Source: Candidatus Latescibacterota bacterium (GTDB lineage: Bacteria; Latescibacterota; UBA2968; UBA8231). From it: a DNA stretch of 64,000 nucleotides. Made by a program: the position numbers and the translations under genes. Numbering within the stretch: the stretch's first letter is position 1; every line of letters begins with the position of its first letter. The DNA is taken from assembly GCA_964291625.2 (NCBI GenBank), contig OZ220089.1, forward strand, positions 4,192,001-4,256,000. The letters run 5' to 3'. The notes beneath the pieces are model-generated. The model had not been told where the DNA came from. It made no database searches and worked only from the letters and a program-made list of their open reading frames with translations. Shown piece by piece: positions 1-64,000 of this stretch.

Positions 1-728
1 ATCTCCACCAGCACGGCCAGGCCGTACCCCTTGTGGCCGGCCATGGGCAGCTGCGCCCCCTTCTCGGGAAACCCGGTGGGGTTGGTCGTGGGGACGCCCT
101 CCTCGTCCACCAGCCAGGTGTCGGGAATGCTGCGGCCTTCGTTCTTTGCCGCGAAGATCTTGGTGGCCGCCACGGCGCTGGTGGCGATGTCGAGCATGAC
201 CGTGCGGCCGGTGCCGGTCGGTGCGGCGTAGGCGATCGGATTGGTCCCCAGGACCCGGCTCTTGCCGCCCGGCACGGTCATGCACGGTTCGACGTTGCAC
301 ATGGACAGGCCGATCATGTCGTTCTCGGCGATCATGTTGGCGTAGAACCCGGCGGCGCCGTAGTGGCTGCTGCCCCGGATGCCGATGTAGCACATGCCGC
401 TTTCGCGGGCCTTGGCGACGGCCCGCTCGACGGCGCGGCAGGAGATCGCCGGCGGCATGCCGTCGCAGGCGTCGATGATCGCCCAGGACGGCCCCTCGGC
501 GACGACCTTTTCGCTTGCGGTGGCGACCAGGCGTCCTCGACGCGCATTCTGCATCAGGCCGCGGATCTGACGGCTGCCGTGCGTGAAGGTGCCCCACGTG
601 TCGGTGGTGACGAAGACGTGGGCGCTGAGCTCGGCGTCTTCCCGGCTGAGACCGGCTTTGACCATGGCGGCGGTGCAGAACGCCTTCAGGTCGTCCGGTT
701 GGATGTTCCGGCGAGTGGATTCAGTCAA
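1..728 (-). CDS. Ldh_2 family (malate/L-lactate/ureidoglycolate dehydrogenase-like) oxidoreductase, truncated by the window edge
   Basis: Manual translation (not in ORF track): TTG at 728 after GAGGG; LTESTRRNIQPDDLKAFC...DTWGTFTHG...HYGAAG...LPMAGHKGYGLAVLVEI, typical Ldh_2 motifs. Confidence 0.85.
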   Translation of the reverse strand, partial: MTESTRRNIQPDDLKAFCTAAMVKAGLSREDAELSAHVFVTTDTWGTFTHGSRQIRGLMQNARRGRLVATASEKVVAEGPSWAIIDACDGMPPAISCRAVERAVAKARESGMCYIGIRGSSHYGAAGFYANMIAENDMIGLSMCNVEPCMTVPGGKSRVLGTNPIAYAAPTGTGRTVMLDIATSAVAATKIFAAKNEGRSIPDTWLVDEEGVPTTNPTGFPEKGAQLPMAGHKGYGLAVLVE

Positions 729-917
729 TGGATCGGTCCCTCTTGTGGTTGGTGTGGGGTCTGCTCGCAGGGACGTATAGTTTTCCCGGCGGCGCGGTCA
801 AGGAGGGATGGCTTCCGTCGTCCTTCGGGCCCGTCCTTGACGGGTATGGGAGAGGGCCCTTTCGTGCCCGGCCATCCACTCGCTGACCTGGCATCGCAGT
901 CACTCCGGGAGACCACA

Positions 918-1703
918 ATGGGCGGCAGCACGGGGCTTGAAGAGTACGTGACCATGGAGGAGTACCTCGAGGGCCGGCGCTGCATCATCACCGGCGCCGG
1001 CGGGACGATCGGCAAGCTCCTCGCGACCTTCATCGCCTCGCGCGGCGGAGTCCCCATTCTGGTCGATGTGGTGCCGCAAGAGGAGACCGAGGAGGCCGTT
1101 GCAGCCTACGGCGGCGACTACAGCTCACACCGCGTGGACCTGAGCGATGTGGATCAGATCAGGTCCTTCTACGCCGAGATCGCCGAACGCTACGACGGCC
1201 TCGACCTGCTCATCAACAACGCCGGCCTCCTCAGCGAGGTGAAGCTCCTCGACATGACCGAGGACGACTGGGACCGCGTCCTCGACGTGAATGCCAGGGG
1301 CGCGGCCTTCATGAGCCAGGGCGCGGTGGGCCTGATGCAGCATGGCAGCGGCGACCGGCAGATCATCAATATCGTGTCCCTGGCCGCACTGGTGGGCGGG
1401 CTGTACGTGGGGGCGCCCTATGTCTGCAGCAAGGCGGCCCTCCTCGGGCTCAGCCGCAACTACGCGGTGCAGGCGGGCCGGGAGTTCGGGATTCGCGTCA
1501 ACTCCATCAGCCCGGTCATCGTAAGGGGCCAGATGATCTCCAACACGCCCCGCGAGGCGATCGACGGGGTGAAGAGCCTGATGAAGGTGTGGAACCAGGA
1601 AGTGCCGCCCGTGCACCTCCTCTACGTTCTTGAAATGTTGTGCAGGACTCCGTCGATGACGGGAAAGAACATCGTCCTCGACGGCGGCATTCTGCTGGAG
1701 TAG
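918..1703 (+). CDS. SDR family NAD(P)-dependent oxidoreductase
   Basis: TGAGGTIG, NNAG and YVCSK (YxxxK) motifs; ATG at 918 after GGAG (alternative start 954); C-terminal part of ORF 33..1703. Confidence 0.9.
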   Translation: MGGSTGLEEYVTMEEYLEGRRCIITGAGGTIGKLLATFIASRGGVPILVDVVPQEETEEAVAAYGGDYSSHRVDLSDVDQIRSFYAEIAERYDGLDLLINNAGLLSEVKLLDMTEDDWDRVLDVNARGAAFMSQGAVGLMQHGSGDRQIINIVSLAALVGGLYVGAPYVCSKAALLGLSRNYAVQAGREFGIRVNSISPVIVRGQMISNTPREAIDGVKSLMKVWNQEVPPVHLLYVLEMLCRTPSMTGKNIVLDGGILLE

Positions 1704-1705
1704 GC

Positions 1706-2503
1706 ATGGCTTTCGATACCACTCTCCACGACCCCGCGCTGAGCGCCGCCGAGCTCCAGCGGTTTCGCGAACAGGGCTACGTGCGCCTCGGCCACGTGGC
1801 TCCCCGGGAGGAGATCGGGGCCCTCTGCCGGCGCATCGACCAGATCATGCTCGGCGAGGTGCGCTACGACAGCATGCTCATGCAGCTGTGCCCTTCAGCC
1901 GGCAACCCCGAACTGTCGCGGCAGACCAGGCAGTTCAAGGGGTCCTCCCTCAAGTACCGCAAGATCCAGGACCTGGAGCAGGACCCGCTGTTTCTGGACT
2001 ACATGCAGAAGCCGCTCTTCCGCGACTTGACCGCGAAGATCGTCGGCCCGGAGATCTCGGTCTTCCGCGCCATGTTCTTCAACAAGCCCGCGGAGCAGGG
2101 CGTCATGATCAACTGGCACCAGGACGGCGCCGGCGGCTGGCAACTGAGCATTCCCCCCAGGGTCACGGTGTGGACGGCCCTCGACGACACGTGCGTTGCC
2201 AACGGCTGCCTGCAGATCATCCCGGGCTCGCACCACACCATGATCCCCGAGAAGGGCGACCAGCTCTCGGCGGGGGAGCGCGCCCTGCACGCCCCGGACG
2301 AGAAGCGGCTGTACCTGGAACTGGACAAGGGCGAGGTGGTGCTCCTGCACAACTGGACCCTGCACCGCTCGGAGACGAACAGCACCGACCGCCCGCGCCG
2401 CGCCTTCAGCGTCTGCTACATCGACGCGGCCACCCGCCAGACGACCACGGGGCGCGCCTATCCCCGCGTCTTCCCGGACTACCAGCCCATCACAGATAGT
2501 TGA
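1706..2503 (+). CDS. Phytanoyl-CoA dioxygenase (PhyH) family Fe(II)/2-oxoglutarate dioxygenase
   Basis: WHQD...WTALDD...NGCLQIIPGSH...LHRS...RRA motifs; ATG 2 nt after the SDR stop. Confidence 0.9.
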   Translation: MAFDTTLHDPALSAAELQRFREQGYVRLGHVAPREEIGALCRRIDQIMLGEVRYDSMLMQLCPSAGNPELSRQTRQFKGSSLKYRKIQDLEQDPLFLDYMQKPLFRDLTAKIVGPEISVFRAMFFNKPAEQGVMINWHQDGAGGWQLSIPPRVTVWTALDDTCVANGCLQIIPGSHHTMIPEKGDQLSAGERALHAPDEKRLYLELDKGEVVLLHNWTLHRSETNSTDRPRRAFSVCYIDAATRQTTTGRAYPRVFPDYQPITDS

Positions 2504-3938
2504 TGAAGGCGACCTTGTGCTCGGTGAAGAACTCGATCCCGGTGTCGCCCGATTCGGGGATCCCGTGCCCCGACGACTTCACCCCGCCGAATGAGAGCTG
2601 GGGTTCGCGGTAGGCCGTCATCATGTTGACGTGGGTCAGCCCCACGTCGGTCTCTTCGAGGAACCGGAAGGCCCGCCCCATGTCGCGCGTGAAGATCGAC
2701 GACGCCAGCCCGAACTCCACGCCATTGGCGATCTCCAGGGCTTCGGAGAAGTCCTCCGCCACCATCAGGCACAACACCGGGCCGAAGATCTCCTCCTGGG
2801 CGATTCGCATCTGCGGCTGCACGTCGGTGAAGACCGTGGGCGCCATGAAGCACCCCTTGTCGAGTCCGTTCCCGGTCAGGCGCTCGCCTCCGTGGGCGAG
2901 GCAGGCCCCCTCCGCCTGGCCGATCTCGATGTAGCCCTCGATGGTCTCGAGCTGGTCCGTGCCGCACACCGGTCCCATGTCCACCCCGTCCTCGGTCCCG
3001 CGCCCAACGCGGATTCCCCTGACGCGCTCCAGCACCTTGGCGGTGAAGGCCGCGGCGACCTCGCCCTCGGCGATGGCCCGGCTCGTGGAAGTGCACCACT
3101 GGCCGGCGCAGGCGTAGGCCGCCTTGACGACGGCATCCGCGGCCAGGTCGAGGTCGGCGTCGGCCAGGATCACCGCGGGGTTCTTGCCGCCCATCTCCAG
3201 CTGCGTGCGGATCATCCCCCGGGCGGCGCGCTGCTGAATCCCCCGGCCCACCTCGGTCGAGCCGGTAAAGGAGATCGACTGCACCAGGGGATGGGTGATC
3301 ATCGTCTCTCCGACGGTGCTCCCCCCGCCGCAGACGAAGTTCAGCACCCCCGGAGGCAGTCCCGCCTCGGCGAAGATGTCGACGAAAGCCCGCCCGGCTC
3401 CGGGCGTCAGGCTCGCCGGCTTGAAGACGATGGTGTTGCCGCTGACCAGCGCCGGCGTGCACTTGCGGCCCGGCACGTTGAAGGGAAAGTTCCAGGGGCT
3501 GATGATCGACGCCACCCCGAGGGGCCGCCGCACGCCGTAGGCGAACACCCCGGCCTGCGCCGAGGGCGCGGTCTGGCCGCACATGGAGATCCCCCGGGCG
3601 ATCTGGAACTCCATCTCGCGCACCGCCGACGCCACTTCGGTGCGCCCTTCGTCGAGGGTCTTGCCGTTCTCCGCGGTGAGGACGGCGGCGATTTCCTCGG
3701 TCCGCCCTTTGAGCACCGCCACGGCCCTCGACAGGTGCTCCGCTCGCTGGTACACGCCCATCTCCGCCCATGCCGGAAACGCCGCGTGGGCCGCTTCGAT
3801 GGCTTGCCCGGCGTCGGCGCTGGTGCCCTGGGGCCACTCCCCGGTTACGTGCTCCAGGTCGGCGGGATTGCGCTGGGAAAAGGTCTTTCCGTTCGAGGCG
3901 CCGACCGACCGGCCGTCGATGTAGTTCAGAGATTCCAT
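2490..3938 (-). CDS. Aldehyde dehydrogenase family protein (2,5-dioxopentanoate dehydrogenase-like)
   Basis: PWNFP, FTGSTEVG, LEMGGKNP, GQWCTS, EEIFGP motifs. Confidence 0.92.
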   Translation of the reverse strand: MESLNYIDGRSVGASNGKTFSQRNPADLEHVTGEWPQGTSADAGQAIEAAHAAFPAWAEMGVYQRAEHLSRAVAVLKGRTEEIAAVLTAENGKTLDEGRTEVASAVREMEFQIARGISMCGQTAPSAQAGVFAYGVRRPLGVASIISPWNFPFNVPGRKCTPALVSGNTIVFKPASLTPGAGRAFVDIFAEAGLPPGVLNFVCGGGSTVGETMITHPLVQSISFTGSTEVGRGIQQRAARGMIRTQLEMGGKNPAVILADADLDLAADAVVKAAYACAGQWCTSTSRAIAEGEVAAAFTAKVLERVRGIRVGRGTEDGVDMGPVCGTDQLETIEGYIEIGQAEGACLAHGGERLTGNGLDKGCFMAPTVFTDVQPQMRIAQEEIFGPVLCLMVAEDFSEALEIANGVEFGLASSIFTRDMGRAFRFLEETDVGLTHVNMMTAYREPQLSFGGVKSSGHGIPESGDTGIEFFTEHKVAFINYL

Positions 3939-4186
3939 GGGAGCTCCAGTGAGAAGTGATTCGTGGATGCGCTGCGGCGCCCCGGACCGGGGACCGTGGC
4001 TGACCCCGCGGCGTCAGCAGCAGTCATGTACGCACTCCGCGGGTTGTGGTATCTTGTGCCGGCCGGAATCAAGGAGGTCCCGGCTCGGCGCCGCCACTCC
4101 GCCGCGAAGGGTGGACGCCATCCGGGTTGCGTGCAAGGCGAGGGACCGGTAGCAGCCTCCTCCTGCAACCACGAGGATCGAGTCCC

Positions 4187-5941
4187 ATGAGCCGACTGGG
4201 CGCCCTGAGCGCCGCGGGGGCAGCGGCCGTCCTCTGCCTGGCCCCGCCCGCGGGCGGGGCCGATCAACCCGCGCCTCCTCCCGCGGTGGAGTACGTCGAC
4301 GTGGCCGGGCAGGTCGGGGTCGACTTCCGGCACGTCACCGGCGCGAGCGGCCGGCGGTACTTCCCGGAGACCATGGGCTCCGGGGTCGGCTTCGTCGACT
4401 TCGACGGCGACCAGGACCTGGACATCTACTTCGTCAACGGCGCCGCCTTCCCGGGATACGAGGGACCGCCGGGCCCGGTCAACGCCCTCTTTCGCAACGA
4501 CGGCGGCCGCTTCGTGGAGGCGGCGCGGGAGGCCGGCGTGGCCGACCCCGGCCACGGCATGGGGTGCGCCTTCGCCGACCATGACAACGACGGCGACGCC
4601 GACCTCTACCTGACCAACTACGGCGCCAACGTCTTCTACCGGAACGACGGCGGCGGCAGGTACCGCGATGTCACCCGCCAGGCCGCGGCGGCGGACACCG
4701 CCTGGAGCACGGGCAGCACCTTCTTCGACTACGACAACGACGGCGACCTCGACCTCTACGTGGCCAACTACGTCCACTACGACCTCGCCTTCGCGGGCAA
4801 GGACCTGGAAGCCTATCTGCCCGTCTCACGGCGGGCCCCGGGAGAAGGGATCGAGGCCTACCCCCATCCGCGGAACTTCGCCGGCGCCGAGGACCACCTG
4901 TTCCGCAACGAGGGCGGCGGCCGTTTCCGCGACGTCACCCGGCCGGCCGGGCTGGTGGACACCTCGGCCGCGGCCGGACGGGGGCTGGGCGTGGTGGCCA
5001 CCGACTACGACAACGACGGCTGGAGCGACCTCTACGTGGCCAACGACGCCGTGCCCAACTTCCTATACCACAACGAGGGCGGCGGGCGCTTCTCGGAGGT
5101 CGGCGGCGTGGCCGGCGTGGCCTACGGCGAGGACGGCCAGGAGGAGGCGGGGATGGGGGTCGACGCCGCCGACTACGACAACGACGGCCGCGCGGACCTG
5201 GTGGTCACCAATTTCGAGAACGAGCCCAACAGCCTCTACCGGAACCGGGGGAGCGGGTACTTCCCCCACGCCTCTTTCCCCGCCGGGGTCGGCCGGGTCA
5301 GCCTGCGCTTCCTCTCCTTCGGCATCGGATTTCTCGACTACGACAACGACGGCTACCAGGACCTGTTCGTCGCCAACGGCCACGTCCTCGACAACGCCTC
5401 CGCCTTCCACAAGTCCAGCCGCTACGGCCAGCCGAACCAGTTGCTGCGGAACCTGGGGCCCGACGCCGCCGGCCGCTACCGCTTCCGCGACATCTCGTCG
5501 CGGGCGGGGGAGGCCCTGACCCGGGCGCGGGTCAGCCGCGGCTGCGCCGTGGGCGACTACGACGACGACGGCGACACCGACATCGTGGTCAGCAACAGCG
5601 GGCAGCCGGCGGCCCTGCTGCGCAACGAGGGCGGGAACTCGCGCCGCTGGCTCACCATCTCCGCCCGGGGCGGGCCCGGCAACCGCGACGCCATCGGCGC
5701 GCGGATCGAGGTGTGGGCGGGGGACCTCTACCAGGTGAGGGAGGTCCGGGGCAGCTTCAGCTATCTTTCGCAGCGGGACCTGCGGGTGAGCTTCGGCCTG
5801 GGCGCCCGGACGCGGGTCGACTCGCTGCGGGTCCACTGGCCCGGCGGCGGCGTCGAGCGCCTGGCCGATCTGCAGGCCGATCGCTTCGTCACGCTGGTCG
5901 AGGGCCGGGTGGGACACCCCGACCCGGCTCCCGGCCCTTGA
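4187..5941 (+). CDS. CRTAC1/ASPIC-UnbV family secreted protein with FG-GAP/VCBS repeats
   Basis: Signal peptide, repeated DxDxDGxxDLY motifs, C-terminal AIGARIEV...SFGLG ASPIC/UnbV domain. Confidence 0.9.
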   Translation: MSRLGALSAAGAAAVLCLAPPAGGADQPAPPPAVEYVDVAGQVGVDFRHVTGASGRRYFPETMGSGVGFVDFDGDQDLDIYFVNGAAFPGYEGPPGPVNALFRNDGGRFVEAAREAGVADPGHGMGCAFADHDNDGDADLYLTNYGANVFYRNDGGGRYRDVTRQAAAADTAWSTGSTFFDYDNDGDLDLYVANYVHYDLAFAGKDLEAYLPVSRRAPGEGIEAYPHPRNFAGAEDHLFRNEGGGRFRDVTRPAGLVDTSAAAGRGLGVVATDYDNDGWSDLYVANDAVPNFLYHNEGGGRFSEVGGVAGVAYGEDGQEEAGMGVDAADYDNDGRADLVVTNFENEPNSLYRNRGSGYFPHASFPAGVGRVSLRFLSFGIGFLDYDNDGYQDLFVANGHVLDNASAFHKSSRYGQPNQLLRNLGPDAAGRYRFRDISSRAGEALTRARVSRGCAVGDYDDDGDTDIVVSNSGQPAALLRNEGGNSRRWLTISARGGPGNRDAIGARIEVWAGDLYQVREVRGSFSYLSQRDLRVSFGLGARTRVDSLRVHWPGGGVERLADLQADRFVTLVEGRVGHPDPAPGP

Positions 5942-5964
5942 AAGCTCATACAGGAGGAGCACAC

Positions 5965-7851
5965 ATGGCAGTCACCCTGGAAGCCCGCGAGTCCGCCCGG
6001 ACGCCACCGCAGTGGGCCGTGTTGCAGCGCCAGCTCTTCGACGCCATCGAGGACGCCGCTCCGCGGGCCCTCGAGCGGTACACCCATCCGGACGGGCGCC
6101 TGCTCTGGCCCCCGAGTCCCGACTTCCAGAGCATCGACGCCCTGGACGACTGCTACGAGAGCTTCCACAACTGGCCCCTCTTCTACCTGCTCGGCGGCAG
6201 CGACCGCTTCCTGGCCGACGGCCAGCGGGAGTTCGACGCCATCAACGAGCAGATGAGCCGACATGGCACCGGGCACGGCTACCCCATGGTGGTGGGGGAG
6301 TACCAGCCGGGCTACGACTGGTTCCACCAGGGCGAGGGCAACTACCTGTTCTACATGCTCTGCATGGCCGATCCGGCCAACGGGGCCAACATCGAGCGGG
6401 CCCGGCGCTTCGCCGGGCTGTTCCTCGGTGAGGACCCGGAGGCGCCCAACTACGACCCGGAGCACCGGATCATCCGCTGCGCGAGGAACGGCAGCAAGGG
6501 GCCGGCCTGGTGGGCCTTCGACGAAGGCCCCCACTGGCCCTACGAGGGCTACAACCTGCCCTTCTACGACGTGCCGGGATGCACCGATCACGAGGCGGTG
6601 CGAGCCGATCCCGAGCTGGGCGTGCGGCTGGGGGAGGCGATGCGCGACCGCATGGGTCGCGGCGACGCCGTGGTCAACCTCCTGGCCACCACCCTGGCGG
6701 CCAACGCCTTCCTGCTGACGGGGGACGGGAAGTACCGCGACTGGGTCCTGGAGTACACCGAGGCGTGGATGGAGCGCGCCGGCGCCAACGGCGGCATCGT
6801 GCCCGACAACGTCGGCCTCTCCGGGGTCGTGGGCGAGCACCTCAACGGCAAGTGGTACGGGTCGATGTACGGCTGGGCCTGGCCCCACGGCTGGCACAGC
6901 GTCGGGCAGGCCGTGGGGGTGGCGGCCCAGAACTGCGCCCTGCTGACGCGGCGGCTGGAGTACATGGAGTTTGCGCGGTCGCAGATCGACGCCCTCGTCT
7001 CCCGCGGGATCGAGCGCGACGACCAGCTCTACGTGCCCCACAAGTACGACGATCCCGGGCTCGTCGACTACAAGCCGGGCGAGTGGATGTGGTACCCCAT
7101 CCGCAAGGAGGACGGCACCGCCCTGCAGCAGGACGGCTGGTTCGAGTTCATGCCCATGTACCCGTCCGACATCGCCCACCTGTGGTGCATGTCGATGGAC
7201 CGGGCCGACTCGGGGCGGTTCGAGCGGACCCGCAAGCGCTCGGGCGACCCCTTCGACATCAGCTCGTGGCACCACACCAAGGACCAGGGCGGGCACGACT
7301 GGGGCTGGATGGCGTACCTGCACGGCGGGTTCCCCGAGTATCCGGAGCGGATCCTGCAGCACAATCTGGACCAGATGCAGGCGCGCCTCGACTTCATGGC
7401 CCAGGACGAGCAGGACCCCGCCACCTACAACGACGCCTATTTCCAGCAGCGGAACCCGGTCACCTGCGAAGGCCTGGTGCAACTCACCCTGGGCGCCCCC
7501 CTCCCGCACTACAACGGGGGTCTGCTGGTCACGCGGCTGCGTCACTTCGACATCCAGCGCCGCCGGCCGGGGCTGCCGCCCGACGTGGCCGCCCTGGTCT
7601 CGGGGCTGAGCGGCGACCGGGCCGAGCTGACCATGGTGAACCTGAGCCCGACGGAGCGCCGCGAGGTGCTGATCCAGGCGGGGGGCATGGGGGAGCACGA
7701 GTTCACCGAGGTCGAGGTCGACGGGGCGGATCGGCGGGTTCCGGTGAACGCCGGAACTTTCGCGCTGGCCCTGCCCCCGAGCACCCGGGCCCGGCTCGTG
7801 CTGGGCATGGAGCGGTATGTCCACGAGCCGAGCCTGGCCCTGCCGTGGTGA
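5965..7851 (+). CDS. Conserved hypothetical protein, W/Y/G-rich, possibly an (alpha/alpha)-barrel hydrolase or lyase
   Basis: ATG after AGGAGG; protein-like 628 aa (DDCYESFHNWPLFY, YDWFHQGEG, WYGSMYGWAWPHG); fold is a guess. Confidence 0.7.
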   Translation: MAVTLEARESARTPPQWAVLQRQLFDAIEDAAPRALERYTHPDGRLLWPPSPDFQSIDALDDCYESFHNWPLFYLLGGSDRFLADGQREFDAINEQMSRHGTGHGYPMVVGEYQPGYDWFHQGEGNYLFYMLCMADPANGANIERARRFAGLFLGEDPEAPNYDPEHRIIRCARNGSKGPAWWAFDEGPHWPYEGYNLPFYDVPGCTDHEAVRADPELGVRLGEAMRDRMGRGDAVVNLLATTLAANAFLLTGDGKYRDWVLEYTEAWMERAGANGGIVPDNVGLSGVVGEHLNGKWYGSMYGWAWPHGWHSVGQAVGVAAQNCALLTRRLEYMEFARSQIDALVSRGIERDDQLYVPHKYDDPGLVDYKPGEWMWYPIRKEDGTALQQDGWFEFMPMYPSDIAHLWCMSMDRADSGRFERTRKRSGDPFDISSWHHTKDQGGHDWGWMAYLHGGFPEYPERILQHNLDQMQARLDFMAQDEQDPATYNDAYFQQRNPVTCEGLVQLTLGAPLPHYNGGLLVTRLRHFDIQRRRPGLPPDVAALVSGLSGDRAELTMVNLSPTERREVLIQAGGMGEHEFTEVEVDGADRRVPVNAGTFALALPPSTRARLVLGMERYVHEPSLALPW

Positions 7852-7863
7852 AGGTCGAGAGCG

Positions 7864-8744
7864 CTATGGTCCCGCCGCCCACTCCTCGTAGGCCCGGCGC
7901 ACCGCTTCGCGATCGACGAACGGCCGGTACAGGAGCCGCGCACGGTAGCGGTATGTGCGGCCGATCTCCGGGGCGCGGATGACGTACTGCCAGTCCCAGG
8001 CCGGGCTGTGCGGGTCCGGCCGTCCGCGCTCGTCCGGATGAAGTTCCACAGGGCGAAGCGGACCGGCGCCTCCTGGTCGAACATCATGGCGTAGACCATC
8101 CCGCTCTCCGCCAGACCGTAGTAGAAGGGCCGCAGGAAGCGCTTCCGGGGATCCTCGACGATGTTGAGGGTTTGCGCCCCTTCCTCGTACGGGAGGGGAT
8201 CGGCCGAGGCGTGGGCGACGGTGCCGGTCTCGAAGCCGCCGTCGGCGAGGTCCTCGCCGAAGCGGACCCAGCCCTCCTCCCCGTCGCAGGTCCCGTGGAA
8301 GTGAATCTCCCGGCCGCGGGTGCGGTTCATGTAGGAGGCCCACATGAAGGCGACGTACCCGAGGGGGGCGCAGCCCTCGTCGGTCAGGCGGGCGGTGAAC
8401 TCCATGTCGACGCAGTCCGGCCCGAGGCGGTAGCGCATCTCGCTCTCGATCCCCCAGGAGGAGTCGGCGGCCGGGTGGCGGACCGACGCTTCGCCGGGCG
8501 CGTGGGAGAGGAGGAGGCAGCGGTCCCTGCGGGGGGTGAACATCGAGCGGGGGGCGTCGGCGGCGGCGCCGTTCATGACGTGCTCGAAGTTCAGGCCCAC
8601 GGCGTCGTCCCGGAAGAGGTTGCGGTCGGGGCGGCTTTCGTGGCACAGGGGGGTGAAGCCGCTCCCCTGGCGGTCGGCGTTCGCCTCGTTGTCGAGGAGG
8701 AGGCCTTTGAAGGAGCCGCCTTCCAGTTCGATCGTCTCGGCCAT
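7864..8744 (-). pseudogene. Hypothetical protein (possibly galactose-mutarotase-like fold), frameshifted near 8034-8035
   Basis: N-terminal part (MAETIELEGG...FALWNFIR) is in ORF 7542..8789; C-terminal part (DERGRPDPHSPAWDWQYVIR...EEWAAGP) is in ORF 7864..8835; one extra G joins them into 293 aa. Confidence 0.7.
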
Positions 8745-9014
8745 GCTGAATCCCCGTGCTTGCCGCGGCGCACGCCCGCCGAGGGACACCGGCCTGGGGA
8801 CCGGTCTCGGTCGGGGCCCCTCGGGCGGCTCTCATCCGCGCCTCGCCGGCGCGGCACCCTTCCCTATACTAGACGGACCCGACGTGCCAGGGGAAGCCGG
8901 CTCCGGGTGGGCTGTCCCGACCACGGGCCCCGCGGCGCCCCACGCACTCCCGGTGGGACCACCGCTGCAGCCGCTCCCCCGGGTCCCGCCCCGTGATCGA
9001 GTGGGAGCCCGCGA

Positions 9015-10553
9015 TTGCATCCGATGTACGCAGCCCTGATTGGCCGCACCCTCTTCGCCCTGATGGCAACGGGACTGGGCGCCTGCCAGGCACCCGAACC
9101 GCCGCCGCCGGACCCGGAGCGGGACCGCCTCCGCGCCCTCGGGAACAGCCGTTTCCGCCAGGCCCGGTACCGCGACGCGCTGGCCGCCTATCAGCAGGCG
9201 TTGGCCCTGGACCCACACTCGGCGCGGGCTCACCACGATCTTGCCACGGCCTACATGAAGCTGGGCCGCAGGGACTCGGCCGAGACCGCGTATATCACGG
9301 CCCTGCGCCTGGATTCCACCTTCGTTCGCGCCTACCACAATCTGGCCGTGGCCTACGGGGAGGAGGGACGCCACCCGGAAGGGGTGGCCCTGCTGGAGGA
9401 GGCCGTACGCATCGATCCGGGCGCGGCGCCCTCGTACCGGCTTCTGGCCGGCCTGCACCAGGAGCAGGGGGCGTACGACCGGGCCGAGGAGGTCCTGCTG
9501 CGGGCCGTGGCGGCCGATTCGGCCGATGGGGAGGCGTGGTCGAGCCTGGGCCGGCTCCTGCGGCTGCAGGGGCGCATGGCGGAAGCCGAGGAGATGCTCA
9601 AGCGCGCTGTCCGATTCGCTCCCGCCAACAGGGAAGCCCACCGGGAGCTCGGGGTGCTCTACACCTACGCGGAGCGCTACGCGGAGGCCGAGGGCATGCT
9701 GCGCCGGGCTCTCGAGATCGACCCGGGATGGCCCGAGGCGTACCACAGCCTGGCCCGACTCCACTCCGCCCGCGGACGCGTGGAGGAGGCGCGGATCCTG
9801 CTGGACCGCTTTGCCGAGCTGAACCGGCGGGCCTCCCAGGTGCGCGCCCTGGAGGAGCAGGTGAATCAGGCCGGCGGCGGCCTCGGCTCCTACCTGGCGG
9901 CGGGGCGCTCCTACGGCGAGCTCGGCCGCTGGGAGGAGGCCACCGGAATGTACCGGGCCGTCCTGGAGCGCGAGCCCGGCCATCTCAGGGCTCTGGCGGG
10001 GTTGAGCCATGCCCGCCTGAACCGGGGCGACCTGGAGGAGGCGGTGGCGCTGGCCCGTCGGGTGATCTCCCTGGCCCCCCGTCGGCGCGAGGCCTGCGAG
10101 GCGCACTACACCATCGGCTACGCCGCGGTGCGGAACCAGCGCCTGGACCGGGCGCGGCAGGCCTTCGAGCGGGCCCTGCAGGTGGACACGACCTTTGCCA
10201 AGGCGCACCACGCCCTGGGCAACGTGGCCATGCTCCAGGGGCGGCCGGCCGAGGCCGAGGGATGCTACCGGAGGGCGATCCGCCATCGGCCGGACTGGGC
10301 GGATCCCCTGCTGAGCCTCGGACAGCTCTACCTCCGCCGGGGGGACCATGACCGGGCGATCGGGATGCTGCAGGCCGCGCTGCGGCTGGACTCGACCAGC
10401 GCCAGGGCCTACCTCGCCCTGGGGGACGCCTGGGAGAAGCTGGGGAAGGCGGGTGCGGCCGAGGAGGCCTGGCGAGCGGCGGCCGCCCACTGGCGGGGAG
10501 GCGGGCGCCAGCTCGCGGCGATCGAGGCTCGGATCGCGCGGCTTTCCCCCTGA
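9015..10553 (+). CDS. Tetratricopeptide repeat (TPR) lipoprotein
   Basis: LGAC lipobox followed by many TPR repeats (AYHNLAVAY, AWSSLGRLL, AHHALGNVA); alternative ATG at 9024. Confidence 0.88.
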   Translation: MHPMYAALIGRTLFALMATGLGACQAPEPPPPDPERDRLRALGNSRFRQARYRDALAAYQQALALDPHSARAHHDLATAYMKLGRRDSAETAYITALRLDSTFVRAYHNLAVAYGEEGRHPEGVALLEEAVRIDPGAAPSYRLLAGLHQEQGAYDRAEEVLLRAVAADSADGEAWSSLGRLLRLQGRMAEAEEMLKRAVRFAPANREAHRELGVLYTYAERYAEAEGMLRRALEIDPGWPEAYHSLARLHSARGRVEEARILLDRFAELNRRASQVRALEEQVNQAGGGLGSYLAAGRSYGELGRWEEATGMYRAVLEREPGHLRALAGLSHARLNRGDLEEAVALARRVISLAPRRREACEAHYTIGYAAVRNQRLDRARQAFERALQVDTTFAKAHHALGNVAMLQGRPAEAEGCYRRAIRHRPDWADPLLSLGQLYLRRGDHDRAIGMLQAALRLDSTSARAYLALGDAWEKLGKAGAAEEAWRAAAAHWRGGGRQLAAIEARIARLSP

Positions 10554-10884
10554 GGGAGCGGGGCGTTTTTCCTTGTTGCCCTACGAGGCCGTCAACTACA
10601 TTCAGCGGATTGAGGCTCGCGACGAGGCCTGGGATCCCAGGCTGTGCGGGCGTTCACGTGCGCCGGAGTTCGCTTCATGACTGTCCGCCGGGCCCCCTCG
10701 AGTCAGAGTACCCCCCACCAGGTGCGCACCGAGTGCCCGGGGCGTCCGCCCCCCGGAGGCGGACCAGGGCCCTGCTGCGCCGGATCACCCCCGCGGCGTC
10801 TGCCTGCACCCCGACGATCAGACCTGCACCCCGGCCTGGGGGCGTGCGGCCGAAGCCATTCACGATGTTCCCGCATCTCAACCC

Positions 10885-10923
10885 GATTCCCTGCGGTCCC
10901 AGAGAGCCTGGGGCCGGGGAATC
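10885..10923 (+). promoter_or_regulatory. 5' leader stem-loop just upstream of the RBS
   Basis: GATTCCC-TG-CGGTCCCAG / loop AGAGC / CTGGGGCCG-GGGAATC; GGAGG at 10931-10935. Confidence 0.55.
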
Positions 10924-10945
10924 AGCATTCGGAGGTTCTGCAGCA

Positions 10946-11878
10946 ATGAAGAGAGTCTCATTCGCCCTCTGCCTGACCGTGGGCCTCGCCGTTTCGGCCC
11001 GGGCTCACGTGCCGGAGGGCCAGGTTCTGCTCGCCTTCCAGTTCCCGGCGGGCGCGGAGCCCACCCTGGACGGGGATCTGTCCGAGTGGGCCGTGGTTCC
11101 CTCGGACTACTGGATCGGGCCGGAGCTCTACACGGCCCCGGACGGATCGCAGTGGACGGACCTGTCCGACATGAACAGCAAGGTCATCGTCGGTTACAGC
11201 GCCAGCACCGACCGTCTCTACATCCACCACGAGTACTTCGACGACTTCCGCAAGCGGGACTTCGCCAATCTCCCGCCGGTGGCGGGCCTGTTCGGTGACG
11301 AACAGAACCTGCCCGACACCTTCGAGATCCAGGTCGACGGGGACCACGGCGGCGAAGACTCCTGGTTCGACCCGGCGGAACAGCCGGAGAACGGCTCGCG
11401 CTGGGCCCAGAATACCCACTTCCGCATCCCGGATCTGGATCCTTCTGTGGAGAACGTGAACGATGAGAAGACGGCATGGGCCTGGTACTGGCAGAGCCAG
11501 GCTACCTGGACCGGCAACCTGCCGTGGGCGACCAGTGGGTATTCGTCGGATGTCGTCGAGCTCAACGCCCCCGACGTCAACGGCCAGGCGGAGTGGATGT
11601 TCACGGCGTGGGACAACCTGCAGTGGGATGACCCGGACGCCAGCGTGGTGCACGACATGGTAGAAGGCCAGATCATCGGCATGAACTGGCAGATCTCCGA
11701 CTACGACAACCTGGAGGACAACTCGAAGGAAGACTGGCTCCTGAACGGCCAGGCCACCATCTGGCAGACCTCGTCGGTAGCCACCGACTTCCTCCTGGCT
11801 CCGGTGGAGGATGTCGAGTTCGGCACCGCCGTCGAAGCCAGGAGCTGGGGCCGCGTCAAGGCTGCCTTCACCGAGTAG
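10946..11878 (+). CDS. Secreted acidic protein with a DOMON/CBM9-like region and C-terminal TAVEARSWGRVK motif
   Basis: Signal peptide MKRVSFALCLTVGLAVSARA; PTLDGDLSEW, DTFEIQVDGDHGG, GQIIGMNWQISDYD; GGAGG RBS. Confidence 0.75.
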   Translation: MKRVSFALCLTVGLAVSARAHVPEGQVLLAFQFPAGAEPTLDGDLSEWAVVPSDYWIGPELYTAPDGSQWTDLSDMNSKVIVGYSASTDRLYIHHEYFDDFRKRDFANLPPVAGLFGDEQNLPDTFEIQVDGDHGGEDSWFDPAEQPENGSRWAQNTHFRIPDLDPSVENVNDEKTAWAWYWQSQATWTGNLPWATSGYSSDVVELNAPDVNGQAEWMFTAWDNLQWDDPDASVVHDMVEGQIIGMNWQISDYDNLEDNSKEDWLLNGQATIWQTSSVATDFLLAPVEDVEFGTAVEARSWGRVKAAFTE

Positions 11879-11932
11879 AGCAGGCGGCGGCGGGCCGATC
11901 TCGCCGCCGGCGATCAGGCTCATGGCACGAAG

Positions 11933-11964
11933 GAAGGGGGGATGTGGCTTCACATCCCCCCTTC
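11933..11964 (+). terminator. Perfect 14-bp intergenic hairpin (partial terminator or mRNA stabiliser)
   Basis: GAAGGGGGGATGTG-GCTT-CACATCCCCCCTTC; no U-tract. Confidence 0.6.
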
Positions 11965-12024
11965 ACTGAATCAGCCCCACGGTGCAGGCCGGGTCTGTGC
12001 CGCACACGACAAGAGGGTGACATC

Positions 12025-13989
12025 TTGCCAGCAGGGCGATTGGCCAGCCTGCTCTTCTGCCAGTTGGCGGGCGCGGGGATGTGGGGCCCCGCGGAGGCGG
12101 TGACGATCTACCGGCTGGGCGGCGAGGACCACGCCAGCTTCCCCTTGCCTCCCGAGGTGGCGGACGGCCGCGCCGGGTTCGAGCAGTTGAGCTGGAGGGG
12201 CGTGGATCCCGCCCGGGCCGGCGTCTCCGACAACGTCAACCTGGATGGAGCCCTGGTCCCTTTCTACCACGGCAGCGACGAGAACATCCTGGCCGCGGCG
12301 GGAGAGCGTGGCGGCTTCCTGAGGACCGAGCGTTACACGGGCTATGGCCACGATCCGGACCTGGACGTGGTCGCCGATGGGGACTTCACCACCTTCGTCC
12401 TGAGGCATATTTCGTCGGTGGATTACAGTCCGGCTTCCGGCACCCACGGCTTGACCCTGTACTTCGATCTGGGCGGCCTGTTCCCGGTGAACCGGGTGCG
12501 CGTGTCGCCGCGCCCCGGCTCCACCCACTACATCGAGCACATCGCCATCGCCGCCGGCAGCGGCGAACCCCACGGGGGAACGCCGAACCGGTCCCACCTG
12601 GAATTCCACAGAAAGCTCGTCCGGGAAACGCCGTTTGACTTCGATCTGGTGGCGGAGATCACCCAGAACAAGAACCCGGTGGTGGAGATCCCCCTGGACC
12701 GGACGCCGGTGCGGCAGCTGGCGCTGTGGGTGGACCCGTTTCAGCGGGAGCCATGGGAGATTGCGGAGGTGGAGGTCTTCGCCGAGGGGTATGTGCCGTT
12801 CGCCGGCTATACCTCGAACACCATTCCCCTGGGCGCCCCCTCCAGCCTGGGGAGGGTGCGCTGGTCGGGCCGCCAGGACGAGTCGGCCCGGGTATCGATC
12901 CGCAGCCGCGGCGGCGACGATCCGGACCCGTCCCGGTACTGGCGGCGGACCTTCCGGTCCGACGAGGAGGTGCCGTACGGCGCGGACGGATCGACGCTGA
13001 CCCGGGACCAGTACGACAAGCTGGAGGGGAAGGAGAAGGGCCGCATCACCCACGACGCCGCAAACTGGGAGCTGTGGTCGGCGCCGTATCCCTTCGGCGA
13101 CAGTCTGGGGGTGGCGATGGTGGCGCCGAGGCCGCGCACCTACGTGCAGTTCTCGATCGACTTCGCCAGTGACTTCCTCGCCGGCGGGCAGGTCGATTAC
13201 CTGGAGTTCGCGGTATCGTCGCCGCCGGCGGCGACGGACCTGGTGGGGGAGGTCGATCCCTGGCGGGCCGAGGCCTCGGAGCCGACGGAGTTCACCTGCG
13301 CCGTGCGGCCGACCCTGTCGCTGCAGGACCGGGGATTCGACAGCCTGGAGCTGCGGTTCCAGGGCGGCCGGGTGGAGGAGGTGACCGGGGTCGAGGCGGC
13401 GGGAGCGGCCGTGGCCTTCACCGAGGTGGACAGCCTGCGCACCGACGACCGGGTGGTCGTGAGCTTCCCCCGGCTGGGAGTGAACGAGAGCGGCGAGCTG
13501 CTGCGGGTGAGGCTCCGGGGCGAGGCCTACCGCTACGCGGCGACCTTCCAGGTCCGGGTCTTCGACAGCGAGGCACCGGAGGAGGTCTGGCAACCGGTGA
13601 GGGCCGGCGACGCCACCGACGCCCTGGACGGCAACCGTCTGTCGGTGGAAGCCCTGGCCCTGGGGGCGTCGACGGTGGGGGGGCTGCAGGTCGAGCCGGC
13701 CGCCTTCACCCCCAACGGGGACGGGATCAACGACGAGGTGGCGATCCGCTACGACCTGCTGAAGCTGACCGAGGACCGGCGGGTGCGGGTGCGGGTGTGG
13801 GATCTGGCGGGCCGGCTGGTGCGGGACCTGTATGACGGGCGGGACCGTTCGGGGCGCTACGTCCAGCCCTGGGACGGCCGCGACGGCCGCGGCCGGCGGG
13901 TGCCGCCGGGACTCTATCTGTGCCGCGTCGCCGTCGACCGGGAAGGGGGCCGCGACGGCGAGACCCGCCTGATCGCGGTGGCGTACTGA
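12025..13989 (+). CDS. Secreted protein with a discoidin-like domain and C-terminal FlgD-Ig/CHU_C-like domain (paralog 1)
   Basis: TTG after AAGAGGG; YFDLGGLFPVNRV, FTPNGDGINDE, WDGRDGRGRRVPPGLY; ends IAVAY. Confidence 0.8.
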   Translation: MPAGRLASLLFCQLAGAGMWGPAEAVTIYRLGGEDHASFPLPPEVADGRAGFEQLSWRGVDPARAGVSDNVNLDGALVPFYHGSDENILAAAGERGGFLRTERYTGYGHDPDLDVVADGDFTTFVLRHISSVDYSPASGTHGLTLYFDLGGLFPVNRVRVSPRPGSTHYIEHIAIAAGSGEPHGGTPNRSHLEFHRKLVRETPFDFDLVAEITQNKNPVVEIPLDRTPVRQLALWVDPFQREPWEIAEVEVFAEGYVPFAGYTSNTIPLGAPSSLGRVRWSGRQDESARVSIRSRGGDDPDPSRYWRRTFRSDEEVPYGADGSTLTRDQYDKLEGKEKGRITHDAANWELWSAPYPFGDSLGVAMVAPRPRTYVQFSIDFASDFLAGGQVDYLEFAVSSPPAATDLVGEVDPWRAEASEPTEFTCAVRPTLSLQDRGFDSLELRFQGGRVEEVTGVEAAGAAVAFTEVDSLRTDDRVVVSFPRLGVNESGELLRVRLRGEAYRYAATFQVRVFDSEAPEEVWQPVRAGDATDALDGNRLSVEALALGASTVGGLQVEPAAFTPNGDGINDEVAIRYDLLKLTEDRRVRVRVWDLAGRLVRDLYDGRDRSGRYVQPWDGRDGRGRRVPPGLYLCRVAVDREGGRDGETRLIAVAY

Positions 13990-14000
13990 GGCGCGGCCAC

Positions 14001-16526
14001 ATGAACGGCAGGATCGGCGCGGCGCTGGTTGTCGGGGTCCTCTGGGGGAGTGCGGTCTGGGGCCAGGCGTACCTGCTCCGCGGCAACCAGATCGTGGTGG
14101 AGGGCCGCCACCTGAAGACCTGGGAGTACCCCGTGGGCACGATCGAGTTCCCGGCCCCGACGGCCGCCGCCCGGCCGCACTTCGTGGCCAAGGACATCGA
14201 CGCCACCCGCGACATCGTCGAGCACCTGCGGCGGCATCCGCCCCCGGGAGTCGAGGCCCAGGACCTCGACTTCCTGCACGCCGTGAGGGCCGGCACCAAT
14301 GCCGCCGGGGTAGCCAACCTCGTCGACGGGGATCCGGCCACGTACTGGCAGCCCGACCCGGACCAGCCGCTGCGCGACTGGTGGTTCGAGCTGGACCTGG
14401 GGCGGGTCGTCTCCGCGACCCGCATCCTCCTGACCTTCGTGGACGAGGATCTCGGGGATCCCTTTCTCCAGTATACCCTTCTGACCTCGGACGGCGAGCG
14501 TCCCGAGCAGGGCCTGCGGGACGTCAGGAGCTTCGTCGTCGCCTACGCGTCGCCGGGCGCCAACAAGAGCCGGCGCGTCTTCGAAATCGAGGTGAAACCT
14601 TCGGGAGACTCCCGGGATTCCGCGTGGCGGGGAGACGAGATCCGGTACGTGCAGCTCGTGGTGACGGAAAGCGACTCGGTCCGCGGCGCCGAGGTATCGG
14701 GCGCCGTCTACGACGCCCTGGAGCCGGCCCGCCGGGGGACGGTGGACTACTACAAGAAGGTGGCCGATGGGAGCATCCGGGTCGAGCGGGAGGTCTACGA
14801 GGCGATCGACCCCCGGTTGCGCGGCGAGGTCCGCTACTTCCGCCGCGAGCGTCCTCGTCTGGCCGGGATGGAAGTGCGGACGATCGGCGAGAACATCGCC
14901 CTGGGGTTGACGGCCCGCCGGGGGGTGGCGCTGAAGATCGAGACCGATACCACCGCGGTCACCGGCCTGGTGGACGGCCTGTATGAGACGACGGTCCTGA
15001 CCACGGTCCGCACCCCCGCCCTGCGCTTCTTCTACTTCGACCTCGGCGCCCACTACTGGGTGGATCGAGTGCAGATGTTCTTCCAGAACAAGGGCTTTCA
15101 GGGACCGATCACCGAGTACGAAGTCAGGACCTCGGACGGGAGCCGGACGCCCGACGGAAACCTGGCCTGGACCAGCCAGGCCCTCGGGGGCCGGGACGGC
15201 ATGGACTACCACGCCAAGGCCTTCGCGCCCACGGTCGCCCGCTACATCAGCATTCCCTACTCCGGCGGCATGGCGGGAGGCCAGGCGGACACGCGGGAGA
15301 TGCAGTTCTACGGTGAGGGATACCAGCCCCGGGTTTCGCTCACGTCCCCCCTGATCGCGCTGGACGGCGCCCGGACGCTGAGTTCGATCGAGTGGGAGGG
15401 CGAGACCCCTCCCGGGACCTCCATTGCCCTGCGCAGCCGGACCGGCAACCAGCTCGTCGATGTCCTCCGCTATCTCCAGCAGGACGGCAGCGAGATCACG
15501 GAGGAGCAGTACGACAAGCTGAACAAGTTCCAGAAGAAGGAAGTCGAGATCGTGACCGAGCAGGTGCCCGGGGGTGACTGGAGCGACTGGAGCGAGGAAT
15601 ACCGGGCCTCCGGGGCGCCCGTCACGTCGCCGAGCCCCCGGGAGTACCTCATGCTCCAGGCCTGGCTGACGACCGACCATCCGCACGAGGCCGCCTCCCT
15701 GCGGTCGATCCGGCTGAACTTCCTCGATCCCCTGGCCCGGCAGGCCCGGGGCGAGCTCGAGCCGGCCCTGGTGTCCGGGTTGGGCGCCGCCGACACCTTG
15801 TCCCTCTTCGTCAAGGCCGACTTCCTGCGCGACGGACCGGGAATGGACCAGATCCGCCTCTACGCTCCCGGCGTGGATCTGGACTTCCAGCTCCTCCGCA
15901 TGGGGCGGGAGTCCCAGTGGGAGGCCGGCCCGGCGGCCGAGCTGGGACCATCCGATCTGGAGCGGGTCCCGGCCGCCTCCGACTCGCTGTGGGTGCGCCT
16001 CGATTCGGCGGTGGGTCCCGAGGTCGACCTGATCGAAGTGCGGTTCACCGCGACCCTGTTCCGCCCCGGAGCCATCGTGCAGGCGGAACTGGGGAACTCC
16101 TCCGAGGCCGATCGATGGCAACGGGTGGACCCCGGCGACGCCACGGCCCTGGCCTCGAGTCAGGGGATGATGTTGCGGGGGTCCCTCGAAGCCGGGCGGG
16201 TGATTGGCCCGTTGAGGGTCAGCGCTCCGGTCCTGACCCCGAACGGGGACGGGATCAACGACGAGACCCGGTTCGAGTTCGCGGTGCTCCGCCTCGGCGG
16301 GCAGCGCGCGGTGAGGACCCGCCTCTACGATCTGGGCGGCGGCCTCGTGCGGGAGTGGGAGGAGCGGCGTCCCCTCGTGAGCGGGTCCTACGAGGTCCGC
16401 TGGTCCGGCGACGACCAGAGCGGCCGGCTGGTGCCTCCCGGGATCTATCTGCTGGAGATCGAGGTCGATGCGGACGCGGAGGTGTCGGGCCGCAAGGCGC
16501 ACCGCCTGGTCCATGTAGCGTATTGA
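14001..16526 (+). CDS. Secreted protein with two discoidin-like domains and C-terminal FlgD-Ig/CHU_C-like domain (paralog 2)
   Basis: Signal peptide; NLVDGDPATYW...ELDLGR, YFDLGAHYWVDRV, LTPNGDGINDE, WSGDDQSGRLVPPGIY; ends VHVAY. Confidence 0.8.
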   Translation: MNGRIGAALVVGVLWGSAVWGQAYLLRGNQIVVEGRHLKTWEYPVGTIEFPAPTAAARPHFVAKDIDATRDIVEHLRRHPPPGVEAQDLDFLHAVRAGTNAAGVANLVDGDPATYWQPDPDQPLRDWWFELDLGRVVSATRILLTFVDEDLGDPFLQYTLLTSDGERPEQGLRDVRSFVVAYASPGANKSRRVFEIEVKPSGDSRDSAWRGDEIRYVQLVVTESDSVRGAEVSGAVYDALEPARRGTVDYYKKVADGSIRVEREVYEAIDPRLRGEVRYFRRERPRLAGMEVRTIGENIALGLTARRGVALKIETDTTAVTGLVDGLYETTVLTTVRTPALRFFYFDLGAHYWVDRVQMFFQNKGFQGPITEYEVRTSDGSRTPDGNLAWTSQALGGRDGMDYHAKAFAPTVARYISIPYSGGMAGGQADTREMQFYGEGYQPRVSLTSPLIALDGARTLSSIEWEGETPPGTSIALRSRTGNQLVDVLRYLQQDGSEITEEQYDKLNKFQKKEVEIVTEQVPGGDWSDWSEEYRASGAPVTSPSPREYLMLQAWLTTDHPHEAASLRSIRLNFLDPLARQARGELEPALVSGLGAADTLSLFVKADFLRDGPGMDQIRLYAPGVDLDFQLLRMGRESQWEAGPAAELGPSDLERVPAASDSLWVRLDSAVGPEVDLIEVRFTATLFRPGAIVQAELGNSSEADRWQRVDPGDATALASSQGMMLRGSLEAGRVIGPLRVSAPVLTPNGDGINDETRFEFAVLRLGGQRAVRTRLYDLGGGLVREWEERRPLVSGSYEVRWSGDDQSGRLVPPGIYLLEIEVDADAEVSGRKAHRLVHVAY

Positions 16527-16540
16527 GCTGTCGAGCGGGA

Positions 16541-18715
16541 ATGCAGCGGATCAGCCTCGGCCTGGCCATGGCCGCCACACTGTGCCTGGTGGCCCGCGAT
16601 CTGGCTGCCGAGAGCCGGACCCTGGGCGGCGCCGGCGATCGACCCTGGAACGGCGGCGGCGGAGAGATCCCGGCCGCGGTGCAGACCAGCGTCGACGGGG
16701 CCGCGGTCACCAACACTCCGGGCGATGTGGTGGACTTCGACTTTCCCGGCCGACCGGGCTGGATCTTCCCCGAGAGGGCCGACTCCACGAGGAATATCGC
16801 CGCCGAGGCCGCCCTGACCTCGCCGAACATCCTGACCGAGGGCATCGCCGAGGAACTGCTCCTGATGGTGGACGGCGATCTCGAGACCGCTTTCACCCAG
16901 AAGGGCGAACCAGGGGGGCCGCAGGTCCTCGCCTTCGGGGCCATGTTCGACGTCGACCTGGGGGCGCGCTTCGGGGTGAACCGGGTCCAGTTCTTTCCGA
17001 GGAACGCTCCGGGATTCGAGGCCCCCGGCTTTCCTTTCCAGAACGATTATCTGCGCGCCTACGAGCTCCTCGTCAACGACGGCAGCGAGAACTCCAGGGA
17101 CGAGTCCGGCAGGCCGGTGCTGACCACCTTCAAGCTGGAGCTGCAGAACGACCGGCCCGTGGTCGACCTGCGGATTCCCCCCCAGTACCTGCGCTTCCTG
17201 CGGCTGAAGTCGCAGACGGTCGTCGGCTTCGAGATCGCCGAGTTTCGGGTATTCGGGGCGGGGTTCGTGCCAGAGGCCCGGTACATCTCCAGTGTATTCG
17301 ACCTGGGGACCCGCTGGGGGGTGTGGGGCAAGATCCGGTGGATCGAGGAGACCCTGGGTCCCGAAGGGCTGGCCCGGGCCCGCATCACGACCCGGGCGGG
17401 GCATGACGATACGCCCCTGGAGTTCACCCGCCCCGGTCCGGATTCGGAGGACATCCCCTGGCAGCGGGGAGCGGTGGCCACCACGGCCGAGGGGGAGGAG
17501 ATCGCCCTGGACGATCTCGAGCCCCTCGAAGCCCTGCGGGCCTACCGCGCCCTGCCCCTGGCGGAGAAGAACCGGGTGGCCCTGAGCCTGGAGGAGTATC
17601 TCGGCCTGAAGCCACGGGGCCGGATCCGCGACGATCCGGACGCCTGGACCCCGTGGTCGGCTCCGTATGGGCCGGAAGGCAGCCGCGGCATCACGACGGA
17701 GAATATCGATGACGAGCGCCTCGGGGCGGTCGTCACCACTCCGGGCCCACGGCGCTACTTCCAGGTCCGGGTGGAACTGTTGAGCCGGGACCTGGAGGCA
17801 GCCACCGGCATCGGGCAGCTGGCCTTCACGGTGCACCCCCCGGCGGCGGAGCGGATCGTCGGAGAGATCTACCCGCGCCAGGCCGGGCTGGCCGTGGCCG
17901 AGACGTTCACCTACGCGGCCATGCCCACCCGCATACGGCCGGGCCGGGACAGCGGCTTCGACACCTTCGAGATCGCCACGCCGGTCCGCGTCGAGGCGAT
18001 CGAGACGGTGCAGGTCCGCTTCCACGACGGCCGCACCGAGGCGGCGGATTTCTCGGGTCGGGATCTGGGCCCGTCGGCGTTGCCCACCGATCCGGCCGCC
18101 GACTTCGGCATCGAGCTGGTGGAGGAACGGCGGTTCCGGGTCCGCTTCCCGGCCATCACGAGGAGCGACCTCGAGGCCGGCGAGACCGCCGTCCTGACGA
18201 TCCGGTTCCGCTGCCGCGTCCTCCGCTACGGGACGACCTTTCCCGGGTGGGCCGGCCGCACCGGCAGCGGCAGCGCCGGCCAGAAGATCCTCGCCGGCAA
18301 CGCCGCCCACCTCGGTCCCGGGGACCCCGCCTTTCCTCCCCTGGGCACGGCGGACCCGCGGGTCCTGTCGGTGGACGTTCCCCTCGCGGGCGGCGGCGTC
18401 CTGATCAACGCCCGGGTGTGGCCGCGGCCCTTCAGCCCCAACGGCGACGGGGTCAACGACGGGACCCGCGTCTCCTACGACCTGTCCCGCGTCATCGGTC
18501 CCGTGGCCGTGGAGGTGAGGATCCTCGACGTGGCGGGGCGCGTCGTTCGCCGCCTCTTCACCGGCGAGCAGGAGGGCGGGCACTGGTCGATGCCCTGGGA
18601 TGGGACCGACGGCGGCGGTTCCCCGGTGCCGCCCGGGATCTACCTGGCCCACGTGGCGGTGAACAGCGCGGCCAGCGTCGAGACGGCGGCTGCCGTCGTC
18701 GAAGTGGCATACTGA
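16541..18715 (+). CDS. Secreted protein with a discoidin-like domain and C-terminal FlgD-Ig/CHU_C-like domain (paralog 3)
   Basis: Signal peptide MQRISLGLAMAATLCLVARDLAA; VDLGARFGVNRV, FSPNGDGVNDG, WDGTDGGGSPVPPGIY; ends VEVAY. Confidence 0.8.
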   Translation: MQRISLGLAMAATLCLVARDLAAESRTLGGAGDRPWNGGGGEIPAAVQTSVDGAAVTNTPGDVVDFDFPGRPGWIFPERADSTRNIAAEAALTSPNILTEGIAEELLLMVDGDLETAFTQKGEPGGPQVLAFGAMFDVDLGARFGVNRVQFFPRNAPGFEAPGFPFQNDYLRAYELLVNDGSENSRDESGRPVLTTFKLELQNDRPVVDLRIPPQYLRFLRLKSQTVVGFEIAEFRVFGAGFVPEARYISSVFDLGTRWGVWGKIRWIEETLGPEGLARARITTRAGHDDTPLEFTRPGPDSEDIPWQRGAVATTAEGEEIALDDLEPLEALRAYRALPLAEKNRVALSLEEYLGLKPRGRIRDDPDAWTPWSAPYGPEGSRGITTENIDDERLGAVVTTPGPRRYFQVRVELLSRDLEAATGIGQLAFTVHPPAAERIVGEIYPRQAGLAVAETFTYAAMPTRIRPGRDSGFDTFEIATPVRVEAIETVQVRFHDGRTEAADFSGRDLGPSALPTDPAADFGIELVEERRFRVRFPAITRSDLEAGETAVLTIRFRCRVLRYGTTFPGWAGRTGSGSAGQKILAGNAAHLGPGDPAFPPLGTADPRVLSVDVPLAGGGVLINARVWPRPFSPNGDGVNDGTRVSYDLSRVIGPVAVEVRILDVAGRVVRRLFTGEQEGGHWSMPWDGTDGGGSPVPPGIYLAHVAVNSAASVETAAAVVEVAY

Positions 18716-18728
18716 GAGGAGGTCGACG

Positions 18729-21527
18729 TTGACGACTGGCAGGACGTCGGGGGTGCTGAGTCTCGTGGTGCTCATCGCCACGATGCAGGCGTCCGATCTG
18801 TTCGGTCAGGCCGGCCGGCGACTCGGAGAGCGGCGGGGGGGAGAGATCACCTACGAACCCAGGGGCCCCGGGGTCATCTTCGACGCCCTCGATCCGGCCC
18901 TCAGGAAATGGTACGTGCCGCAGGAGCTCTACGAGCTGTACGGCTGGCAGCAGTGGCAGTACTCCAACTACGCCCGCACACCGTACCAGCGGTACGTGGG
19001 CACCGACCGCGAGGGCGACCCCTTCTACGATCTCTACGGCAACTACCTGACCCGGGGCTGGCTGATCTGGGACTGGAACCAGAGCCAGCCCGGCCAGTTC
19101 GGTTCCTCCCTCTACAAGGATCCCAGGTTCGCCGGCTGGTTCAGCAGCGTTCTCGTGAGTTCGGATTCGAGGGGCCAGTTCCACTACGCCATCACCGCCG
19201 GGAATCAGATCCGGACGGCGTTGACGCCGCTCACCTTCTCGAAGCCGATCTTCAACGGCCTGCAGATGGACCTGGCCACGGACAAGTACCGCGGCACCCT
19301 TCTGTTCTCGCGGATCAGCTCTCCGGTGGCCAGCACCACGTCCTCGAGGGAGCCCAGGACGGTCACCAACGCCACCAACCTGATGGGGGGGCGGGTCGTG
19401 GCCGAGGTCGGGGACTTCGTGGAGGTGGGAGCGACCCTGGTGAACGCCCACAACTCCCAGACCTTCGAGGACGCCTTCGAGCGGAACCCGCTCCAGGGCG
19501 CGCTGGCTGCCAACCAGGGAGCGGTCCCGGTTCGCCGCCTGGCCCTGGTTCTGAGCGACGATTCACCGGAGGACGGAGTGGCCGGCGCCGCCCTGTTCTC
19601 GCACGAGATCATCGTGACCACGGAGGACCCGGCCACCGGGAGGCGGCAGGAGATCCGCCAGCGGGCCCTGGCGACCGATCCGGCCCGGTGGCCCGTGGTC
19701 AGCGGCGGGTTCCACCACGAGGGTTTCCAGAGCGCCGACGGGGACGAGAAGATCGTCATCAGCTACGACCTCAACGACATCTCCTACACCGGGCCGCGTC
19801 CGGGCACGATCACCAGGATCACCTTCGAGGTGGTGGTGGCCAACGACTACCGCATCCAGGTCTGGTCCGACCGTCAGACCGGACTGCGCCCCACGCCCAG
19901 CCTGCCGCTCAGCGGCGAGGATATCGACGAGCTCGCGCCGGCCCTCTTCGAAGTGGCAAGGGCCGCGGGCAATGTGTCGGACAACTCCAACCAGACCCGG
20001 CTGGTCTTCGAGTACGGCCTGCCCACGGCGAACATGGTCTACGGGTTCACCGTGGACGTGAAGGAGGTGATGGGCTTCGATGCCTACGCCGAGCTGGCCA
20101 TCAACCGGTCCTGGCACCAGTTCCCCAACCCCGCCCTGGCCCAGGCGGACCGCGCCCTGTCGGGCCACTCCAGGGATGCAGAGGCATGGATGGTCAACGT
20201 GTCGAAGGTGGACTACCCGTTCTTCGCCTTCGGAGAAGCGTTCAGCCTGGATCCCGACTACTCCACCACGGCGTACCTCGTGGACAGCGAAGGGGACGTC
20301 CTCTACGACCATACGACCCGGCACCTCTACGAGTTCGTCGACGACAATGACGACCAGGACCGGTTCCCCGACTGGAGCCGGTGGCAGCAGGGCTCCGGCG
20401 ATGCCAACGTCTTCCCGGGATGGGACGAGAACAACGACTTCGTGTCGGACTTCAATCAGAACGACAGCAACATCCTGTCGAACCGCATCCCCGACTACGA
20501 GGAGCCCTTCTTCCGCTACCACTCGGACCGGCCCGAGTTCCTCTTCGGTATCGACCTGAACAACAACCACTGGGTCGACCGCTTCGAGAACGACGATCTG
20601 GCCGACTACCCCTACAAGCGGGACCAGCGGGGGTACAACGTCTACGGCGGCCTCTTCGCGACCCCCGGCGTCAAGGCCTCCCTGGGGCGCATGCGGGTCG
20701 ACGCCCTCTCCTCCGACCGGAAGAACCACACCACGTACGGACTGGTCACCGTCACCCACGACGATCCGCGCTTCGGCCGGGTCCGGATCTACGACATGCT
20801 CAAGCGGACCCGGGACACCATACCCGACGACCGCCGCGAGATGACTCCCTACCTCGGTCTCGCCACGGGCAATCTGATCAACATCGAGGATCAGCTCCCG
20901 GCGCGCGATACCTGGGTCAACTCGGCCTACCTGGAGTTGAGTCTCCGCCCGGTGGGGGAGATGAAGGCGGTGACCAAGCTGAAGCACGACCTGTACGCCC
21001 AGCAGGGAGACGCCCACGAACGGGGGGTCGGGCCCGTGCTCGAGGACCGCACCCATTTCTTCGGGATCATCAACAAGGCGGACTACACCTGGCGCGCCCG
21101 CAGCCTGGAGGTGCAGCCCAGGATCAAGAGCGAGTACCTCAACCAGACGCCCTTCATCCTGGACGGAGACGAGCGCCGGGAGTGGACGGGCACGGGCATC
21201 CTGCTGCTGCGGCATCCCATGTTGGGCGCCTCCTCCCTGGAGGCGGGGCTGGAGTACCACCGCGTTGCGGACCTGATGCTGAACGAGGAGGAGGCCCTGG
21301 CCGCCAACCGCGTGGGGGCCACGGGCGACTCCCGCAGCCTGGTGCTGGCCGCCCAGTGGTCCACCGTCGGCGAATACCAGGGATATACGCTGATCACCCG
21401 ATTCGGCATCATGTACACCCGGGTCTGGGACGAGTTCATCACCGCCGGCGGCCTGGGAGCCTCGGTGAAGGAAGACCGGGGCCGCGAACTGAGCACCACC
21501 TTCATCACCATAAACGCCGGACTGTGA
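18729..21527 (+). CDS. Large exported hypothetical protein, predicted outer-membrane beta-barrel with D/N-rich loops (paralog A)
   Basis: TTG after GAGGAGG; signal peptide; amphipathic beta-strand pattern; DDNDDQD, DENNDFVSDFNQND, DLNNNHWVDRFENDD; ends TTFITINAGL; barrel call is inference. Confidence 0.7.
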   Translation: MTTGRTSGVLSLVVLIATMQASDLFGQAGRRLGERRGGEITYEPRGPGVIFDALDPALRKWYVPQELYELYGWQQWQYSNYARTPYQRYVGTDREGDPFYDLYGNYLTRGWLIWDWNQSQPGQFGSSLYKDPRFAGWFSSVLVSSDSRGQFHYAITAGNQIRTALTPLTFSKPIFNGLQMDLATDKYRGTLLFSRISSPVASTTSSREPRTVTNATNLMGGRVVAEVGDFVEVGATLVNAHNSQTFEDAFERNPLQGALAANQGAVPVRRLALVLSDDSPEDGVAGAALFSHEIIVTTEDPATGRRQEIRQRALATDPARWPVVSGGFHHEGFQSADGDEKIVISYDLNDISYTGPRPGTITRITFEVVVANDYRIQVWSDRQTGLRPTPSLPLSGEDIDELAPALFEVARAAGNVSDNSNQTRLVFEYGLPTANMVYGFTVDVKEVMGFDAYAELAINRSWHQFPNPALAQADRALSGHSRDAEAWMVNVSKVDYPFFAFGEAFSLDPDYSTTAYLVDSEGDVLYDHTTRHLYEFVDDNDDQDRFPDWSRWQQGSGDANVFPGWDENNDFVSDFNQNDSNILSNRIPDYEEPFFRYHSDRPEFLFGIDLNNNHWVDRFENDDLADYPYKRDQRGYNVYGGLFATPGVKASLGRMRVDALSSDRKNHTTYGLVTVTHDDPRFGRVRIYDMLKRTRDTIPDDRREMTPYLGLATGNLINIEDQLPARDTWVNSAYLELSLRPVGEMKAVTKLKHDLYAQQGDAHERGVGPVLEDRTHFFGIINKADYTWRARSLEVQPRIKSEYLNQTPFILDGDERREWTGTGILLLRHPMLGASSLEAGLEYHRVADLMLNEEEALAANRVGATGDSRSLVLAAQWSTVGEYQGYTLITRFGIMYTRVWDEFITAGGLGASVKEDRGRELSTTFITINAGL

Positions 21528-24405
21528 TGTCCGGGCTTCCCGAAGGGCGCACGGTGCGGCCCGGGCTGGCCGCGGGCCCCTCGCGGACCCTCGTTCTCGC
21601 CGCCCTCGCGGTGGCCCTGGTCGCCGGCCCCGGCGCCGCCCGGTGGGACTACGGGAACCGCCTCGGCCTCCGCGAGGGCGGCCGGGTGAGCTACTACCCG
21701 GCGGCTCCCAGCATCGACGCGCAGACCTTCGATCCATCTCTGAAGAAGTGGTACAGGCCCCAGCAGATCGCCAACCAGTACCGCTGGCGCTGGGAGGAGA
21801 CCAACTACGCCCTCCAACGCTACCTGCGTTACCTGGCCACCGATCAGGAGGGCGACCATCAGTACGATCTCTACGGCAGGTTGCTCACCCGGGGTTGGCT
21901 GATCTACGACTGGCAGCAGAGCCGTCCCCGCACGTCGGAAGGGAACCTGCTCCACAAGACCGGGGAGTACAAGGACCTTCTCGGTTCCCTCGTGGTCTCT
22001 TCCGACGCCAAGGGGCAGCACTTCTTCCGGGTGACCGTGGGCGACGAGATCAGCACGACCCTGACGCCCATGACCTTCCGGAAGACGGCCTTCAACGGGG
22101 TCCAGTTCGACTACATGTCCGATCGCGGCTCGGCGACGGCCCTCATGTCCCGGGTCAACATCCCGCTGGTGGAGCCGAGGGCCAGTTTCGTCGACGAGTT
22201 CACCACCCTCGTCGGTCTCCGGACCGTCTGGAACGCCGCCGACTTCGTCCGCATCGGGGGGACCTTCGTGAACGCCCACAACGGGCGGAGCTCGACCCGT
22301 CCCTTCGACGGCAGTCCCTACACGGGGAGGCTGAGCTCCCACCAGGCGGGCGCCCGCATCAACCGGATCACGGTGCAGATCAGCGACGACTCCCCGGCAG
22401 ACGGCGGGGCCGGTCCCGCCCTCTACGCCCACGACATCGAGATCACCACGCGCATAGGGGAGCTGGACACGGTGCTGGTGGGCAGCCGGACCGGGTTCCA
22501 CCCGAGGGTTTCGGGCGGGGTCGCCCGGGACGGCTTCCTGGCAGCCGAAGGCGCCGGCGACCTGGGGCGGATCCGGCTGGAATACGTCTTCGCCGATCTG
22601 GAGGCGGCGGTGCCCCTGGCCGACGTGGTGAACAACATCAGCCAGGTCCGCTTCCGGATGGTCCTGAGCAACGACTACAAGGTGGAGGTCACCTCCGACC
22701 AGCAGACGGACAACGCCCTCTTCGAGCCGCGTCCGGTCTTCCGGACCCTGGCGCGGGCGCCGGGGAACGTGAAGGACCACTCCAACCTGGGCTCCGTGGT
22801 CTTCGACTACGGACTGCCCACGGCCACCCAGGTCCTCGGCTTTACGGTGGAGGCCGACGATCTGGCCGGGTTCCGGCTCTACGGCGAGTTCAACGTGAAC
22901 CACCGCTACCGCAAGTACCCCGACGTGAGCCGCGGCACCCACACCACCTCGTCCGGCATCGGCGGCCATCCCTACGCCGAAGGGTGGATGGTCAACGTGG
23001 CCAGGGTCCTCTACCCGTACTACGTCTTCGGCGAGGCCTTCGGCATGGACGCCGAGTACTCGACGTCCATGCGGTTCCTGGACACGGCGGGCCGCGTCGA
23101 CTACTCGGACACGCCCCGGGCCAGGTCCCGCTACCTCTACGACCTGGTGGACGACAACGACGACAACGACCGCAAGAACGACCAGAAGCGCATCTTCGAC
23201 GACGGCCGCACGGGAGGGGAGCGGGGCCTGGGCGTGGTGCGCGGGTTCGAGGGGTACGCGGACGAGGCGGTCTTTCCCGGCCTCGACGAGAACAACGACT
23301 TCATCTCCGATTTCAACCAGAACGACACCCGGGAGCGGCCCAACCACATCCCCGACTACGCCGAGCCCTTCCTGCGCTACAGCGTCGACCGGCCCGAGTA
23401 TCTCTTCGCCGTGGACATGAACAACAACGGCTGGGGAGACCGTTTCGAGAACGACGACGAACCCGACTACCCGTACAAGCGGGACCGCCGCGGATACAAC
23501 GTGTACGGCGGAGCGTGGATCCTGCCGGGGGCCAAGGTCACCGCGGGCCACCAGCGGGTGCGCCGCCCCTCGACGGGCGAGACGAACGCGACCAGCTATG
23601 CCCTTCTCGCCTTCGAGGGCAGCTATCCCGGCGTGGGCGAGCTGACCGTCTACAACATGCTCAAGCGGGTCGAGGACGACATCCCGGACGACCTCTTCCA
23701 GTGGCTCCAGGGGAGGTTCAGGGTCGCGGGCATGACCCCGGTACCGGACCCGCTGGCCATGCCGGACACCTGGGTCAACAAGCTCGCCCTCGGCTTCGAG
23801 CGCCTCGGGAACACCGGCATCAACTCGGAGAGCAGGCTGATCCACGAGGTGCTGCGGCAGCGGCGGGAGCTCACCGCGGATCGGGGGGGCGGAGGATCCC
23901 GAAGAGCACCCGGCGCCTCGGTCTGATCAACAAGCTGGACTGGCTCCATGCCCTGGGCCACGGCATCCAGCTCCGTCCGCGCTTCAAGCACGAGCTGTTC
24001 CTGGACGATACCCCCTACAACACGGAGTGGCTCCTGAACGACCGGGTCTTCGAGCGCCGGGAGTGGGCCGGCATGGCCTCCCTGCGGCTGGACATCCCGG
24101 TGCTGAGCCACAGCACGGTGATCGTCGGCCTGGAGCAGGTCGTCTTCCGCGACCTGGCCCAGCGGGAGGTCGCCTTCGACGAGGACCCCGTGGCGGGCCT
24201 GAATCCGGGCGATGCCACGGGGGACTTCGATGAGCTGTCCCTCGCCTTGCAGCTGGCCAATGCGAGCACGTACATGGGATACAGACTGATGGCCACCATC
24301 GGGATTCGCGTGGACAGACGGAAGAGCGACACCTTCGCCGCCAGGGACCGCTCGGATACAAGCGGTCTGTCCTTTTTCACCGTCTACGCAGGATTGAGGG
24401 AATGA
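21527..24405 (+). pseudogene. Paralog B of 18729..21527, frameshifted in a G7 run at 23883-23889 (possibly a sequencing artefact)
   Basis: ATG overlaps the upstream TGA; shares YDLYGxxLTRGWLIxDW, SDDSP, DENNDFxSDFNQND, DYPYKRD with paralog A; C-terminus (LGLINKLDW...SFFTVYAGLRE) lies in another frame; G8 would give 959 aa. Confidence 0.75.
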
Positions 24406-26081
24406 TGGGACCAGCCGGAGCGGTGCTGATCCTGGCCGCGGGGGCGGTCCTGGCCGGTTGCGGGGAAGACCCCCGCGGGCCGGTGCTGGCCGAGGTGGGG
24501 GACTCCCGCATCCACGCGTCCGACCTGCGCCGCTACGAAGAGCGCCTGGCCGAGAGCCTGAGGTCCCGGGAGGCGGGCATCGAAGGCCGGCGGCAGCATC
24601 TGCAGGCCCTGATCGACAAGGAGATCCTCATTCGGGAGGCGGCGGCGCGGGGATGGGACCGGGACCGCGACATGCGCCGCAGGCTGGAGCGCGAATGGAC
24701 CCGGCGGCTGGTGCAGGAGTTCCTGGCCCGGGAGGTGGATGCCAGGATCACCCTCGAGGAGCAGGAGGTCCGGGACCAGTACCTCAAGAGCGGACGAGAC
24801 CGCGCGGTCCGGTGCGGCCGGATCGATGTCGGGACCAGGGAAGAGGCCGAGGAGATCGTGCGCCTCCTCGAGGGCGGCGCCGACTTCGGGGAGTTGGCGA
24901 GGCAGCGCTCGACCCACCGTCCGACGGCGGCGCAGGGGGGCCTCTACACCGGCTACGTCACCCGGGACCAGATCCCCCTGGCCATCATGCGGGAGCAGGT
25001 CTATCCCCTCGAGAAGGGGGAGATCTCCGAGCCGCTGCCCCTCCCGGGCGGCTCCTACGGCGTGTTCCAGGTCGTGGAGGAGGTGACGGTTCCCCTCGAA
25101 CGGGTGCGGCGCCTGGTGGAAGCCGAACTCCACCGGGAGAAGGCCCGCGTCCGGTCCATGGAGCTGGGCCGGGAACTGCGGGATGCCCTGGACGCGCGTC
25201 CCCGGGAAGACGGTTTCGAGCTTCTCGCCGCGCGTCTGGAGAGCGGGGCCAGCTCGCTCTCCGAGGCGGAGCGCGGCGCGGTCCTCTACGAGTTCGACGG
25301 CGGCGCCGTCACCGTGGGGGAGCTCGTCGACTCGGCCCGCGAGAACTACCGGCGGTTTTCCGGCGACGCGCGGGAGCAGGTGCGGTGGTTCGCGGAGTCC
25401 GTCCTGGTTCCTCGGGCGCTGATCGTGCAGGCCGCCCGCAATGCCGGCATCGACCGCGAGCCGGGGATGGCCGCCTGGCGCCGGGCCAGGGAGCACGAGC
25501 GCCTGCTGACGGTCATCCGGAGAGAGGTGACCGACGACGTCTCCGTGGCCGAGGCCGAGGCCCGGCGCTTCCATCGCGAGAATCCGCGGCTCTTCGTCCC
25601 CCAGGAGGATCTGACGCTGGACGAGATCCTGGTGGCGACACGGGAAGAGGCGGTTGCGGTCCGCCGCCGGATCGAGGCCGGTGAGGACCTGCGGCTCCTG
25701 GCCCTGGAGCACACCCTGCGGCACCAGGCCATTCCGGACAGCGGGAGATTCCACCTCCATGAGTACGAGAGAGAGGCCCACGAGGCCCTCTTCGAAGCCG
25801 CTCGGGGAGCCGCGCCGGGCGACCTGGTGGGTCCCGTCGAAGTGGAACTGCCGGCGTCAGGAGACCGCTTCCATTCGGTGTTCCGGGTCGTCGAGTCGAC
25901 CCTCGGCGCCGGCCCCCGGCCCTTCGCCGAGGTCGAGACCCGCGCCCGGGCGATGGTCCTGCGCCGCAAGCGCGATGCGGCCTTCTACCGGTTTCTGGGG
26001 GAGTTGCGGAAACGGTACGAGTCCCAGGTCAGGATCCACGAAGAGAGCCTGAAAGCGCTGGTACGACAGGAGGGCAGCTGA
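24402..26081 (+). CDS. Parvulin-type peptidyl-prolyl isomerase/chaperone lipoprotein (SurA/PrsA-like, two rotamase domains)
   Basis: LAGC lipobox; LQALIDKEILIREA, GADFGELARQRS, GEISEP, EILVATREEA, GDLVGPVE. Confidence 0.85.
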   Translation: MMGPAGAVLILAAGAVLAGCGEDPRGPVLAEVGDSRIHASDLRRYEERLAESLRSREAGIEGRRQHLQALIDKEILIREAAARGWDRDRDMRRRLEREWTRRLVQEFLAREVDARITLEEQEVRDQYLKSGRDRAVRCGRIDVGTREEAEEIVRLLEGGADFGELARQRSTHRPTAAQGGLYTGYVTRDQIPLAIMREQVYPLEKGEISEPLPLPGGSYGVFQVVEEVTVPLERVRRLVEAELHREKARVRSMELGRELRDALDARPREDGFELLAARLESGASSLSEAERGAVLYEFDGGAVTVGELVDSARENYRRFSGDAREQVRWFAESVLVPRALIVQAARNAGIDREPGMAAWRRAREHERLLTVIRREVTDDVSVAEAEARRFHRENPRLFVPQEDLTLDEILVATREEAVAVRRRIEAGEDLRLLALEHTLRHQAIPDSGRFHLHEYEREAHEALFEAARGAAPGDLVGPVEVELPASGDRFHSVFRVVESTLGAGPRPFAEVETRARAMVLRRKRDAAFYRFLGELRKRYESQVRIHEESLKALVRQEGS

Positions 26082-26104
26082 AGCGCCGTGCGGCCCGGGG
26101 GCTG

Positions 26105-29100
26105 ATGCGGCGGCTGGTCGTCTGGCTGACGCTGCCGGTGCTGTGCGCCGCCGCCCGGGCGGACGCGGACGGCATCCGCGCCACCGTGGAGTTCATGGCC
26201 TCCGTCGGCTCCCGGGTCAGTGGCTACCCGGGCAGCGACCTGGCCGCCGACTACGTGGCCGACGCCTTCGCCGCCGCCGGCGTCCGCGAGGTCGCCGTCG
26301 AGGAGTACCCGATCACCGTGCCCCTCGACCGCGGCGGCGAGCTCACCCTCACCGCCTCGGGCGAGCGCTTCCGCCTCCACGGCCTGTGGCCCAACCACGT
26401 GCGGACCCCCACGGTGCCGGATTCCGGGCTCTCCGGTCACCTGATCTACGGCGGGGAAGGGCGCCTGTCCGAGTACGCGGGCCTCGAGCTCGCCGGCAGC
26501 ATCGTCCTCCTCGAGTTCAACACGGGCAACCGCTGGCTGGAGGCCGCCTCCCTCGGGGCCCGCGCCATCCTGTTCATCGAGCCGCAGGCCACCTCCGGGC
26601 GCGAGGCGGGGGCCAAGTTCGTCTCCGTCCCCCTCGACATACCGAGGCTCTGGATCGACGCCGCCGCCGGCGCCCGCCTGAGGGACCTGGCGGAGGACGG
26701 ACCCCTCGAGGCGCGCCTGGGGAGCCGCATGGACTGGGTCTCGCGGAAGGGCCGCAACATCTGGGGCGTGGTCCCCGGTCACCACCCCGAGCTCGGGGGG
26801 GAGACGATCGTCGTCCAAGCCTACTACGACGGCATCTCCATCGTCCCGGCCCTGGCGCCCTCGGCCGAGACCGCCGGCGGCGTCGCCGCCCTGCTGGAGC
26901 TGGCCCGGCATCTCCAACGCCGCCCGCCGGCGCGGACCGTCGTCCTGGTGGCGACCGGGGCCCACTTCCTCGCCCGGCGGGGGATCGTCGACTTCCTCGA
27001 CCGCCATGCCCGCACCCACGAGGAGTACGCCGGGCTCATGGAGAAGCCCCTCGATCCGGCCCTCTTCATCGGCCTGGACCTGACCAGCGGCAGCGATCGC
27101 ATCGGCATCTGGAACAACACCGACCGCTACGACATCAAGCGGTTCTACGTCCCCTTCGGCCGCGCCTTCACCGCCTACGCCGAGGCGGCGGCGCCCCTCC
27201 TGGGGCGCAGGGCGGAGCGCGCCCTGGTCAACGGCATCAGTCCCCTCAAGGGCCTCGACTGGTCGACCTACGTGCCCGGGGGGGTCACCGTGGACGGCCA
27301 GGTGGCCATGGCCGCGGGGCTCGTGGCCCTCTCCTTCGTCACCATCGGCGACGGCCGCTTCGTCGTCGACACGCCCCTGGACCGGCCGCAGCGGGTCGAC
27401 TTCGACAACCTGTCCCGGCAGAGCGCCTTCCTCAACCAGATCCTGAGCCGGGCCTTCGACGATCCCCGGCTGCTGGCCGACCTGGAGGACTTCGGCCCGG
27501 TCCTGAAGGACGAGCTGCGCACCTTCCGCGTCGACGTGCGCGCCTTCCCGCGCCGCAGCCAGGTGCCCGACCGGATCGTCGAGGGGGCCATCGTCGCCCT
27601 GGGCGCGGGCGCCGCGCGGCGGGCCGGGCCGGGCTTCAAGCCCCACAAGGGAGTGCGCGCCTTCCGCTTCCACCTGGCCGACGGCAACGGCAGCGCCGTG
27701 ATCCCCGGGCTGCCCCTCGGGGCCGTGCCGGTGAGCGCCTACGTCCTCGACCCCGAGACCGGCGATGTCGTCTACGCCCCCGACAGCGGCGAGCGCGCCG
27801 GCAGGCACCACGGCAAGAAGCTGGCCCAGGCGATCCGCTTCGCCGGCGAGCACAAGACCCTCGTCGTCTTCCCCTGCGCGTCCCGGCCCTTCTACGGCCT
27901 CGTCGACCCCCGATCCCTCACGGCCGTCCGGCAGATCCGGGTCGTGAACCACACGGGCGTGGCGCCCAAGGAATACGGCGTGGCCAGGGGCGAAGGCGTC
28001 CGGGAGCCGGTGGCGGTGGCCTTCGCCGCGGCCGACGACAGCCTCATGTACCTCATGTCGGACAGCATGATTCTCACCAACAGCCGCACCGACCCGCGCG
28101 GCACCGGGTACGTGGTCGGCCGGGACCCTCTCGAGCGCACCGACTACCTGGCGGTGCAGGACATGTGGCGGATCAACGACGAGCGCCTGGCGGCGATGCG
28201 CGACCACGCCATCGAGAATCCGCGGCTGGCGGCGCTGCACGCCTGGGGACGCGAGCTGATCGACCAGGCCGGGGCCGCGGCCGAGAGGCGGGACTGGGAC
28301 GCCTTCATGTCCAGGGTGCGGGCCGCCCGGGGCGTCACCTCGCGGGCCTACCCGGACGTGATGGCCACTCTGAACGACGTCATCAAGGGGCTCGTGTTCT
28401 TCCTCGCCCTGGTGCTGCCGGCCGCCTTCTTCGGCGAGCGTCTGGTCTTCGCCGCCGCCGACATCCGCTGGCAGCTGTCCGGCTTCGCCCTGATCATGGC
28501 GATCGTCTGGGCGGCCATCTCCCAGGTCCATCCGGCCTTCGACATCGCCCATCCGGCGATCATCCTCCTCGCCTTCGCCATCATGGCCATGGCCGTCTTC
28601 GTCTTCGCCATGATCTTCTCGCGCTTCAACCACTACGTGGAGGAGTTCCATGCCCGCGCCTCCCAGGTGCACCGGGCCGACATCAACCGCGTCAGCGCCT
28701 CCTACGCCGCCTTCATGCTCGGCATCTCCAACATGCGGCGCCGCAAGCTGCGCACGACTCTGACCCTGGTGACGTTGACCCTGCTCACCTTCACCGTCCT
28801 CTCCTTCACCTCCTTCCGGCAGCAGCTCGCCTTCCTCGCCTTCCCCACCGCCCACGAGGCCCGTCACGAGGGGGTCCTGATCCGCCACCCCGGCTGGAAG
28901 GAGCTGTCGTCTCCGACCCTCGACTACGTGCGCTCCCACTTCTCCCGCCATGGCGTCGTGAGCCCGCGCAACTGGCTGGTGGCCGACGCGGGCAAGCCGA
29001 AGAGCTACATCGAGGTCCAGGGGAAGGCGGGCACGGTGCGCGCCGCCGGCCTGCTGGGACTGTCGCCGCAGGAGCCCCGGGTCACCGGCATCGACGAGGC

Positions 29101-30499
29101 CCTGGCGGCGGGCCGTTTCTTCGAGAGGGACGACGAGAGCACGTGCCTCCTTCCCGGGAGAATGGCCGCGGCCCTCGGCATCGGCGCGGCGGACGTGGGC
29201 CGGGCCGCCGTTCGCGTCTTCGGCCGGGACCTCGTGGTCCGCGGCATCGTCGACGCCGGCCGGCTGGACGCCATCCGCGATCTCGACGCCGAACCGCTCA
29301 CGCCGGCCGACTTCCAGAGCGGCGAGGTGCAGTTGCCCGGAGGCCGGGAGAGGGTCTCCATGGAGATCGAGGAAGAAGCGGGTCCGGACCGGATCGAGCC
29401 CTTCCTCCACATGGCGGCCGACAACGTCCTGATCCTGCCCTACGGCGCCGTGTGGGTGGCCGGCGGCACCCTGCGCTCCGTCGGCGTCCGCTTCGACGAC
29501 GGCGTCGACGGCCGTCCCCTGCTGGAGGGCTTCCTGACGCGCGTGGCCGCAACCCTCTTCGCCAGCCTCCGCGACCCCGGGACGGGCGAGCTCGAGGTCT
29601 CCTCCTACACCTCCGTGGGCCTGACGGCGGTGGAAGGACTCGCGGCGCTGTTCGTGCCCATCGTCATCGCCGCCCTCATCGTCCTCAACACCATGCTGGG
29701 CGCCGTGTACGAGCGTCTCCGGGAGATCGGCGTCTACTCCTCCGTGGGGCTGGCGCCGATGCACATCGCCCTGCTCTTCGTGGCCGAGGCCTGTGTCTAC
29801 GCCGTCCTCGGCGTCACCCTCGGCTACCTCCTGGGCCAGGGGTCGGCCAGGCTGCTGCTGACCCTCGACCTCGTGCACGCCATGGACCTGAACTACTCCT
29901 CCACGGCGGCGGTCTCGGCGGCCCTCATGGTCATGGTCCTGGTGCTGCTGTCCACCCTCTACCCGGCGCGAGTCGCCGCCGCCAGGGCGGTGCCGGACAC
30001 GGTGCGGCGCTGGGTGCCGCCCGACCCGGAGGGCGACCGCTGGGAGTTCGACTTCCCCTTTGCCGTGGGGACGGGCGAGGTCCGGGGACTGAGCGGGTTC
30101 CTGGCCGGCTGGTTCGGGTCCTGCAACGAGGACTCCGTCGGCGACTTCTACGCCGAGAAGGTGCGCCTCGTCACCGGCGGGGAGGCCGGGGCCCCCGCGT
30201 ACTCCCTGCAGATGCTGACCTGGCTGGCCCCCTTCGACAAGGGGGTGAGCCAGTACCTGCAGCTCGACTTCGCGCCCTCCCCGGTGGCCACCATCTACCA
30301 GGTGGAGGTCTTCATCGAGCGGATCAGCGGCGAGACGACGTCGTGGCGGCGGCTCAACCAGGGCTTCATGAACAGCCTGCGGAAGCAGTTCCTGCTGTGG
30401 CACACCTTCACGGAGGAGGCCAGGGCCCACCACCGGCAGGCCGCCGAAGGGATGCTGGCGGAGAGCGCTGCCCAGGCCGGCGGGGCCGACCTCGCATGA
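26105..30499 (+). CDS. M28 peptidase-like/PA-domain protein fused to multi-pass membrane and FtsX-like permease domains
   Basis: SRVSGYPGS, PA-like GHLIYGGEG...GSIVLL, NIWGVVPG, AYYD, ALLELAR; FtsX-like NMRRRKLRT and VYERLREIGVYSSVGL. Confidence 0.85.
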   Translation: MRRLVVWLTLPVLCAAARADADGIRATVEFMASVGSRVSGYPGSDLAADYVADAFAAAGVREVAVEEYPITVPLDRGGELTLTASGERFRLHGLWPNHVRTPTVPDSGLSGHLIYGGEGRLSEYAGLELAGSIVLLEFNTGNRWLEAASLGARAILFIEPQATSGREAGAKFVSVPLDIPRLWIDAAAGARLRDLAEDGPLEARLGSRMDWVSRKGRNIWGVVPGHHPELGGETIVVQAYYDGISIVPALAPSAETAGGVAALLELARHLQRRPPARTVVLVATGAHFLARRGIVDFLDRHARTHEEYAGLMEKPLDPALFIGLDLTSGSDRIGIWNNTDRYDIKRFYVPFGRAFTAYAEAAAPLLGRRAERALVNGISPLKGLDWSTYVPGGVTVDGQVAMAAGLVALSFVTIGDGRFVVDTPLDRPQRVDFDNLSRQSAFLNQILSRAFDDPRLLADLEDFGPVLKDELRTFRVDVRAFPRRSQVPDRIVEGAIVALGAGAARRAGPGFKPHKGVRAFRFHLADGNGSAVIPGLPLGAVPVSAYVLDPETGDVVYAPDSGERAGRHHGKKLAQAIRFAGEHKTLVVFPCASRPFYGLVDPRSLTAVRQIRVVNHTGVAPKEYGVARGEGVREPVAVAFAAADDSLMYLMSDSMILTNSRTDPRGTGYVVGRDPLERTDYLAVQDMWRINDERLAAMRDHAIENPRLAALHAWGRELIDQAGAAAERRDWDAFMSRVRAARGVTSRAYPDVMATLNDVIKGLVFFLALVLPAAFFGERLVFAAADIRWQLSGFALIMAIVWAAISQVHPAFDIAHPAIILLAFAIMAMAVFVFAMIFSRFNHYVEEFHARASQVHRADINRVSASYAAFMLGISNMRRRKLRTTLTLVTLTLLTFTVLSFTSFRQQLAFLAFPTAHEARHEGVLIRHPGWKELSSPTLDYVRSHFSRHGVVSPRNWLVADAGKPKSYIEVQGKAGTVRAAGLLGLSPQEPRVTGIDEALAAGRFFERDDESTCLLPGRMAAALGIGAADVGRAAVRVFGRDLVVRGIVDAGRLDAIRDLDAEPLTPADFQSGEVQLPGGRERVSMEIEEEAGPDRIEPFLHMAADNVLILPYGAVWVAGGTLRSVGVRFDDGVDGRPLLEGFLTRVAATLFASLRDPGTGELEVSSYTSVGLTAVEGLAALFVPIVIAALIVLNTMLGAVYERLREIGVYSSVGLAPMHIALLFVAEACVYAVLGVTLGYLLGQGSARLLLTLDLVHAMDLNYSSTAAVSAALMVMVLVLLSTLYPARVAAARAVPDTVRRWVPPDPEGDRWEFDFPFAVGTGEVRGLSGFLAGWFGSCNEDSVGDFYAEKVRLVTGGEAGAPAYSLQMLTWLAPFDKGVSQYLQLDFAPSPVATIYQVEVFIERISGETTSWRRLNQGFMNSLRKQFLLWHTFTEEARAHHRQAAEGMLAESAAQAGGADLA

Positions 30500-32640
30500 G
30501 CAAGGCCGTCCCCCGGATCTACCGCCGGCACCTGAGCTCGCGCTCCGAGCCCCTCCTCGAGTCGCGCCACCGCCTGACGTGGCGGGGGTTCTTCGTGGGC
30601 AGCTTCCTGAGCTTCTTCCTGGCCATCGGCGCCCCCTACAGCAACATGGTCATCAAGGGCGCCTACGTGTCCGCCGACATCAGCACCCCGGGGGCGATCT
30701 TCGTCTTCGTCGTGCTCATCGGCCTCCTCAACCTCGCCTTCAAGGCAGCGGCCCGCAGCAAGGGGTCGGCCCTCGCCTTCGCCGCCGCCCTGGGGGCCGC
30801 CTGGCTCTCCGCCTACCGGCCCCTGGGCGATGTCGATGTGCATTCGCCCGGATTCATCTTCTCCACCTTCGCCCTGACCTGCGCCCTCGCCAACGTGCCG
30901 CTGGCCTGGTCCGGCCGCAGCCTGGCCCTCAACCGGGCCGAGCTGATCATGGTCTATGCCATGCTGGCCATGGTCTCGGCCGTGTGCACCATGGGCCTGA
31001 CCGAGATCCTCCTGCCCACCCTCACCGCCGTCTTCTACTACGCCTCGCCGGAGAACCAGTGGCGGGAGAAGCTCTTCCCCCACTTCCCCGAGCACGACAT
31101 CCTCGTGGACGACGGCGCCGGCAACGCCCTGTTCTTCGAGGGCATCTCCAGCTCCGGCGAGGGCATCCCCTACGGCGCCTGGGTCGAGCCGCTCACGTGG
31201 TGGGCGGTCTTCCTGCTGGCCCTCTACGTGTGCATGATCTCGATCGCCGTGATCCTGCGGCGCCAGTGGATGGAGCGGGAGCGGCTGAGCTATCCGGTCG
31301 CCCAGGCCGGTCTGGCCATGATCCGCGGCGAGGACGAGAAAGGCCTGGTGAACGGCTTCTTCAAGCGTCCCTCCGTGTGGATGGGCATGGCCATCCCCTT
31401 CATCGCCGGCAGCCTCCGGGCGATGTCGAACTACGACCCCTCCGTACCCATGGTGTGGATGCGCCTGCCCATACCCTACGCCTCCGGCAAGGTCGACTTC
31501 GCCCTCACCGGCTTCGCCTACCTCATCGACACGAGGATATCGGGGAGCCTGTGGGTGTTCTACCTGCTCGGCAGGATGCAGAAGAGCCTGCTGGCCACCG
31601 CCGGGATCAAGTCGGAGCAGGTCCTCGAGGGCGTCCACGACGCCCCCCTGGTCGGCTACGAGGGGCTGGGGGCCCTGCTGGTGCTGGTGGCGGTGGTGCT
31701 GTGGACGGCCCGCGACCACCTGAAGGCGGTCTGGCTCAAGGCCCTGGGCCGGGCGCCCCTCGTCGACGACCGGGACGAGATCCTCTCCTACCGCGGCGCC
31801 GTGATCGGCGCCCTCGGGGGGATCGCGGTCATGACCGGGTGGCTGTGGATCATGGGCACACCCCTGTGGGTCTCGTTCTTCTTCATCGTCCTGGCCATGG
31901 CGATCTTCATCGGCATCACCCGGATCATCGCCGAGGCCGGGCTGGCGACCCTGCGGACGCCCGTCAACGCCCCCGACTTCGTCATCCTGGGTCTCGGGTC
32001 CTCTCTCGTCGGCCCCACGGGCGTGTTCAACCTGTCCATGGCCTACATCTGGGCCAACCAGGGGGTGCGCTGCTTCGCCATGGCGACCTGCACGAACGCC
32101 CTCAAGCTGATCGAGGACATGGACGCCCGCAGCCGGCGGCTGGTATTCCTGGCCCTCATCCTGGCCCTCGTGATCGGGACGCTGGGCTCGTTCTGGATGA
32201 TCTTCCACGTCGCCTACCGCTACGGAGGGGTCAACCTCGATATCTGGTTCTTCAACCTGGGACCGGCCAAGGCCTACGACCACGCCGTGCGCAACCTGGA
32301 GCCCGCCGGCGTCTACTGGCCGGGCATGGGCTTCCTCTTCGGCGGCGGCGGCATCATGGCCCTGCTCTACCTGGCCCGCCAGCGCCTGCCGTGGTGGCCC
32401 CTGCACCCGATCGGCTTCCCCATCGCCGCCGTGAACCTGATGTACTACACGATCACCAGCGTCTTCGTCGCCTGGCTCATCAAGGTCATCGTTCTGCGTT
32501 ACGGAGGCGTCAACCTCTACCGCCGCACCCAGGGGGTGTTCCTGGGCATGATCGCCGGCCAGATGCTGACCATGGGTCTCTGGCTCATCGTCGACTACTT
32601 CACGGGGAAAACCAACAACTGGTTGTTCGGCTGGGTGTGA
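30496..32640 (+). CDS. DUF6785/DUF6784-type polytopic membrane protein, putative transporter (copy 1)
   Basis: ATGA overlap with upstream gene; ILRRQWMERERLSYP, RIIAEAG, WWPLHPIGF; many hydrophobic segments; 714 aa. Confidence 0.8.
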   Translation: MSKAVPRIYRRHLSSRSEPLLESRHRLTWRGFFVGSFLSFFLAIGAPYSNMVIKGAYVSADISTPGAIFVFVVLIGLLNLAFKAAARSKGSALAFAAALGAAWLSAYRPLGDVDVHSPGFIFSTFALTCALANVPLAWSGRSLALNRAELIMVYAMLAMVSAVCTMGLTEILLPTLTAVFYYASPENQWREKLFPHFPEHDILVDDGAGNALFFEGISSSGEGIPYGAWVEPLTWWAVFLLALYVCMISIAVILRRQWMERERLSYPVAQAGLAMIRGEDEKGLVNGFFKRPSVWMGMAIPFIAGSLRAMSNYDPSVPMVWMRLPIPYASGKVDFALTGFAYLIDTRISGSLWVFYLLGRMQKSLLATAGIKSEQVLEGVHDAPLVGYEGLGALLVLVAVVLWTARDHLKAVWLKALGRAPLVDDRDEILSYRGAVIGALGGIAVMTGWLWIMGTPLWVSFFFIVLAMAIFIGITRIIAEAGLATLRTPVNAPDFVILGLGSSLVGPTGVFNLSMAYIWANQGVRCFAMATCTNALKLIEDMDARSRRLVFLALILALVIGTLGSFWMIFHVAYRYGGVNLDIWFFNLGPAKAYDHAVRNLEPAGVYWPGMGFLFGGGGIMALLYLARQRLPWWPLHPIGFPIAAVNLMYYTITSVFVAWLIKVIVLRYGGVNLYRRTQGVFLGMIAGQMLTMGLWLIVDYFTGKTNNWLFGWV

Positions 32641-32682
32641 GGGCCGCGGCCGGCCTGGGCAGCCAATCCGGGGAGATCGCCC

Positions 32683-33405
32683 ATGTACCTCAAGCACATG
32701 CGCCCTTACCAGCTGAAGGCGGCGGTGGCCGCCGACCAGCCGCTGCTGGTGCCCGCCGGCTGTATCGAGACCCACGGTCCGCACATGGCCATCGGCCATG
32801 ACACCATCATCGTCGAGGAGATCTGCGCCCGCATCGCCGAGCGCGTCGACGTGGTCATCGCGCCTTCCTTCGACTACGGGCCCACGGGGTACGCCCTGGG
32901 CGGGCCGGCGGAAGGCACCATCGACCCCGACTACGAAGGCTTCCACCGCCTCGTCAAGTCCGTGTTGCGCAACTTCCTCGAGATGGGGTTCAAGCGAGTC
33001 GTCGTCATCATCATGCACCAGGGAATGGCGGGGCCCCTGGCCCAGTCGTTCTCGAAGGCCGCCTCGGAGCTTTCCGGGGAGCGGGTGCTCGAACGGTACC
33101 CGCGCGGCTGGTGGGCGGACCCGGCGCTGCGCGACAGGTGGGGTGACTTCGGGAGCGTCCAGGTCGAGCCGATGATCCTGCCGGAGGCGTCGCCCCCGGC
33201 CGGCGGCGACCACGCCGGCTACAACGAGACGTCCTTCCTCATCGCCACCCGTCCCGAGCTCGTCGAGCAGGACCGTCTCGACGGCGATGCGCCCTGGTAC
33301 TGCGGCGTCGAGGGCGAGGAGCGGACGAGCTGGAGCGCCAACGTCGAGCACGGACAGGCCATGGTCGACGCCGTCGTCGACTCCTGGGTGGCCCGGCTCG
33401 GCTAG
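32683..33405 (+). CDS. Creatininase/mycofactocin-peptidase family amidohydrolase
   Basis: PAGCIETHGPHM.IGHD and GDHAGYNETS motifs. Confidence 0.88.
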   Translation: MYLKHMRPYQLKAAVAADQPLLVPAGCIETHGPHMAIGHDTIIVEEICARIAERVDVVIAPSFDYGPTGYALGGPAEGTIDPDYEGFHRLVKSVLRNFLEMGFKRVVVIIMHQGMAGPLAQSFSKAASELSGERVLERYPRGWWADPALRDRWGDFGSVQVEPMILPEASPPAGGDHAGYNETSFLIATRPELVEQDRLDGDAPWYCGVEGEERTSWSANVEHGQAMVDAVVDSWVARLG

Positions 33406-33456
33406 AGCGCGCCGGCGAGCCGGCCGGGGGGCCGCTGTTCCGCGGGACTACGCGAA

Positions 33457-35160
33457 TCACCTCTTCGCGGTGCGACGGAGACGGACGATCCGATCGACCC
33501 GGAAGGGGCCGTAGGATTCCTGGTGGCCGTCCGGCCAGGTTACGCGCACCTCGCGGACCTCGTCCTGACGGCCCAGCCCGAAGTGGACACGAGGATCGTT
33601 GGCGGCGCAGTAACTGGAGGCGACCCGCACCGATCTCGTCACCCTGCGGTCGCCGAGGGGTACCGTCACGCGGGCATGGTGGGCGATCCCTCCATCGGCG
33701 TCTTCCACGCGGAACATGATCCAGTGTTGCCGCGGCGCGATGTTGTGGAGCACCCAGGGCCGGTGATCGCGGTTGACGATCACGACATCCAGGCCGCCGT
33801 CGTTGTCGAGGTCGCCAAAGGCCGCCGCCCGACTGGTTGCGACCAGGGACGCCACCGTCCCGCCCGGCGGCCCGAAGGGCTCGAAGCGGCCGGAAGGCCC
33901 GCCCGCGAGAAGCAGGTCGGCTTCGGCGTAGGGATCGGCCTGCTCCGCCCGCCCCGTCTTCGGCCGGGTGACGCGGCCGTTCGCTTCGAAGAGATCCAAC
34001 CAGCCATCGTTGTCGAAGTCGTAGAGACCGACGCCGAACCGGGTCGCCTTGCGTGTGATCACCCCCAGGCCGACCCGCGGGGTGTCGTCCATGAACCAGT
34101 CACCTTCGTTGCGGTAGAAGGAGTCGGACTGGGTTTCGAGATTCACCACGAGCAAGTCGGAATCGCCGTCGTCATCGATATCCGCCGCGGTGACGCCCAT
34201 GCCCGCCTTGGCCGTCCCGCTGGCGTCGATGGCCGCACCGGACTCCACGGCAACGTCCCTGAAGGTGCCGTCGCCGTTGTTGCGCCAGAGCTGGTTGGGC
34301 AGTTGATCATTGGCGACGAAGATGTCGATCGATCCGTCGTTGTCGTAATCGTCACAGACCACCCCGAGGCCATTCCCGAAAGCGGTGCGCATCCCCGCCC
34401 TCGCGGAGATGTCGAGGAATCGCCCGTCCGCCTGGTTCTCGAAGAGCACGTCGGCCGCGGGCGCCTGATAGCTGTTGGGACTGCAGTAGTCCGGCAGGCC
34501 GCTCTCCCTGCACCGCAGTTCGTCCTCGGGCGACCAGACGATGTAGTTGGCCACGTAGAGATCGAGATCGCCGTCGCGGTCGGTATCGACGAAGGCGCAG
34601 CTCGTCCCCCACCCGTCGTGAGCGACATGGGCGCGGCGGCTGACATCCTCGAAGGCGAGGCCGCCGCGATTGCGCAGGAGAGCGTTGGCCCCAACATTCG
34701 TGACGTAGAGATCGGTGAGACCGTCACTGTCGTAGTCGCCGGTGGTCACCCCCATTCCATATCCGCGGTCGCCGGCGCCGCTGCCTTCCGTCACGTCCTC
34801 GAACTCGCCGGCCCCGTCGCTTCGATACAGTCGATTGCCCGGCTGGTCCGGATCGCCGCCGCCGATCCGGCCACTCTGCACGAGATAGATGTCGAGGTAC
34901 CCATCGTTCTCGAGGTCGAGGAGCGCCGCCCCGCCTCCCATGATCTCGGGGAAATACATCTCATCGGAGGCGCCGCTCACATGCGTGAACGACACCCCCC
35001 GCTCCTCGGCAACCTCCCGGAACCACGCATCCCCGGCGGACTCCACGGATCGATCCGCCCCAGGCGTTCGGGTCGAGCCGTCACATCCTGCCCAAAGGAA
35101 GGGCAGCACGAGTACGTACCGGAGGGAGCGCCGCGACAGTACTCGGCGCGAGTCAGTCAT
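33457..35160 (-). CDS. CRTAC1/ASPIC-UnbV family lipoprotein
   Basis: WAGC lipobox; DYDSDGLTDLY, DTDRDGDLDLY repeats; PRVHFGLG. Confidence 0.9.
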   Translation of the reverse strand: MTDSRRVLSRRSLRYVLVLPFLWAGCDGSTRTPGADRSVESAGDAWFREVAEERGVSFTHVSGASDEMYFPEIMGGGAALLDLENDGYLDIYLVQSGRIGGGDPDQPGNRLYRSDGAGEFEDVTEGSGAGDRGYGMGVTTGDYDSDGLTDLYVTNVGANALLRNRGGLAFEDVSRRAHVAHDGWGTSCAFVDTDRDGDLDLYVANYIVWSPEDELRCRESGLPDYCSPNSYQAPAADVLFENQADGRFLDISARAGMRTAFGNGLGVVCDDYDNDGSIDIFVANDQLPNQLWRNNGDGTFRDVAVESGAAIDASGTAKAGMGVTAADIDDDGDSDLLVVNLETQSDSFYRNEGDWFMDDTPRVGLGVITRKATRFGVGLYDFDNDGWLDLFEANGRVTRPKTGRAEQADPYAEADLLLAGGPSGRFEPFGPPGGTVASLVATSRAAAFGDLDNDGGLDVVIVNRDHRPWVLHNIAPRQHWIMFRVEDADGGIAHHARVTVPLGDRRVTRSVRVASSYCAANDPRVHFGLGRQDEVREVRVTWPDGHQESYGPFRVDRIVRLRRTAKR

Positions 35161-36592
35161 TCCCGTTCCCGCTCATCTCGATACGCAGTGCCTGGAGCCG
35201 CTCGGCGGCATGCTCCCAGAGCCTGGCATGGTCATGGCGCAGATGGCGCCCTTCCTCCAGGAGTGCGACGGCTCCCTTCACGTCCCTTCGGTCCATGGCG
35301 ATCATCGCCAGTCCGATGCGCGGGGATCCGGCTTGCCGATCCAGCTCGCACACCCGGCGGAACAGCTCTTCCGCCTCGTCCGTGCGCCCCTGCTGGTAGA
35401 GCAGGAACCCGGCCTGGGTGAGAACCGAGGAGTCCCGGCCGTCCACTTCATGGGCGTGCAGGAAGGCCTCGATGGCCTCGTCGAACCGGCGCATGGCCTG
35501 GCAGGCTCGTCCCACGAGGGCCCAGGCATCCCCGGACTGCGGCCGGGCCCGTGTTGCGGCCAGGGCATGCCCGTAGGCGGAACGCAGGGCCTCCGGGTCG
35601 GCGCGACGTTCGGCGAGCAGCATGTCGGCGCGATTCAGGTTCGTCCAGTAGTCGTCCGGAGCGAGCCGGTACGCTTCGTCGAGGGCCGCGGCGGACTCCC
35701 GGGTCCGCCCCTGGTTCCGGTAACAGGTGGCCAGGGCAATCAGGATCCGCGTGTTCCCGGGTTCGGCGCGGCGAGCGCGTTCGAGCAGACTCACCGCCTG
35801 CGCGTACTCTCCCCGACTCATATGACTGCGGGCGGCCCTCCTGAGCAGCCTCACACCCGTCTGATGGGCCGTGACCGCATCGTTCCAGGGGTCCCGCCAC
35901 TGCGGTCGAACCTCGCCTCCCGGCCCGGCCTCGGGAACGCTCACCTCCTCTCCCCGTTGTCGGCGGATGTTCAGGTCGAGGTGCCTCGCGTAGCCGGGAT
36001 TCGAACCGTTGAGCAGATCGTGCTCGACAAGCAGCCGCGAGGCCCGCTCGGGCTCGCGCGCGCGCATCGCATGAAGCACCATTCCGAAGAGCGCCGCCTC
36101 GTTGCGCTCTCTTTCGACTACCTCGCGGAAGTGGGCCGCAGCTTCATCCATCCTTCCGTCATCGAGGAGCCAGAGGCCGAGCTGGGCGCGGGCCGGCTGG
36201 TAGGAGGGATCGAGTTCGACGACCTCTTGGGCGGACTCGATCGCTGCCTGGAGGTCTCCACTGCGTTCCTCTACCTGGGCGATCCGGTACCGGACCCGGG
36301 CATCGCGGGGGCGGGCCTCCGCCACCTCGGCGTAGCATGCCATGGCGAGGCCGAGCATGCCGTTGGCCTCGTACACCATGCCGAGTGTCATTCGGCGGCT
36401 CTCGTCGCCTCGCTGGCGGCGAGCGGACTCGAGGGCCTCCCGGACGGCTTCGGCGACGATGGGGTCCATCCGGTCGAGACCGGACGGCTCGGGCAGCGGC
36501 GGCCCCACGAACCGGTCGAAGGCCCACCACGCGGCGACCACCGCGATCAGCAGGGCCGCAAACCCGCTGGTTCGGCGCAGCGTTACCCGCAT
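35153..36592 (-). CDS. TPR repeat protein with N-terminal membrane anchor
   Basis: MRVTLRRTSGFAALLIAVVAAWW followed by TPR-like helices; overlaps the CRTAC1 start. Confidence 0.8.
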   Translation of the reverse strand: MRVTLRRTSGFAALLIAVVAAWWAFDRFVGPPLPEPSGLDRMDPIVAEAVREALESARRQRGDESRRMTLGMVYEANGMLGLAMACYAEVAEARPRDARVRYRIAQVEERSGDLQAAIESAQEVVELDPSYQPARAQLGLWLLDDGRMDEAAAHFREVVERERNEAALFGMVLHAMRAREPERASRLLVEHDLLNGSNPGYARHLDLNIRRQRGEEVSVPEAGPGGEVRPQWRDPWNDAVTAHQTGVRLLRRAARSHMSRGEYAQAVSLLERARRAEPGNTRILIALATCYRNQGRTRESAAALDEAYRLAPDDYWTNLNRADMLLAERRADPEALRSAYGHALAATRARPQSGDAWALVGRACQAMRRFDEAIEAFLHAHEVDGRDSSVLTQAGFLLYQQGRTDEAEELFRRVCELDRQAGSPRIGLAMIAMDRRDVKGAVALLEEGRHLRHDHARLWEHAAERLQALRIEMSGNGND

Positions 36593-36925
36593 CGGAATCC
36601 CGGCACCTCTTCGGGGAAGTGACTCGCGGCCAATCGACCGCTCTGCCTGACGATGGGTCGGCAGGGTCTTTCGGCACAAACGAACACCACCGGACCAAGG
36701 TCCGGACAGAAGGATAAGGATACGGGGTGCAGGCGTTGCCCGGCGCCCCGAAGCTGCCCGTAACCCTTTATCTTTGACCGGCTGCTGACAATGCCGCTCT
36801 TCGTTCGCCGCAAAGCGGCCCCACCTGCGAGAGGACGGGCGATACTCACACGTTCGAGTCGGGCCACTGCAACGCGGGGCTCTCCGCATTCCCGTGAAGG
36901 CCCGGTCTCCCGACGGGAGCCGACC

Positions 36926-37351
36926 ATGCCGACCATGCCGACCCGCGCGACCCGTCCCGGTTGCAGGACCTTCCGGACCACCGCCGTCGCGGCAGCTCTC
37001 GCCGCCATCGCATCCGGCTGCAGCGACGGAGGATCGGGGGCGTACGGCGAGCCGGTGGACGAGGCCACTGCCATCCCCCTGAAGGACCTGATGGCGGATT
37101 TGCGCGCCAATCGCGAGGAGCCCATCACCGTCTCGGGCACCATCGGCACGGTCTGCCGGTCGGCCGGCTGCTGGTTCACCCTGCGCGATCTCACGGGGGA
37201 GGAGCCGGTGGAGATCTATGTGGACCTGAAGGGCGGAGCGGCCTTCACCGTACCGGCGGCCATCGAGGGGAAGAGGGCCGTCCTCGTGGGCCGGCTCGTG
37301 GGCGACCAGCCGGACCTCGCCATCCACGCCGTGGGACTCGTGGTGAAGTAG
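36926..37351 (+). CDS. DUF4920-like (OB-fold) lipoprotein
   Basis: ASGC lipobox, YGEPV, VSGTIGTVCRSAGCWF; alternative ATG at 36935. Confidence 0.7.
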   Translation: MPTMPTRATRPGCRTFRTTAVAAALAAIASGCSDGGSGAYGEPVDEATAIPLKDLMADLRANREEPITVSGTIGTVCRSAGCWFTLRDLTGEEPVEIYVDLKGGAAFTVPAAIEGKRAVLVGRLVGDQPDLAIHAVGLVVK

Positions 37352-37361
37352 GGGAACGACC

Positions 37362-38549
37362 ATGGGTTCCGCCCGACGGTTGCGGATGATCGCCTCCTGG
37401 GCCTGCCAGAGCCTGGCCTTTCACAAGACCCGGACCCTCCTCACCATCGCCGCCGTGGGGCTCGCCACCGCGCTGGTGGCCAGCATCCTCGGCTTCCAGG
37501 CCGGCTACCGGGAATCCCTCGATCACAACATCGACTCCATGGGGTACCAGATTCTCGTGACGGGGAAGGGATGCCCTCACGAGGCGGCGACCCTGATCCT
37601 GCGCGGGGGGTCCATCCCGATGTACCTCCGCGAGGAGGTGTTCCGCCATATCGTGGAGCAGCCCGAGGTGAAGGACGCGACGCGCTTCTTCATGCAGGCC
37701 GTTCCCGATCGCGGCGGCGGCTCCCACCAGCTCCATGTCGGAATCGACGAGAGCTTTCTGGCGCTGAAACCGGGCGTCGGGTTCCAGCGGGGGGAGTGGT
37801 TCAGCGGCGCCCTGGCCGACGAGGCGATCCTCGGATTCAACGTGGCCGAGTACCGCCGCCTCGGAATCGGGGATACGATCGGGGTGAAGGGCCGGACCTT
37901 CAGCGTCCGGGGAATCCTCGACAGGCTCGGGACCCAGGACGATGGAACGGTCTTCCTGCCCCTCGAGGTGAGCCAGGACCTGTTCGAGCGGCGGGACCGC
38001 CTCACCGGGATCGGGATCCGCCTGCACGACATGAGCGATGCCGGCCCCTTCATCGATCGCCTCTACGACACTCCGTCGCTGCAGGTGGTGCGCATGTCCC
38101 AGGTGCAGGGGACGATCCTCAACATCCTGAGAGGGGTGCGGGCCCTGCTGCTGGCCTTCGGGGCGGTCTGCCTCGTCGCCGCCCTCATGGGGGTGTTCAG
38201 CGTCGCCCTGATCACGGTGAACGAGCGGATTGCGGAGATGGGGGTGCTGCGGGCCCTGGGATGCCCGGGCTGGACCCTCTTCCAGCTCGTCTGGGCCGAG
38301 TCCCTGCTGCTCAGCCTGGCCGGCGTGATCGTCGGCGGAGGGCTCACCCTGGCGCTGCGGGGGGCCGCCGAGTGGGTCGTGCGCTCCACCCTCACCTTCG
38401 TTCCGGCGGGACCGGTGGTGGCGGTGACCCCGGAGAGTGTTCTCGGCAGCGCCGCCGCCATCGTGGGGCTCTGCCTTCTCGCGGGAGTCTATCCGGCCCT
38501 CAAGTCATCGCTCGTTCCTCCCCTGACTTCAATCCGGGGGGCGGGGTGA
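37362..38549 (+). CDS. ABC transporter permease, MacB/FtsX family
   Basis: RTLLTIAAVG, GCPHEAA, VNERIAEMGVLRALG, AGVYPA. Confidence 0.9.
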   Translation: MGSARRLRMIASWACQSLAFHKTRTLLTIAAVGLATALVASILGFQAGYRESLDHNIDSMGYQILVTGKGCPHEAATLILRGGSIPMYLREEVFRHIVEQPEVKDATRFFMQAVPDRGGGSHQLHVGIDESFLALKPGVGFQRGEWFSGALADEAILGFNVAEYRRLGIGDTIGVKGRTFSVRGILDRLGTQDDGTVFLPLEVSQDLFERRDRLTGIGIRLHDMSDAGPFIDRLYDTPSLQVVRMSQVQGTILNILRGVRALLLAFGAVCLVAALMGVFSVALITVNERIAEMGVLRALGCPGWTLFQLVWAESLLLSLAGVIVGGGLTLALRGAAEWVVRSTLTFVPAGPVVAVTPESVLGSAAAIVGLCLLAGVYPALKSSLVPPLTSIRGAG

Positions 38550-39226
38550 CGGCCCTCCTGGGGGCGAGCGGGGTCTGGAAGGAGTTTCCCCAGCCGGGAA
38601 CCTGCGTGACCGCCCTCGCCGACGTGACCCTGTCCATCGAGCGGGGCGAGTTCGTCGTGGTGACCGGGGAGTCCGGGTCGGGGAAGTCGACCCTGCTGTC
38701 GCTGCTGGCGGGAATGGACCGGCCTACGCGCGGGGCCGTGAGGTTCGACGACGAGGCCCTCGAGTCGGCGGCCCCGGGACGGCTCGCCCGGATCCGCCGG
38801 GAGCGCATGGGGTTCGTCTTCCAGGACTTCCGGCTCGTGCGCCATCTCACGGTGCAGGGAAACGTCCGGCTGCCGCTGTTGTTCGGCCATGGCGGCGGGG
38901 ACGCGGACGAGGTGAGGCGCCTGCTCGAGCGGGTGAACATCGCCCACCGGACGCGCCACCGGCCGGACGCCCTGTCCCGCGGGGAGATGCAGCGCGCGGC
39001 CCTGGCGCGGGCCCTGGCGAACCGGCCGGACGTGCTCTTCGCCGACGAGCCCACGGCAAACCTGGACCGGGGCAACGCCGGGATCCTCTGGAAGCTGATC
39101 GGGAACCTCCACCGCGCCGAGGGGTTGACGGTGGTGGCGGCCGCCCACGACGTCGAGATGACCCCGGAGGCGAGACGGATCGTCCGGCTCGACGATGGCA
39201 GGGTCGCTTCGGATGGGCATGGGTAG
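38546..39226 (+). CDS. ABC transporter ATP-binding protein (LolD/MacB-like)
   Basis: GESGSGKST, LSRGEMQR, FADEPTANLD; GTGA overlap. Confidence 0.92.
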   Translation: MTALLGASGVWKEFPQPGTCVTALADVTLSIERGEFVVVTGESGSGKSTLLSLLAGMDRPTRGAVRFDDEALESAAPGRLARIRRERMGFVFQDFRLVRHLTVQGNVRLPLLFGHGGGDADEVRRLLERVNIAHRTRHRPDALSRGEMQRAALARALANRPDVLFADEPTANLDRGNAGILWKLIGNLHRAEGLTVVAAAHDVEMTPEARRIVRLDDGRVASDGHG

Positions 39227-41906
39227 GACGATCCTCCGTCGGGCCCCGTGGACCGCCCTCGTGGCAGCCGCCGCCCTCGTTCCCGCCTGCAGCGGGGGAG
39301 GCGGCGAAGCGGAGCCGGGAATGGAGCCGCAATCGAACGCCGGCATGGAGTTCAGCCGGCGTCTGCGCCTGGGAATCGAGCAGCTCCGCCGAGACCTTCC
39401 GGAATCCGCCCGCGCCGAGTTCGAGGCGTGCGCGCGGCTGCGGCCCGATGATCCGGAGCTCCTCTTTCAGCGGGCCCGGCTGGCCATCGCCACGTCGGCG
39501 AGTCCGGCCGACATGGAGGCGGCGATCGGGCTCCTGCAGAGGGTGCTCGCTCTTCGGCCGCACAGCGTGAAGGCCCATCGCCTGCTGTACGAGCTCGAAA
39601 CGCGCCGCCGCAACGAGGCGGCCGCCGGCGCCCACCGGGACGCGGTCCTGGCGGCGTACGGCCAGATGGGCGAGATGGAGATCGCCTCTTTCGCGCGCTA
39701 CTACGAAGGCGGAAGCGGACCGGCTCTCCGGCTCGTGGAGGTGAGGGAGGGGGCGAGGAACGCCGACGACCTGCGCCGGTTCCGCGAAGCGGTGCGGGGA
39801 CTCTACAGAGAAGGGCACTACGCCCCGAGCGAGGCGGTCCCGGTGATCGAGGAGATCCTGGCCAGGTACCCCGATCTCGCGGCGGTGCGCCTCTACTACG
39901 CGAAGATGCTCGTCCTCGGGCAGATCCGGGTGAACTACAGCAACCGTCCCGGGCTGCGGCCCATGGCGTCGGCCCTCATCTTCGATATCGCCCAGAGCGA
40001 GCTCGAGAAGGTGTACGACCAGATCCACCCCGGATCGCCCATGGCGCGGGACACCATCCACATGCTGAGCCGCGTGGCGATGCTCATGGCCGACTACGAC
40101 GAGTCGATCGCGCTGGCCGACCTGCTCCTGGGGGATCCGCGTGTCGGGGGGGACTTCCGGCGGTTTCAGATCGGCCGCAAGGGACTGGCGCGTCTCAAGC
40201 AGGAGCGGTATGCCGAGGCCGTCGAGCTCCTCGAGGAATCCCTCGCCGGAGCGAGCGGGAACCTCCGGCGGGAACTGACGAATCTCTGGCTCCTCCACCT
40301 GGCTCACGAGGGGCTGGGGACCCCGCCCGACGAGCGGCCGGCGGCGTTTCGATTCCGCGGGGACCTGGCCCTTCCGGGGGATCCAACCCCCCTTCGGTTC
40401 GAGGACGCGGCGGCGGCGTACGGCATCGACAAGTACGACGGCCTGGGGCCGAGCGCCTGGGGCGACTACGATCGGGACGGCGACTACGATCTGTTCGTCA
40501 CCGGCAGCGACAGCTACGGGGCCCTGTACCGGAACGACGGCGAGAGCTTCACCGACGTCTCCCGGGAGGCGAACCTGTTTCGGGTGCAGTCCGGCTTCAG
40601 CGCCACCTGGTCGGACTACGACAACGACGGCTGGATCGATCTGCACGTCGGCCGCGACGGGTGGCACGGCCCCATGGCGAACTCGCTCTTCGCGAACAAC
40701 GGGGATGGGACCTTCACCGAGACGACGGACGTCGCCGGACTGGGGGACCCGGGCTCGACCTTCGTGTGCCAGTGGTCGGACTACGACAGGGACGGCGACG
40801 TCGACCTCTACATCGCCAACGGTATCACCGGGGGCGGCGACACGAACACCCTGTACCGGAACAACTCCGACGGCACCTTCACCGACGTGACCGCGGCGGC
40901 GGGGCTCCGCGAAGCCCGCGGGACCCGGACGATCGGGAACTGCTGGGGCGACTACGACGACGACGGCTGGCCCGACCTCTTCGTGAGCGGCTACGAGACG
41001 GCGAACCGGCTCTACCGGAACAACGGCAACGGCACCTTCACGAACCGGGCCGCCGAGGCCGGCCTCCTCGACGACGAGCTTCTCACGACCGGCTACACCT
41101 GCTTCTTCTTCGACTACGACAACGATCTCGATCTCGACATCCTGCGCCCGTCGCTGGCCCCGTGGGACGACGTGCTGCTGGGACTCTCGGACCGCTACGA
41201 CGATCTGCCGGCGGAGAAGAAGCAGGAGATGCTCCGCCACTGCACGAGGCTCTACCGGAACAACGGAGACGGGACGTTCACCAATGTGTCGGTGGAGGCC
41301 GGGTTCATCCACCCGAACGGCGCCATGGGGACGGGCGTGGCCGATCTGGACAATGACGGGTACCTCGACATCTACTTCGGAACGGGTGATCCGGCCATCG
41401 AGCGGATGGAGCCGGACCGCCTCTACCGGAACAACGGAAACGGGACGTTCACCGACCTCACCTTCGCGGCCGGAGTCGCCAACGTGGGCAAGGGGCACGG
41501 CGAGACCTTCGTCGACATCGATCTCGACGGGGATCTCGAGATCTACGCCCCCGAGGGGGGGTTCGTCCACGGAGACCAGTTCCCGAACGCCTTCTACCTG
41601 AACCTCCAGGAGTCGGGCAACCACTGGATCCACATCGACATCGAGGGCACGAAGAGCAGCCGGGACGCCCTCGACACCCGGATCCTCGTCACCGCGGGGG
41701 GACGGACCCTCCTGCGCGAGAAGCACAACGGGGAGGGATTCGGCAGCTCCAACTCGCCGCCGGTCGAGTTCGGCCTCGGCAGGGCTGCGAAGATCGACAG
41801 GATCGAGATCCGCTGGCCCGGGAGCGATCCCGAGATCTTCACGGACATTCCCGTCGATCGCAGGATCTTCATCCGCGAAGGGGAAGGCGAGTGGACCGAG
41901 ATCTGA
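39213..41906 (+). CDS. TPR + FG-GAP/CRTAC1 (ASPIC-UnbV) lipoprotein
   Basis: VPAC lipobox, helical N-terminus, many DYDxDG and NNGxGTFT repeats, VEFGLG; start uncertain (39195/39213/39219). Confidence 0.85.
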   Translation: MGMGRTILRRAPWTALVAAAALVPACSGGGGEAEPGMEPQSNAGMEFSRRLRLGIEQLRRDLPESARAEFEACARLRPDDPELLFQRARLAIATSASPADMEAAIGLLQRVLALRPHSVKAHRLLYELETRRRNEAAAGAHRDAVLAAYGQMGEMEIASFARYYEGGSGPALRLVEVREGARNADDLRRFREAVRGLYREGHYAPSEAVPVIEEILARYPDLAAVRLYYAKMLVLGQIRVNYSNRPGLRPMASALIFDIAQSELEKVYDQIHPGSPMARDTIHMLSRVAMLMADYDESIALADLLLGDPRVGGDFRRFQIGRKGLARLKQERYAEAVELLEESLAGASGNLRRELTNLWLLHLAHEGLGTPPDERPAAFRFRGDLALPGDPTPLRFEDAAAAYGIDKYDGLGPSAWGDYDRDGDYDLFVTGSDSYGALYRNDGESFTDVSREANLFRVQSGFSATWSDYDNDGWIDLHVGRDGWHGPMANSLFANNGDGTFTETTDVAGLGDPGSTFVCQWSDYDRDGDVDLYIANGITGGGDTNTLYRNNSDGTFTDVTAAAGLREARGTRTIGNCWGDYDDDGWPDLFVSGYETANRLYRNNGNGTFTNRAAEAGLLDDELLTTGYTCFFFDYDNDLDLDILRPSLAPWDDVLLGLSDRYDDLPAEKKQEMLRHCTRLYRNNGDGTFTNVSVEAGFIHPNGAMGTGVADLDNDGYLDIYFGTGDPAIERMEPDRLYRNNGNGTFTDLTFAAGVANVGKGHGETFVDIDLDGDLEIYAPEGGFVHGDQFPNAFYLNLQESGNHWIHIDIEGTKSSRDALDTRILVTAGGRTLLREKHNGEGFGSSNSPPVEFGLGRAAKIDRIEIRWPGSDPEIFTDIPVDRRIFIREGEGEWTEI

Positions 41907-41994
41907 GGGTCCCGGTCTCCCGCGTTCAGCCAGCCACCCCTGCTGCTGCCGGCCAGGCGGTTCCCGCCCCGCCTCGGCGCCTGTCCGGCACACC

Positions 41995-42092
41995 GGGTGA
42001 GCCAGGACCTGCAGCTGGACTTCGTGCCCTCTCCGCCAGGGGAGGTCTTCAGCGAGGGGACCAGCGGCGAGGCGGCGTCCTGGCGGCGGCTG
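41995..42092 (+). pseudogene. Decayed fragment of the 3' end of an M28-FtsX gene
   Basis: Aligns to 30243-30354 with 10 mismatches over 97 aligned nt plus 14-nt and 1-nt deletions; VSQDLQLDFVPSP...EVFSEGTSGEAASWRRL versus VSQYLQLDFAPSP...EVFIERISGETTSWRRL. Confidence 0.85.
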
Positions 42093-42106
42093 GGGGATGA
42101 GGTCGA

Positions 42107-44812
42107 GTGGCTGACCAGGGGCTGACGAGCAGGCAACAGGCCCGGCTCGAGCGGGAGTGGGAGGAGGTCAAGGAGTACCGCGACCTGCTGCAGCCGCCCG
42201 ACCGCTTCGACGAGGGCTTCACCATGCGCACGATCATCGGGGTGCTCTTCATCTCGCTGATCATGACGCCGGGAGAGATGTACCTCGGCCTGGTCACCGG
42301 CGGGGGCATCGGCGCCGCGGCCCAGTGGGTGACGGTCATCCTCTTCCTGGAGGTGGCCAAGCGCTCCTTCACCTCCCTCACGCGGCAGGAGATCTACCTC
42401 CTCGTCTACGTGGCCGGCGCGCTGGTGGTGCGCGAGGAGGGCGCTTTCCTCGACCTGCTGTGGCGGCAGTACTTCGTGCGCTCGCCCGAGGCCGAGCAGT
42501 TCGGTGTCTCCGAGGTCCTGCCGTTCTGGTGGGCCCCGGGGCCGGAGTCGGAAGCCCACGGGCTGCGCACCTTCCTCCACCCGGACTGGGCCTGGCCGAT
42601 CGGCCTCCTCGTCCTCGGCACCATCGTGGGGCGGGTCTCGTGGTTCACCTCCGGGTACGTCCTCTTCCGCCTCACCTCCGACCGCGAGCAGCTGCCCTTC
42701 CCGACGGCCCCCATGTCGGCCCTGGGATCGATGGCCCTGGCCGAGGAGAGCGGCCACGAGAGAGAGACCTGGAAGTGGCCGATCTTCAGCGTCGGGGCCG
42801 TCATCGGCGTCGCCTTCGGCATCCTCTACGTCGGCATCCCGACGCTGACGGAGGTCCTCGGCCGGAGGCAGGAGCTGATCCCCATCCCCTTCGCCGACCT
42901 CACCCCCTACTTCGGCAACTTCCTGCCCGGCGCACCCCTGGGCGTCACCCTCCATCTGGGCCCGATCTTCGCCGGCCTGCTGATGCCGTTCTGGTCGGTC
43001 ATCGGCTCCTTCGCCGGCGTCGTCGTGCACACCGCCGTGAGCCCGGTCCTCCACCACCTGGGCCTGCTGCCGCGCTGGGTCCTGGGCATGGACACGATCA
43101 GCACCCAGATCGCCACCGGCATCGACTTCTGGCGGGCCTTCGGGATCGGCATCACCCTGGCCGTCACCCTCATCAGCTTCTACCAGCTGTGGGCCACCCT
43201 GGGCCGCCGGAAGGACCAGATCCAGCAGTACTTCGGCGACGGCGGGACGGCGTATCCGGCCACGTGCCGGCACGACGGGTGCAACCAGCCGTCGGAGGTG
43301 CGGGGGTACTGCCTCCGGCACCTGGGCCGGGGCGACTTCCACATCTGGGCCTGCATCGCCCTCTTCAGCCTCTCCGCCATCTACCCCATCGTCCTCGCCA
43401 AGACCCTCTTCCCCACCCTCGTCGGCGTCGGCCTGCTGGTCACCTTCTGCCTCATCGCCTTCGTGTACGCGCCGATCATGTCCTTCGTCAGCGCCCGCCT
43501 CGACGGCCTCATCGGGCGCGAGGTGTCGATCCCCTACATCAACGAGGCGATCATCTTCCTCACCGGGTACCGGGGCGTCGACGTCTGGTTCGTGCCCTTC
43601 CCGACCCGCAACTTCGGCGGCCACGCCGAGGGCTTCCGCGTCGTCGAGCTGGTGGGCATGCGGTTCACCAGCCTGCTCAAGGCCGAGCTCTTCATGCTGC
43701 CCATCGTCTTCGGCGTCAGCCTGATGTACTGGACCTTCCTGTGGCGGCTGGCGCCGATCCCCTCGGAGAGCTACCCCTACGCCCAGCGCATGTGGCCGCT
43801 GCGGGCCTTCGATCAGGCCCTGTTCCTGTCGAGCACCATGTACAGCAAGACGTGGCGGGCCGGCGAGCGCCTCGAGGACGATCTCCTCGAACACGGCGAG
43901 GTCGCCTGGAGCCCGAGCAACCTGCAGGACGGCCACTGGTGGTACTGGAGGGTGCGCGCCACCCGGGAGCACCACATCCCCGACGAGCTCAAGCGGGAGT
44001 ACGGCCCGTGGTCGGAGACCCGCTGCTTCTACACCGACTTCAGGGGCGGCAACCCGCCCCGGGCCGGCCCGGACCTGCAGGCCTTCGAACAGTCGCGGCC
44101 CCAGGCCGCGGCCACCGACACAGCCGACGGTCGGGGGCGGGCCCCCGGGGCGCTCGAGCCGCCCCCGGCGCCGGGGCTGGTGTGGCCGCCCCACGGGGCG
44201 GTGCTCCAGGGCGGCGAGGCGATGAACCCCAACCTGCGCGCCCAGCTGCCGCTGGCGCCGGCGGACTCGGTCGAGTTCCACCTCGAGATCGACCTGCGGC
44301 CCAGCTTCGACGGCACCTTCCTGCAGAGGTCGTCGGACGTTCCCATGATGTACGAGGTGCTGTGGGAGGACGTGAAGTACACGGGGGACGGCAGGGACGA
44401 CGACGGCGACGGCCTCATCGACGAGGAGGTCAGGAACGGGAGCGATGACGACGGCGACGGCCTGGTGGACGAGGACATCCACCACCCCCTGGGCGGCAAG
44501 AAGTGGAAGATCATCCTCATAGGCGCCGGTTTCGGGCTGACGGCCTACTTCACCCTGGCCGCCTTCGGCGTTCCCATCTTCCTGATCTGGGGGTACGTGC
44601 AGAGCGTCAACGGGATCCCCCACGCCCTGCTGCCGCAGATCATCGGCGCCCTGCTGGGCCGCTACTACTTCTGGAAGCGCTACGGCAAGCAGCAGTGGCG
44701 CCGCTATGCCATGGTGCTCAGCGTCGGCTTCGGCGTCGGCATGGCCCTGGTCGGCATGTTCTGCGCCGCCCTGGCGATGATCAGCAAGGGCGTCTCCACC
44801 CTCACCCACTGA
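42107..44812 (+). CDS. OPT/YSL-like oligopeptide transporter with Cys/His, Fn3-like and Asp-rich insertions
   Basis: EGFTMRTIIG, LTRQE, DREQLPFP, PIPSESYPYAQRMW, many TM segments; GTG after GAGG. Confidence 0.8.
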   Translation: MADQGLTSRQQARLEREWEEVKEYRDLLQPPDRFDEGFTMRTIIGVLFISLIMTPGEMYLGLVTGGGIGAAAQWVTVILFLEVAKRSFTSLTRQEIYLLVYVAGALVVREEGAFLDLLWRQYFVRSPEAEQFGVSEVLPFWWAPGPESEAHGLRTFLHPDWAWPIGLLVLGTIVGRVSWFTSGYVLFRLTSDREQLPFPTAPMSALGSMALAEESGHERETWKWPIFSVGAVIGVAFGILYVGIPTLTEVLGRRQELIPIPFADLTPYFGNFLPGAPLGVTLHLGPIFAGLLMPFWSVIGSFAGVVVHTAVSPVLHHLGLLPRWVLGMDTISTQIATGIDFWRAFGIGITLAVTLISFYQLWATLGRRKDQIQQYFGDGGTAYPATCRHDGCNQPSEVRGYCLRHLGRGDFHIWACIALFSLSAIYPIVLAKTLFPTLVGVGLLVTFCLIAFVYAPIMSFVSARLDGLIGREVSIPYINEAIIFLTGYRGVDVWFVPFPTRNFGGHAEGFRVVELVGMRFTSLLKAELFMLPIVFGVSLMYWTFLWRLAPIPSESYPYAQRMWPLRAFDQALFLSSTMYSKTWRAGERLEDDLLEHGEVAWSPSNLQDGHWWYWRVRATREHHIPDELKREYGPWSETRCFYTDFRGGNPPRAGPDLQAFEQSRPQAAATDTADGRGRAPGALEPPPAPGLVWPPHGAVLQGGEAMNPNLRAQLPLAPADSVEFHLEIDLRPSFDGTFLQRSSDVPMMYEVLWEDVKYTGDGRDDDGDGLIDEEVRNGSDDDGDGLVDEDIHHPLGGKKWKIILIGAGFGLTAYFTLAAFGVPIFLIWGYVQSVNGIPHALLPQIIGALLGRYYFWKRYGKQQWRRYAMVLSVGFGVGMALVGMFCAALAMISKGVSTLTH

Positions 44813-44823
44813 GACAGCCCCGC

Positions 44824-46968
44824 GTGAACAGGGAAATCGCGCCGATCTACCGGCAGTACCTGAAGTCGCGCTCCGAGCCCCTCCTCGAGTCGCGCCACCG
44901 CCTGACGTGGCGGGGGTTCTTCGTGGGGAGCTTCCTGAGCTTCTTCCTCGCCGTCAGCGCCCCCTACGGCAACATGGTCATCAAGGGCGCTTACCTGGCC
45001 GCCGACATCAGCACCCCGGGAGCGATCTTCGTCTTCGTCGTGCTCATCGGGCTCCTCAACCTCGCCTTCAAGCTGGCGGCCCGCGGCAGGAGAGCGGCCC
45101 TCGCCCTGGCCCTCGCCCTTGGGTGCGCGTGGCTCCACGTCTACTGGCCCCTGAGCGATGTCGATGTCCATTCGCCGGGGCTGATCTTCTCCACCTTCGC
45201 GGTGATATGCGGCCTCGGCAACGTCCCCCTGGCGTGGTCCGGCCGCAGCCTGGCCCTCAACCGGGCCGAGCTGATCATGGTCTATGCCATGCTGGCCATG
45301 GTCTCGGCCGTGTGCACCATGGGTCTGTCCGAGCTCATCCTGCCCACCCTCACGGCCATCTTCTACTACGCCTCGCCCGAGAACATGTGGCGGGAGAAGC
45401 TCTTCCCCCACTTCCCCGAGCACGGGATCCTGGTGGACGACGGCGCCGGGAACGCCCTGTTCTACGAGGGCCTCTCCCGGCCCGGCCAGAGCATCCCCTA
45501 CGGCGCCTGGGCCGAGCCGCTCATGTGGTGGGCCGTCTTTCTGCTGGCCCTGTACGCCTGCATGATCTCCATCGCCGTGATCCTGCGGCGCCAGTGGATG
45601 GACCGGGAGCGCCTGAGCTATCCCATCGCCCAGGTCGGTCTGGCCATGATCCGCGGCGAGGACGAGAAGGGACTGGTGAACGGCTTCTTCAAGCGCTGGT
45701 CGGTGCTGGTGGGCATGTCCATGCCCATCGTCGCCGGCAGCATGAGGGCCCTGTGGAGCTACTACCCCTCCATTCCCCGGGTCTCCCTGGACCTGCCGAT
45801 ACCGTACCTGGGCGGCAAGTTCAACTTCGCCCTGGCGGGCTTCACCTACTTCATCGACACGCGGATCTCGGGCAGCGTCTGGGTCTTCTACCTCTTCGGC
45901 AAGGTCCAGAAGCAGCTGCTGGCCACCGCCGGGGTCACGTCGGAGCAGGTGCACTTCCACGGGGTCTACGACGCACCCCTCGTCGGCTACCAGGGGCTGG
46001 GGGCCCTGCTGGTGCTCGTCGCCATGGTGCTGTGGAGGGGCCGCGAGCACCTGAAGGAGGTCTGGCTCAAGGCCCTGGGGCGCGCTCCTCTCGTCGACGA
46101 CCGCGACGAGATTCTCCCCTACCGGGGCGCCGTCATCGGCGCCCTCGGCGGGACCGCGGTCATGACCCTGTGGCTGTGGATCATGGGCACCCCGCTGTGG
46201 GTCTCCTTGTTCTTCGTCGTCCTGGCCATGGCGATCTTCATCGGCATCACCCGGATCATCGCCGAGGCCGGGCTGGCGACGCTTCGGGCGCCGGTCAACG
46301 CTCCGGACTTCGTCGTCATGGGCCTCGGCTCCTCTCTCGTCGGTCCCACCGGCGTCTTCAACATGACCATGGCCTACATCTGGGCCAGCGAGGTCCGCGC
46401 CTTCGCCATGGCCACATGCACCAACTCCCTCAAGCTGATCGAGGACATGGATGCCCGCAGCCGGCGGCTGGTCTCCCTGGCCCTCGTCCTGGCCCTGCTG
46501 ATCGGGACGCTGGGCTCGTTCTGGATGATCTTCCACGTCGCCTACCGCTACGGCGGCGTCAACCTCGATGGGTGGTTCTTCAAGGCGGGGCCGGCGGTGG
46601 CCTACGACAGCGCCGTGCGCAACCTGGAACCCGCCGGCGTCTACTGGCCGGGCATGGCCTTCCTCCTCGGCGGCGGCGGCCTCATGGCCCTGCTCCACTG
46701 GGCCCGCCACCGCCTGATCTGGTGGCCTCTCCACCCGGTCGCCTTCCCGGTATCCGCCGTCAACCTGATGACCTTCACCATCACCAGCGTCTTCGTCGCC
46801 TGGTGCATCAAGCTCCTCGTCCTCCGGTTCGGGAGCGTCAACACCTACCGCTGCACGCAGGGGCTGTTCCTGGGGATGATCGCCGGCCAGATGCTGACCA
46901 TCGGCTGCTGGCTGATCGTCGACTACTTCACCGGCCACACCGGCAACTACCTCTTCGCCTGGGGGTGA
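44824..46968 (+). CDS. DUF6785/DUF6784-type polytopic membrane protein (copy 2)
   Basis: Close paralog of 30496..32640, same length (2145 nt); ILRRQWMDRERLSYP, RIIAEAG, WWPLHPVAF. Confidence 0.8.
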   Translation: MNREIAPIYRQYLKSRSEPLLESRHRLTWRGFFVGSFLSFFLAVSAPYGNMVIKGAYLAADISTPGAIFVFVVLIGLLNLAFKLAARGRRAALALALALGCAWLHVYWPLSDVDVHSPGLIFSTFAVICGLGNVPLAWSGRSLALNRAELIMVYAMLAMVSAVCTMGLSELILPTLTAIFYYASPENMWREKLFPHFPEHGILVDDGAGNALFYEGLSRPGQSIPYGAWAEPLMWWAVFLLALYACMISIAVILRRQWMDRERLSYPIAQVGLAMIRGEDEKGLVNGFFKRWSVLVGMSMPIVAGSMRALWSYYPSIPRVSLDLPIPYLGGKFNFALAGFTYFIDTRISGSVWVFYLFGKVQKQLLATAGVTSEQVHFHGVYDAPLVGYQGLGALLVLVAMVLWRGREHLKEVWLKALGRAPLVDDRDEILPYRGAVIGALGGTAVMTLWLWIMGTPLWVSLFFVVLAMAIFIGITRIIAEAGLATLRAPVNAPDFVVMGLGSSLVGPTGVFNMTMAYIWASEVRAFAMATCTNSLKLIEDMDARSRRLVSLALVLALLIGTLGSFWMIFHVAYRYGGVNLDGWFFKAGPAVAYDSAVRNLEPAGVYWPGMAFLLGGGGLMALLHWARHRLIWWPLHPVAFPVSAVNLMTFTITSVFVAWCIKLLVLRFGSVNTYRCTQGLFLGMIAGQMLTIGCWLIVDYFTGHTGNYLFAWG

Positions 46969-47015
46969 GGGGCGAGGCGCCGACCTATGTCAACAGGATG
47001 CCACACATAGACTTA

Positions 47016-47047
47016 CGGGGAGCTGCGATGGGCCGCGCAGCTCCCCG
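47016..47047. terminator. 12-bp hairpin between the convergent DUF6785 gene and tRNA
   Basis: CGGGGAGCTGCG-ATGGGCCG-CGCAGCTCCCCG. Confidence 0.6.
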
Positions 47048-47059
47048 AAGAGCCGGAGG

Positions 47060-47135
47060 TGGTGCGCCCACAGGGACTCGAACCCCGGACCAACTGATTA
47101 AGAGTCAGCCGCTCTACCAACTGAGCTATGGGCGC
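47060..47135 (-). tRNA. tRNA-Lys(CTT)
   Basis: GCGCCCATAGCTCAGTTGGTAGAGCGGCTGACTCTTAATCAGTTGGTCCGGGGTTCGAGTCCCTGTGGGCGCACCA; cloverleaf, anticodon CTT, encoded CCA. Confidence 0.97.
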
Positions 47136-47153
47136 GGAAGGAAAGCGGCGCCG

Positions 47154-47182
47154 AGTATAGCGGCCGGATGACATTCCGTCAA
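47154..47182 (-). promoter_or_regulatory. Sigma70-type promoter of tRNA-Lys
   Basis: TTGACG-17 nt-TATACT followed by a GC-rich discriminator. Confidence 0.8.
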
Positions 47183-47262
47183 CCGTTCCCGGCGCCTGAG
47201 CGTGAATGCAAGTGGTTGTCCTGCCTGACGATATGCATCTCCCGCGGGCCCCCCGGGGTGAG

Positions 47263-47291
47263 TTGACAGTACGGCGATCCGGGTTTAGGAT
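47263..47291 (+). promoter_or_regulatory. Sigma70-type promoter for TPR-efp
   Basis: TTGACA-17 nt-TAGGAT. Confidence 0.75.
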
Positions 47292-47376
47292 GGAAGGCCG
47301 TTCAAAACCCCCGTGACAGCTGTTGAGGCAGGTCCCTTCGGTGCCAGTCCGCTCGTCCACAGGCTGCTGAGATCTG

Positions 47377-48114
47377 GTGTTCGCGCGCACCAGCAAGGTG
47401 GAGAAGGCCTTTCGGCGTTTTCCCCGGATCCCCCTGTTCGCGCGACTGGCCGAAGAGTACCTGCGCAAGGGCCGCCCCCTGCGCGCCCAGGCCCTCTGCG
47501 AGGAGGGCTGCGAGCGCTTTCCCCGCTACCCCACCGGGTTCTTCGTCCTCGGCCGCTGCTACGAGGCCCGGCGCATGTGGCAGCAGGCCCGGTCGGCCAC
47601 GGATCAGGGGTTGCAGCTCGACCCCGGCAACCTCTCCGGCCTCCGCCAACTCGCCGGGATCCACCGCCGGCTCGGTGAGGGCCAGCGGGCCCTGGAGTGC
47701 CTGCAGCGAGCCTCCGCCCTCGACCCGCTGAGCGCCCGGCTGGAGCGCGAGCTGGCGTCGCTGGCCGCCGAGGTGGGCCCCCGTCCGGAGGCCGCCCCGG
47801 CCCCCGCGCCGCGGCCTCCGGCGGTCCCGCTTCCCGCCCCCGCCCCGGCGCCATCCGTCTCCCGCTTCGGCGCGCCCGGCGATGCCGAGCTGACGGCGCT
47901 GCTGCGGCAGATCGACCGTCCCGCCGCCGGCGGCGGGGAGCCGCCCGGCTCGGGGATCGACGAGCGCGGCCCGGTGCCCACGGTGACACTGGCGCGGCTG
48001 TACGCCGGACAGGGGTTCCCCGAGCGCGCCCTGGAGATCTACCGGCGGGTGCTGTCCGCCGACCCCGGCAACCAGGACGCCCGGCGCGACGCCGAGGCTC
48101 TCACCGCCACCTGA
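47377..48114 (+). CDS. TPR repeat protein
   Basis: FARLAEEYL, LGRCY, Pro/Ala linker, C-terminal TVTLARLYAGQG. Confidence 0.82.
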   Translation: MFARTSKVEKAFRRFPRIPLFARLAEEYLRKGRPLRAQALCEEGCERFPRYPTGFFVLGRCYEARRMWQQARSATDQGLQLDPGNLSGLRQLAGIHRRLGEGQRALECLQRASALDPLSARLERELASLAAEVGPRPEAAPAPAPRPPAVPLPAPAPAPSVSRFGAPGDAELTALLRQIDRPAAGGGEPPGSGIDERGPVPTVTLARLYAGQGFPERALEIYRRVLSADPGNQDARRDAEALTAT

Positions 48115-48124
48115 GAAGGGAGAG

Positions 48125-48682
48125 ATGGCCGACACCACCAATTTCCGCAACGGCTTCACCCTGCGTCTCGACGGCGCCCTGTTCTCCATCGTCGAGTTCC
48201 AGCACGTCAAGCCGGGCAAGGGGGGCGCCTTCGTGCGCACCCGCCTGAAGAACATGAGCACGGGCGCCGTCATCGACCGCACCTTCCGCTCCGGCGACAA
48301 GGTGGAGGAGATCCGGGTGGAGAGGCGGGAGATGCAGTTCCTCTACTCCGATACCGGCACCTTCCACTTCATGGACTCCGAGACCTACGAGCAGGTCGGC
48401 CTCGACGCGGCCCTCCTCGGCGACTCGGCCGGGCTGCTGCAGGAGAACGAGAACGCCTTCGTCATGGTGGTGGAGGGCAGACCGATCGGCGTCGAGCTGC
48501 CCAACTTCGTGAACCTCAAGGTGGCCCACACCGAACCCGGAGTGAAGGGCGATACCGCCACCGGGGCGGTCAAGCCGGCCACCCTCGAGACGGGGGCGGT
48601 GGTCTCGGTGCCGCTCTTCGTCAATCAAGGCGACACCCTCAGGATCGACACGCGCACCGGCGGCTACGTGGAGCGGGTGTGA
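48125..48682 (+). CDS. efp: Elongation factor P
   Basis: HVKPGKGGAF, PGVKGDTA, VPLFV, IDTRTGGYVER. Confidence 0.97.
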   Translation: MADTTNFRNGFTLRLDGALFSIVEFQHVKPGKGGAFVRTRLKNMSTGAVIDRTFRSGDKVEEIRVERREMQFLYSDTGTFHFMDSETYEQVGLDAALLGDSAGLLQENENAFVMVVEGRPIGVELPNFVNLKVAHTEPGVKGDTATGAVKPATLETGAVVSVPLFVNQGDTLRIDTRTGGYVERV

Positions 48683-48702
48683 TGAGGGCGGGAGAGGCCG
48701 TG

Positions 48703-48731
48703 TTGCCCACGCACGGCGGTTGGAATACGAT
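48703..48731 (+). promoter_or_regulatory. Probable sigma70 promoter for gcvH
   Basis: TTGCCC-17 nt-TACGAT. Confidence 0.55.
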
Positions 48732-48813
48732 CATCGAACATTCGGCGAGGCGGCGCTTCGGGGTGACACGGGTCCACGCCGGCGTCGTCTGACCCATCCG
48801 AAGAGGAGCGATC

Positions 48814-49212
48814 ATGGCAGAGTCGGAAACCAGGGTTCCCGAGGACCTCCGCTACACCGAGCAGCACGAGTGGATCTCCCTCGAGGGGGAGCTCGGCACC
48901 ATCGGCATCACCGACTACGCCCAGTCCGAGCTCGGCGACATCGTCTTCGTCGAGCTGCCCGAGGTGGGGGACACGCTGGAAAAGGGTCAGGCCTTCGGAG
49001 CGGTGGAGGCGGTCAAGACCGTGGAGGAGCTCTACTCTCCGGTGAGCTGCCAGGTCGTGGAGGTCAACGAAACCCTCGAGGAGAGTGCCGAGCAGGTGAA
49101 CGCCGACCCCTACGGCGACGGCTGGCTCCTCAAGGTCCGCCTCGACGACCCCGAGGAAGCGGGCGGCCTTCTGGGGCCTTCCGAGTATGCCGAGTTCATC
49201 GAGGACGCCTGA
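48814..49212 (+). CDS. gcvH: Glycine cleavage system H protein
   Basis: HEW, GITDYAQSELGDIVFVELP, VEAVK (lipoyl-Lys), NADPYGDGW. Confidence 0.97.
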   Translation: MAESETRVPEDLRYTEQHEWISLEGELGTIGITDYAQSELGDIVFVELPEVGDTLEKGQAFGAVEAVKTVEELYSPVSCQVVEVNETLEESAEQVNADPYGDGWLLKVRLDDPEEAGGLLGPSEYAEFIEDA

Positions 49213-49276
49213 ACCACCATCGTTTGCAGAGTTGACGATGTGCGCCGATCCCCGTTGATTCTCCGGGATATATGGG

Positions 49277-49825
49277 ATGATCCGCGCCATCCACCATACC
49301 GCCGCACGCAGGCAGGCCCCCGTCCTCGACGAGGCGGTCCTCGTGCTCAACCAGAACTACGAGCCCCTCAACGTCTGTTCCGTCCGCAGGGCCCTGAGCC
49401 TCGTCTTCGGCGGCAAGGCGATCAGCGTCGAACCCGCCGACCGCCAGGTGCGCTCCGTGTCCGACGCCTTCCCGGTGCCCAGCGTCGTCCGTCTCGAGCG
49501 TTACATCCGCGCCCCCCGGCGCCGCGTCGTGCTGTCCAAGCGCAACATCTTCAAGCGCGACAACTACGAGTGCCAGTACTGCGGGACCGCCGACCGCAAG
49601 ATGACCATCGACCACGTTGTCCCCAGGAAGCACAGGGGCCCCGAAACCTGGGAGAACCTGGTCACCGCTTGCGCCGCCTGTAACGCCCGCAAGGGAGACC
49701 GGCCGCCCGAGCAGGCGGGTCTGCGGCTGCGCCGCAAGCCCAAGCGCCCGAACAACGTCACCTTCATCCGCAACCATGTGGGCGTCGCCGACCACCGGTG
49801 GAAACCCTACCTCTTCCTTGACTGA
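49277..49825 (+). CDS. HNH endonuclease (McrA-like)
   Basis: VLVLNQNYEPL, RDNYECQYCG, TIDHVVP, WENLVTACAACNARKG. Confidence 0.93.
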   Translation: MIRAIHHTAARRQAPVLDEAVLVLNQNYEPLNVCSVRRALSLVFGGKAISVEPADRQVRSVSDAFPVPSVVRLERYIRAPRRRVVLSKRNIFKRDNYECQYCGTADRKMTIDHVVPRKHRGPETWENLVTACAACNARKGDRPPEQAGLRLRRKPKRPNNVTFIRNHVGVADHRWKPYLFLD

Positions 49826-50585
49826 GCCAGGCCTCCTCGAGTCCGAAGGCTCCCTCGACCCGTACGGCGTCCGGCTAGAGGTCTTCGAAGGGCCTCTCGA
49901 CCTGCTCCTCTACCTCATCCGCAGGAACGAGGTGGACATCTACGACATCCCCGTGTCGACGATCACCGCCCAGTACCTCGGCCTCCTCGGGTCCGAGGTG
50001 CACCTCCTCGATCTCGAGAGGTCCGCCGACTTCGTCCTCATGGCGGCGACCCTGATGAAGATCAAGTCGCAGATGCTGCTCCCCCGCGAGGCCGTCGGCG
50101 AGACCGACGACGAGAGCGGCGAGGACCCGAGGGAGGAACTGGTGCGCCGGCTGCTGGAGTACCAGCAGTTCAAGGAGATCGCCCACTGGCTCTCCGACGC
50201 GGGCCTCGAGCAGCGCCGCGTCTACAGCCGCAGCGGTCAGGCCGACGAGTCCGAGGCCGGGCTGCATCCCGTCTCCCTCTTCGACCTGCTGAAGGTCTAC
50301 AAGCACGTCATCGACAACGTGCCCCGCTCCCTGGTCCACCGCATCGTCGAGGAGCGGGTCACCGTCGAGGAGTGCATCGACCTCATCCTCGGCGCCCTGA
50401 ACCGCCGCTCCCGCCTGCGGTTCCACGACCTGGTGGAGGGCCGCAACCGCCACGACCTGGTGGTCACCTTCATCGGTCTCCTCGAGCTGCTCAAGTCCCA
50501 GCGTGTGCGCGTGCAGCAGGCGCGTCCCTTCGGCGACATCTGGATCGAGGGCGGCCCAGGCGGGGTTGCGGCGGAACCATCGTGA
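49818..50585 (+). CDS. scpA: Segregation and condensation protein A
   Basis: FEGPLDLLLYLI, FVLMAATLMKIKS, TFIGLLEL; TTG start inferred. Confidence 0.92.
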   Translation: MTEPGLLESEGSLDPYGVRLEVFEGPLDLLLYLIRRNEVDIYDIPVSTITAQYLGLLGSEVHLLDLERSADFVLMAATLMKIKSQMLLPREAVGETDDESGEDPREELVRRLLEYQQFKEIAHWLSDAGLEQRRVYSRSGQADESEAGLHPVSLFDLLKVYKHVIDNVPRSLVHRIVEERVTVEECIDLILGALNRRSRLRFHDLVEGRNRHDLVVTFIGLLELLKSQRVRVQQARPFGDIWIEGGPGGVAAEPS

Positions 50586-51379
50586 GCGGATCCCTCGACC
50601 CCGGCGAGTTGCGCGGCATCGTCGAGGCGGTGCTGATGACCTCCGACGCCCCGGTCACCCCCGGCCGCCTGGAGGCCGTGGTGAAAGGGGTCAAGGGCTC
50701 GCAGCTGCGCCAGGCGGTGAGGGAGCTCAACGAGAGCTACCGCGAGGGCGGCCACGCCATGACCATCGCCGAGATCGCCGGCGGTTACCAGGTGGTCACT
50801 CTCAAGGAGTTCGCCCCGTGGCTGCGCAAGTTCCACGACCGCGGCCATGTGCGCCTGTCCCAGGCGGCTCTCGAGACCCTGGCCATCGTCGCCTTCAAGC
50901 AGCCCGTCACGCGCATGGAGGTCGACAACCTCCGCGGCGTCGATTCCGCCGGTGTCGTTCGCAACCTGCTCGAGCTCAATCTCGTGCGCATCGTCGGCCG
51001 CTCCGAGGGCATCGGCCGCCCCATGCTGTTCGGCACCACCCGCGACTTCATGACCCACTTCGGTCTGCGGTCGCTGGCCGACCTGCCCAAGCCCAAGGAG
51101 CTCGAGGAACTGCTGGCCGAGGGCGAGCGCAAGGCTCACGCCGGGGCGGGAAACGGCCAGGTGGAGAGCGGCCCCGAAGAGGGGCAGGGTCCGGAGGCGG
51201 ACCCGCCGGCAGAAGGCCTGCCCGCCGTGGGCGGCCAGGCAGAGGCCGGAGACCGCGCCGAGGGGCCGGACCCGGGGGCGGAGGAGTGGCCGGAGACGGA
51301 CCTGCCCGAAGTGGGCGGCCGGATCGAGGCCGAAGGAGAGTTGCCGGAGGGGGGGAGTGCCGAGGATCGCCGAAGCTGA
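50582..51379 (+). CDS. scpB: Segregation and condensation protein B, with acidic tail
   Basis: IAGGYQ, LSQAALETLAIVAFKQPVTR, RGVDS, GRPMLFGTT. Confidence 0.95.
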   Translation: MSGSLDPGELRGIVEAVLMTSDAPVTPGRLEAVVKGVKGSQLRQAVRELNESYREGGHAMTIAEIAGGYQVVTLKEFAPWLRKFHDRGHVRLSQAALETLAIVAFKQPVTRMEVDNLRGVDSAGVVRNLLELNLVRIVGRSEGIGRPMLFGTTRDFMTHFGLRSLADLPKPKELEELLAEGERKAHAGAGNGQVESGPEEGQGPEADPPAEGLPAVGGQAEAGDRAEGPDPGAEEWPETDLPEVGGRIEAEGELPEGGSAEDRRS

Positions 51380-51398
51380 GAGCCCCCGGACAGAGGGC

Positions 51399-52130
51399 AT
51401 GCAGCTCAACCGCTTCCTCGCCCGCGCCGGTGTCGCTTCCCGGCGGCGGTGCGCGGACCTGATCTCCGCCGGCGCCGTGCGCGTCAACGGCGCGCCCGCA
51501 GCGGGGCCGGGGCACCGGATCGACCCCGTTCGGGACCGGGTGGAGCTCGAGGGCAGGGGCCGCGTGGCCCTGCCCGAAGGCTTCGAGTACGTTCTGCTCC
51601 ACAAGCGCCGCGACACCCTCGTCACGAGCCGCGACGAGCGCGGCCGGACCACGGTCTACGAGGGGCTGGAGCTGAGGCCCGGGACCGTGGCCGTGGGGCG
51701 CCTCGACCGCGACACCACGGGGGCCCTGCTGCTCACCGACGACGGCGATCTGGCCTACCGTCTGACCCATCCGCGCTACGGGATCGAGAAGCACTACGTC
51801 GCCGTCCTGCGGGGGAGGCCGGACGACGGCGCCCTGCGGCGGCTGCGGCAGGGGCTGGAGCTCGAGGACGGACCGACCGCCCCCGCCGGCGCGCGCCTCC
51901 TGGGCTACACCGGCGAAGGCCGGGGCCGGATCGAGCTGGTCCTCACCGAGGGCCGCAAGCACCAGGTCAAGCGCATGTGCATGGCCGTCGGCCACAAGGT
52001 GACGAGCCTGCGGCGGCAGAGCTTCGCCGGCCTGGCTCTCGGCGACCTGCGCGCCGGCCAGTGGCGCCGGCTGCGCCCCGCCGAGGTGGCGCGCCTTCGC
52101 CGGCGGGTGGGCCTGGGGCCGGATCGGTGA
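51399..52130 (+). CDS. rluB: 23S rRNA pseudouridine synthase, RluB/RsuA family
   Basis: S4 domain LNRFLARAGVASRR; VGRLDRDTTGALLLTDDG; EGRKHQVKRM. Confidence 0.88.
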   Translation: MQLNRFLARAGVASRRRCADLISAGAVRVNGAPAAGPGHRIDPVRDRVELEGRGRVALPEGFEYVLLHKRRDTLVTSRDERGRTTVYEGLELRPGTVAVGRLDRDTTGALLLTDDGDLAYRLTHPRYGIEKHYVAVLRGRPDDGALRRLRQGLELEDGPTAPAGARLLGYTGEGRGRIELVLTEGRKHQVKRMCMAVGHKVTSLRRQSFAGLALGDLRAGQWRRLRPAEVARLRRRVGLGPDR

Positions 52131-52801
52131 CCGCAAGGGGGTTGACGATCGCCATCGACGGGGTCATCGGCGCCGGCAAGTCCACGGCGGCACGGGGGGC
52201 CGCAGCCGCCCTCGGCTACCGTCATCTCGACACCGGCGCCATGTACCGGGCGGTGGCCCTGGCCGCGAGCCGCCGCGGCGTCGAGCCCGGGGCCCCGGCG
52301 CTCGGGGCGTTCCTCGAGGGCCTGAGCCTCGAGTTCCCGGCGGGCCGGGGCGGGGGCCTTCACCTCGGGGGGGAAGATGTGAGTGAGGCCATCCGCAGTC
52401 CCGAGGTCTCGCGCTCGGTGGGGGCCTTCGCCGACGATCCCGTGGTGCGCCGCGTCCTGGTGCGGCGGCAACGCGAGATCGGCCGCCGCGGCGGCGTCGT
52501 CGCCGAAGGCCGCGACATGACCACGGTCGTCTTTCCCCATGCGGACCTGAAGGTGCGCATGGTCGCCGACCTGGAGGAAAGGGCCCGCCGCCGGCACCGC
52601 GAGTTCCTCGCCGCCGGCGTCGAGATCAGCCTGTCCCGCGTGCGCGCCGACATCCGCCGGCGCGACCGGGAGGACGCCGAGCGCGACTACGGCGTCGAGG
52701 GAGGAGCCCCGGAGGATGCGGTGGAGGTCGACACCAGCGGCCTGACGGCCGATCAGGTGGTGGACCGCATCCTGGCGCTGGCGCGCGAGCGCGGCGCTTG
52801 A
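52127..52801 (+). CDS. cmk: Cytidylate kinase
   Basis: IAIDGVIGAGKST, DTGAMYRAV, EGRDM. Confidence 0.95.
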   Translation: MTARGLTIAIDGVIGAGKSTAARGAAAALGYRHLDTGAMYRAVALAASRRGVEPGAPALGAFLEGLSLEFPAGRGGGLHLGGEDVSEAIRSPEVSRSVGAFADDPVVRRVLVRRQREIGRRGGVVAEGRDMTTVVFPHADLKVRMVADLEERARRRHREFLAAGVEISLSRVRADIRRRDREDAERDYGVEGGAPEDAVEVDTSGLTADQVVDRILALARERGA

Positions 52802-52933
52802 GGGGATCCCGTTTGCCGGCCCGCCACGAGGGCGAGCCGGTTCATCAACCCGGGTTTCCGGCCTGGCCGGAGCCCACAACCCTCCCGGCGCCGGCCTGAC
52901 GGGCGGCCCCGGAGGCGAGACGGAAGAAGCCAG

Positions 52934-54727
52934 ATGACCGAAGAGACCGCCGCGCCCGTGTACGGGCAGGCCAGCATCGAGGAGCTCGACCGGCCGGAGT
53001 ACGACGAGCAGGAGTTCGAGCAGCTCGCGCAGATGTACGACGACAGCTTCTCCGGCATCAAGGAAGGCGAGATCGTCAAGGGAAAGGTGGTGAACGTCAA
53101 CCCCAACGAGGTCCTCGTCGACATCGGGTTCAAGTCCGAGGGGGCGATCCCGATCCGCGAGTTCGGCGACGATCCGTCGGCGATCGACATCGGCCAGGAG
53201 ATCGACGTCTTCCTGGAGAACGTGGAGGATCTCGAAGGGTGCGTGGTGCTGTCCAAGCAGAAGGCCGACTTCATGCGTGTCTGGGACAGCATCAAGGACG
53301 CCCACGAGGGCGGCACGACGGTGCGCGGCCGGCTGATGCGCCGGATCAAGGGCGGCATCGTCGTCGACCTCCTCGGCGTCGAGGCCTTCCTGCCCGGGTC
53401 GCAGATCGACATCCGGCAGGTGAAGAACTTCGACCAGTACCTCGGCAACGACTACGAGTTCAAGATCATCAAGCTCAACAAGGCGCGGCGGAACATCGTC
53501 GTGTCGCGGCGATCCGTCCTCGAGGAGGAACGCGAGAAGATGCGCCAGGAGCTGGTGGCCGAGCTCGAGGACGGCCAGACCCGCGAGGGGGTGGTCAAGA
53601 ACATCACCGACTTCGGCGCCTTCATCGATCTGGGGGGCCTCGACGGCCTGCTGCACATCACCGACATGTCCTGGGGTCGCGTCTCGCACCCGTCGGAGAT
53701 GGTCTCCATCGGCGACCGCATCCGCGTCAAGGTCCTCAACTACGACCGCGAGCGGGAGCGCATCTCCCTGGGCCTCAAGCAGCTCACGCCCCATCCCTGG
53801 GACGACATCGGCGACCGGTTCCCGGAGGGCACCACCACCAAGGGCAAGGTGGTGAGCATCACCGACTACGGCGCCTTCGTCGAGCTCGAGGAGGGCATCG
53901 AGGGACTGGTGCACATCTCCGAGATGTCCTGGACCCAGCACGTGCGCCATCCCTCCAAGCTGGTCTCCATCGGCGACCAGGTGGAGGTGATGGTCCTCAA
54001 GCTCGACGTGGAGAACCAGAAGATCTCCCTGGGGATGAAGCAGACCGACCCCGATCCCTGGGAAACCCTCGACAACCGCTATCCGGGCGGCACCCGCCTG
54101 GAGGGCACGGTGAAGAGCCTGACCAACTTCGGCGCCTTCGTCGAGATCGAGGAGGGCATCGACGGCCTCGTGCACATCTCGGACATGTCCTGGACGCGCC
54201 GCATCCGCCAGGCCAGCGAGATGTTCAAGAAGGGGGACGTCATCCCCGTGGTGGTCACGGATATCGACAAGAAGCGGCGCCGCATCTCCCTGAGCCACAA
54301 GACCGCCTTCGAGAACCCGTGGCCGGAGCTGGTCAGGATCTACGCCGTCGGCACCGAGTCGAAGGGCACGGTGTCGCGCATGCTCGAGCGCGGTATCGTG
54401 GTCGGCCTCGAGAACGACGTGGACGGCTTCGTGCCCCTGTCGCAGCTCGCCATCGACGGGCTGCAGACTCCCCGGCAGAGTTTCGAGGTCGGCCAGGAGC
54501 TGCCGCTGAGGGTGATCGAGTTCGACGAGGAGCAGAAGAAGATCGTCCTCAGCGTCCTCGAGTACCTGCGCGACAAGGACCAGAGCGAGGTCGACGCGTA
54601 CGCCGCCGCCCACCCGGTGCGGGAGGTCGAGGAGGCCGAGGAGCCCGAGGATCAGGACGAGGAGATGGAGAGCTGGGGCGACGCCGACTCCGGCGCCGAC
54701 TCGGAGAAGGAGGAGGAGACGGCCTGA
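52934..54727 (+). CDS. rpsA: 30S ribosomal protein S1
   Basis: Six S1 domains (DIGFKSEG, AFLPGSQID, DFGAFIDLGGLDGLLHITDMSW, EGLVHISEMSW). Confidence 0.97.
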   Translation: MTEETAAPVYGQASIEELDRPEYDEQEFEQLAQMYDDSFSGIKEGEIVKGKVVNVNPNEVLVDIGFKSEGAIPIREFGDDPSAIDIGQEIDVFLENVEDLEGCVVLSKQKADFMRVWDSIKDAHEGGTTVRGRLMRRIKGGIVVDLLGVEAFLPGSQIDIRQVKNFDQYLGNDYEFKIIKLNKARRNIVVSRRSVLEEEREKMRQELVAELEDGQTREGVVKNITDFGAFIDLGGLDGLLHITDMSWGRVSHPSEMVSIGDRIRVKVLNYDRERERISLGLKQLTPHPWDDIGDRFPEGTTTKGKVVSITDYGAFVELEEGIEGLVHISEMSWTQHVRHPSKLVSIGDQVEVMVLKLDVENQKISLGMKQTDPDPWETLDNRYPGGTRLEGTVKSLTNFGAFVEIEEGIDGLVHISDMSWTRRIRQASEMFKKGDVIPVVVTDIDKKRRRISLSHKTAFENPWPELVRIYAVGTESKGTVSRMLERGIVVGLENDVDGFVPLSQLAIDGLQTPRQSFEVGQELPLRVIEFDEEQKKIVLSVLEYLRDKDQSEVDAYAAAHPVREVEEAEEPEDQDEEMESWGDADSGADSEKEEETA

Positions 54728-54750
54728 GCCGCCGGTCAGCAGCATCGCTG

Positions 54751-54787
54751 GAGCGCGGCCGGCGCAGGGGTCCGGCCGCGCTCTTTT
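54751..54787 (+). terminator. Intrinsic terminator of rpsA
   Basis: GAGCGCGGCCGG-9 nt-CCGGCCGCGCTC-TTTT. Confidence 0.8.
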
Positions 54788-54818
54788 CGTGTTCCGGGGG
54801 GTCGTTATCTTAGCGCTC

Positions 54819-57449
54819 ATGGCCGAGTCCAAGCTGTCGCCGGCGATGGAGCAGTACATGCGCTTCAAGCGCGAGCACGACGACGCCATCCTGTTCTTCC
54901 GCATGGGCGACTTCTACGAGATGTTCTTCGAGGACGCCCGCGAGGCGGCCCGTCTCCTCGGCCTGACCCTGACCTCGCGCAACCACGGCAAGACCTCCGG
55001 CGACGTGCCCCTGGCCGGTGTCCCCCACCACGCGATGGAGGGGTACGTGGCCCGCCTCATCGGCATGGGGCGCAAGGTGGCGATCTGCGAGCAGGTGGAG
55101 GACCCGAAGAAGGCCAGGGGCCTGGTCAAGCGCGACGTGGTGGAGATCGTCTCCCCCGGGACGGCCCTGTCCGACAGCATGCTCGACGGCCAGCGCAACA
55201 ACTACATCGCCAGCCTCTGCGTCCGGGGCCCGGCGGCGGGCATCGCCTGGGTCGACCTGTCCACGGGCGACTTCGCCGTAGAGGAGGTGGCCTCCTCCGA
55301 CCTGGACGACGAGGTCGAACGGTCGGCACCGGCAGAGCTGGTCGTGGGCGAGGACTTCGACGGGCAGCGCCTCGAGAGCCTGACGGCGGCCCTGCCCGGC
55401 GCCGCCGTCACCCGCATCGAGGACTGGCGCTTCGAGTATCACACCGCCCGCGAGGCCCTGCTGGATCAGCTCGGGGTCCGCTCCTTGAAGGGGTACGACT
55501 GCGAGGACCTCGATCTCGGTGTGCGCGCCGCGGGCGCCGCCGTCGCCTACCTGCGCGAGAACCAGCGTTCCACCGTGGCCCACGTGCAGCGGCTGCGCCG
55601 CCGCCGCCGGGAGAGCTGCCTGCTCCTCGACGCCACGGCCCAGCGAAACCTCGAGCTGGTGGCCAACCAGCAGGACGGAGGCCGCGAGGGGTCCCTGCTG
55701 AACGTCATCGACCGCACGTGCACCCCCATGGGGGCCCGCCTGCTGCGGCAGTGGCTGCTTTCGCCCCTGCGCGACCCCGCCGGGATCGGCCGGCGCCACG
55801 ACGCCGTGGAGGCCCTGGCCGCCGCGCGCCCGGAGCGCGCCCGCCTCCGGGAGCAGCTGGAGCGCGTCGGCGACGTGGAGCGCATGATGGCCCGCCTCTG
55901 CTGCCGGCGGGGCACGCCCCGCGACCTCTCCGGCCTGGCCGCCTCCCTCGAGGCCCTTCCGGACATCGCCGCCGTGGCCGCGGCCTTCCACGCCGACCTG
56001 CTGCGGCGCCTGTGCGGCCCCGATCTGCCCGACCTGGGGCCTCTCGTCGCCCTGGTGCGCAAGGGCCTGGTGGACGACCCGCCCGCCGTGGTCGGCGACG
56101 GCGGGGTCATCCGCGAGGGCTACGACGCCGGCCTCGACGAGCTGCGGCTCGTTTCCTCCGGGGGGCGCGAGTGGATCGCCCGGCTGCAGGCGGAGGAGCG
56201 CCGGCGCACGGGGATCAACAGCCTCAAGATCGGCTTCAACCAGGTCTTCGGGTACTACATCGAGGTGAGCAAGGCGAATCTCGAGCGGGTGCCGGAGGAC
56301 TACACGCGCAAGCAGACCCTGGCCAACGCCGAGCGCTTCGTCACCCCGGAGCTGAAGGAGCAGGAGGCCAGGGTCCTCCAGGCCGAGGAGCGCATCGGCG
56401 CCCTCGAGGCGGAGCTCTTCGCCGATCTGCGCGACCGCGCGGCGCGCCACTCCGCCGAGGTTCAGCAAGCCGGCGCCGCGGTGGCCGCCGTCGACGTCCT
56501 CGTCGGGCTGGCCGAGGCGGCGGTGGCCGGGGACTACGTGCGCCCTGCCGTCGACGACGGCCCGGTCATCGAGATCGAGGGCGGACGCCACGCCGTCGTC
56601 GAGGGCCGGCTGCCGCAGGGCCGCTTCGTGCCCAACGACGTGAACCTGGACTGCGACGGCGACCAGGTCCTGTTGGTGACGGGACCGAACATGGCCGGCA
56701 AGTCGACGATCATCCGCCAGGTGGGGCTCATCGTCGTCCTCGCCCAGATGGGCGCCTTCGTCCCCGCCCGCGGCGCCCGCATCGGGGTCGTGGACCGCGT
56801 CTTCACCCGTGTCGGCGCCTCCGACGATCTCGCCCGCGGCGAGAGCACCTTCATGGTCGAGATGAACGAGGCCTCCACGATCCTCAACAACGCCGGTTCC
56901 CGCAGTCTGATCCTGATGGACGAGCTCGGCCGCGGCACCAGCACCTACGACGGCCTCAGCCTCGCCTGGGCGGTCGTCGAGTACCTCCACGACAACGGCC
57001 TGGTGCGCCCGCGAACGCTCTTCGCCACCCACTACCACGAGCTCACCCAGCTGGAGGACCGCCTCGACCGGGTCCGCAACGTCAACGTCCGGGTGCGCGA
57101 GGAGGGCGACCGCGTCCTCTTCCTGCACCGCCTGGCCCCCGGCCCCTGCGACCGCAGCTACGGCATCCACGTGGCCCGCATGGCGGGCATGCCCGGCGCC
57201 GTCCTGCGGCGCGCCGAGGAGATCCTCGCGGGCCTCGAGGCGGGGGACGGCGCCTCCGCCGGGAGCGGGGGGCGGGCCGTCGACCCCTCGCAGATGGACC
57301 TCTTCGGCCAGGGCTCGCCGCCGGAGGCCTCCCGCCTGCTGCGGGAGCTGCGCGACCTCGACCTGGACCGTACCACCCCGATGGAGGCCCTGGAGCTGCT
57401 GAGCCGGTGGCGGCGGCAGGCGGACTCCGATTCCGGGGAGCCGGCCTGA
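54819..57449 (+). CDS. mutS: DNA mismatch repair protein MutS
   Basis: RMGDFYEMF, TGPNMAGKST, STFMVEM, DELGRGTST, FATHYHEL. Confidence 0.97.
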   Translation: MAESKLSPAMEQYMRFKREHDDAILFFRMGDFYEMFFEDAREAARLLGLTLTSRNHGKTSGDVPLAGVPHHAMEGYVARLIGMGRKVAICEQVEDPKKARGLVKRDVVEIVSPGTALSDSMLDGQRNNYIASLCVRGPAAGIAWVDLSTGDFAVEEVASSDLDDEVERSAPAELVVGEDFDGQRLESLTAALPGAAVTRIEDWRFEYHTAREALLDQLGVRSLKGYDCEDLDLGVRAAGAAVAYLRENQRSTVAHVQRLRRRRRESCLLLDATAQRNLELVANQQDGGREGSLLNVIDRTCTPMGARLLRQWLLSPLRDPAGIGRRHDAVEALAAARPERARLREQLERVGDVERMMARLCCRRGTPRDLSGLAASLEALPDIAAVAAAFHADLLRRLCGPDLPDLGPLVALVRKGLVDDPPAVVGDGGVIREGYDAGLDELRLVSSGGREWIARLQAEERRRTGINSLKIGFNQVFGYYIEVSKANLERVPEDYTRKQTLANAERFVTPELKEQEARVLQAEERIGALEAELFADLRDRAARHSAEVQQAGAAVAAVDVLVGLAEAAVAGDYVRPAVDDGPVIEIEGGRHAVVEGRLPQGRFVPNDVNLDCDGDQVLLVTGPNMAGKSTIIRQVGLIVVLAQMGAFVPARGARIGVVDRVFTRVGASDDLARGESTFMVEMNEASTILNNAGSRSLILMDELGRGTSTYDGLSLAWAVVEYLHDNGLVRPRTLFATHYHELTQLEDRLDRVRNVNVRVREEGDRVLFLHRLAPGPCDRSYGIHVARMAGMPGAVLRRAEEILAGLEAGDGASAGSGGRAVDPSQMDLFGQGSPPEASRLLRELRDLDLDRTTPMEALELLSRWRRQADSDSGEPA

Positions 57450-57480
57450 CCGTGCTCGCCGCCGCCGGCCCGCCGACGCC

Positions 57481-58233
57481 TTGAGCCGTCCCGGCGGCGA
57501 CGACGTCCTCTTCGGCCGGCGGCCCGTCCTCGCGGCGTTGCAGTCGGAGCGGCCGGTCCACCGCCTCCTCCTGGTGCGCGGAGGCCGCGGCGACGTGGTC
57601 GACGAGATCCGGGCCCGGGCCCGCCGGCTCGGCGTGGCGGTGGACGTGCGCGACCGCCCGGCTCTGGACCGGGCCGCCGGGGGCGGCAACCACCAGGGCG
57701 TGGTGGCCCTGCTGGCGGCCCGCTCCTACGCCGACTTCGAGCAGGTCCTGTCCGGGGCCCGGGAGGCCGGCTTCCTGGTCTTCCTCGACGGCATTCAGGA
57801 CCCGCACAACCTCGGCGCCATCCTGCGCACCGCCCACGCCCTGGGGGCCGACGCCGCCGTCATCCCCCGACGCGGCGGCGCCGGGCTGACCTCGACTGCA
57901 GCCAAGGCCGCCGCCGGGGCTGCCGAGCAGCTCCCCCTCTGCCGGGTGGCCAACCTCCGCCAGGGCCTCACCCGGGCCCGCGGGGCCGGACTGTGGGTCA
58001 CCGGCCTCGACTCCGCCGCCGACCGGTCCTTCGAATCCCTCGACTTCACCGGCCCCGGAGCCCTCGTCGTCGGCGCCGAGGGGCGCGGCCTGCGGCCCCT
58101 GGTCCGCCAGAGCTGCGACTTCGTCGCCCGCATCCCCATGGGCCGGGAGCAGGCCGGCTCGATGAACGCCTCCGTCGCCGCCGGCATCGCCCTCTACGAG
58201 GTCTTCCGCCAGCGCCGCGGCGCCCGACCTTGA
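57481..58233 (+). CDS. rlmB: 23S rRNA (Gm2251) methyltransferase, SpoU family
   Basis: NHQGVVA, LDGIQDPHNLGAILRT, GAEGRG, SMNASVAAGI. Confidence 0.92.
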   Translation: MSRPGGDDVLFGRRPVLAALQSERPVHRLLLVRGGRGDVVDEIRARARRLGVAVDVRDRPALDRAAGGGNHQGVVALLAARSYADFEQVLSGAREAGFLVFLDGIQDPHNLGAILRTAHALGADAAVIPRRGGAGLTSTAAKAAAGAAEQLPLCRVANLRQGLTRARGAGLWVTGLDSAADRSFESLDFTGPGALVVGAEGRGLRPLVRQSCDFVARIPMGREQAGSMNASVAAGIALYEVFRQRRGARP

Positions 58234-60632
58234 GCTCGCGCGGCCGACTCCTCAACCCGGTGATGGCCCTCTTCGCCGCCGGGGCCGCCGCCGCCGGGGA
58301 GCCCGACGAGGAGCTGGACCGCCTCCGGGAGCTGCTGCGGGCGGCGCCGGACAGCGGCTTCGCATACCGGGCCGACCGCTACGTCGACTACGCCGAGCCG
58401 GACTCGATCCTCCTCGACGGCAACGCCGTGGTCGAGCATCGCGGCGCCCGGCTGGAGTCGGCGCGGATGGTCTACCTGAGAGACCGCCGCATCGTCGTCG
58501 CCCGGGCCGGCGTGGACAGCAGCGGCCGGCCCTTCGGGGTCCCCACCCTGACCCGGGGGGAGGACGTGCTGAAGGGGGAGTCCATCGTCTACGACATCGA
58601 GTCGGGGGAGGGCCTGATCCGCCGGGGCCGCATCGGTCACGGCGACGGGTTCTACGCCGGCCGGCGCATCCGCACCCGCAACGAGGAGGAGTTCCACGTG
58701 GGCTCGGGGTCGTACACGACCTGCGACGAGGAGGTGCCCCACTTCGACTTCTACAGCCCCCGGATCAAGGTCCTGGTGGGGGACATGGCCATCGCCCGGC
58801 CCGTGTACTTCCGCGTCGCCGAGCGGCGGCTGTTCTGGATCCCCTTCTACGTGTTCTCCCTGCGCGAGGACCGCCAGTCGGGGATGCTCACCCCGGGCTT
58901 CGGACGGCGGCCGGTCTCGTACGGCAGCTCCCTCACCGAGTGGGAGGTGCGGGACCTGGGATATTACCTCGCCCCCAGCGACTACTGGGACCTGACGCTG
59001 GCCGCCGACCTGCGCCAGCGCTCGGGGTGGCTCGCCCGGGGCGCCCTGGCCTACGCCTGGCGCTACCACTTCGACGGCGGGCTGCAGACCCGCCTGCAGA
59101 GCTTCCAGTCCGGGGACCGCACCAGCTGGTCCTGGTGGCTGTCGGGCAACCACCGCCAGGACCTCGGCCCGGGGTCGAGTCTGCGCGCCACGGGAACCTT
59201 CGTGAGCGACCGGGACTTCCTGCGCAACAACGCCACCCGCCTCGGCGACCGCCTGCAGCGGACCCTGCGCTCCAATCTCCGCTACGTAAAGAGCTGGCGG
59301 CAGGCGGGGTGGTCCCTGAGCGCCGGAGCCAGCCGGACGAAGTACCTGGACTCGGGAAGGTCCGACGACGTGCTGCCCGAGATCAGCCTGCGATCGAACC
59401 GCAGGGCCCTCTTCCCGTCGACGGGGACCGACCGGCGGGGCTGGGGCTCGCGCGTCTTCTACGACGTCAGCCTGCGCCTGCGCCGCACCCGTCAGCACCT
59501 GGCCGGGTCGCGGAGCGAACGCACCCGCGGCGAGGCCAGCCTGGGCCTGTCCTCGCAGCAGCGGCCGCTGAGCTGGCTCAATCTCAATGGCGCGGTGAGC
59601 AGCCGCTGGCTCGACCCGGATCTGCGCGCCGGCGACACCGAGGGCGTGCGCAGCGATCGGCTGCGAGCTGCGGCGACCCTGTCACAGACCCTCTACGGAC
59701 TGTTCCATCCGGCCCTGGGACCGGTGACGGCGCTGCGCCACGTGCTCAAGCCCGACGCCGGACTCTCCTTCAGCGCCACCCGCGCCGACAGCGGCGGCAT
59801 CGGCTTCCGTGGGCGCGCCGGCGACTGGCGCACCAGCCGCCGGCTGAACTTCCGGCTCTACAACACGTTCTGGGTGAAGCTGCTCCAGGGGGAGGAGGAG
59901 CTGAAGCACCGATTGGCGCAGCTGAACCTGTCCACTTCGTACGACTTCGACAGCCGGAGCGAGCCCCTCTCGGACCTGGTTACCCGCCTCACCCTGGACG
60001 CGGGCCGGCGCCTGAGGACGAGACTGAGCCTGCGCTCGGAGTTCTACGACGACGAGAAGAGGCTGATCCCGCCCCGGGTGGGCCGGTTCGTGGTCGACAC
60101 CACTCTGCGCCTGGCCTCCAGCCCCGGGGGCCCGGGAGGCGGCCTGGAGGAGGAGCGGGGGGGAGCCTACGGTCCCTCCAGCCGCGGGTCCAGCTACGGA
60201 GAGGACTCCTACGGCGCCTACCGCGCCGGCGGCGGGTTCGGCTACGACAGCGGCCTGCAGCAGGACATCCGCCGAGGGCCGGGCCGGCGGCTGCAGGTGG
60301 GCCACTACTACTCGCGCCAGCGCCGGGCGGGGGGCGCGGACTCCGAGAGCTCCCGGCTGCAGGCTTCCGTCGGGGGCCGCCTTCCCGGCGGCTGGCACCT
60401 CGACTATTCCGTGTACTACAATCTCAAGGAGCCGGGAGTCGCCTTCCTCGACGCCGGACGGGTCTCCGCCGAGCTTCTGTCCCTGCAACGCTCCTTCCAC
60501 GACTGGACCGCGACCCTGAATATCGAGCCGAGCCGCTTCGCCAGGGACCGCGCCTTCTACTTCAAGGCGCAGCTCAAGGACATCCCCCAGATCCGCTTCG
60601 AGCGCGGCGACCGCCGACGCCGGAGGCTCTGA
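58230..60632 (+). CDS. lptD: LPS assembly outer-membrane protein LptD
   Basis: OstA-like N-terminus, GSYTTCDEEVPHF, RQSGMLTP, GYYLAPSDYWD, beta-barrel pattern; start 58230 (TTG) or 58263 (ATG). Confidence 0.85.
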   Translation: MSSRGRLLNPVMALFAAGAAAAGEPDEELDRLRELLRAAPDSGFAYRADRYVDYAEPDSILLDGNAVVEHRGARLESARMVYLRDRRIVVARAGVDSSGRPFGVPTLTRGEDVLKGESIVYDIESGEGLIRRGRIGHGDGFYAGRRIRTRNEEEFHVGSGSYTTCDEEVPHFDFYSPRIKVLVGDMAIARPVYFRVAERRLFWIPFYVFSLREDRQSGMLTPGFGRRPVSYGSSLTEWEVRDLGYYLAPSDYWDLTLAADLRQRSGWLARGALAYAWRYHFDGGLQTRLQSFQSGDRTSWSWWLSGNHRQDLGPGSSLRATGTFVSDRDFLRNNATRLGDRLQRTLRSNLRYVKSWRQAGWSLSAGASRTKYLDSGRSDDVLPEISLRSNRRALFPSTGTDRRGWGSRVFYDVSLRLRRTRQHLAGSRSERTRGEASLGLSSQQRPLSWLNLNGAVSSRWLDPDLRAGDTEGVRSDRLRAAATLSQTLYGLFHPALGPVTALRHVLKPDAGLSFSATRADSGGIGFRGRAGDWRTSRRLNFRLYNTFWVKLLQGEEELKHRLAQLNLSTSYDFDSRSEPLSDLVTRLTLDAGRRLRTRLSLRSEFYDDEKRLIPPRVGRFVVDTTLRLASSPGGPGGGLEEERGGAYGPSSRGSSYGEDSYGAYRAGGGFGYDSGLQQDIRRGPGRRLQVGHYYSRQRRAGGADSESSRLQASVGGRLPGGWHLDYSVYYNLKEPGVAFLDAGRVSAELLSLQRSFHDWTATLNIEPSRFARDRAFYFKAQLKDIPQIRFERGDRRRRRL

Positions 60633-60633
60633 G

Positions 60634-61092
60634 GTGCGGGTCCTCCTGCAGCGTGTGCGCTACGGGCGCGTCGCCGTCGACGGCGAGACTTGCGGGCGCA
60701 TCGGCCCGGGCCTGGTGGCCCTCGTCGGCATCCACCGGGACGACGGCGCCGAGGAGGTCCGCTTCTGCGCCGACAAGTGCGCCGGCCTGCGCATTTTCGC
60801 CGACGACGGGGGGCGCTTCAACCGCTCCGTCCTGGAGGCGGAAGGAGCGATACTGGCCGTCTCCCAGTTCACGCTCCATGCCGACTGCCGGCGGGGCCGG
60901 CGTCCGAGTTTCTCCGAAGCCGCCCCCCCGGCGGTGGCGGCGGGGCTCTTCGAGGCCTTCGTGGAGCGTCTGCGGGCGGAACACGGGCTGCACGTGGAGT
61001 GCGGGCGTTTCGGCGCCCACATGGACGTCGAGCTGGCCAACGACGGGCCCGTCACCGTCCTCGTCGAGAGTCCGCGCCGGGAGGAGGGCTGA
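60634..61092 (+). CDS. dtd: D-aminoacyl-tRNA deacylase
   Basis: MRVLLQRV, VSQFTL, GRRPSF, FGAHMDVELANDGPVT. Confidence 0.96.
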   Translation: MRVLLQRVRYGRVAVDGETCGRIGPGLVALVGIHRDDGAEEVRFCADKCAGLRIFADDGGRFNRSVLEAEGAILAVSQFTLHADCRRGRRPSFSEAAPPAVAAGLFEAFVERLRAEHGLHVECGRFGAHMDVELANDGPVTVLVESPRREEG

Positions 61093-61093
61093 G

Positions 61094-61729
61094 CTGCCGG
61101 CCAATCCTGCCCTGGTGCTGGCTTCGGCCTCGCCGAGGCGCGCCGACCTGCTCCGGCAGCTGCGCATGCCCTTCGAGCAGGTGGTGAGCCCCGTCGAGGA
61201 GCCCGAGCCCGACGGCGGCGACCCGAAGGCGTTCGTGATCCGGTCGGCCACCGCCAAGGCCCGGGCGGTGGCCGCTCTCCTCGCCCCGGACAGGGGGACG
61301 CCCGGCGATCGCGGGGGCTCGACCCTCGTCATCGGGGCGGACACCGTGGTCTGCTGCGACGACAGGGTCCTGGGCAAGCCCGGCAGCCCGGAGGAGGCGG
61401 CGCGCACCCTGCGCTGGCTCGCCGGACGCCAGCACACCGTGTGCACCGGAGTGGCCGTGCTCGGGCCTGGGCCCGACCGGGTCGCCACCGCCTGCGAGAC
61501 CTCCCGGGTGACCCTGTGCGCCATGTCGGAAGCCGCCGTCATCTCGTACGTGGCGACGGGAGAACCCCTCGACAAGGCCGGCAGCTACGCCATTCAGGGT
61601 CTGGGCGCCCGCTTCGTTGAATGTGTGGAAGGGTGTTACTATAATGTGGTAGGTCTGCCCCTGGCCCGGCTCTGCTCTCTCCTCCGGTCGGCGGGGTACG
61701 ACACCGATTCGATCCAGGATTCAGGATGA
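61094..61729 (+). CDS. maf: Maf/YhdE nucleoside triphosphate pyrophosphatase
   Basis: LVLASASPRR, IGADTVV, LGKP, DKAGSYAIQG, NVVGLP; start uncertain (CTG at 61094). Confidence 0.92.
   Translation: MPANPALVLASASPRRADLLRQLRMPFEQVVSPVEEPEPDGGDPKAFVIRSATAKARAVAALLAPDRGTPGDRGGSTLVIGADTVVCCDDRVLGKPGSPEEAARTLRWLAGRQHTVCTGVAVLGPGPDRVATACETSRVTLCAMSEAAVISYVATGEPLDKAGSYAIQGLGARFVECVEGCYYNVVGLPLARLCSLLRSAGYDTDSIQDSG
61617..61645 (+). promoter_or_regulatory. Near-consensus sigma70 promoter inside maf, facing rodZ-priA
   Basis: TTGAAT-17 nt-TATAAT, formed by AT-rich codons atypical for this window. Confidence 0.75.
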
Positions 61730-62661
61730 GCGAGGAACTCAGCCTGTCCGAGGAATTGCGCCGGGCTCGTGAAGGCCGCGGCGAATCCCTCGATCAGGTT
61801 CAGCAACGTACGGGCATCAGCTGGAAGATCCTGCAGGCCCTCGAGGAAGGGGACCTGGAGGCCGTCGAGGCGGTGTACATGCGCATGGGCGTCCTCCGGT
61901 ACGCCTCCTACCTGGGGCTCGACGGTCAGGCCCTGGCGCAGGGCCTCGGGGGGCCGCGGTCAAGAGAGAGGAGGCCGGCGCGGATCCCGCCTCCCTGGGG
62001 GGGGCCCGTGCTGGGCGACGGCCTGATCAAGTGGGCGGCGGGTCTCGCCGTCGTCGGCGTCGGGGCCGTCCTCTACCTGATGACCACCGGCGAGACGGAC
62101 CCCTCGCCCTCTTCGGTGGCGGTGGTCGAGGAGCTTCCCGCCGCGGCCGATCCTTCCTCTTGGGAAGAGCCCGTTGCCGCGGAGCCCCCGGAACCCGTCG
62201 GCTCCGGCGCCGCGCCGCTGGCGGAGCCGGCGGCCGGTGCCCTTGTCGAGGTCCCTGTCGAAGCTCCCCAAGGCGCCGCCGCCACAGGGGCAGCGATCGC
62301 CGCCGACGCGGCGAGCCCCGACCGGATCGTTCTGGAGGGGGAGGCTTTCGACACGGTCTGGGTACAGGTCTCCTGGGACGACCTGGACAGCGCCATGGAG
62401 ACGATCACCGCGGGCGAGCGGCGGACCTGGACGGCGGAGCGCTTCTTCCGGGTTCACGTCGGCCGGCCCGGGAACATCCGCTTCCGCTTCCAGGGCCGGC
62501 TGCTGGGCGAGGGACGCCTCGGCGACCCCGACCAGACGCTGCGGTTCCGCGTCTCCGACGACGGGTATCAGCTCCTCGGCCCCGATTTCGAGCCCATCGC
62601 CCCGCTCACCGGGTTCCAGCCAGAGGAGAGGACGGAGTCGAGCCAGCCGGAGGCCCGCTGA
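61726..62661 (+). CDS. rodZ: RodZ-like protein (HTH, TM segment, DUF4115)
   Basis: LRRAREGRGESL...LQALEEG...YASYLGLD, one TM segment, Pro/Ala linker, TVWVQV...VGRPGNI. Confidence 0.8.
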   Translation: MSEELSLSEELRRAREGRGESLDQVQQRTGISWKILQALEEGDLEAVEAVYMRMGVLRYASYLGLDGQALAQGLGGPRSRERRPARIPPPWGGPVLGDGLIKWAAGLAVVGVGAVLYLMTTGETDPSPSSVAVVEELPAAADPSSWEEPVAAEPPEPVGSGAAPLAEPAAGALVEVPVEAPQGAAATGAAIAADAASPDRIVLEGEAFDTVWVQVSWDDLDSAMETITAGERRTWTAERFFRVHVGRPGNIRFRFQGRLLGEGRLGDPDQTLRFRVSDDGYQLLGPDFEPIAPLTGFQPEERTESSQPEAR

Positions 62662-64000
62662 TGGGCCGGCGGCTTGTGCAGGTCGCCCTGCCGCCCCCCC
62701 TGTCGCGGCAGCTCACCTACAGCGTGCCCCCCGAGCTCGGCGCCCTCGTCGGTCCGGGGGCGGTGGTGCTCGTGCCCGTCCAGCAACGCCTGGTCACCGG
62801 CTTCGTCGTCACCGACGAGCCCGCCGAGCCGGAGGTTGCGCCCGGCCGCATCCGCGACATCACCCAGGTGGTCGATACCGAGGCTCCCATCAGCGCCGAG
62901 GTGGTGCGGCTGTGCGCCTGGCTTGCGGACTACTACATGGCGCCGGTGGGCGCGGCCCTGGCGGCGGCCCTGCCCCCCGGCGTGCGCCTGACCTCCAGCC
63001 GCACCGTGCGGCTGACGGAGGCGGACGGCGCCCCCCCTCCCCCGGACCCGGCCCAGGACCGGGTGCTCTCCGAGCTCAGGCGCGCCCGGGGACCGCTGAA
63101 GGTGACCACCCTGCGCAGCCGTTTGGGCAAGCGCGGGCTGGAGGGCGCCCTTCGGCGGCTGCTTCAGCACGGACGGATCGAGATGCGGCCGGACCTGGCG
63201 GGAGGAGCGGCTCGGGCGCGGCGGCGCCAGCTCGTGCGCGTGGCCGACCCGGACCGGGCCCGTGACGACCTGCCGGCGGTGACCCGGCGCGCCCCGGCCC
63301 AGGGGCGCTGCCTCCAGCACCTGCTGCAGGCCGGTCCCGTGCCCAAGCGCCGCCTCCTGGAGGAGGGATTCGGCTACGCCGTCCTGAAGGGGCTGCAGGG
63401 GAGGGGGCTGACCGAGACCGTGGAGCAGGAAGTCCTGCGCGATCCCCTGGCCGCTCTCGACGTGGCGGATTCGCCCGCGCCGGAACCCACGGCCGACCAG
63501 CAGGAGGTCCTCGGGCGCATCCACTCCGCCCTCGATGGGGGCCGCTTCGAGCCACTTCTCCTGCGCGGGGTCACCGGCAGCGGCAAGACCCTGGTCTACC
63601 AACTGGCCGTGGAGCGGGTCCTGCGGTCGGGCCGCAGCGCCATCGTCCTCACCCCCGAGATCGCCCTGGCCTGGCAGATGGTGCGCCGCTTCCGGGCCCA
63701 CTTCGGAGCGACCGTGGCGGTCCTCCACAGCCAGTTGTCGGCGGGGGAGCGCTACGACACCTGGCGCCGGCTCCGGCGCGGCGAGCAGAGGCTCGTCATC
63801 GGCGCCCGATCCGCCGTGCTGGCCCCGGTGAAGGGGCTGGGGCTGATCGTCGTCGACGAGGAGCACGACGGCTCCTACTTCCAGGACGACCTGGAGAGTC
63901 AACAGCCGCTGGTCTACCATGGCCGCGACCTGGCGGTGATGAGGGCGCGCCTGGCCGGCGTGCCGGTCATCCTCGGGTCGGCGACGCCGAGCCTCGAGTC
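62661..64000 (+). CDS. priA: Primosomal protein N', truncated by the window edge
   Basis: Manual translation from ATG 62661: VQVALP...LTYSVP, WLADYY, LRGVTGSGKT, PEIAL, IGARSAV, IVVDEEHD, LGSATPSLE. Confidence 0.95.
   Translation, partial: MGRRLVQVALPPPLSRQLTYSVPPELGALVGPGAVVLVPVQQRLVTGFVVTDEPAEPEVAPGRIRDITQVVDTEAPISAEVVRLCAWLADYYMAPVGAALAAALPPGVRLTSSRTVRLTEADGAPPPPDPAQDRVLSELRRARGPLKVTTLRSRLGKRGLEGALRRLLQHGRIEMRPDLAGGAARARRRQLVRVADPDRARDDLPAVTRRAPAQGRCLQHLLQAGPVPKRRLLEEGFGYAVLKGLQGRGLTETVEQEVLRDPLAALDVADSPAPEPTADQQEVLGRIHSALDGGRFEPLLLRGVTGSGKTLVYQLAVERVLRSGRSAIVLTPEIALAWQMVRRFRAHFGATVAVLHSQLSAGERYDTWRRLRRGEQRLVIGARSAVLAPVKGLGLIVVDEEHDGSYFQDDLESQQPLVYHGRDLAVMRARLAGVPVILGSATPSLE

Follow-up and report, generated by a model that had tools for sequence, protein, structure and literature searches.

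The window analysed here is a stretch of 64,000 nt from the genome (95% complete) of a Candidatus Latescibacterota bacterium (GCA_964291625.2, contig OZ220089.1, positions 4,192,001-4,256,000 of the forward strand). Latescibacterota are a widespread, uncultured phylum of the FCB group that is credited with polymer degradation. Between positions 10946 and 32640 (~22 kb), GC3/frame analysis and open reading frame lists define nine tightly packed genes, g1 to g9, on the + strand, and from position 13989 onward the spacings between them are 11, -4, 13, -4, -4, 23 and -4 nt. The gene run and its spacing are as described in an initial annotation made from the sequence alone, and the nine genes have the domains named there. 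The same annotation reported no TonB-dependent receptor, ExbBD, secretin, ATPase or T9SS core protein among the nine genes; likewise, Pfam and NCBIfam searches of the nine products gave no match to any of these families, Plug/TonB_dep_Rec included (Pfam). The run is treated below as two parts: module A (g1-g7, 10946-26081), which consists of a CBM9-like secreted protein, three paralogous VAY-ended CHU_C/FlgD_ig proteins, two barrels and a parvulin lipoprotein; and module B, which consists of g8 and g9 together with two genes further on, M901 and a second DUF6785 gene.

The first four genes encode predicted surface proteins. The g1 product (S1, 10946..11878 (+)) is a secreted CBM9/DOMON-like protein of 310 aa whose C-terminus carries an SWGRVK tag, and translation from the start first proposed, at 10946, opens with a signal peptide. 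There are 10 S1 paralogues in this genome, and CBM9_1 matches weakly in six of the nine others, once above the cut-off. The three FLG proteins share a VAY-type C-terminal domain: g2 (FLG-a, 12025..13989 (+), with a possible start at 11944) is a secreted protein of 654 aa; g3 (FLG-b, 14001..16526 (+)) has 841 aa and also bears an F5/8 type C (discoidin) domain (F5_F8_type_C, 41.3 bits), which recurs in FLG-b paralogues; and g4 (FLG-c, 16523..18715 (+)) has 730 aa. They represent subfamilies a (g2, by best hits in other loci), b (one member in each type I locus) and c (g4, which is in the C-terminal domain (CTD) alignment A2). In Pfam, all three tails are of the FlgD_ig/CHU_C kind, with FlgD_ig at 25.8 bits in g2 and 42.3 bits in g4, and CHU_C (PF13585) at 25.9, 17.6 and 20.1 bits in g2, g3 and g4, under the 27-bit cut-off; TIGR04131 reaches 18.4 bits in the window's proteins against a cut-off of 35. 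Among the 26 FLG paralogues scanned, 12 score at least 27 bits for CHU_C, with matches that cover profile positions 3-86, nearly the whole profile. The F5/8 type C domain of FLG-b and the CBM9-like S1 agree with the earlier description of the surface proteins as lectin-like.

Genes g5 (BAR-1, 18729..21527 (+), 932 aa) and g6 (BAR-2, 21524..24405 (+)) encode paralogues with 40% identity, neither of which matches a family in Pfam or NCBIfam. Their assignment as outer-membrane beta-barrels, also made initially, is upheld by the predicted fold. In the AF2 model of g5 (pLDDT 66.5), residues 210-530 and 630-930 form confident long strands; membrane barrels account for every one of the 26 Foldseek hits at E <= 1e-3 and of the 50 top-ranking VIA hits (Z 9-14), and the N-terminus carries a hydrophobic segment, taken as a signal peptide. 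Two parts of the protein are unmatched and poorly modelled, namely its first 180 residues, which are conserved, and an insert rich in Asp (~530-630). LptD, Deinococcus SlpA and SprA, the top Foldseek hits, share the fold class of g5/g6, but at TM of only 0.14-0.23 and with no sequence similarity. Because no particular barrel family is resembled (TM 0.12-0.24 overall, and VIA Z of 9-14 for many unrelated barrels), a pore function is putative only. This genome encodes 25 members of the family, and the sequence library contains 947 clusters of it at 50% identity. As given, g6 shifts frame near 23882-23926, where it has a 1-nt gap relative to its orthologue. All nine g6 orthologues are intact (948-969 aa), and contigs of two public runs contain an extra G behind 23882 (X1, depth 21.7/21.7; X2, 3.6/3.6); the shift thus reflects an assembly error in a homopolymer, and the gene itself is whole.

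Module A ends with g7 (PPI, 24402..26081 (+)), which encodes a 559-aa SurA/PrsA-like parvulin lipoprotein, with a lipobox (LAGC) in its translation and a PPIase domain identified by Rotamase (PF00639, 44.3 bits, cut-off 21.7) and by Rotamase_2 (PF13145, 44.8 bits, two stretches). Six of the seven PPI paralogues in this genome lie within 5 kb of a barrel gene.

Module B begins with g8 (M28X, 26105..30499 (+)), which encodes a predicted inner-membrane protein of 1464 aa: a signal peptide is followed by a pseudo-M28/PA ectodomain, and an FtsX domain (43.7 bits) lies at the C-terminus. Its sequence matches in the PDB are aminopeptidase 2ek8 (residues 17-276), Nicalin (weakly) and MacB/YtrF/LolC. 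An active M28 metallopeptidase was rejected as an identity for the N-terminus: the M28 match is weak (18.1 bits, below the 21.3-bit cut-off, profile positions 1-65 only), and the zinc-ligand His/Asp motifs are not intact, 'SHHDS' of 2ek8 being 'AYYDG' in g8, with the first zinc-ligand His replaced, and 'NDDASG' being 'AETAGG'. From these replacements the M28/PA ectodomain is predicted to be catalytically dead. The PDB alignments thus sustain the original description of g8 as a pseudo-M28 protein fused to FtsX. A MacB-type ABC transporter was rejected as well: g8 resembles MacB/LolCE permeases in its FtsX domain but has a single such domain in 1464 aa, with neither a MacB_PCD match nor an adjacent ABC ATPase, and no ATPase is encoded among the nine genes. 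It differs from both these permeases and Nicalin-type pseudo-M28 proteins in its 'AYYD' sequence and in having OPT-like carriers as partners.

The g9 product (30496..32640 (+)) is a polytopic 714-aa protein consisting of DUF6785 and DUF6784 (360 and 91 bits in Pfam). Pfam OPT (PF03169) is absent from it even at E <= 5, and in one Atlas cluster OPT is assigned to 11% of members. The suggestion that DUF6785 is OPT-like was nevertheless supported by Foldseek with the AF2 model of g9 (pLDDT 86.2, pTM 0.88), for which the barley Yellow-Stripe transporter HvYS1 (7wsr/7wst) ranks first, with E of 2e-7, probability 1.0 and TM of 0.52-0.61; those ranked below it lie at E >= 9.5e-3, with TM of about 0.1. 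The model superposes on YS1 over ~738 columns (TM 0.52/0.60), although identity is only 11-12%. This genome has an expanded set of 27 DUF6785 copies. DUF6785/DUF6784 thereby gain a fold and, from the fold, a likely activity class, that of an OPT-type secondary carrier.

Further on lies M901 (42107..44812 (+)), which encodes a polytopic protein of 901 aa without a Pfam match; its Atlas cluster was automatically named 'Peptide transporter family protein' (score 0.90). M901 is the usual partner of M28X and lies within 5 kb of four of the five M28X copies in this genome; the exception is the copy in the window, where the two are parted by 11.6 kb made up of g9 and a ~9.5-kb block. The second DUF6785+DUF6784 gene (44824..46968 (+)) is 80% identical to g9. 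It is probably the counterpart of the single DUF6785 gene that follows PPI in genomes lacking the M28X block; for example, the order in genome G167 is PPI, DUF6785, EF-P, and the best match of its DUF6785 is the 44824..46968 copy. We also observed an ABC ATPase gene (38546-39226), 6 kb downstream of the nine genes and outside them, which has a MacB-type permease of its own rather than g8.

The gene run joins two separately conserved systems, a lineage-specific, many-copy outer-membrane module A and an inner-membrane module B, and it is divided in the same way by paralogues, orthologues and phyletic profiles. Within this genome, the module A set recurs in 12 loci that contain the 25 barrel genes, and only one of the five M28X genes, the window's own copy, has a barrel within 5 kb. 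The order TPR-S1-FLGx3-BARx2-PPI is kept in all nine orthologous loci; what follows PPI is M28X-DUF6785 in three of them and DUF6785 directly, without M28X, in the other six. Across the 60 related loci that are complete (those with full 10-kb flanks), FLG genes are found in 60, at least two barrels in 57, S1 in 55, PPI in 53 and the whole core in 48, in 21 gene orders; DUF6785 is found in 24 and M28X in one. The phyletic profiles, drawn from 168 genomes of the phylum, place the barrel in 106 genomes but in none of 56 from families f2-f4, whereas DUF6785 (154 genomes) and M28X (155 genomes) are each present in 56/56 of f2-f4 and in 0/13 of family f10, where weak barrel relatives exist; kinship of genomes within a family means that these counts overstate independence. 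The expectation that all nine families would be syntenic thus holds for seven genes, which stay together across genomes, and fails for M28X. Similarly, the neighbourhood and profile comparison called for initially finds the module A genes co-occurring and M28X and DUF6785 following a different profile. Some observations do speak for a single unit: all nine genes point the same way, and from 13989 onward successive genes are no more than 23 nt apart or overlap by 4 nt; the nine-gene order is identical in three of the nine orthologous loci; a DUF6785 gene comes after module A in all nine, and DUF6785 is enriched near barrel loci; and, weakly, RNA-library contigs, in which DNA carry-over is possible and of which one bridging contig has 22 differences, span the g2/g3, g4/g5, g6/g7 and g8/g9 junctions.

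The VAY-type domain is linked exclusively to the barrels, both by neighbourhood in this genome and by phyletic profile. Scores of the CTD profile A2 in this genome are bimodal, with 29 matches at 105-141 bits, the best being g2 at 141 bits, and no other above 53 bits. None of the 29 is more than 17 kb from a barrel gene and 28 are within 10 kb, in neighbourhoods that, so defined, cover 8.3% of the genome. A motif search placed 24/24 of the Y-ended tails, and 3/67 of the LLR/LLK-ended tails, in barrel loci. Among the 168 genomes, A2 is found in 97 at E <= 1e-25, and cross-tabulation shows the barrel and A2 profiles to be concordant in 157 (both present in 96, both absent in 61). Barrels and VAY partner proteins both occur in all 75 other sampled genomes of the same family. 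This rule separates a private CTD subtype from ~120 ordinary T9SS tails, and it offers a natural test of CTD-to-barrel specificity outside the Bacteroidota.

A T9SS is present in the genome, encoded away from the nine-gene run. Matches to SprA (TIGR04189) score 274, 203 and 124 bits in one frame (cut-off 200), two PorU genes score 572 and 537 bits (cut-off 420), and a PorV-like protein adjoining one PorU scores 114 bits, under the cut-off. Searches of the genome for GldM and for PF11751 (PorP/SprF) gave no match, and the controls were equally silent for both; at E <= 5 the barrels beside the cargo genes have no PF11751 match. Mapping onto a known system such as the T9SS had been named initially as grounds for refutation. 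This applies in part, in that a type-B-like T9SS domain is present in the VAY proteins, with SprA, PorU and PorV-like genes elsewhere in the genome; the run itself contains no T9SS core gene.

The closest parallel is with the type-B cargo and PorP/SprF proteins of the Bacteroidota T9SS, as portrayed in two papers (PMC9143113, PMC12618676). In both settings, a cargo gene with a CHU_C-type CTD adjoins its own barrel gene and there are many cargo/barrel pairs per genome; here SprA, PorU and a PorV-like protein are encoded as well, and the private CTD subtype occurs only near barrels. PorP/SprF are 14-stranded FadL-type barrels of ~300 aa, whereas the barrels here have ~930-970 aa and no PF11751 match. 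The arrangement here differs in further ways: one or two barrels are accompanied by three cargo paralogues as well as by a parvulin and a CBM9-like protein, the CTD ends in VAY, and the phylum is Latescibacterota, in which cargo-barrel binding is putative.

We therefore favor, with a probability of about one half, a reading in which two systems lie side by side: VAY proteins delivered by the T9SS and held by cognate barrels for glycan capture, and a separate module B. T9SS dependence, barrel anchoring and glycan capture or uptake are what we infer from the comparisons above. In such a scheme, FLG proteins would be exported by Sec and carried over the outer membrane by the T9SS encoded elsewhere; the cognate g5/g6 barrels would retain them at the surface, much as PorP/SprF barrels do for type-B cargo in the Bacteroidota; the parvulin lipoprotein could serve as a periplasmic chaperone for barrel or cargo; and the surface complex would capture glycans, possibly passing them inward, in PUL-like neighbourhoods. 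By analogy, module A would follow the type-B cargo/PorP logic in a new form, within such neighbourhoods. Module B is a separate, phylum-wide inner-membrane set in which a giant protein with an FtsX domain accompanies secondary carriers of the OPT fold.

The glycan element of this reading draws on the F5/8 type C domain of FLG-b, on the CBM9-like S1 and on gene context. Flanks of the barrel loci contain sulfatase, FGE-sulfatase, GH42, PcRGLX-like, CBM9, BNR, rhamnose mutarotase, DUF4838 and GlcNAc-2-epimerase-like genes, as well as many housekeeping genes. DUF6785 lies within 15 kb of 8/12 barrel loci, against 1.9 expected (0/5000 shuffles reach 8). Only 10 of the 27 DUF6785 genes are that near to a barrel, and the family thrives in barrel-less families, so that coupling of uptake to DUF6785 is loose at best. 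In four type II loci the barrels are joined to ExbB-ExbD-ExbD, which fits energised transport.

A bolder version, possible though doubtful, would make module A the Latescibacterota counterpart of SusCD. The barrels would dock three lectin-like partners, delivered by the T9SS, by way of the private VAY-ended CTD and would also conduct the captured glycan, ExbB/ExbD would energise the type II loci, DUF6785 carriers would complete import, and the SWGxIK motif on the CBM9-like subunit and ~50 other secreted proteins would be a further surface-sorting signal. SusCD PULs are similar in forming multi-copy loci in which surface modules that bind carbohydrate accompany an outer-membrane barrel, with inner-membrane carriers and carbohydrate-active enzymes nearby. 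However, none of the 12 loci contains a Plug/TonB-dependent barrel, all 24 Plug matches of the genome being elsewhere; SusD (PF07980) has no match in this 95% complete genome and was found in the Bacteroides thetaiotaomicron control; and the surface proteins here bear T9SS-type tails rather than lipoprotein signals. SWGxIK is a candidate new C-terminal sorting tag, and because 42/52 of the proteins that carry it are encoded away from barrel loci, the barrels are not its general handler.

Alternatively, module A may be a surface coat or adhesin array of a sponge symbiont, used for attachment to host or particles, with paralogous sets for variation and no role in nutrient uptake. Deinococcus SlpA S-layer barrels hold Foldseek ranks 2-4, discoidin, FG-GAP/ASPIC, LRR and TPR genes recur in or beside the loci, and near-identical contigs occur in three runs labelled sponge metagenome; type-B cargo in Flavobacterium are described as adhesins (PMC9143113, PMC12618676). 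We nonetheless regard this as unlikely, given that the family also occurs in Latescibacterota genomes whose titles suggest other sources (e.g., Baikal-deep), that the surroundings of the loci are enriched in OPT-fold carriers and carbohydrate-active genes, and that the barrels are joined to ExbB-ExbD-ExbD in the type II loci.

It is rather improbable that the barrels are instead autonomous, T9SS-independent secretion or assembly pores of a two-partner- or usher-like kind, with the terminal V-x-V-A-Y strand as a beta-signal-like or strand-complementing targeting element. The exclusive co-occurrence of domain and barrel would suit such pores, as would the tail of alternating hydrophobic residues with an aromatic end, the dedicated periplasmic parvulin chaperone, and the presence of FhaC, TamA and BamA among the top VIA rows. 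Porins and many other barrels reach the same level as those rows, however, and no POTRA or usher domains are seen; the VAY domain matches the T9SS CHU_C profile over its full length in a genome that has a T9SS; and most SWGxIK-tagged proteins lie away from barrels, as noted above. Least probable is the initial proposal that all nine products form one envelope-spanning complex importing substrate without TonB, which is already largely refuted by the lack of M28X from 6/9 orthologous and 59/60 related loci, the presence of M28X and DUF6785 in all 56 barrel-less genomes of f2-f4 and their absence from f10, and the 17/27 DUF6785 genes with no barrel within 15 kb; operon-like tight packing alone was misleading.

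Finally, the view that the system is undescribed was borne out, in that the barrels have no Pfam or NCBIfam family and a full-text literature search gave no paper on it. With 25 barrels and 29 partner proteins in this genome, the seven-gene module A ranks with the most expanded gene sets of one Latescibacterota family.

The run of nine plus-strand genes across 10946-32640 of the window contains two modules: an outer-membrane set of seven genes (module A, g1 to g7) and an inner-membrane set that begins with g8 and g9 and continues downstream (module B). Because the G+C content of the window is about 70%, genes were called by third-position GC and lists of open reading frames (ORFs), and these calls reproduced the coordinates and spacings of the initial annotation. 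After 13989, the intergenic gaps are 11, -4, 13, -4, -4, 23 and -4 nt. The start of g1 at 10946 is correct, giving a 310-aa secreted protein (S1) with a signal peptide, as in its paralogues. The domain assignments for the nine genes also hold in Pfam and NCBIfam: g2 to g4 (the FLG proteins) have FlgD_ig/CHU_C tails, and g3 additionally an F5/8 type C domain; g5 and g6 (the barrels) match no family in either database and are paralogues of each other at 40% identity; g7 is a parvulin with a lipobox; g8 (M28X) combines a weak M28 match with FtsX; and g9 is DUF6785 plus DUF6784. As first proposed, none of the nine genes matches a TonB-dependent receptor, ExbBD, secretin, ATPase or core family of type IX secretion (T9SS) in these databases.

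In the window as deposited, the second barrel gene, g6, has a frame shift near 23882-23926. A true frameshift was considered and rejected, since all nine g6 orthologues are intact (948-969 aa) and contigs from two public sequencing runs have an additional G after 23882 (X1, depth 21.7/21.7, otherwise identical across 1.2 kb; X2, depth 3.6/3.6). Relative to its closest orthologue, g6 is one base short at a G-run. We read position 23882 as an assembly error, one G short, and g6 as a complete second barrel. Two further runs, deposited as metatranscriptomes, have contigs on window 10900-30899, covering 30/30 bins for X3 and 19/30 for X14; being contigs, they can prove neither transcription nor a single transcript, and DNA carry-over is possible. 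A promoter scan of the window returned no promoter-like sites, and terminator-like sites numbered 8 (5.0 +/- 2.5 expected), with no convincing one between genes. Immediately 5′ of g1 is a gene for a 512-aa TPR protein (9015-10553), which is kept in all nine orthologous loci and has a terminator-like site on its 3′ side (10548-10563). This gene may mark where the operon begins on its upstream side, or it may be an eighth member of the module.

The predicted structure of g5 is that of an outer-membrane barrel. The AF2 model, built from a 50-row alignment, has a pLDDT of 66.5, with long confident strands at residues 210-530 and 630-930 and pLDDT below 50 in the highly conserved residues 21-210 and the Asp-rich residues 529-627. 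All 26 Foldseek matches at E <= 1e-3 are outer-membrane barrels with low TM scores, including LptD, SlpA, SprA, porins, MtrB, ushers and SusC, and the best 50 rows from VIA-align are all membrane barrels (Z 9-14); no specific barrel family stands out in either search. The family comprises 947 clusters at 50% identity among 1.84 billion representatives, and the source names seen for it are 'hypothetical' throughout.

The barrel and the VAY-type C-terminal domain (CTD) of the FLG proteins are exclusively linked. Alignment of the final 110 residues of 28 FLG proteins gives the pattern P..FTPNGDGIND...V.V.I.DL.GRLVRRL...WDGRD..G..VPPG.YL.R..VD.D...V.VAY, in which TPNGDGIND presumably resembles the type-B signature, a likeness drawn from the Pfam CHU_C matches. 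A search of the source genome with the CTD profile is bimodal, with 29 full-length matches at 105-141 bits and no other match above 53 bits; the roughly 120 ordinary T9SS tails are matched over part of the profile only. Each of the 29 has a barrel gene within 17 kb (28 within 10 kb and 22 within 5 kb), the barrel neighbourhoods used for this count making up 8.3% of the genome. In a separate count of 91 ORFs whose final 90 residues contain an FlgD_ig-like motif, the 24 that end in [VILA][AVSTG]Y are all in barrel loci, as are 3 of the 67 with LLR/LLK-type tails, these three being in the type II loci described below. Among 168 sampled genomes of the phylum, the CTD profile at E <= 1e-25 is found in 97, including 75/75 of family f1 and 0/56 of families f2-f4. 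Cross-tabulation gives 96 genomes with both barrel and CTD, 61 with neither, 10 with the barrel alone and 1 with the CTD alone; the barrel-alone genomes are G008 and nine members of family f10, all with weak barrel matches.

A T9SS is present in the source genome: SprA and two PorU are above cut-off, and a PorV-like gene adjoins one PorU. GldM (TIGR03517) and PorP/SprF (PF11751) gave no match, and the controls were equally silent, so that absence is not shown. We infer that the FLG proteins would be T9SS cargo, kept on the surface by their cognate barrels in the manner of type-B CTDs and PorP/SprF, for which work on P. gingivalis and F. johnsoniae has documented binding as well as genetic linkage (PMC9143113 and PMC12618676). 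A complex prediction for g5 (residues 30-932) and the CTD of FLG-c (g4) scored 0.00 in two runs without controls and weighs neither way. A rival reading would be an autonomous secretion or assembly route, built on the barrels themselves.

With the FLG proteins as barrel-anchored cargo, the assembled complex would capture glycans. Flanking and recurrent genes include a sulfatase, FGE-sulfatase, GH42, three PcRGLX-like genes, CBM9, BNR, a beta-helix protein, rhamnose mutarotase, DUF4838, and GH32-like and GlcNAc-2-epimerase-like genes; the flanks of the barrel loci also hold unrelated housekeeping genes. Six of nine S1 paralogues have weak CBM9_1 matches. The genome has 24 Plug-domain receptors, none of them in barrel loci, and a profile search of it found no SusD. 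A surface coat or adhesin array would be another reading of the same surface proteins. In a full-text search, no publication was found on DUF6785 or these families in this phylum, on Latescibacterota type IX secretion, or on an FlgD Ig-like T9SS C-terminal domain, and the terms 'secretion system', 'outer membrane' and 'TonB' are absent from a paper on sponge Latescibacterota (PMC12993501). Near-identical contigs occur in three runs labelled sponge metagenome.

Both synteny and phyletic profiles speak against a single machine of all nine proteins, as the initial annotation proposed it. The MAGs behind the related loci and proteins are titled Candidatus Latescibacterota, with some labelled Gemmatimonadetes/-ota. 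In nine genomes, we compared 40 kb (35.7 kb at a contig end) around the closest g5 orthologue (82-96% identity), and the order TPR-S1-FLGx3-BARx2-PPI, PPI being the parvulin, is kept in 9/9. M28X-DUF6785 comes next in three (G160, G166 and G104), as in the window. In the remaining loci, those of G167 (same genus) and of five members of genus g13, DUF6785 stands straight after the parvulin gene, followed by EF-P in G167. Because these six loci have no M28X, M28X is an indel beside DUF6785, outside the conserved unit, and in the window this indel also takes in the block up to M901 (a 901-aa polytopic protein, 42107-44812, plus strand). The two DUF6785 genes of the window (30496-32640 and 44824-46968, the latter also on the plus strand) are 80% identical and flank one block, which holds creatininase, two FG-GAP/ASPIC proteins, a TPR protein, DUF4920, a MacB-type permease, an ABC ATPase and M901; the block is common to G160 and G166, and in six further genomes just one DUF6785 stands at this position.

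Wider synteny covered 79 related loci with flanks of up to 10 kb, scored with all paralogues from the source genome. Among the 60 with full flanks, FLG is present in 60 (at least three copies in 57), at least two barrels in 57, S1 in 55, the parvulin in 53 and the complete core in 48; DUF6785 is present in 24 and M28X in 1. The core of module A occurs in 21 gene orders, and that its genes stay together despite such shuffling is a strong sign of joint function. By profile, the barrel is found in 106/168 genomes (f1 75/75, f2-f4 0/56, f10 12/13 with weak matches), DUF6785 in 154/168 and M28X in 155/168, the latter two each in 56/56 of f2-f4 and 0/13 of f10; genomes of one family are kin, and counts over the 168 are not independent. 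M28X and DUF6785 co-vary, independent of the barrel. The proposed association of nine families thus stands for seven (g1 to g7), which are syntenic, and fails for M28X and DUF6785, which are separate.

Paralogue positions in the source genome (5.9 Mb, 2 contigs) likewise divide the run, with M28X travelling with M901 and not with barrels. The census used tblastn with the window proteins, followed by third-position GC gene calls and clustering in 17 regions. It gave 25 barrel genes at 12 loci, and 29 FLG, 10 S1, 7 parvulin, 27 DUF6785, 5 M28X and 5 M901 genes. M901 lies within 5 kb of 4/5 M28X genes, the exception being the window copy, and DUF6785 within 5 kb of 3/5; a barrel adjoins M28X in the window copy only (1/5). 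Of the 12 barrel loci, 6 have DUF6785 within 10 kb (1.5 expected, P ~0.001) and 8 within 15 kb (1.9 expected; 0/5000 shuffles reach 8). Counted from the DUF6785 side, only 10/27 genes lie 15 kb or less from a barrel.

M28X, M901 and DUF6785 make up a separate phylum-wide inner-membrane module, found in the window at 26105-32640 and 42107-46968 and elsewhere in the genome at C1:265362, C1:964380, C2:547077 and C2:984275. The modelled fold of DUF6785 is that of the OPT superfamily: the AF2 model of DUF6785 plus DUF6784 (pLDDT 86.2, pTM 0.88) has the barley Yellow Stripe 1 transporter as its top structural match (E 2e-7, TM 0.52/0.60), the following match being at E 9.5e-3 and TM ~0.1. The Pfam OPT profile does not detect the protein. 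The g8 protein has a signal peptide, and its FtsX domain resembles the ones in MacB, YtrF and LolC. Its ectodomain aligns to a PA/M28 aminopeptidase but has AYYD where the enzyme has SHHD, so that the first zinc-ligand motif is lost; there is also a weak alignment to Nicalin, a eukaryotic pseudo-M28 (E 0.02). The Atlas cluster of M901 is auto-named 'Peptide transporter family protein'; M901 gave no significant match to the DUF6785 alignment (hhalign) and no similarity to g8 (BLASTP).

The barrel loci are of two types. Type I consists of S1, three FLG genes, one or two barrels and a parvulin gene; FLG genes fall in three subfamilies, and each type I locus has one per subfamily. Type II has four copies (C1:1773-32000, C1:353681-377000, C1:4433000-4458000 and C2:42000-63000), with a classic-tailed FlgD_ig protein, one FLG and three more divergent barrels (~26% identity to g5). 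It further holds a 1082-aa TPR/YfiO-like protein, DUF5683, DUF4159 and ExbB-ExbD-ExbD (Pfam), a layout suggesting that energy is coupled to the outer membrane with no Plug-type receptor involved.

The C-terminus of g1 (window 11845-11862) carries the motif [ST]WGx[IVL]K, a candidate for an undescribed C-terminal sorting tag that lacks a transmembrane helix. Across the genome the motif occurs in 53 ORF contexts of 150 aa or more, and in all but one it is no further than 10 residues from the stop (52/53); the proteins mostly have signal peptides and lengths of 160-460 aa. The S1 family accounts for 10, all in barrel loci. Among 20 tagged proteins outside barrel loci, Pfam gives 3 Cache, 2 LRR and 1 PD40, with 12 lacking a family and 2 having marginal sub-cutoff matches only.

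Proteins that combine FG-GAP with UnbV_ASPIC (CRTAC1-like) are found repeatedly next to barrel loci, and their neighbours are often TPR genes. In the window, their genes are at 4286-5941, 33457-35160 (minus strand) and 39195-41906; they are present in 27/79 related loci, with 12 members in the gene-called regions of the source genome. Finally, an HNH endonuclease ORF of 182 aa (49277-49825) is flanked by the glycine-cleavage H gene and scpA, in a stretch of the window that is otherwise housekeeping.
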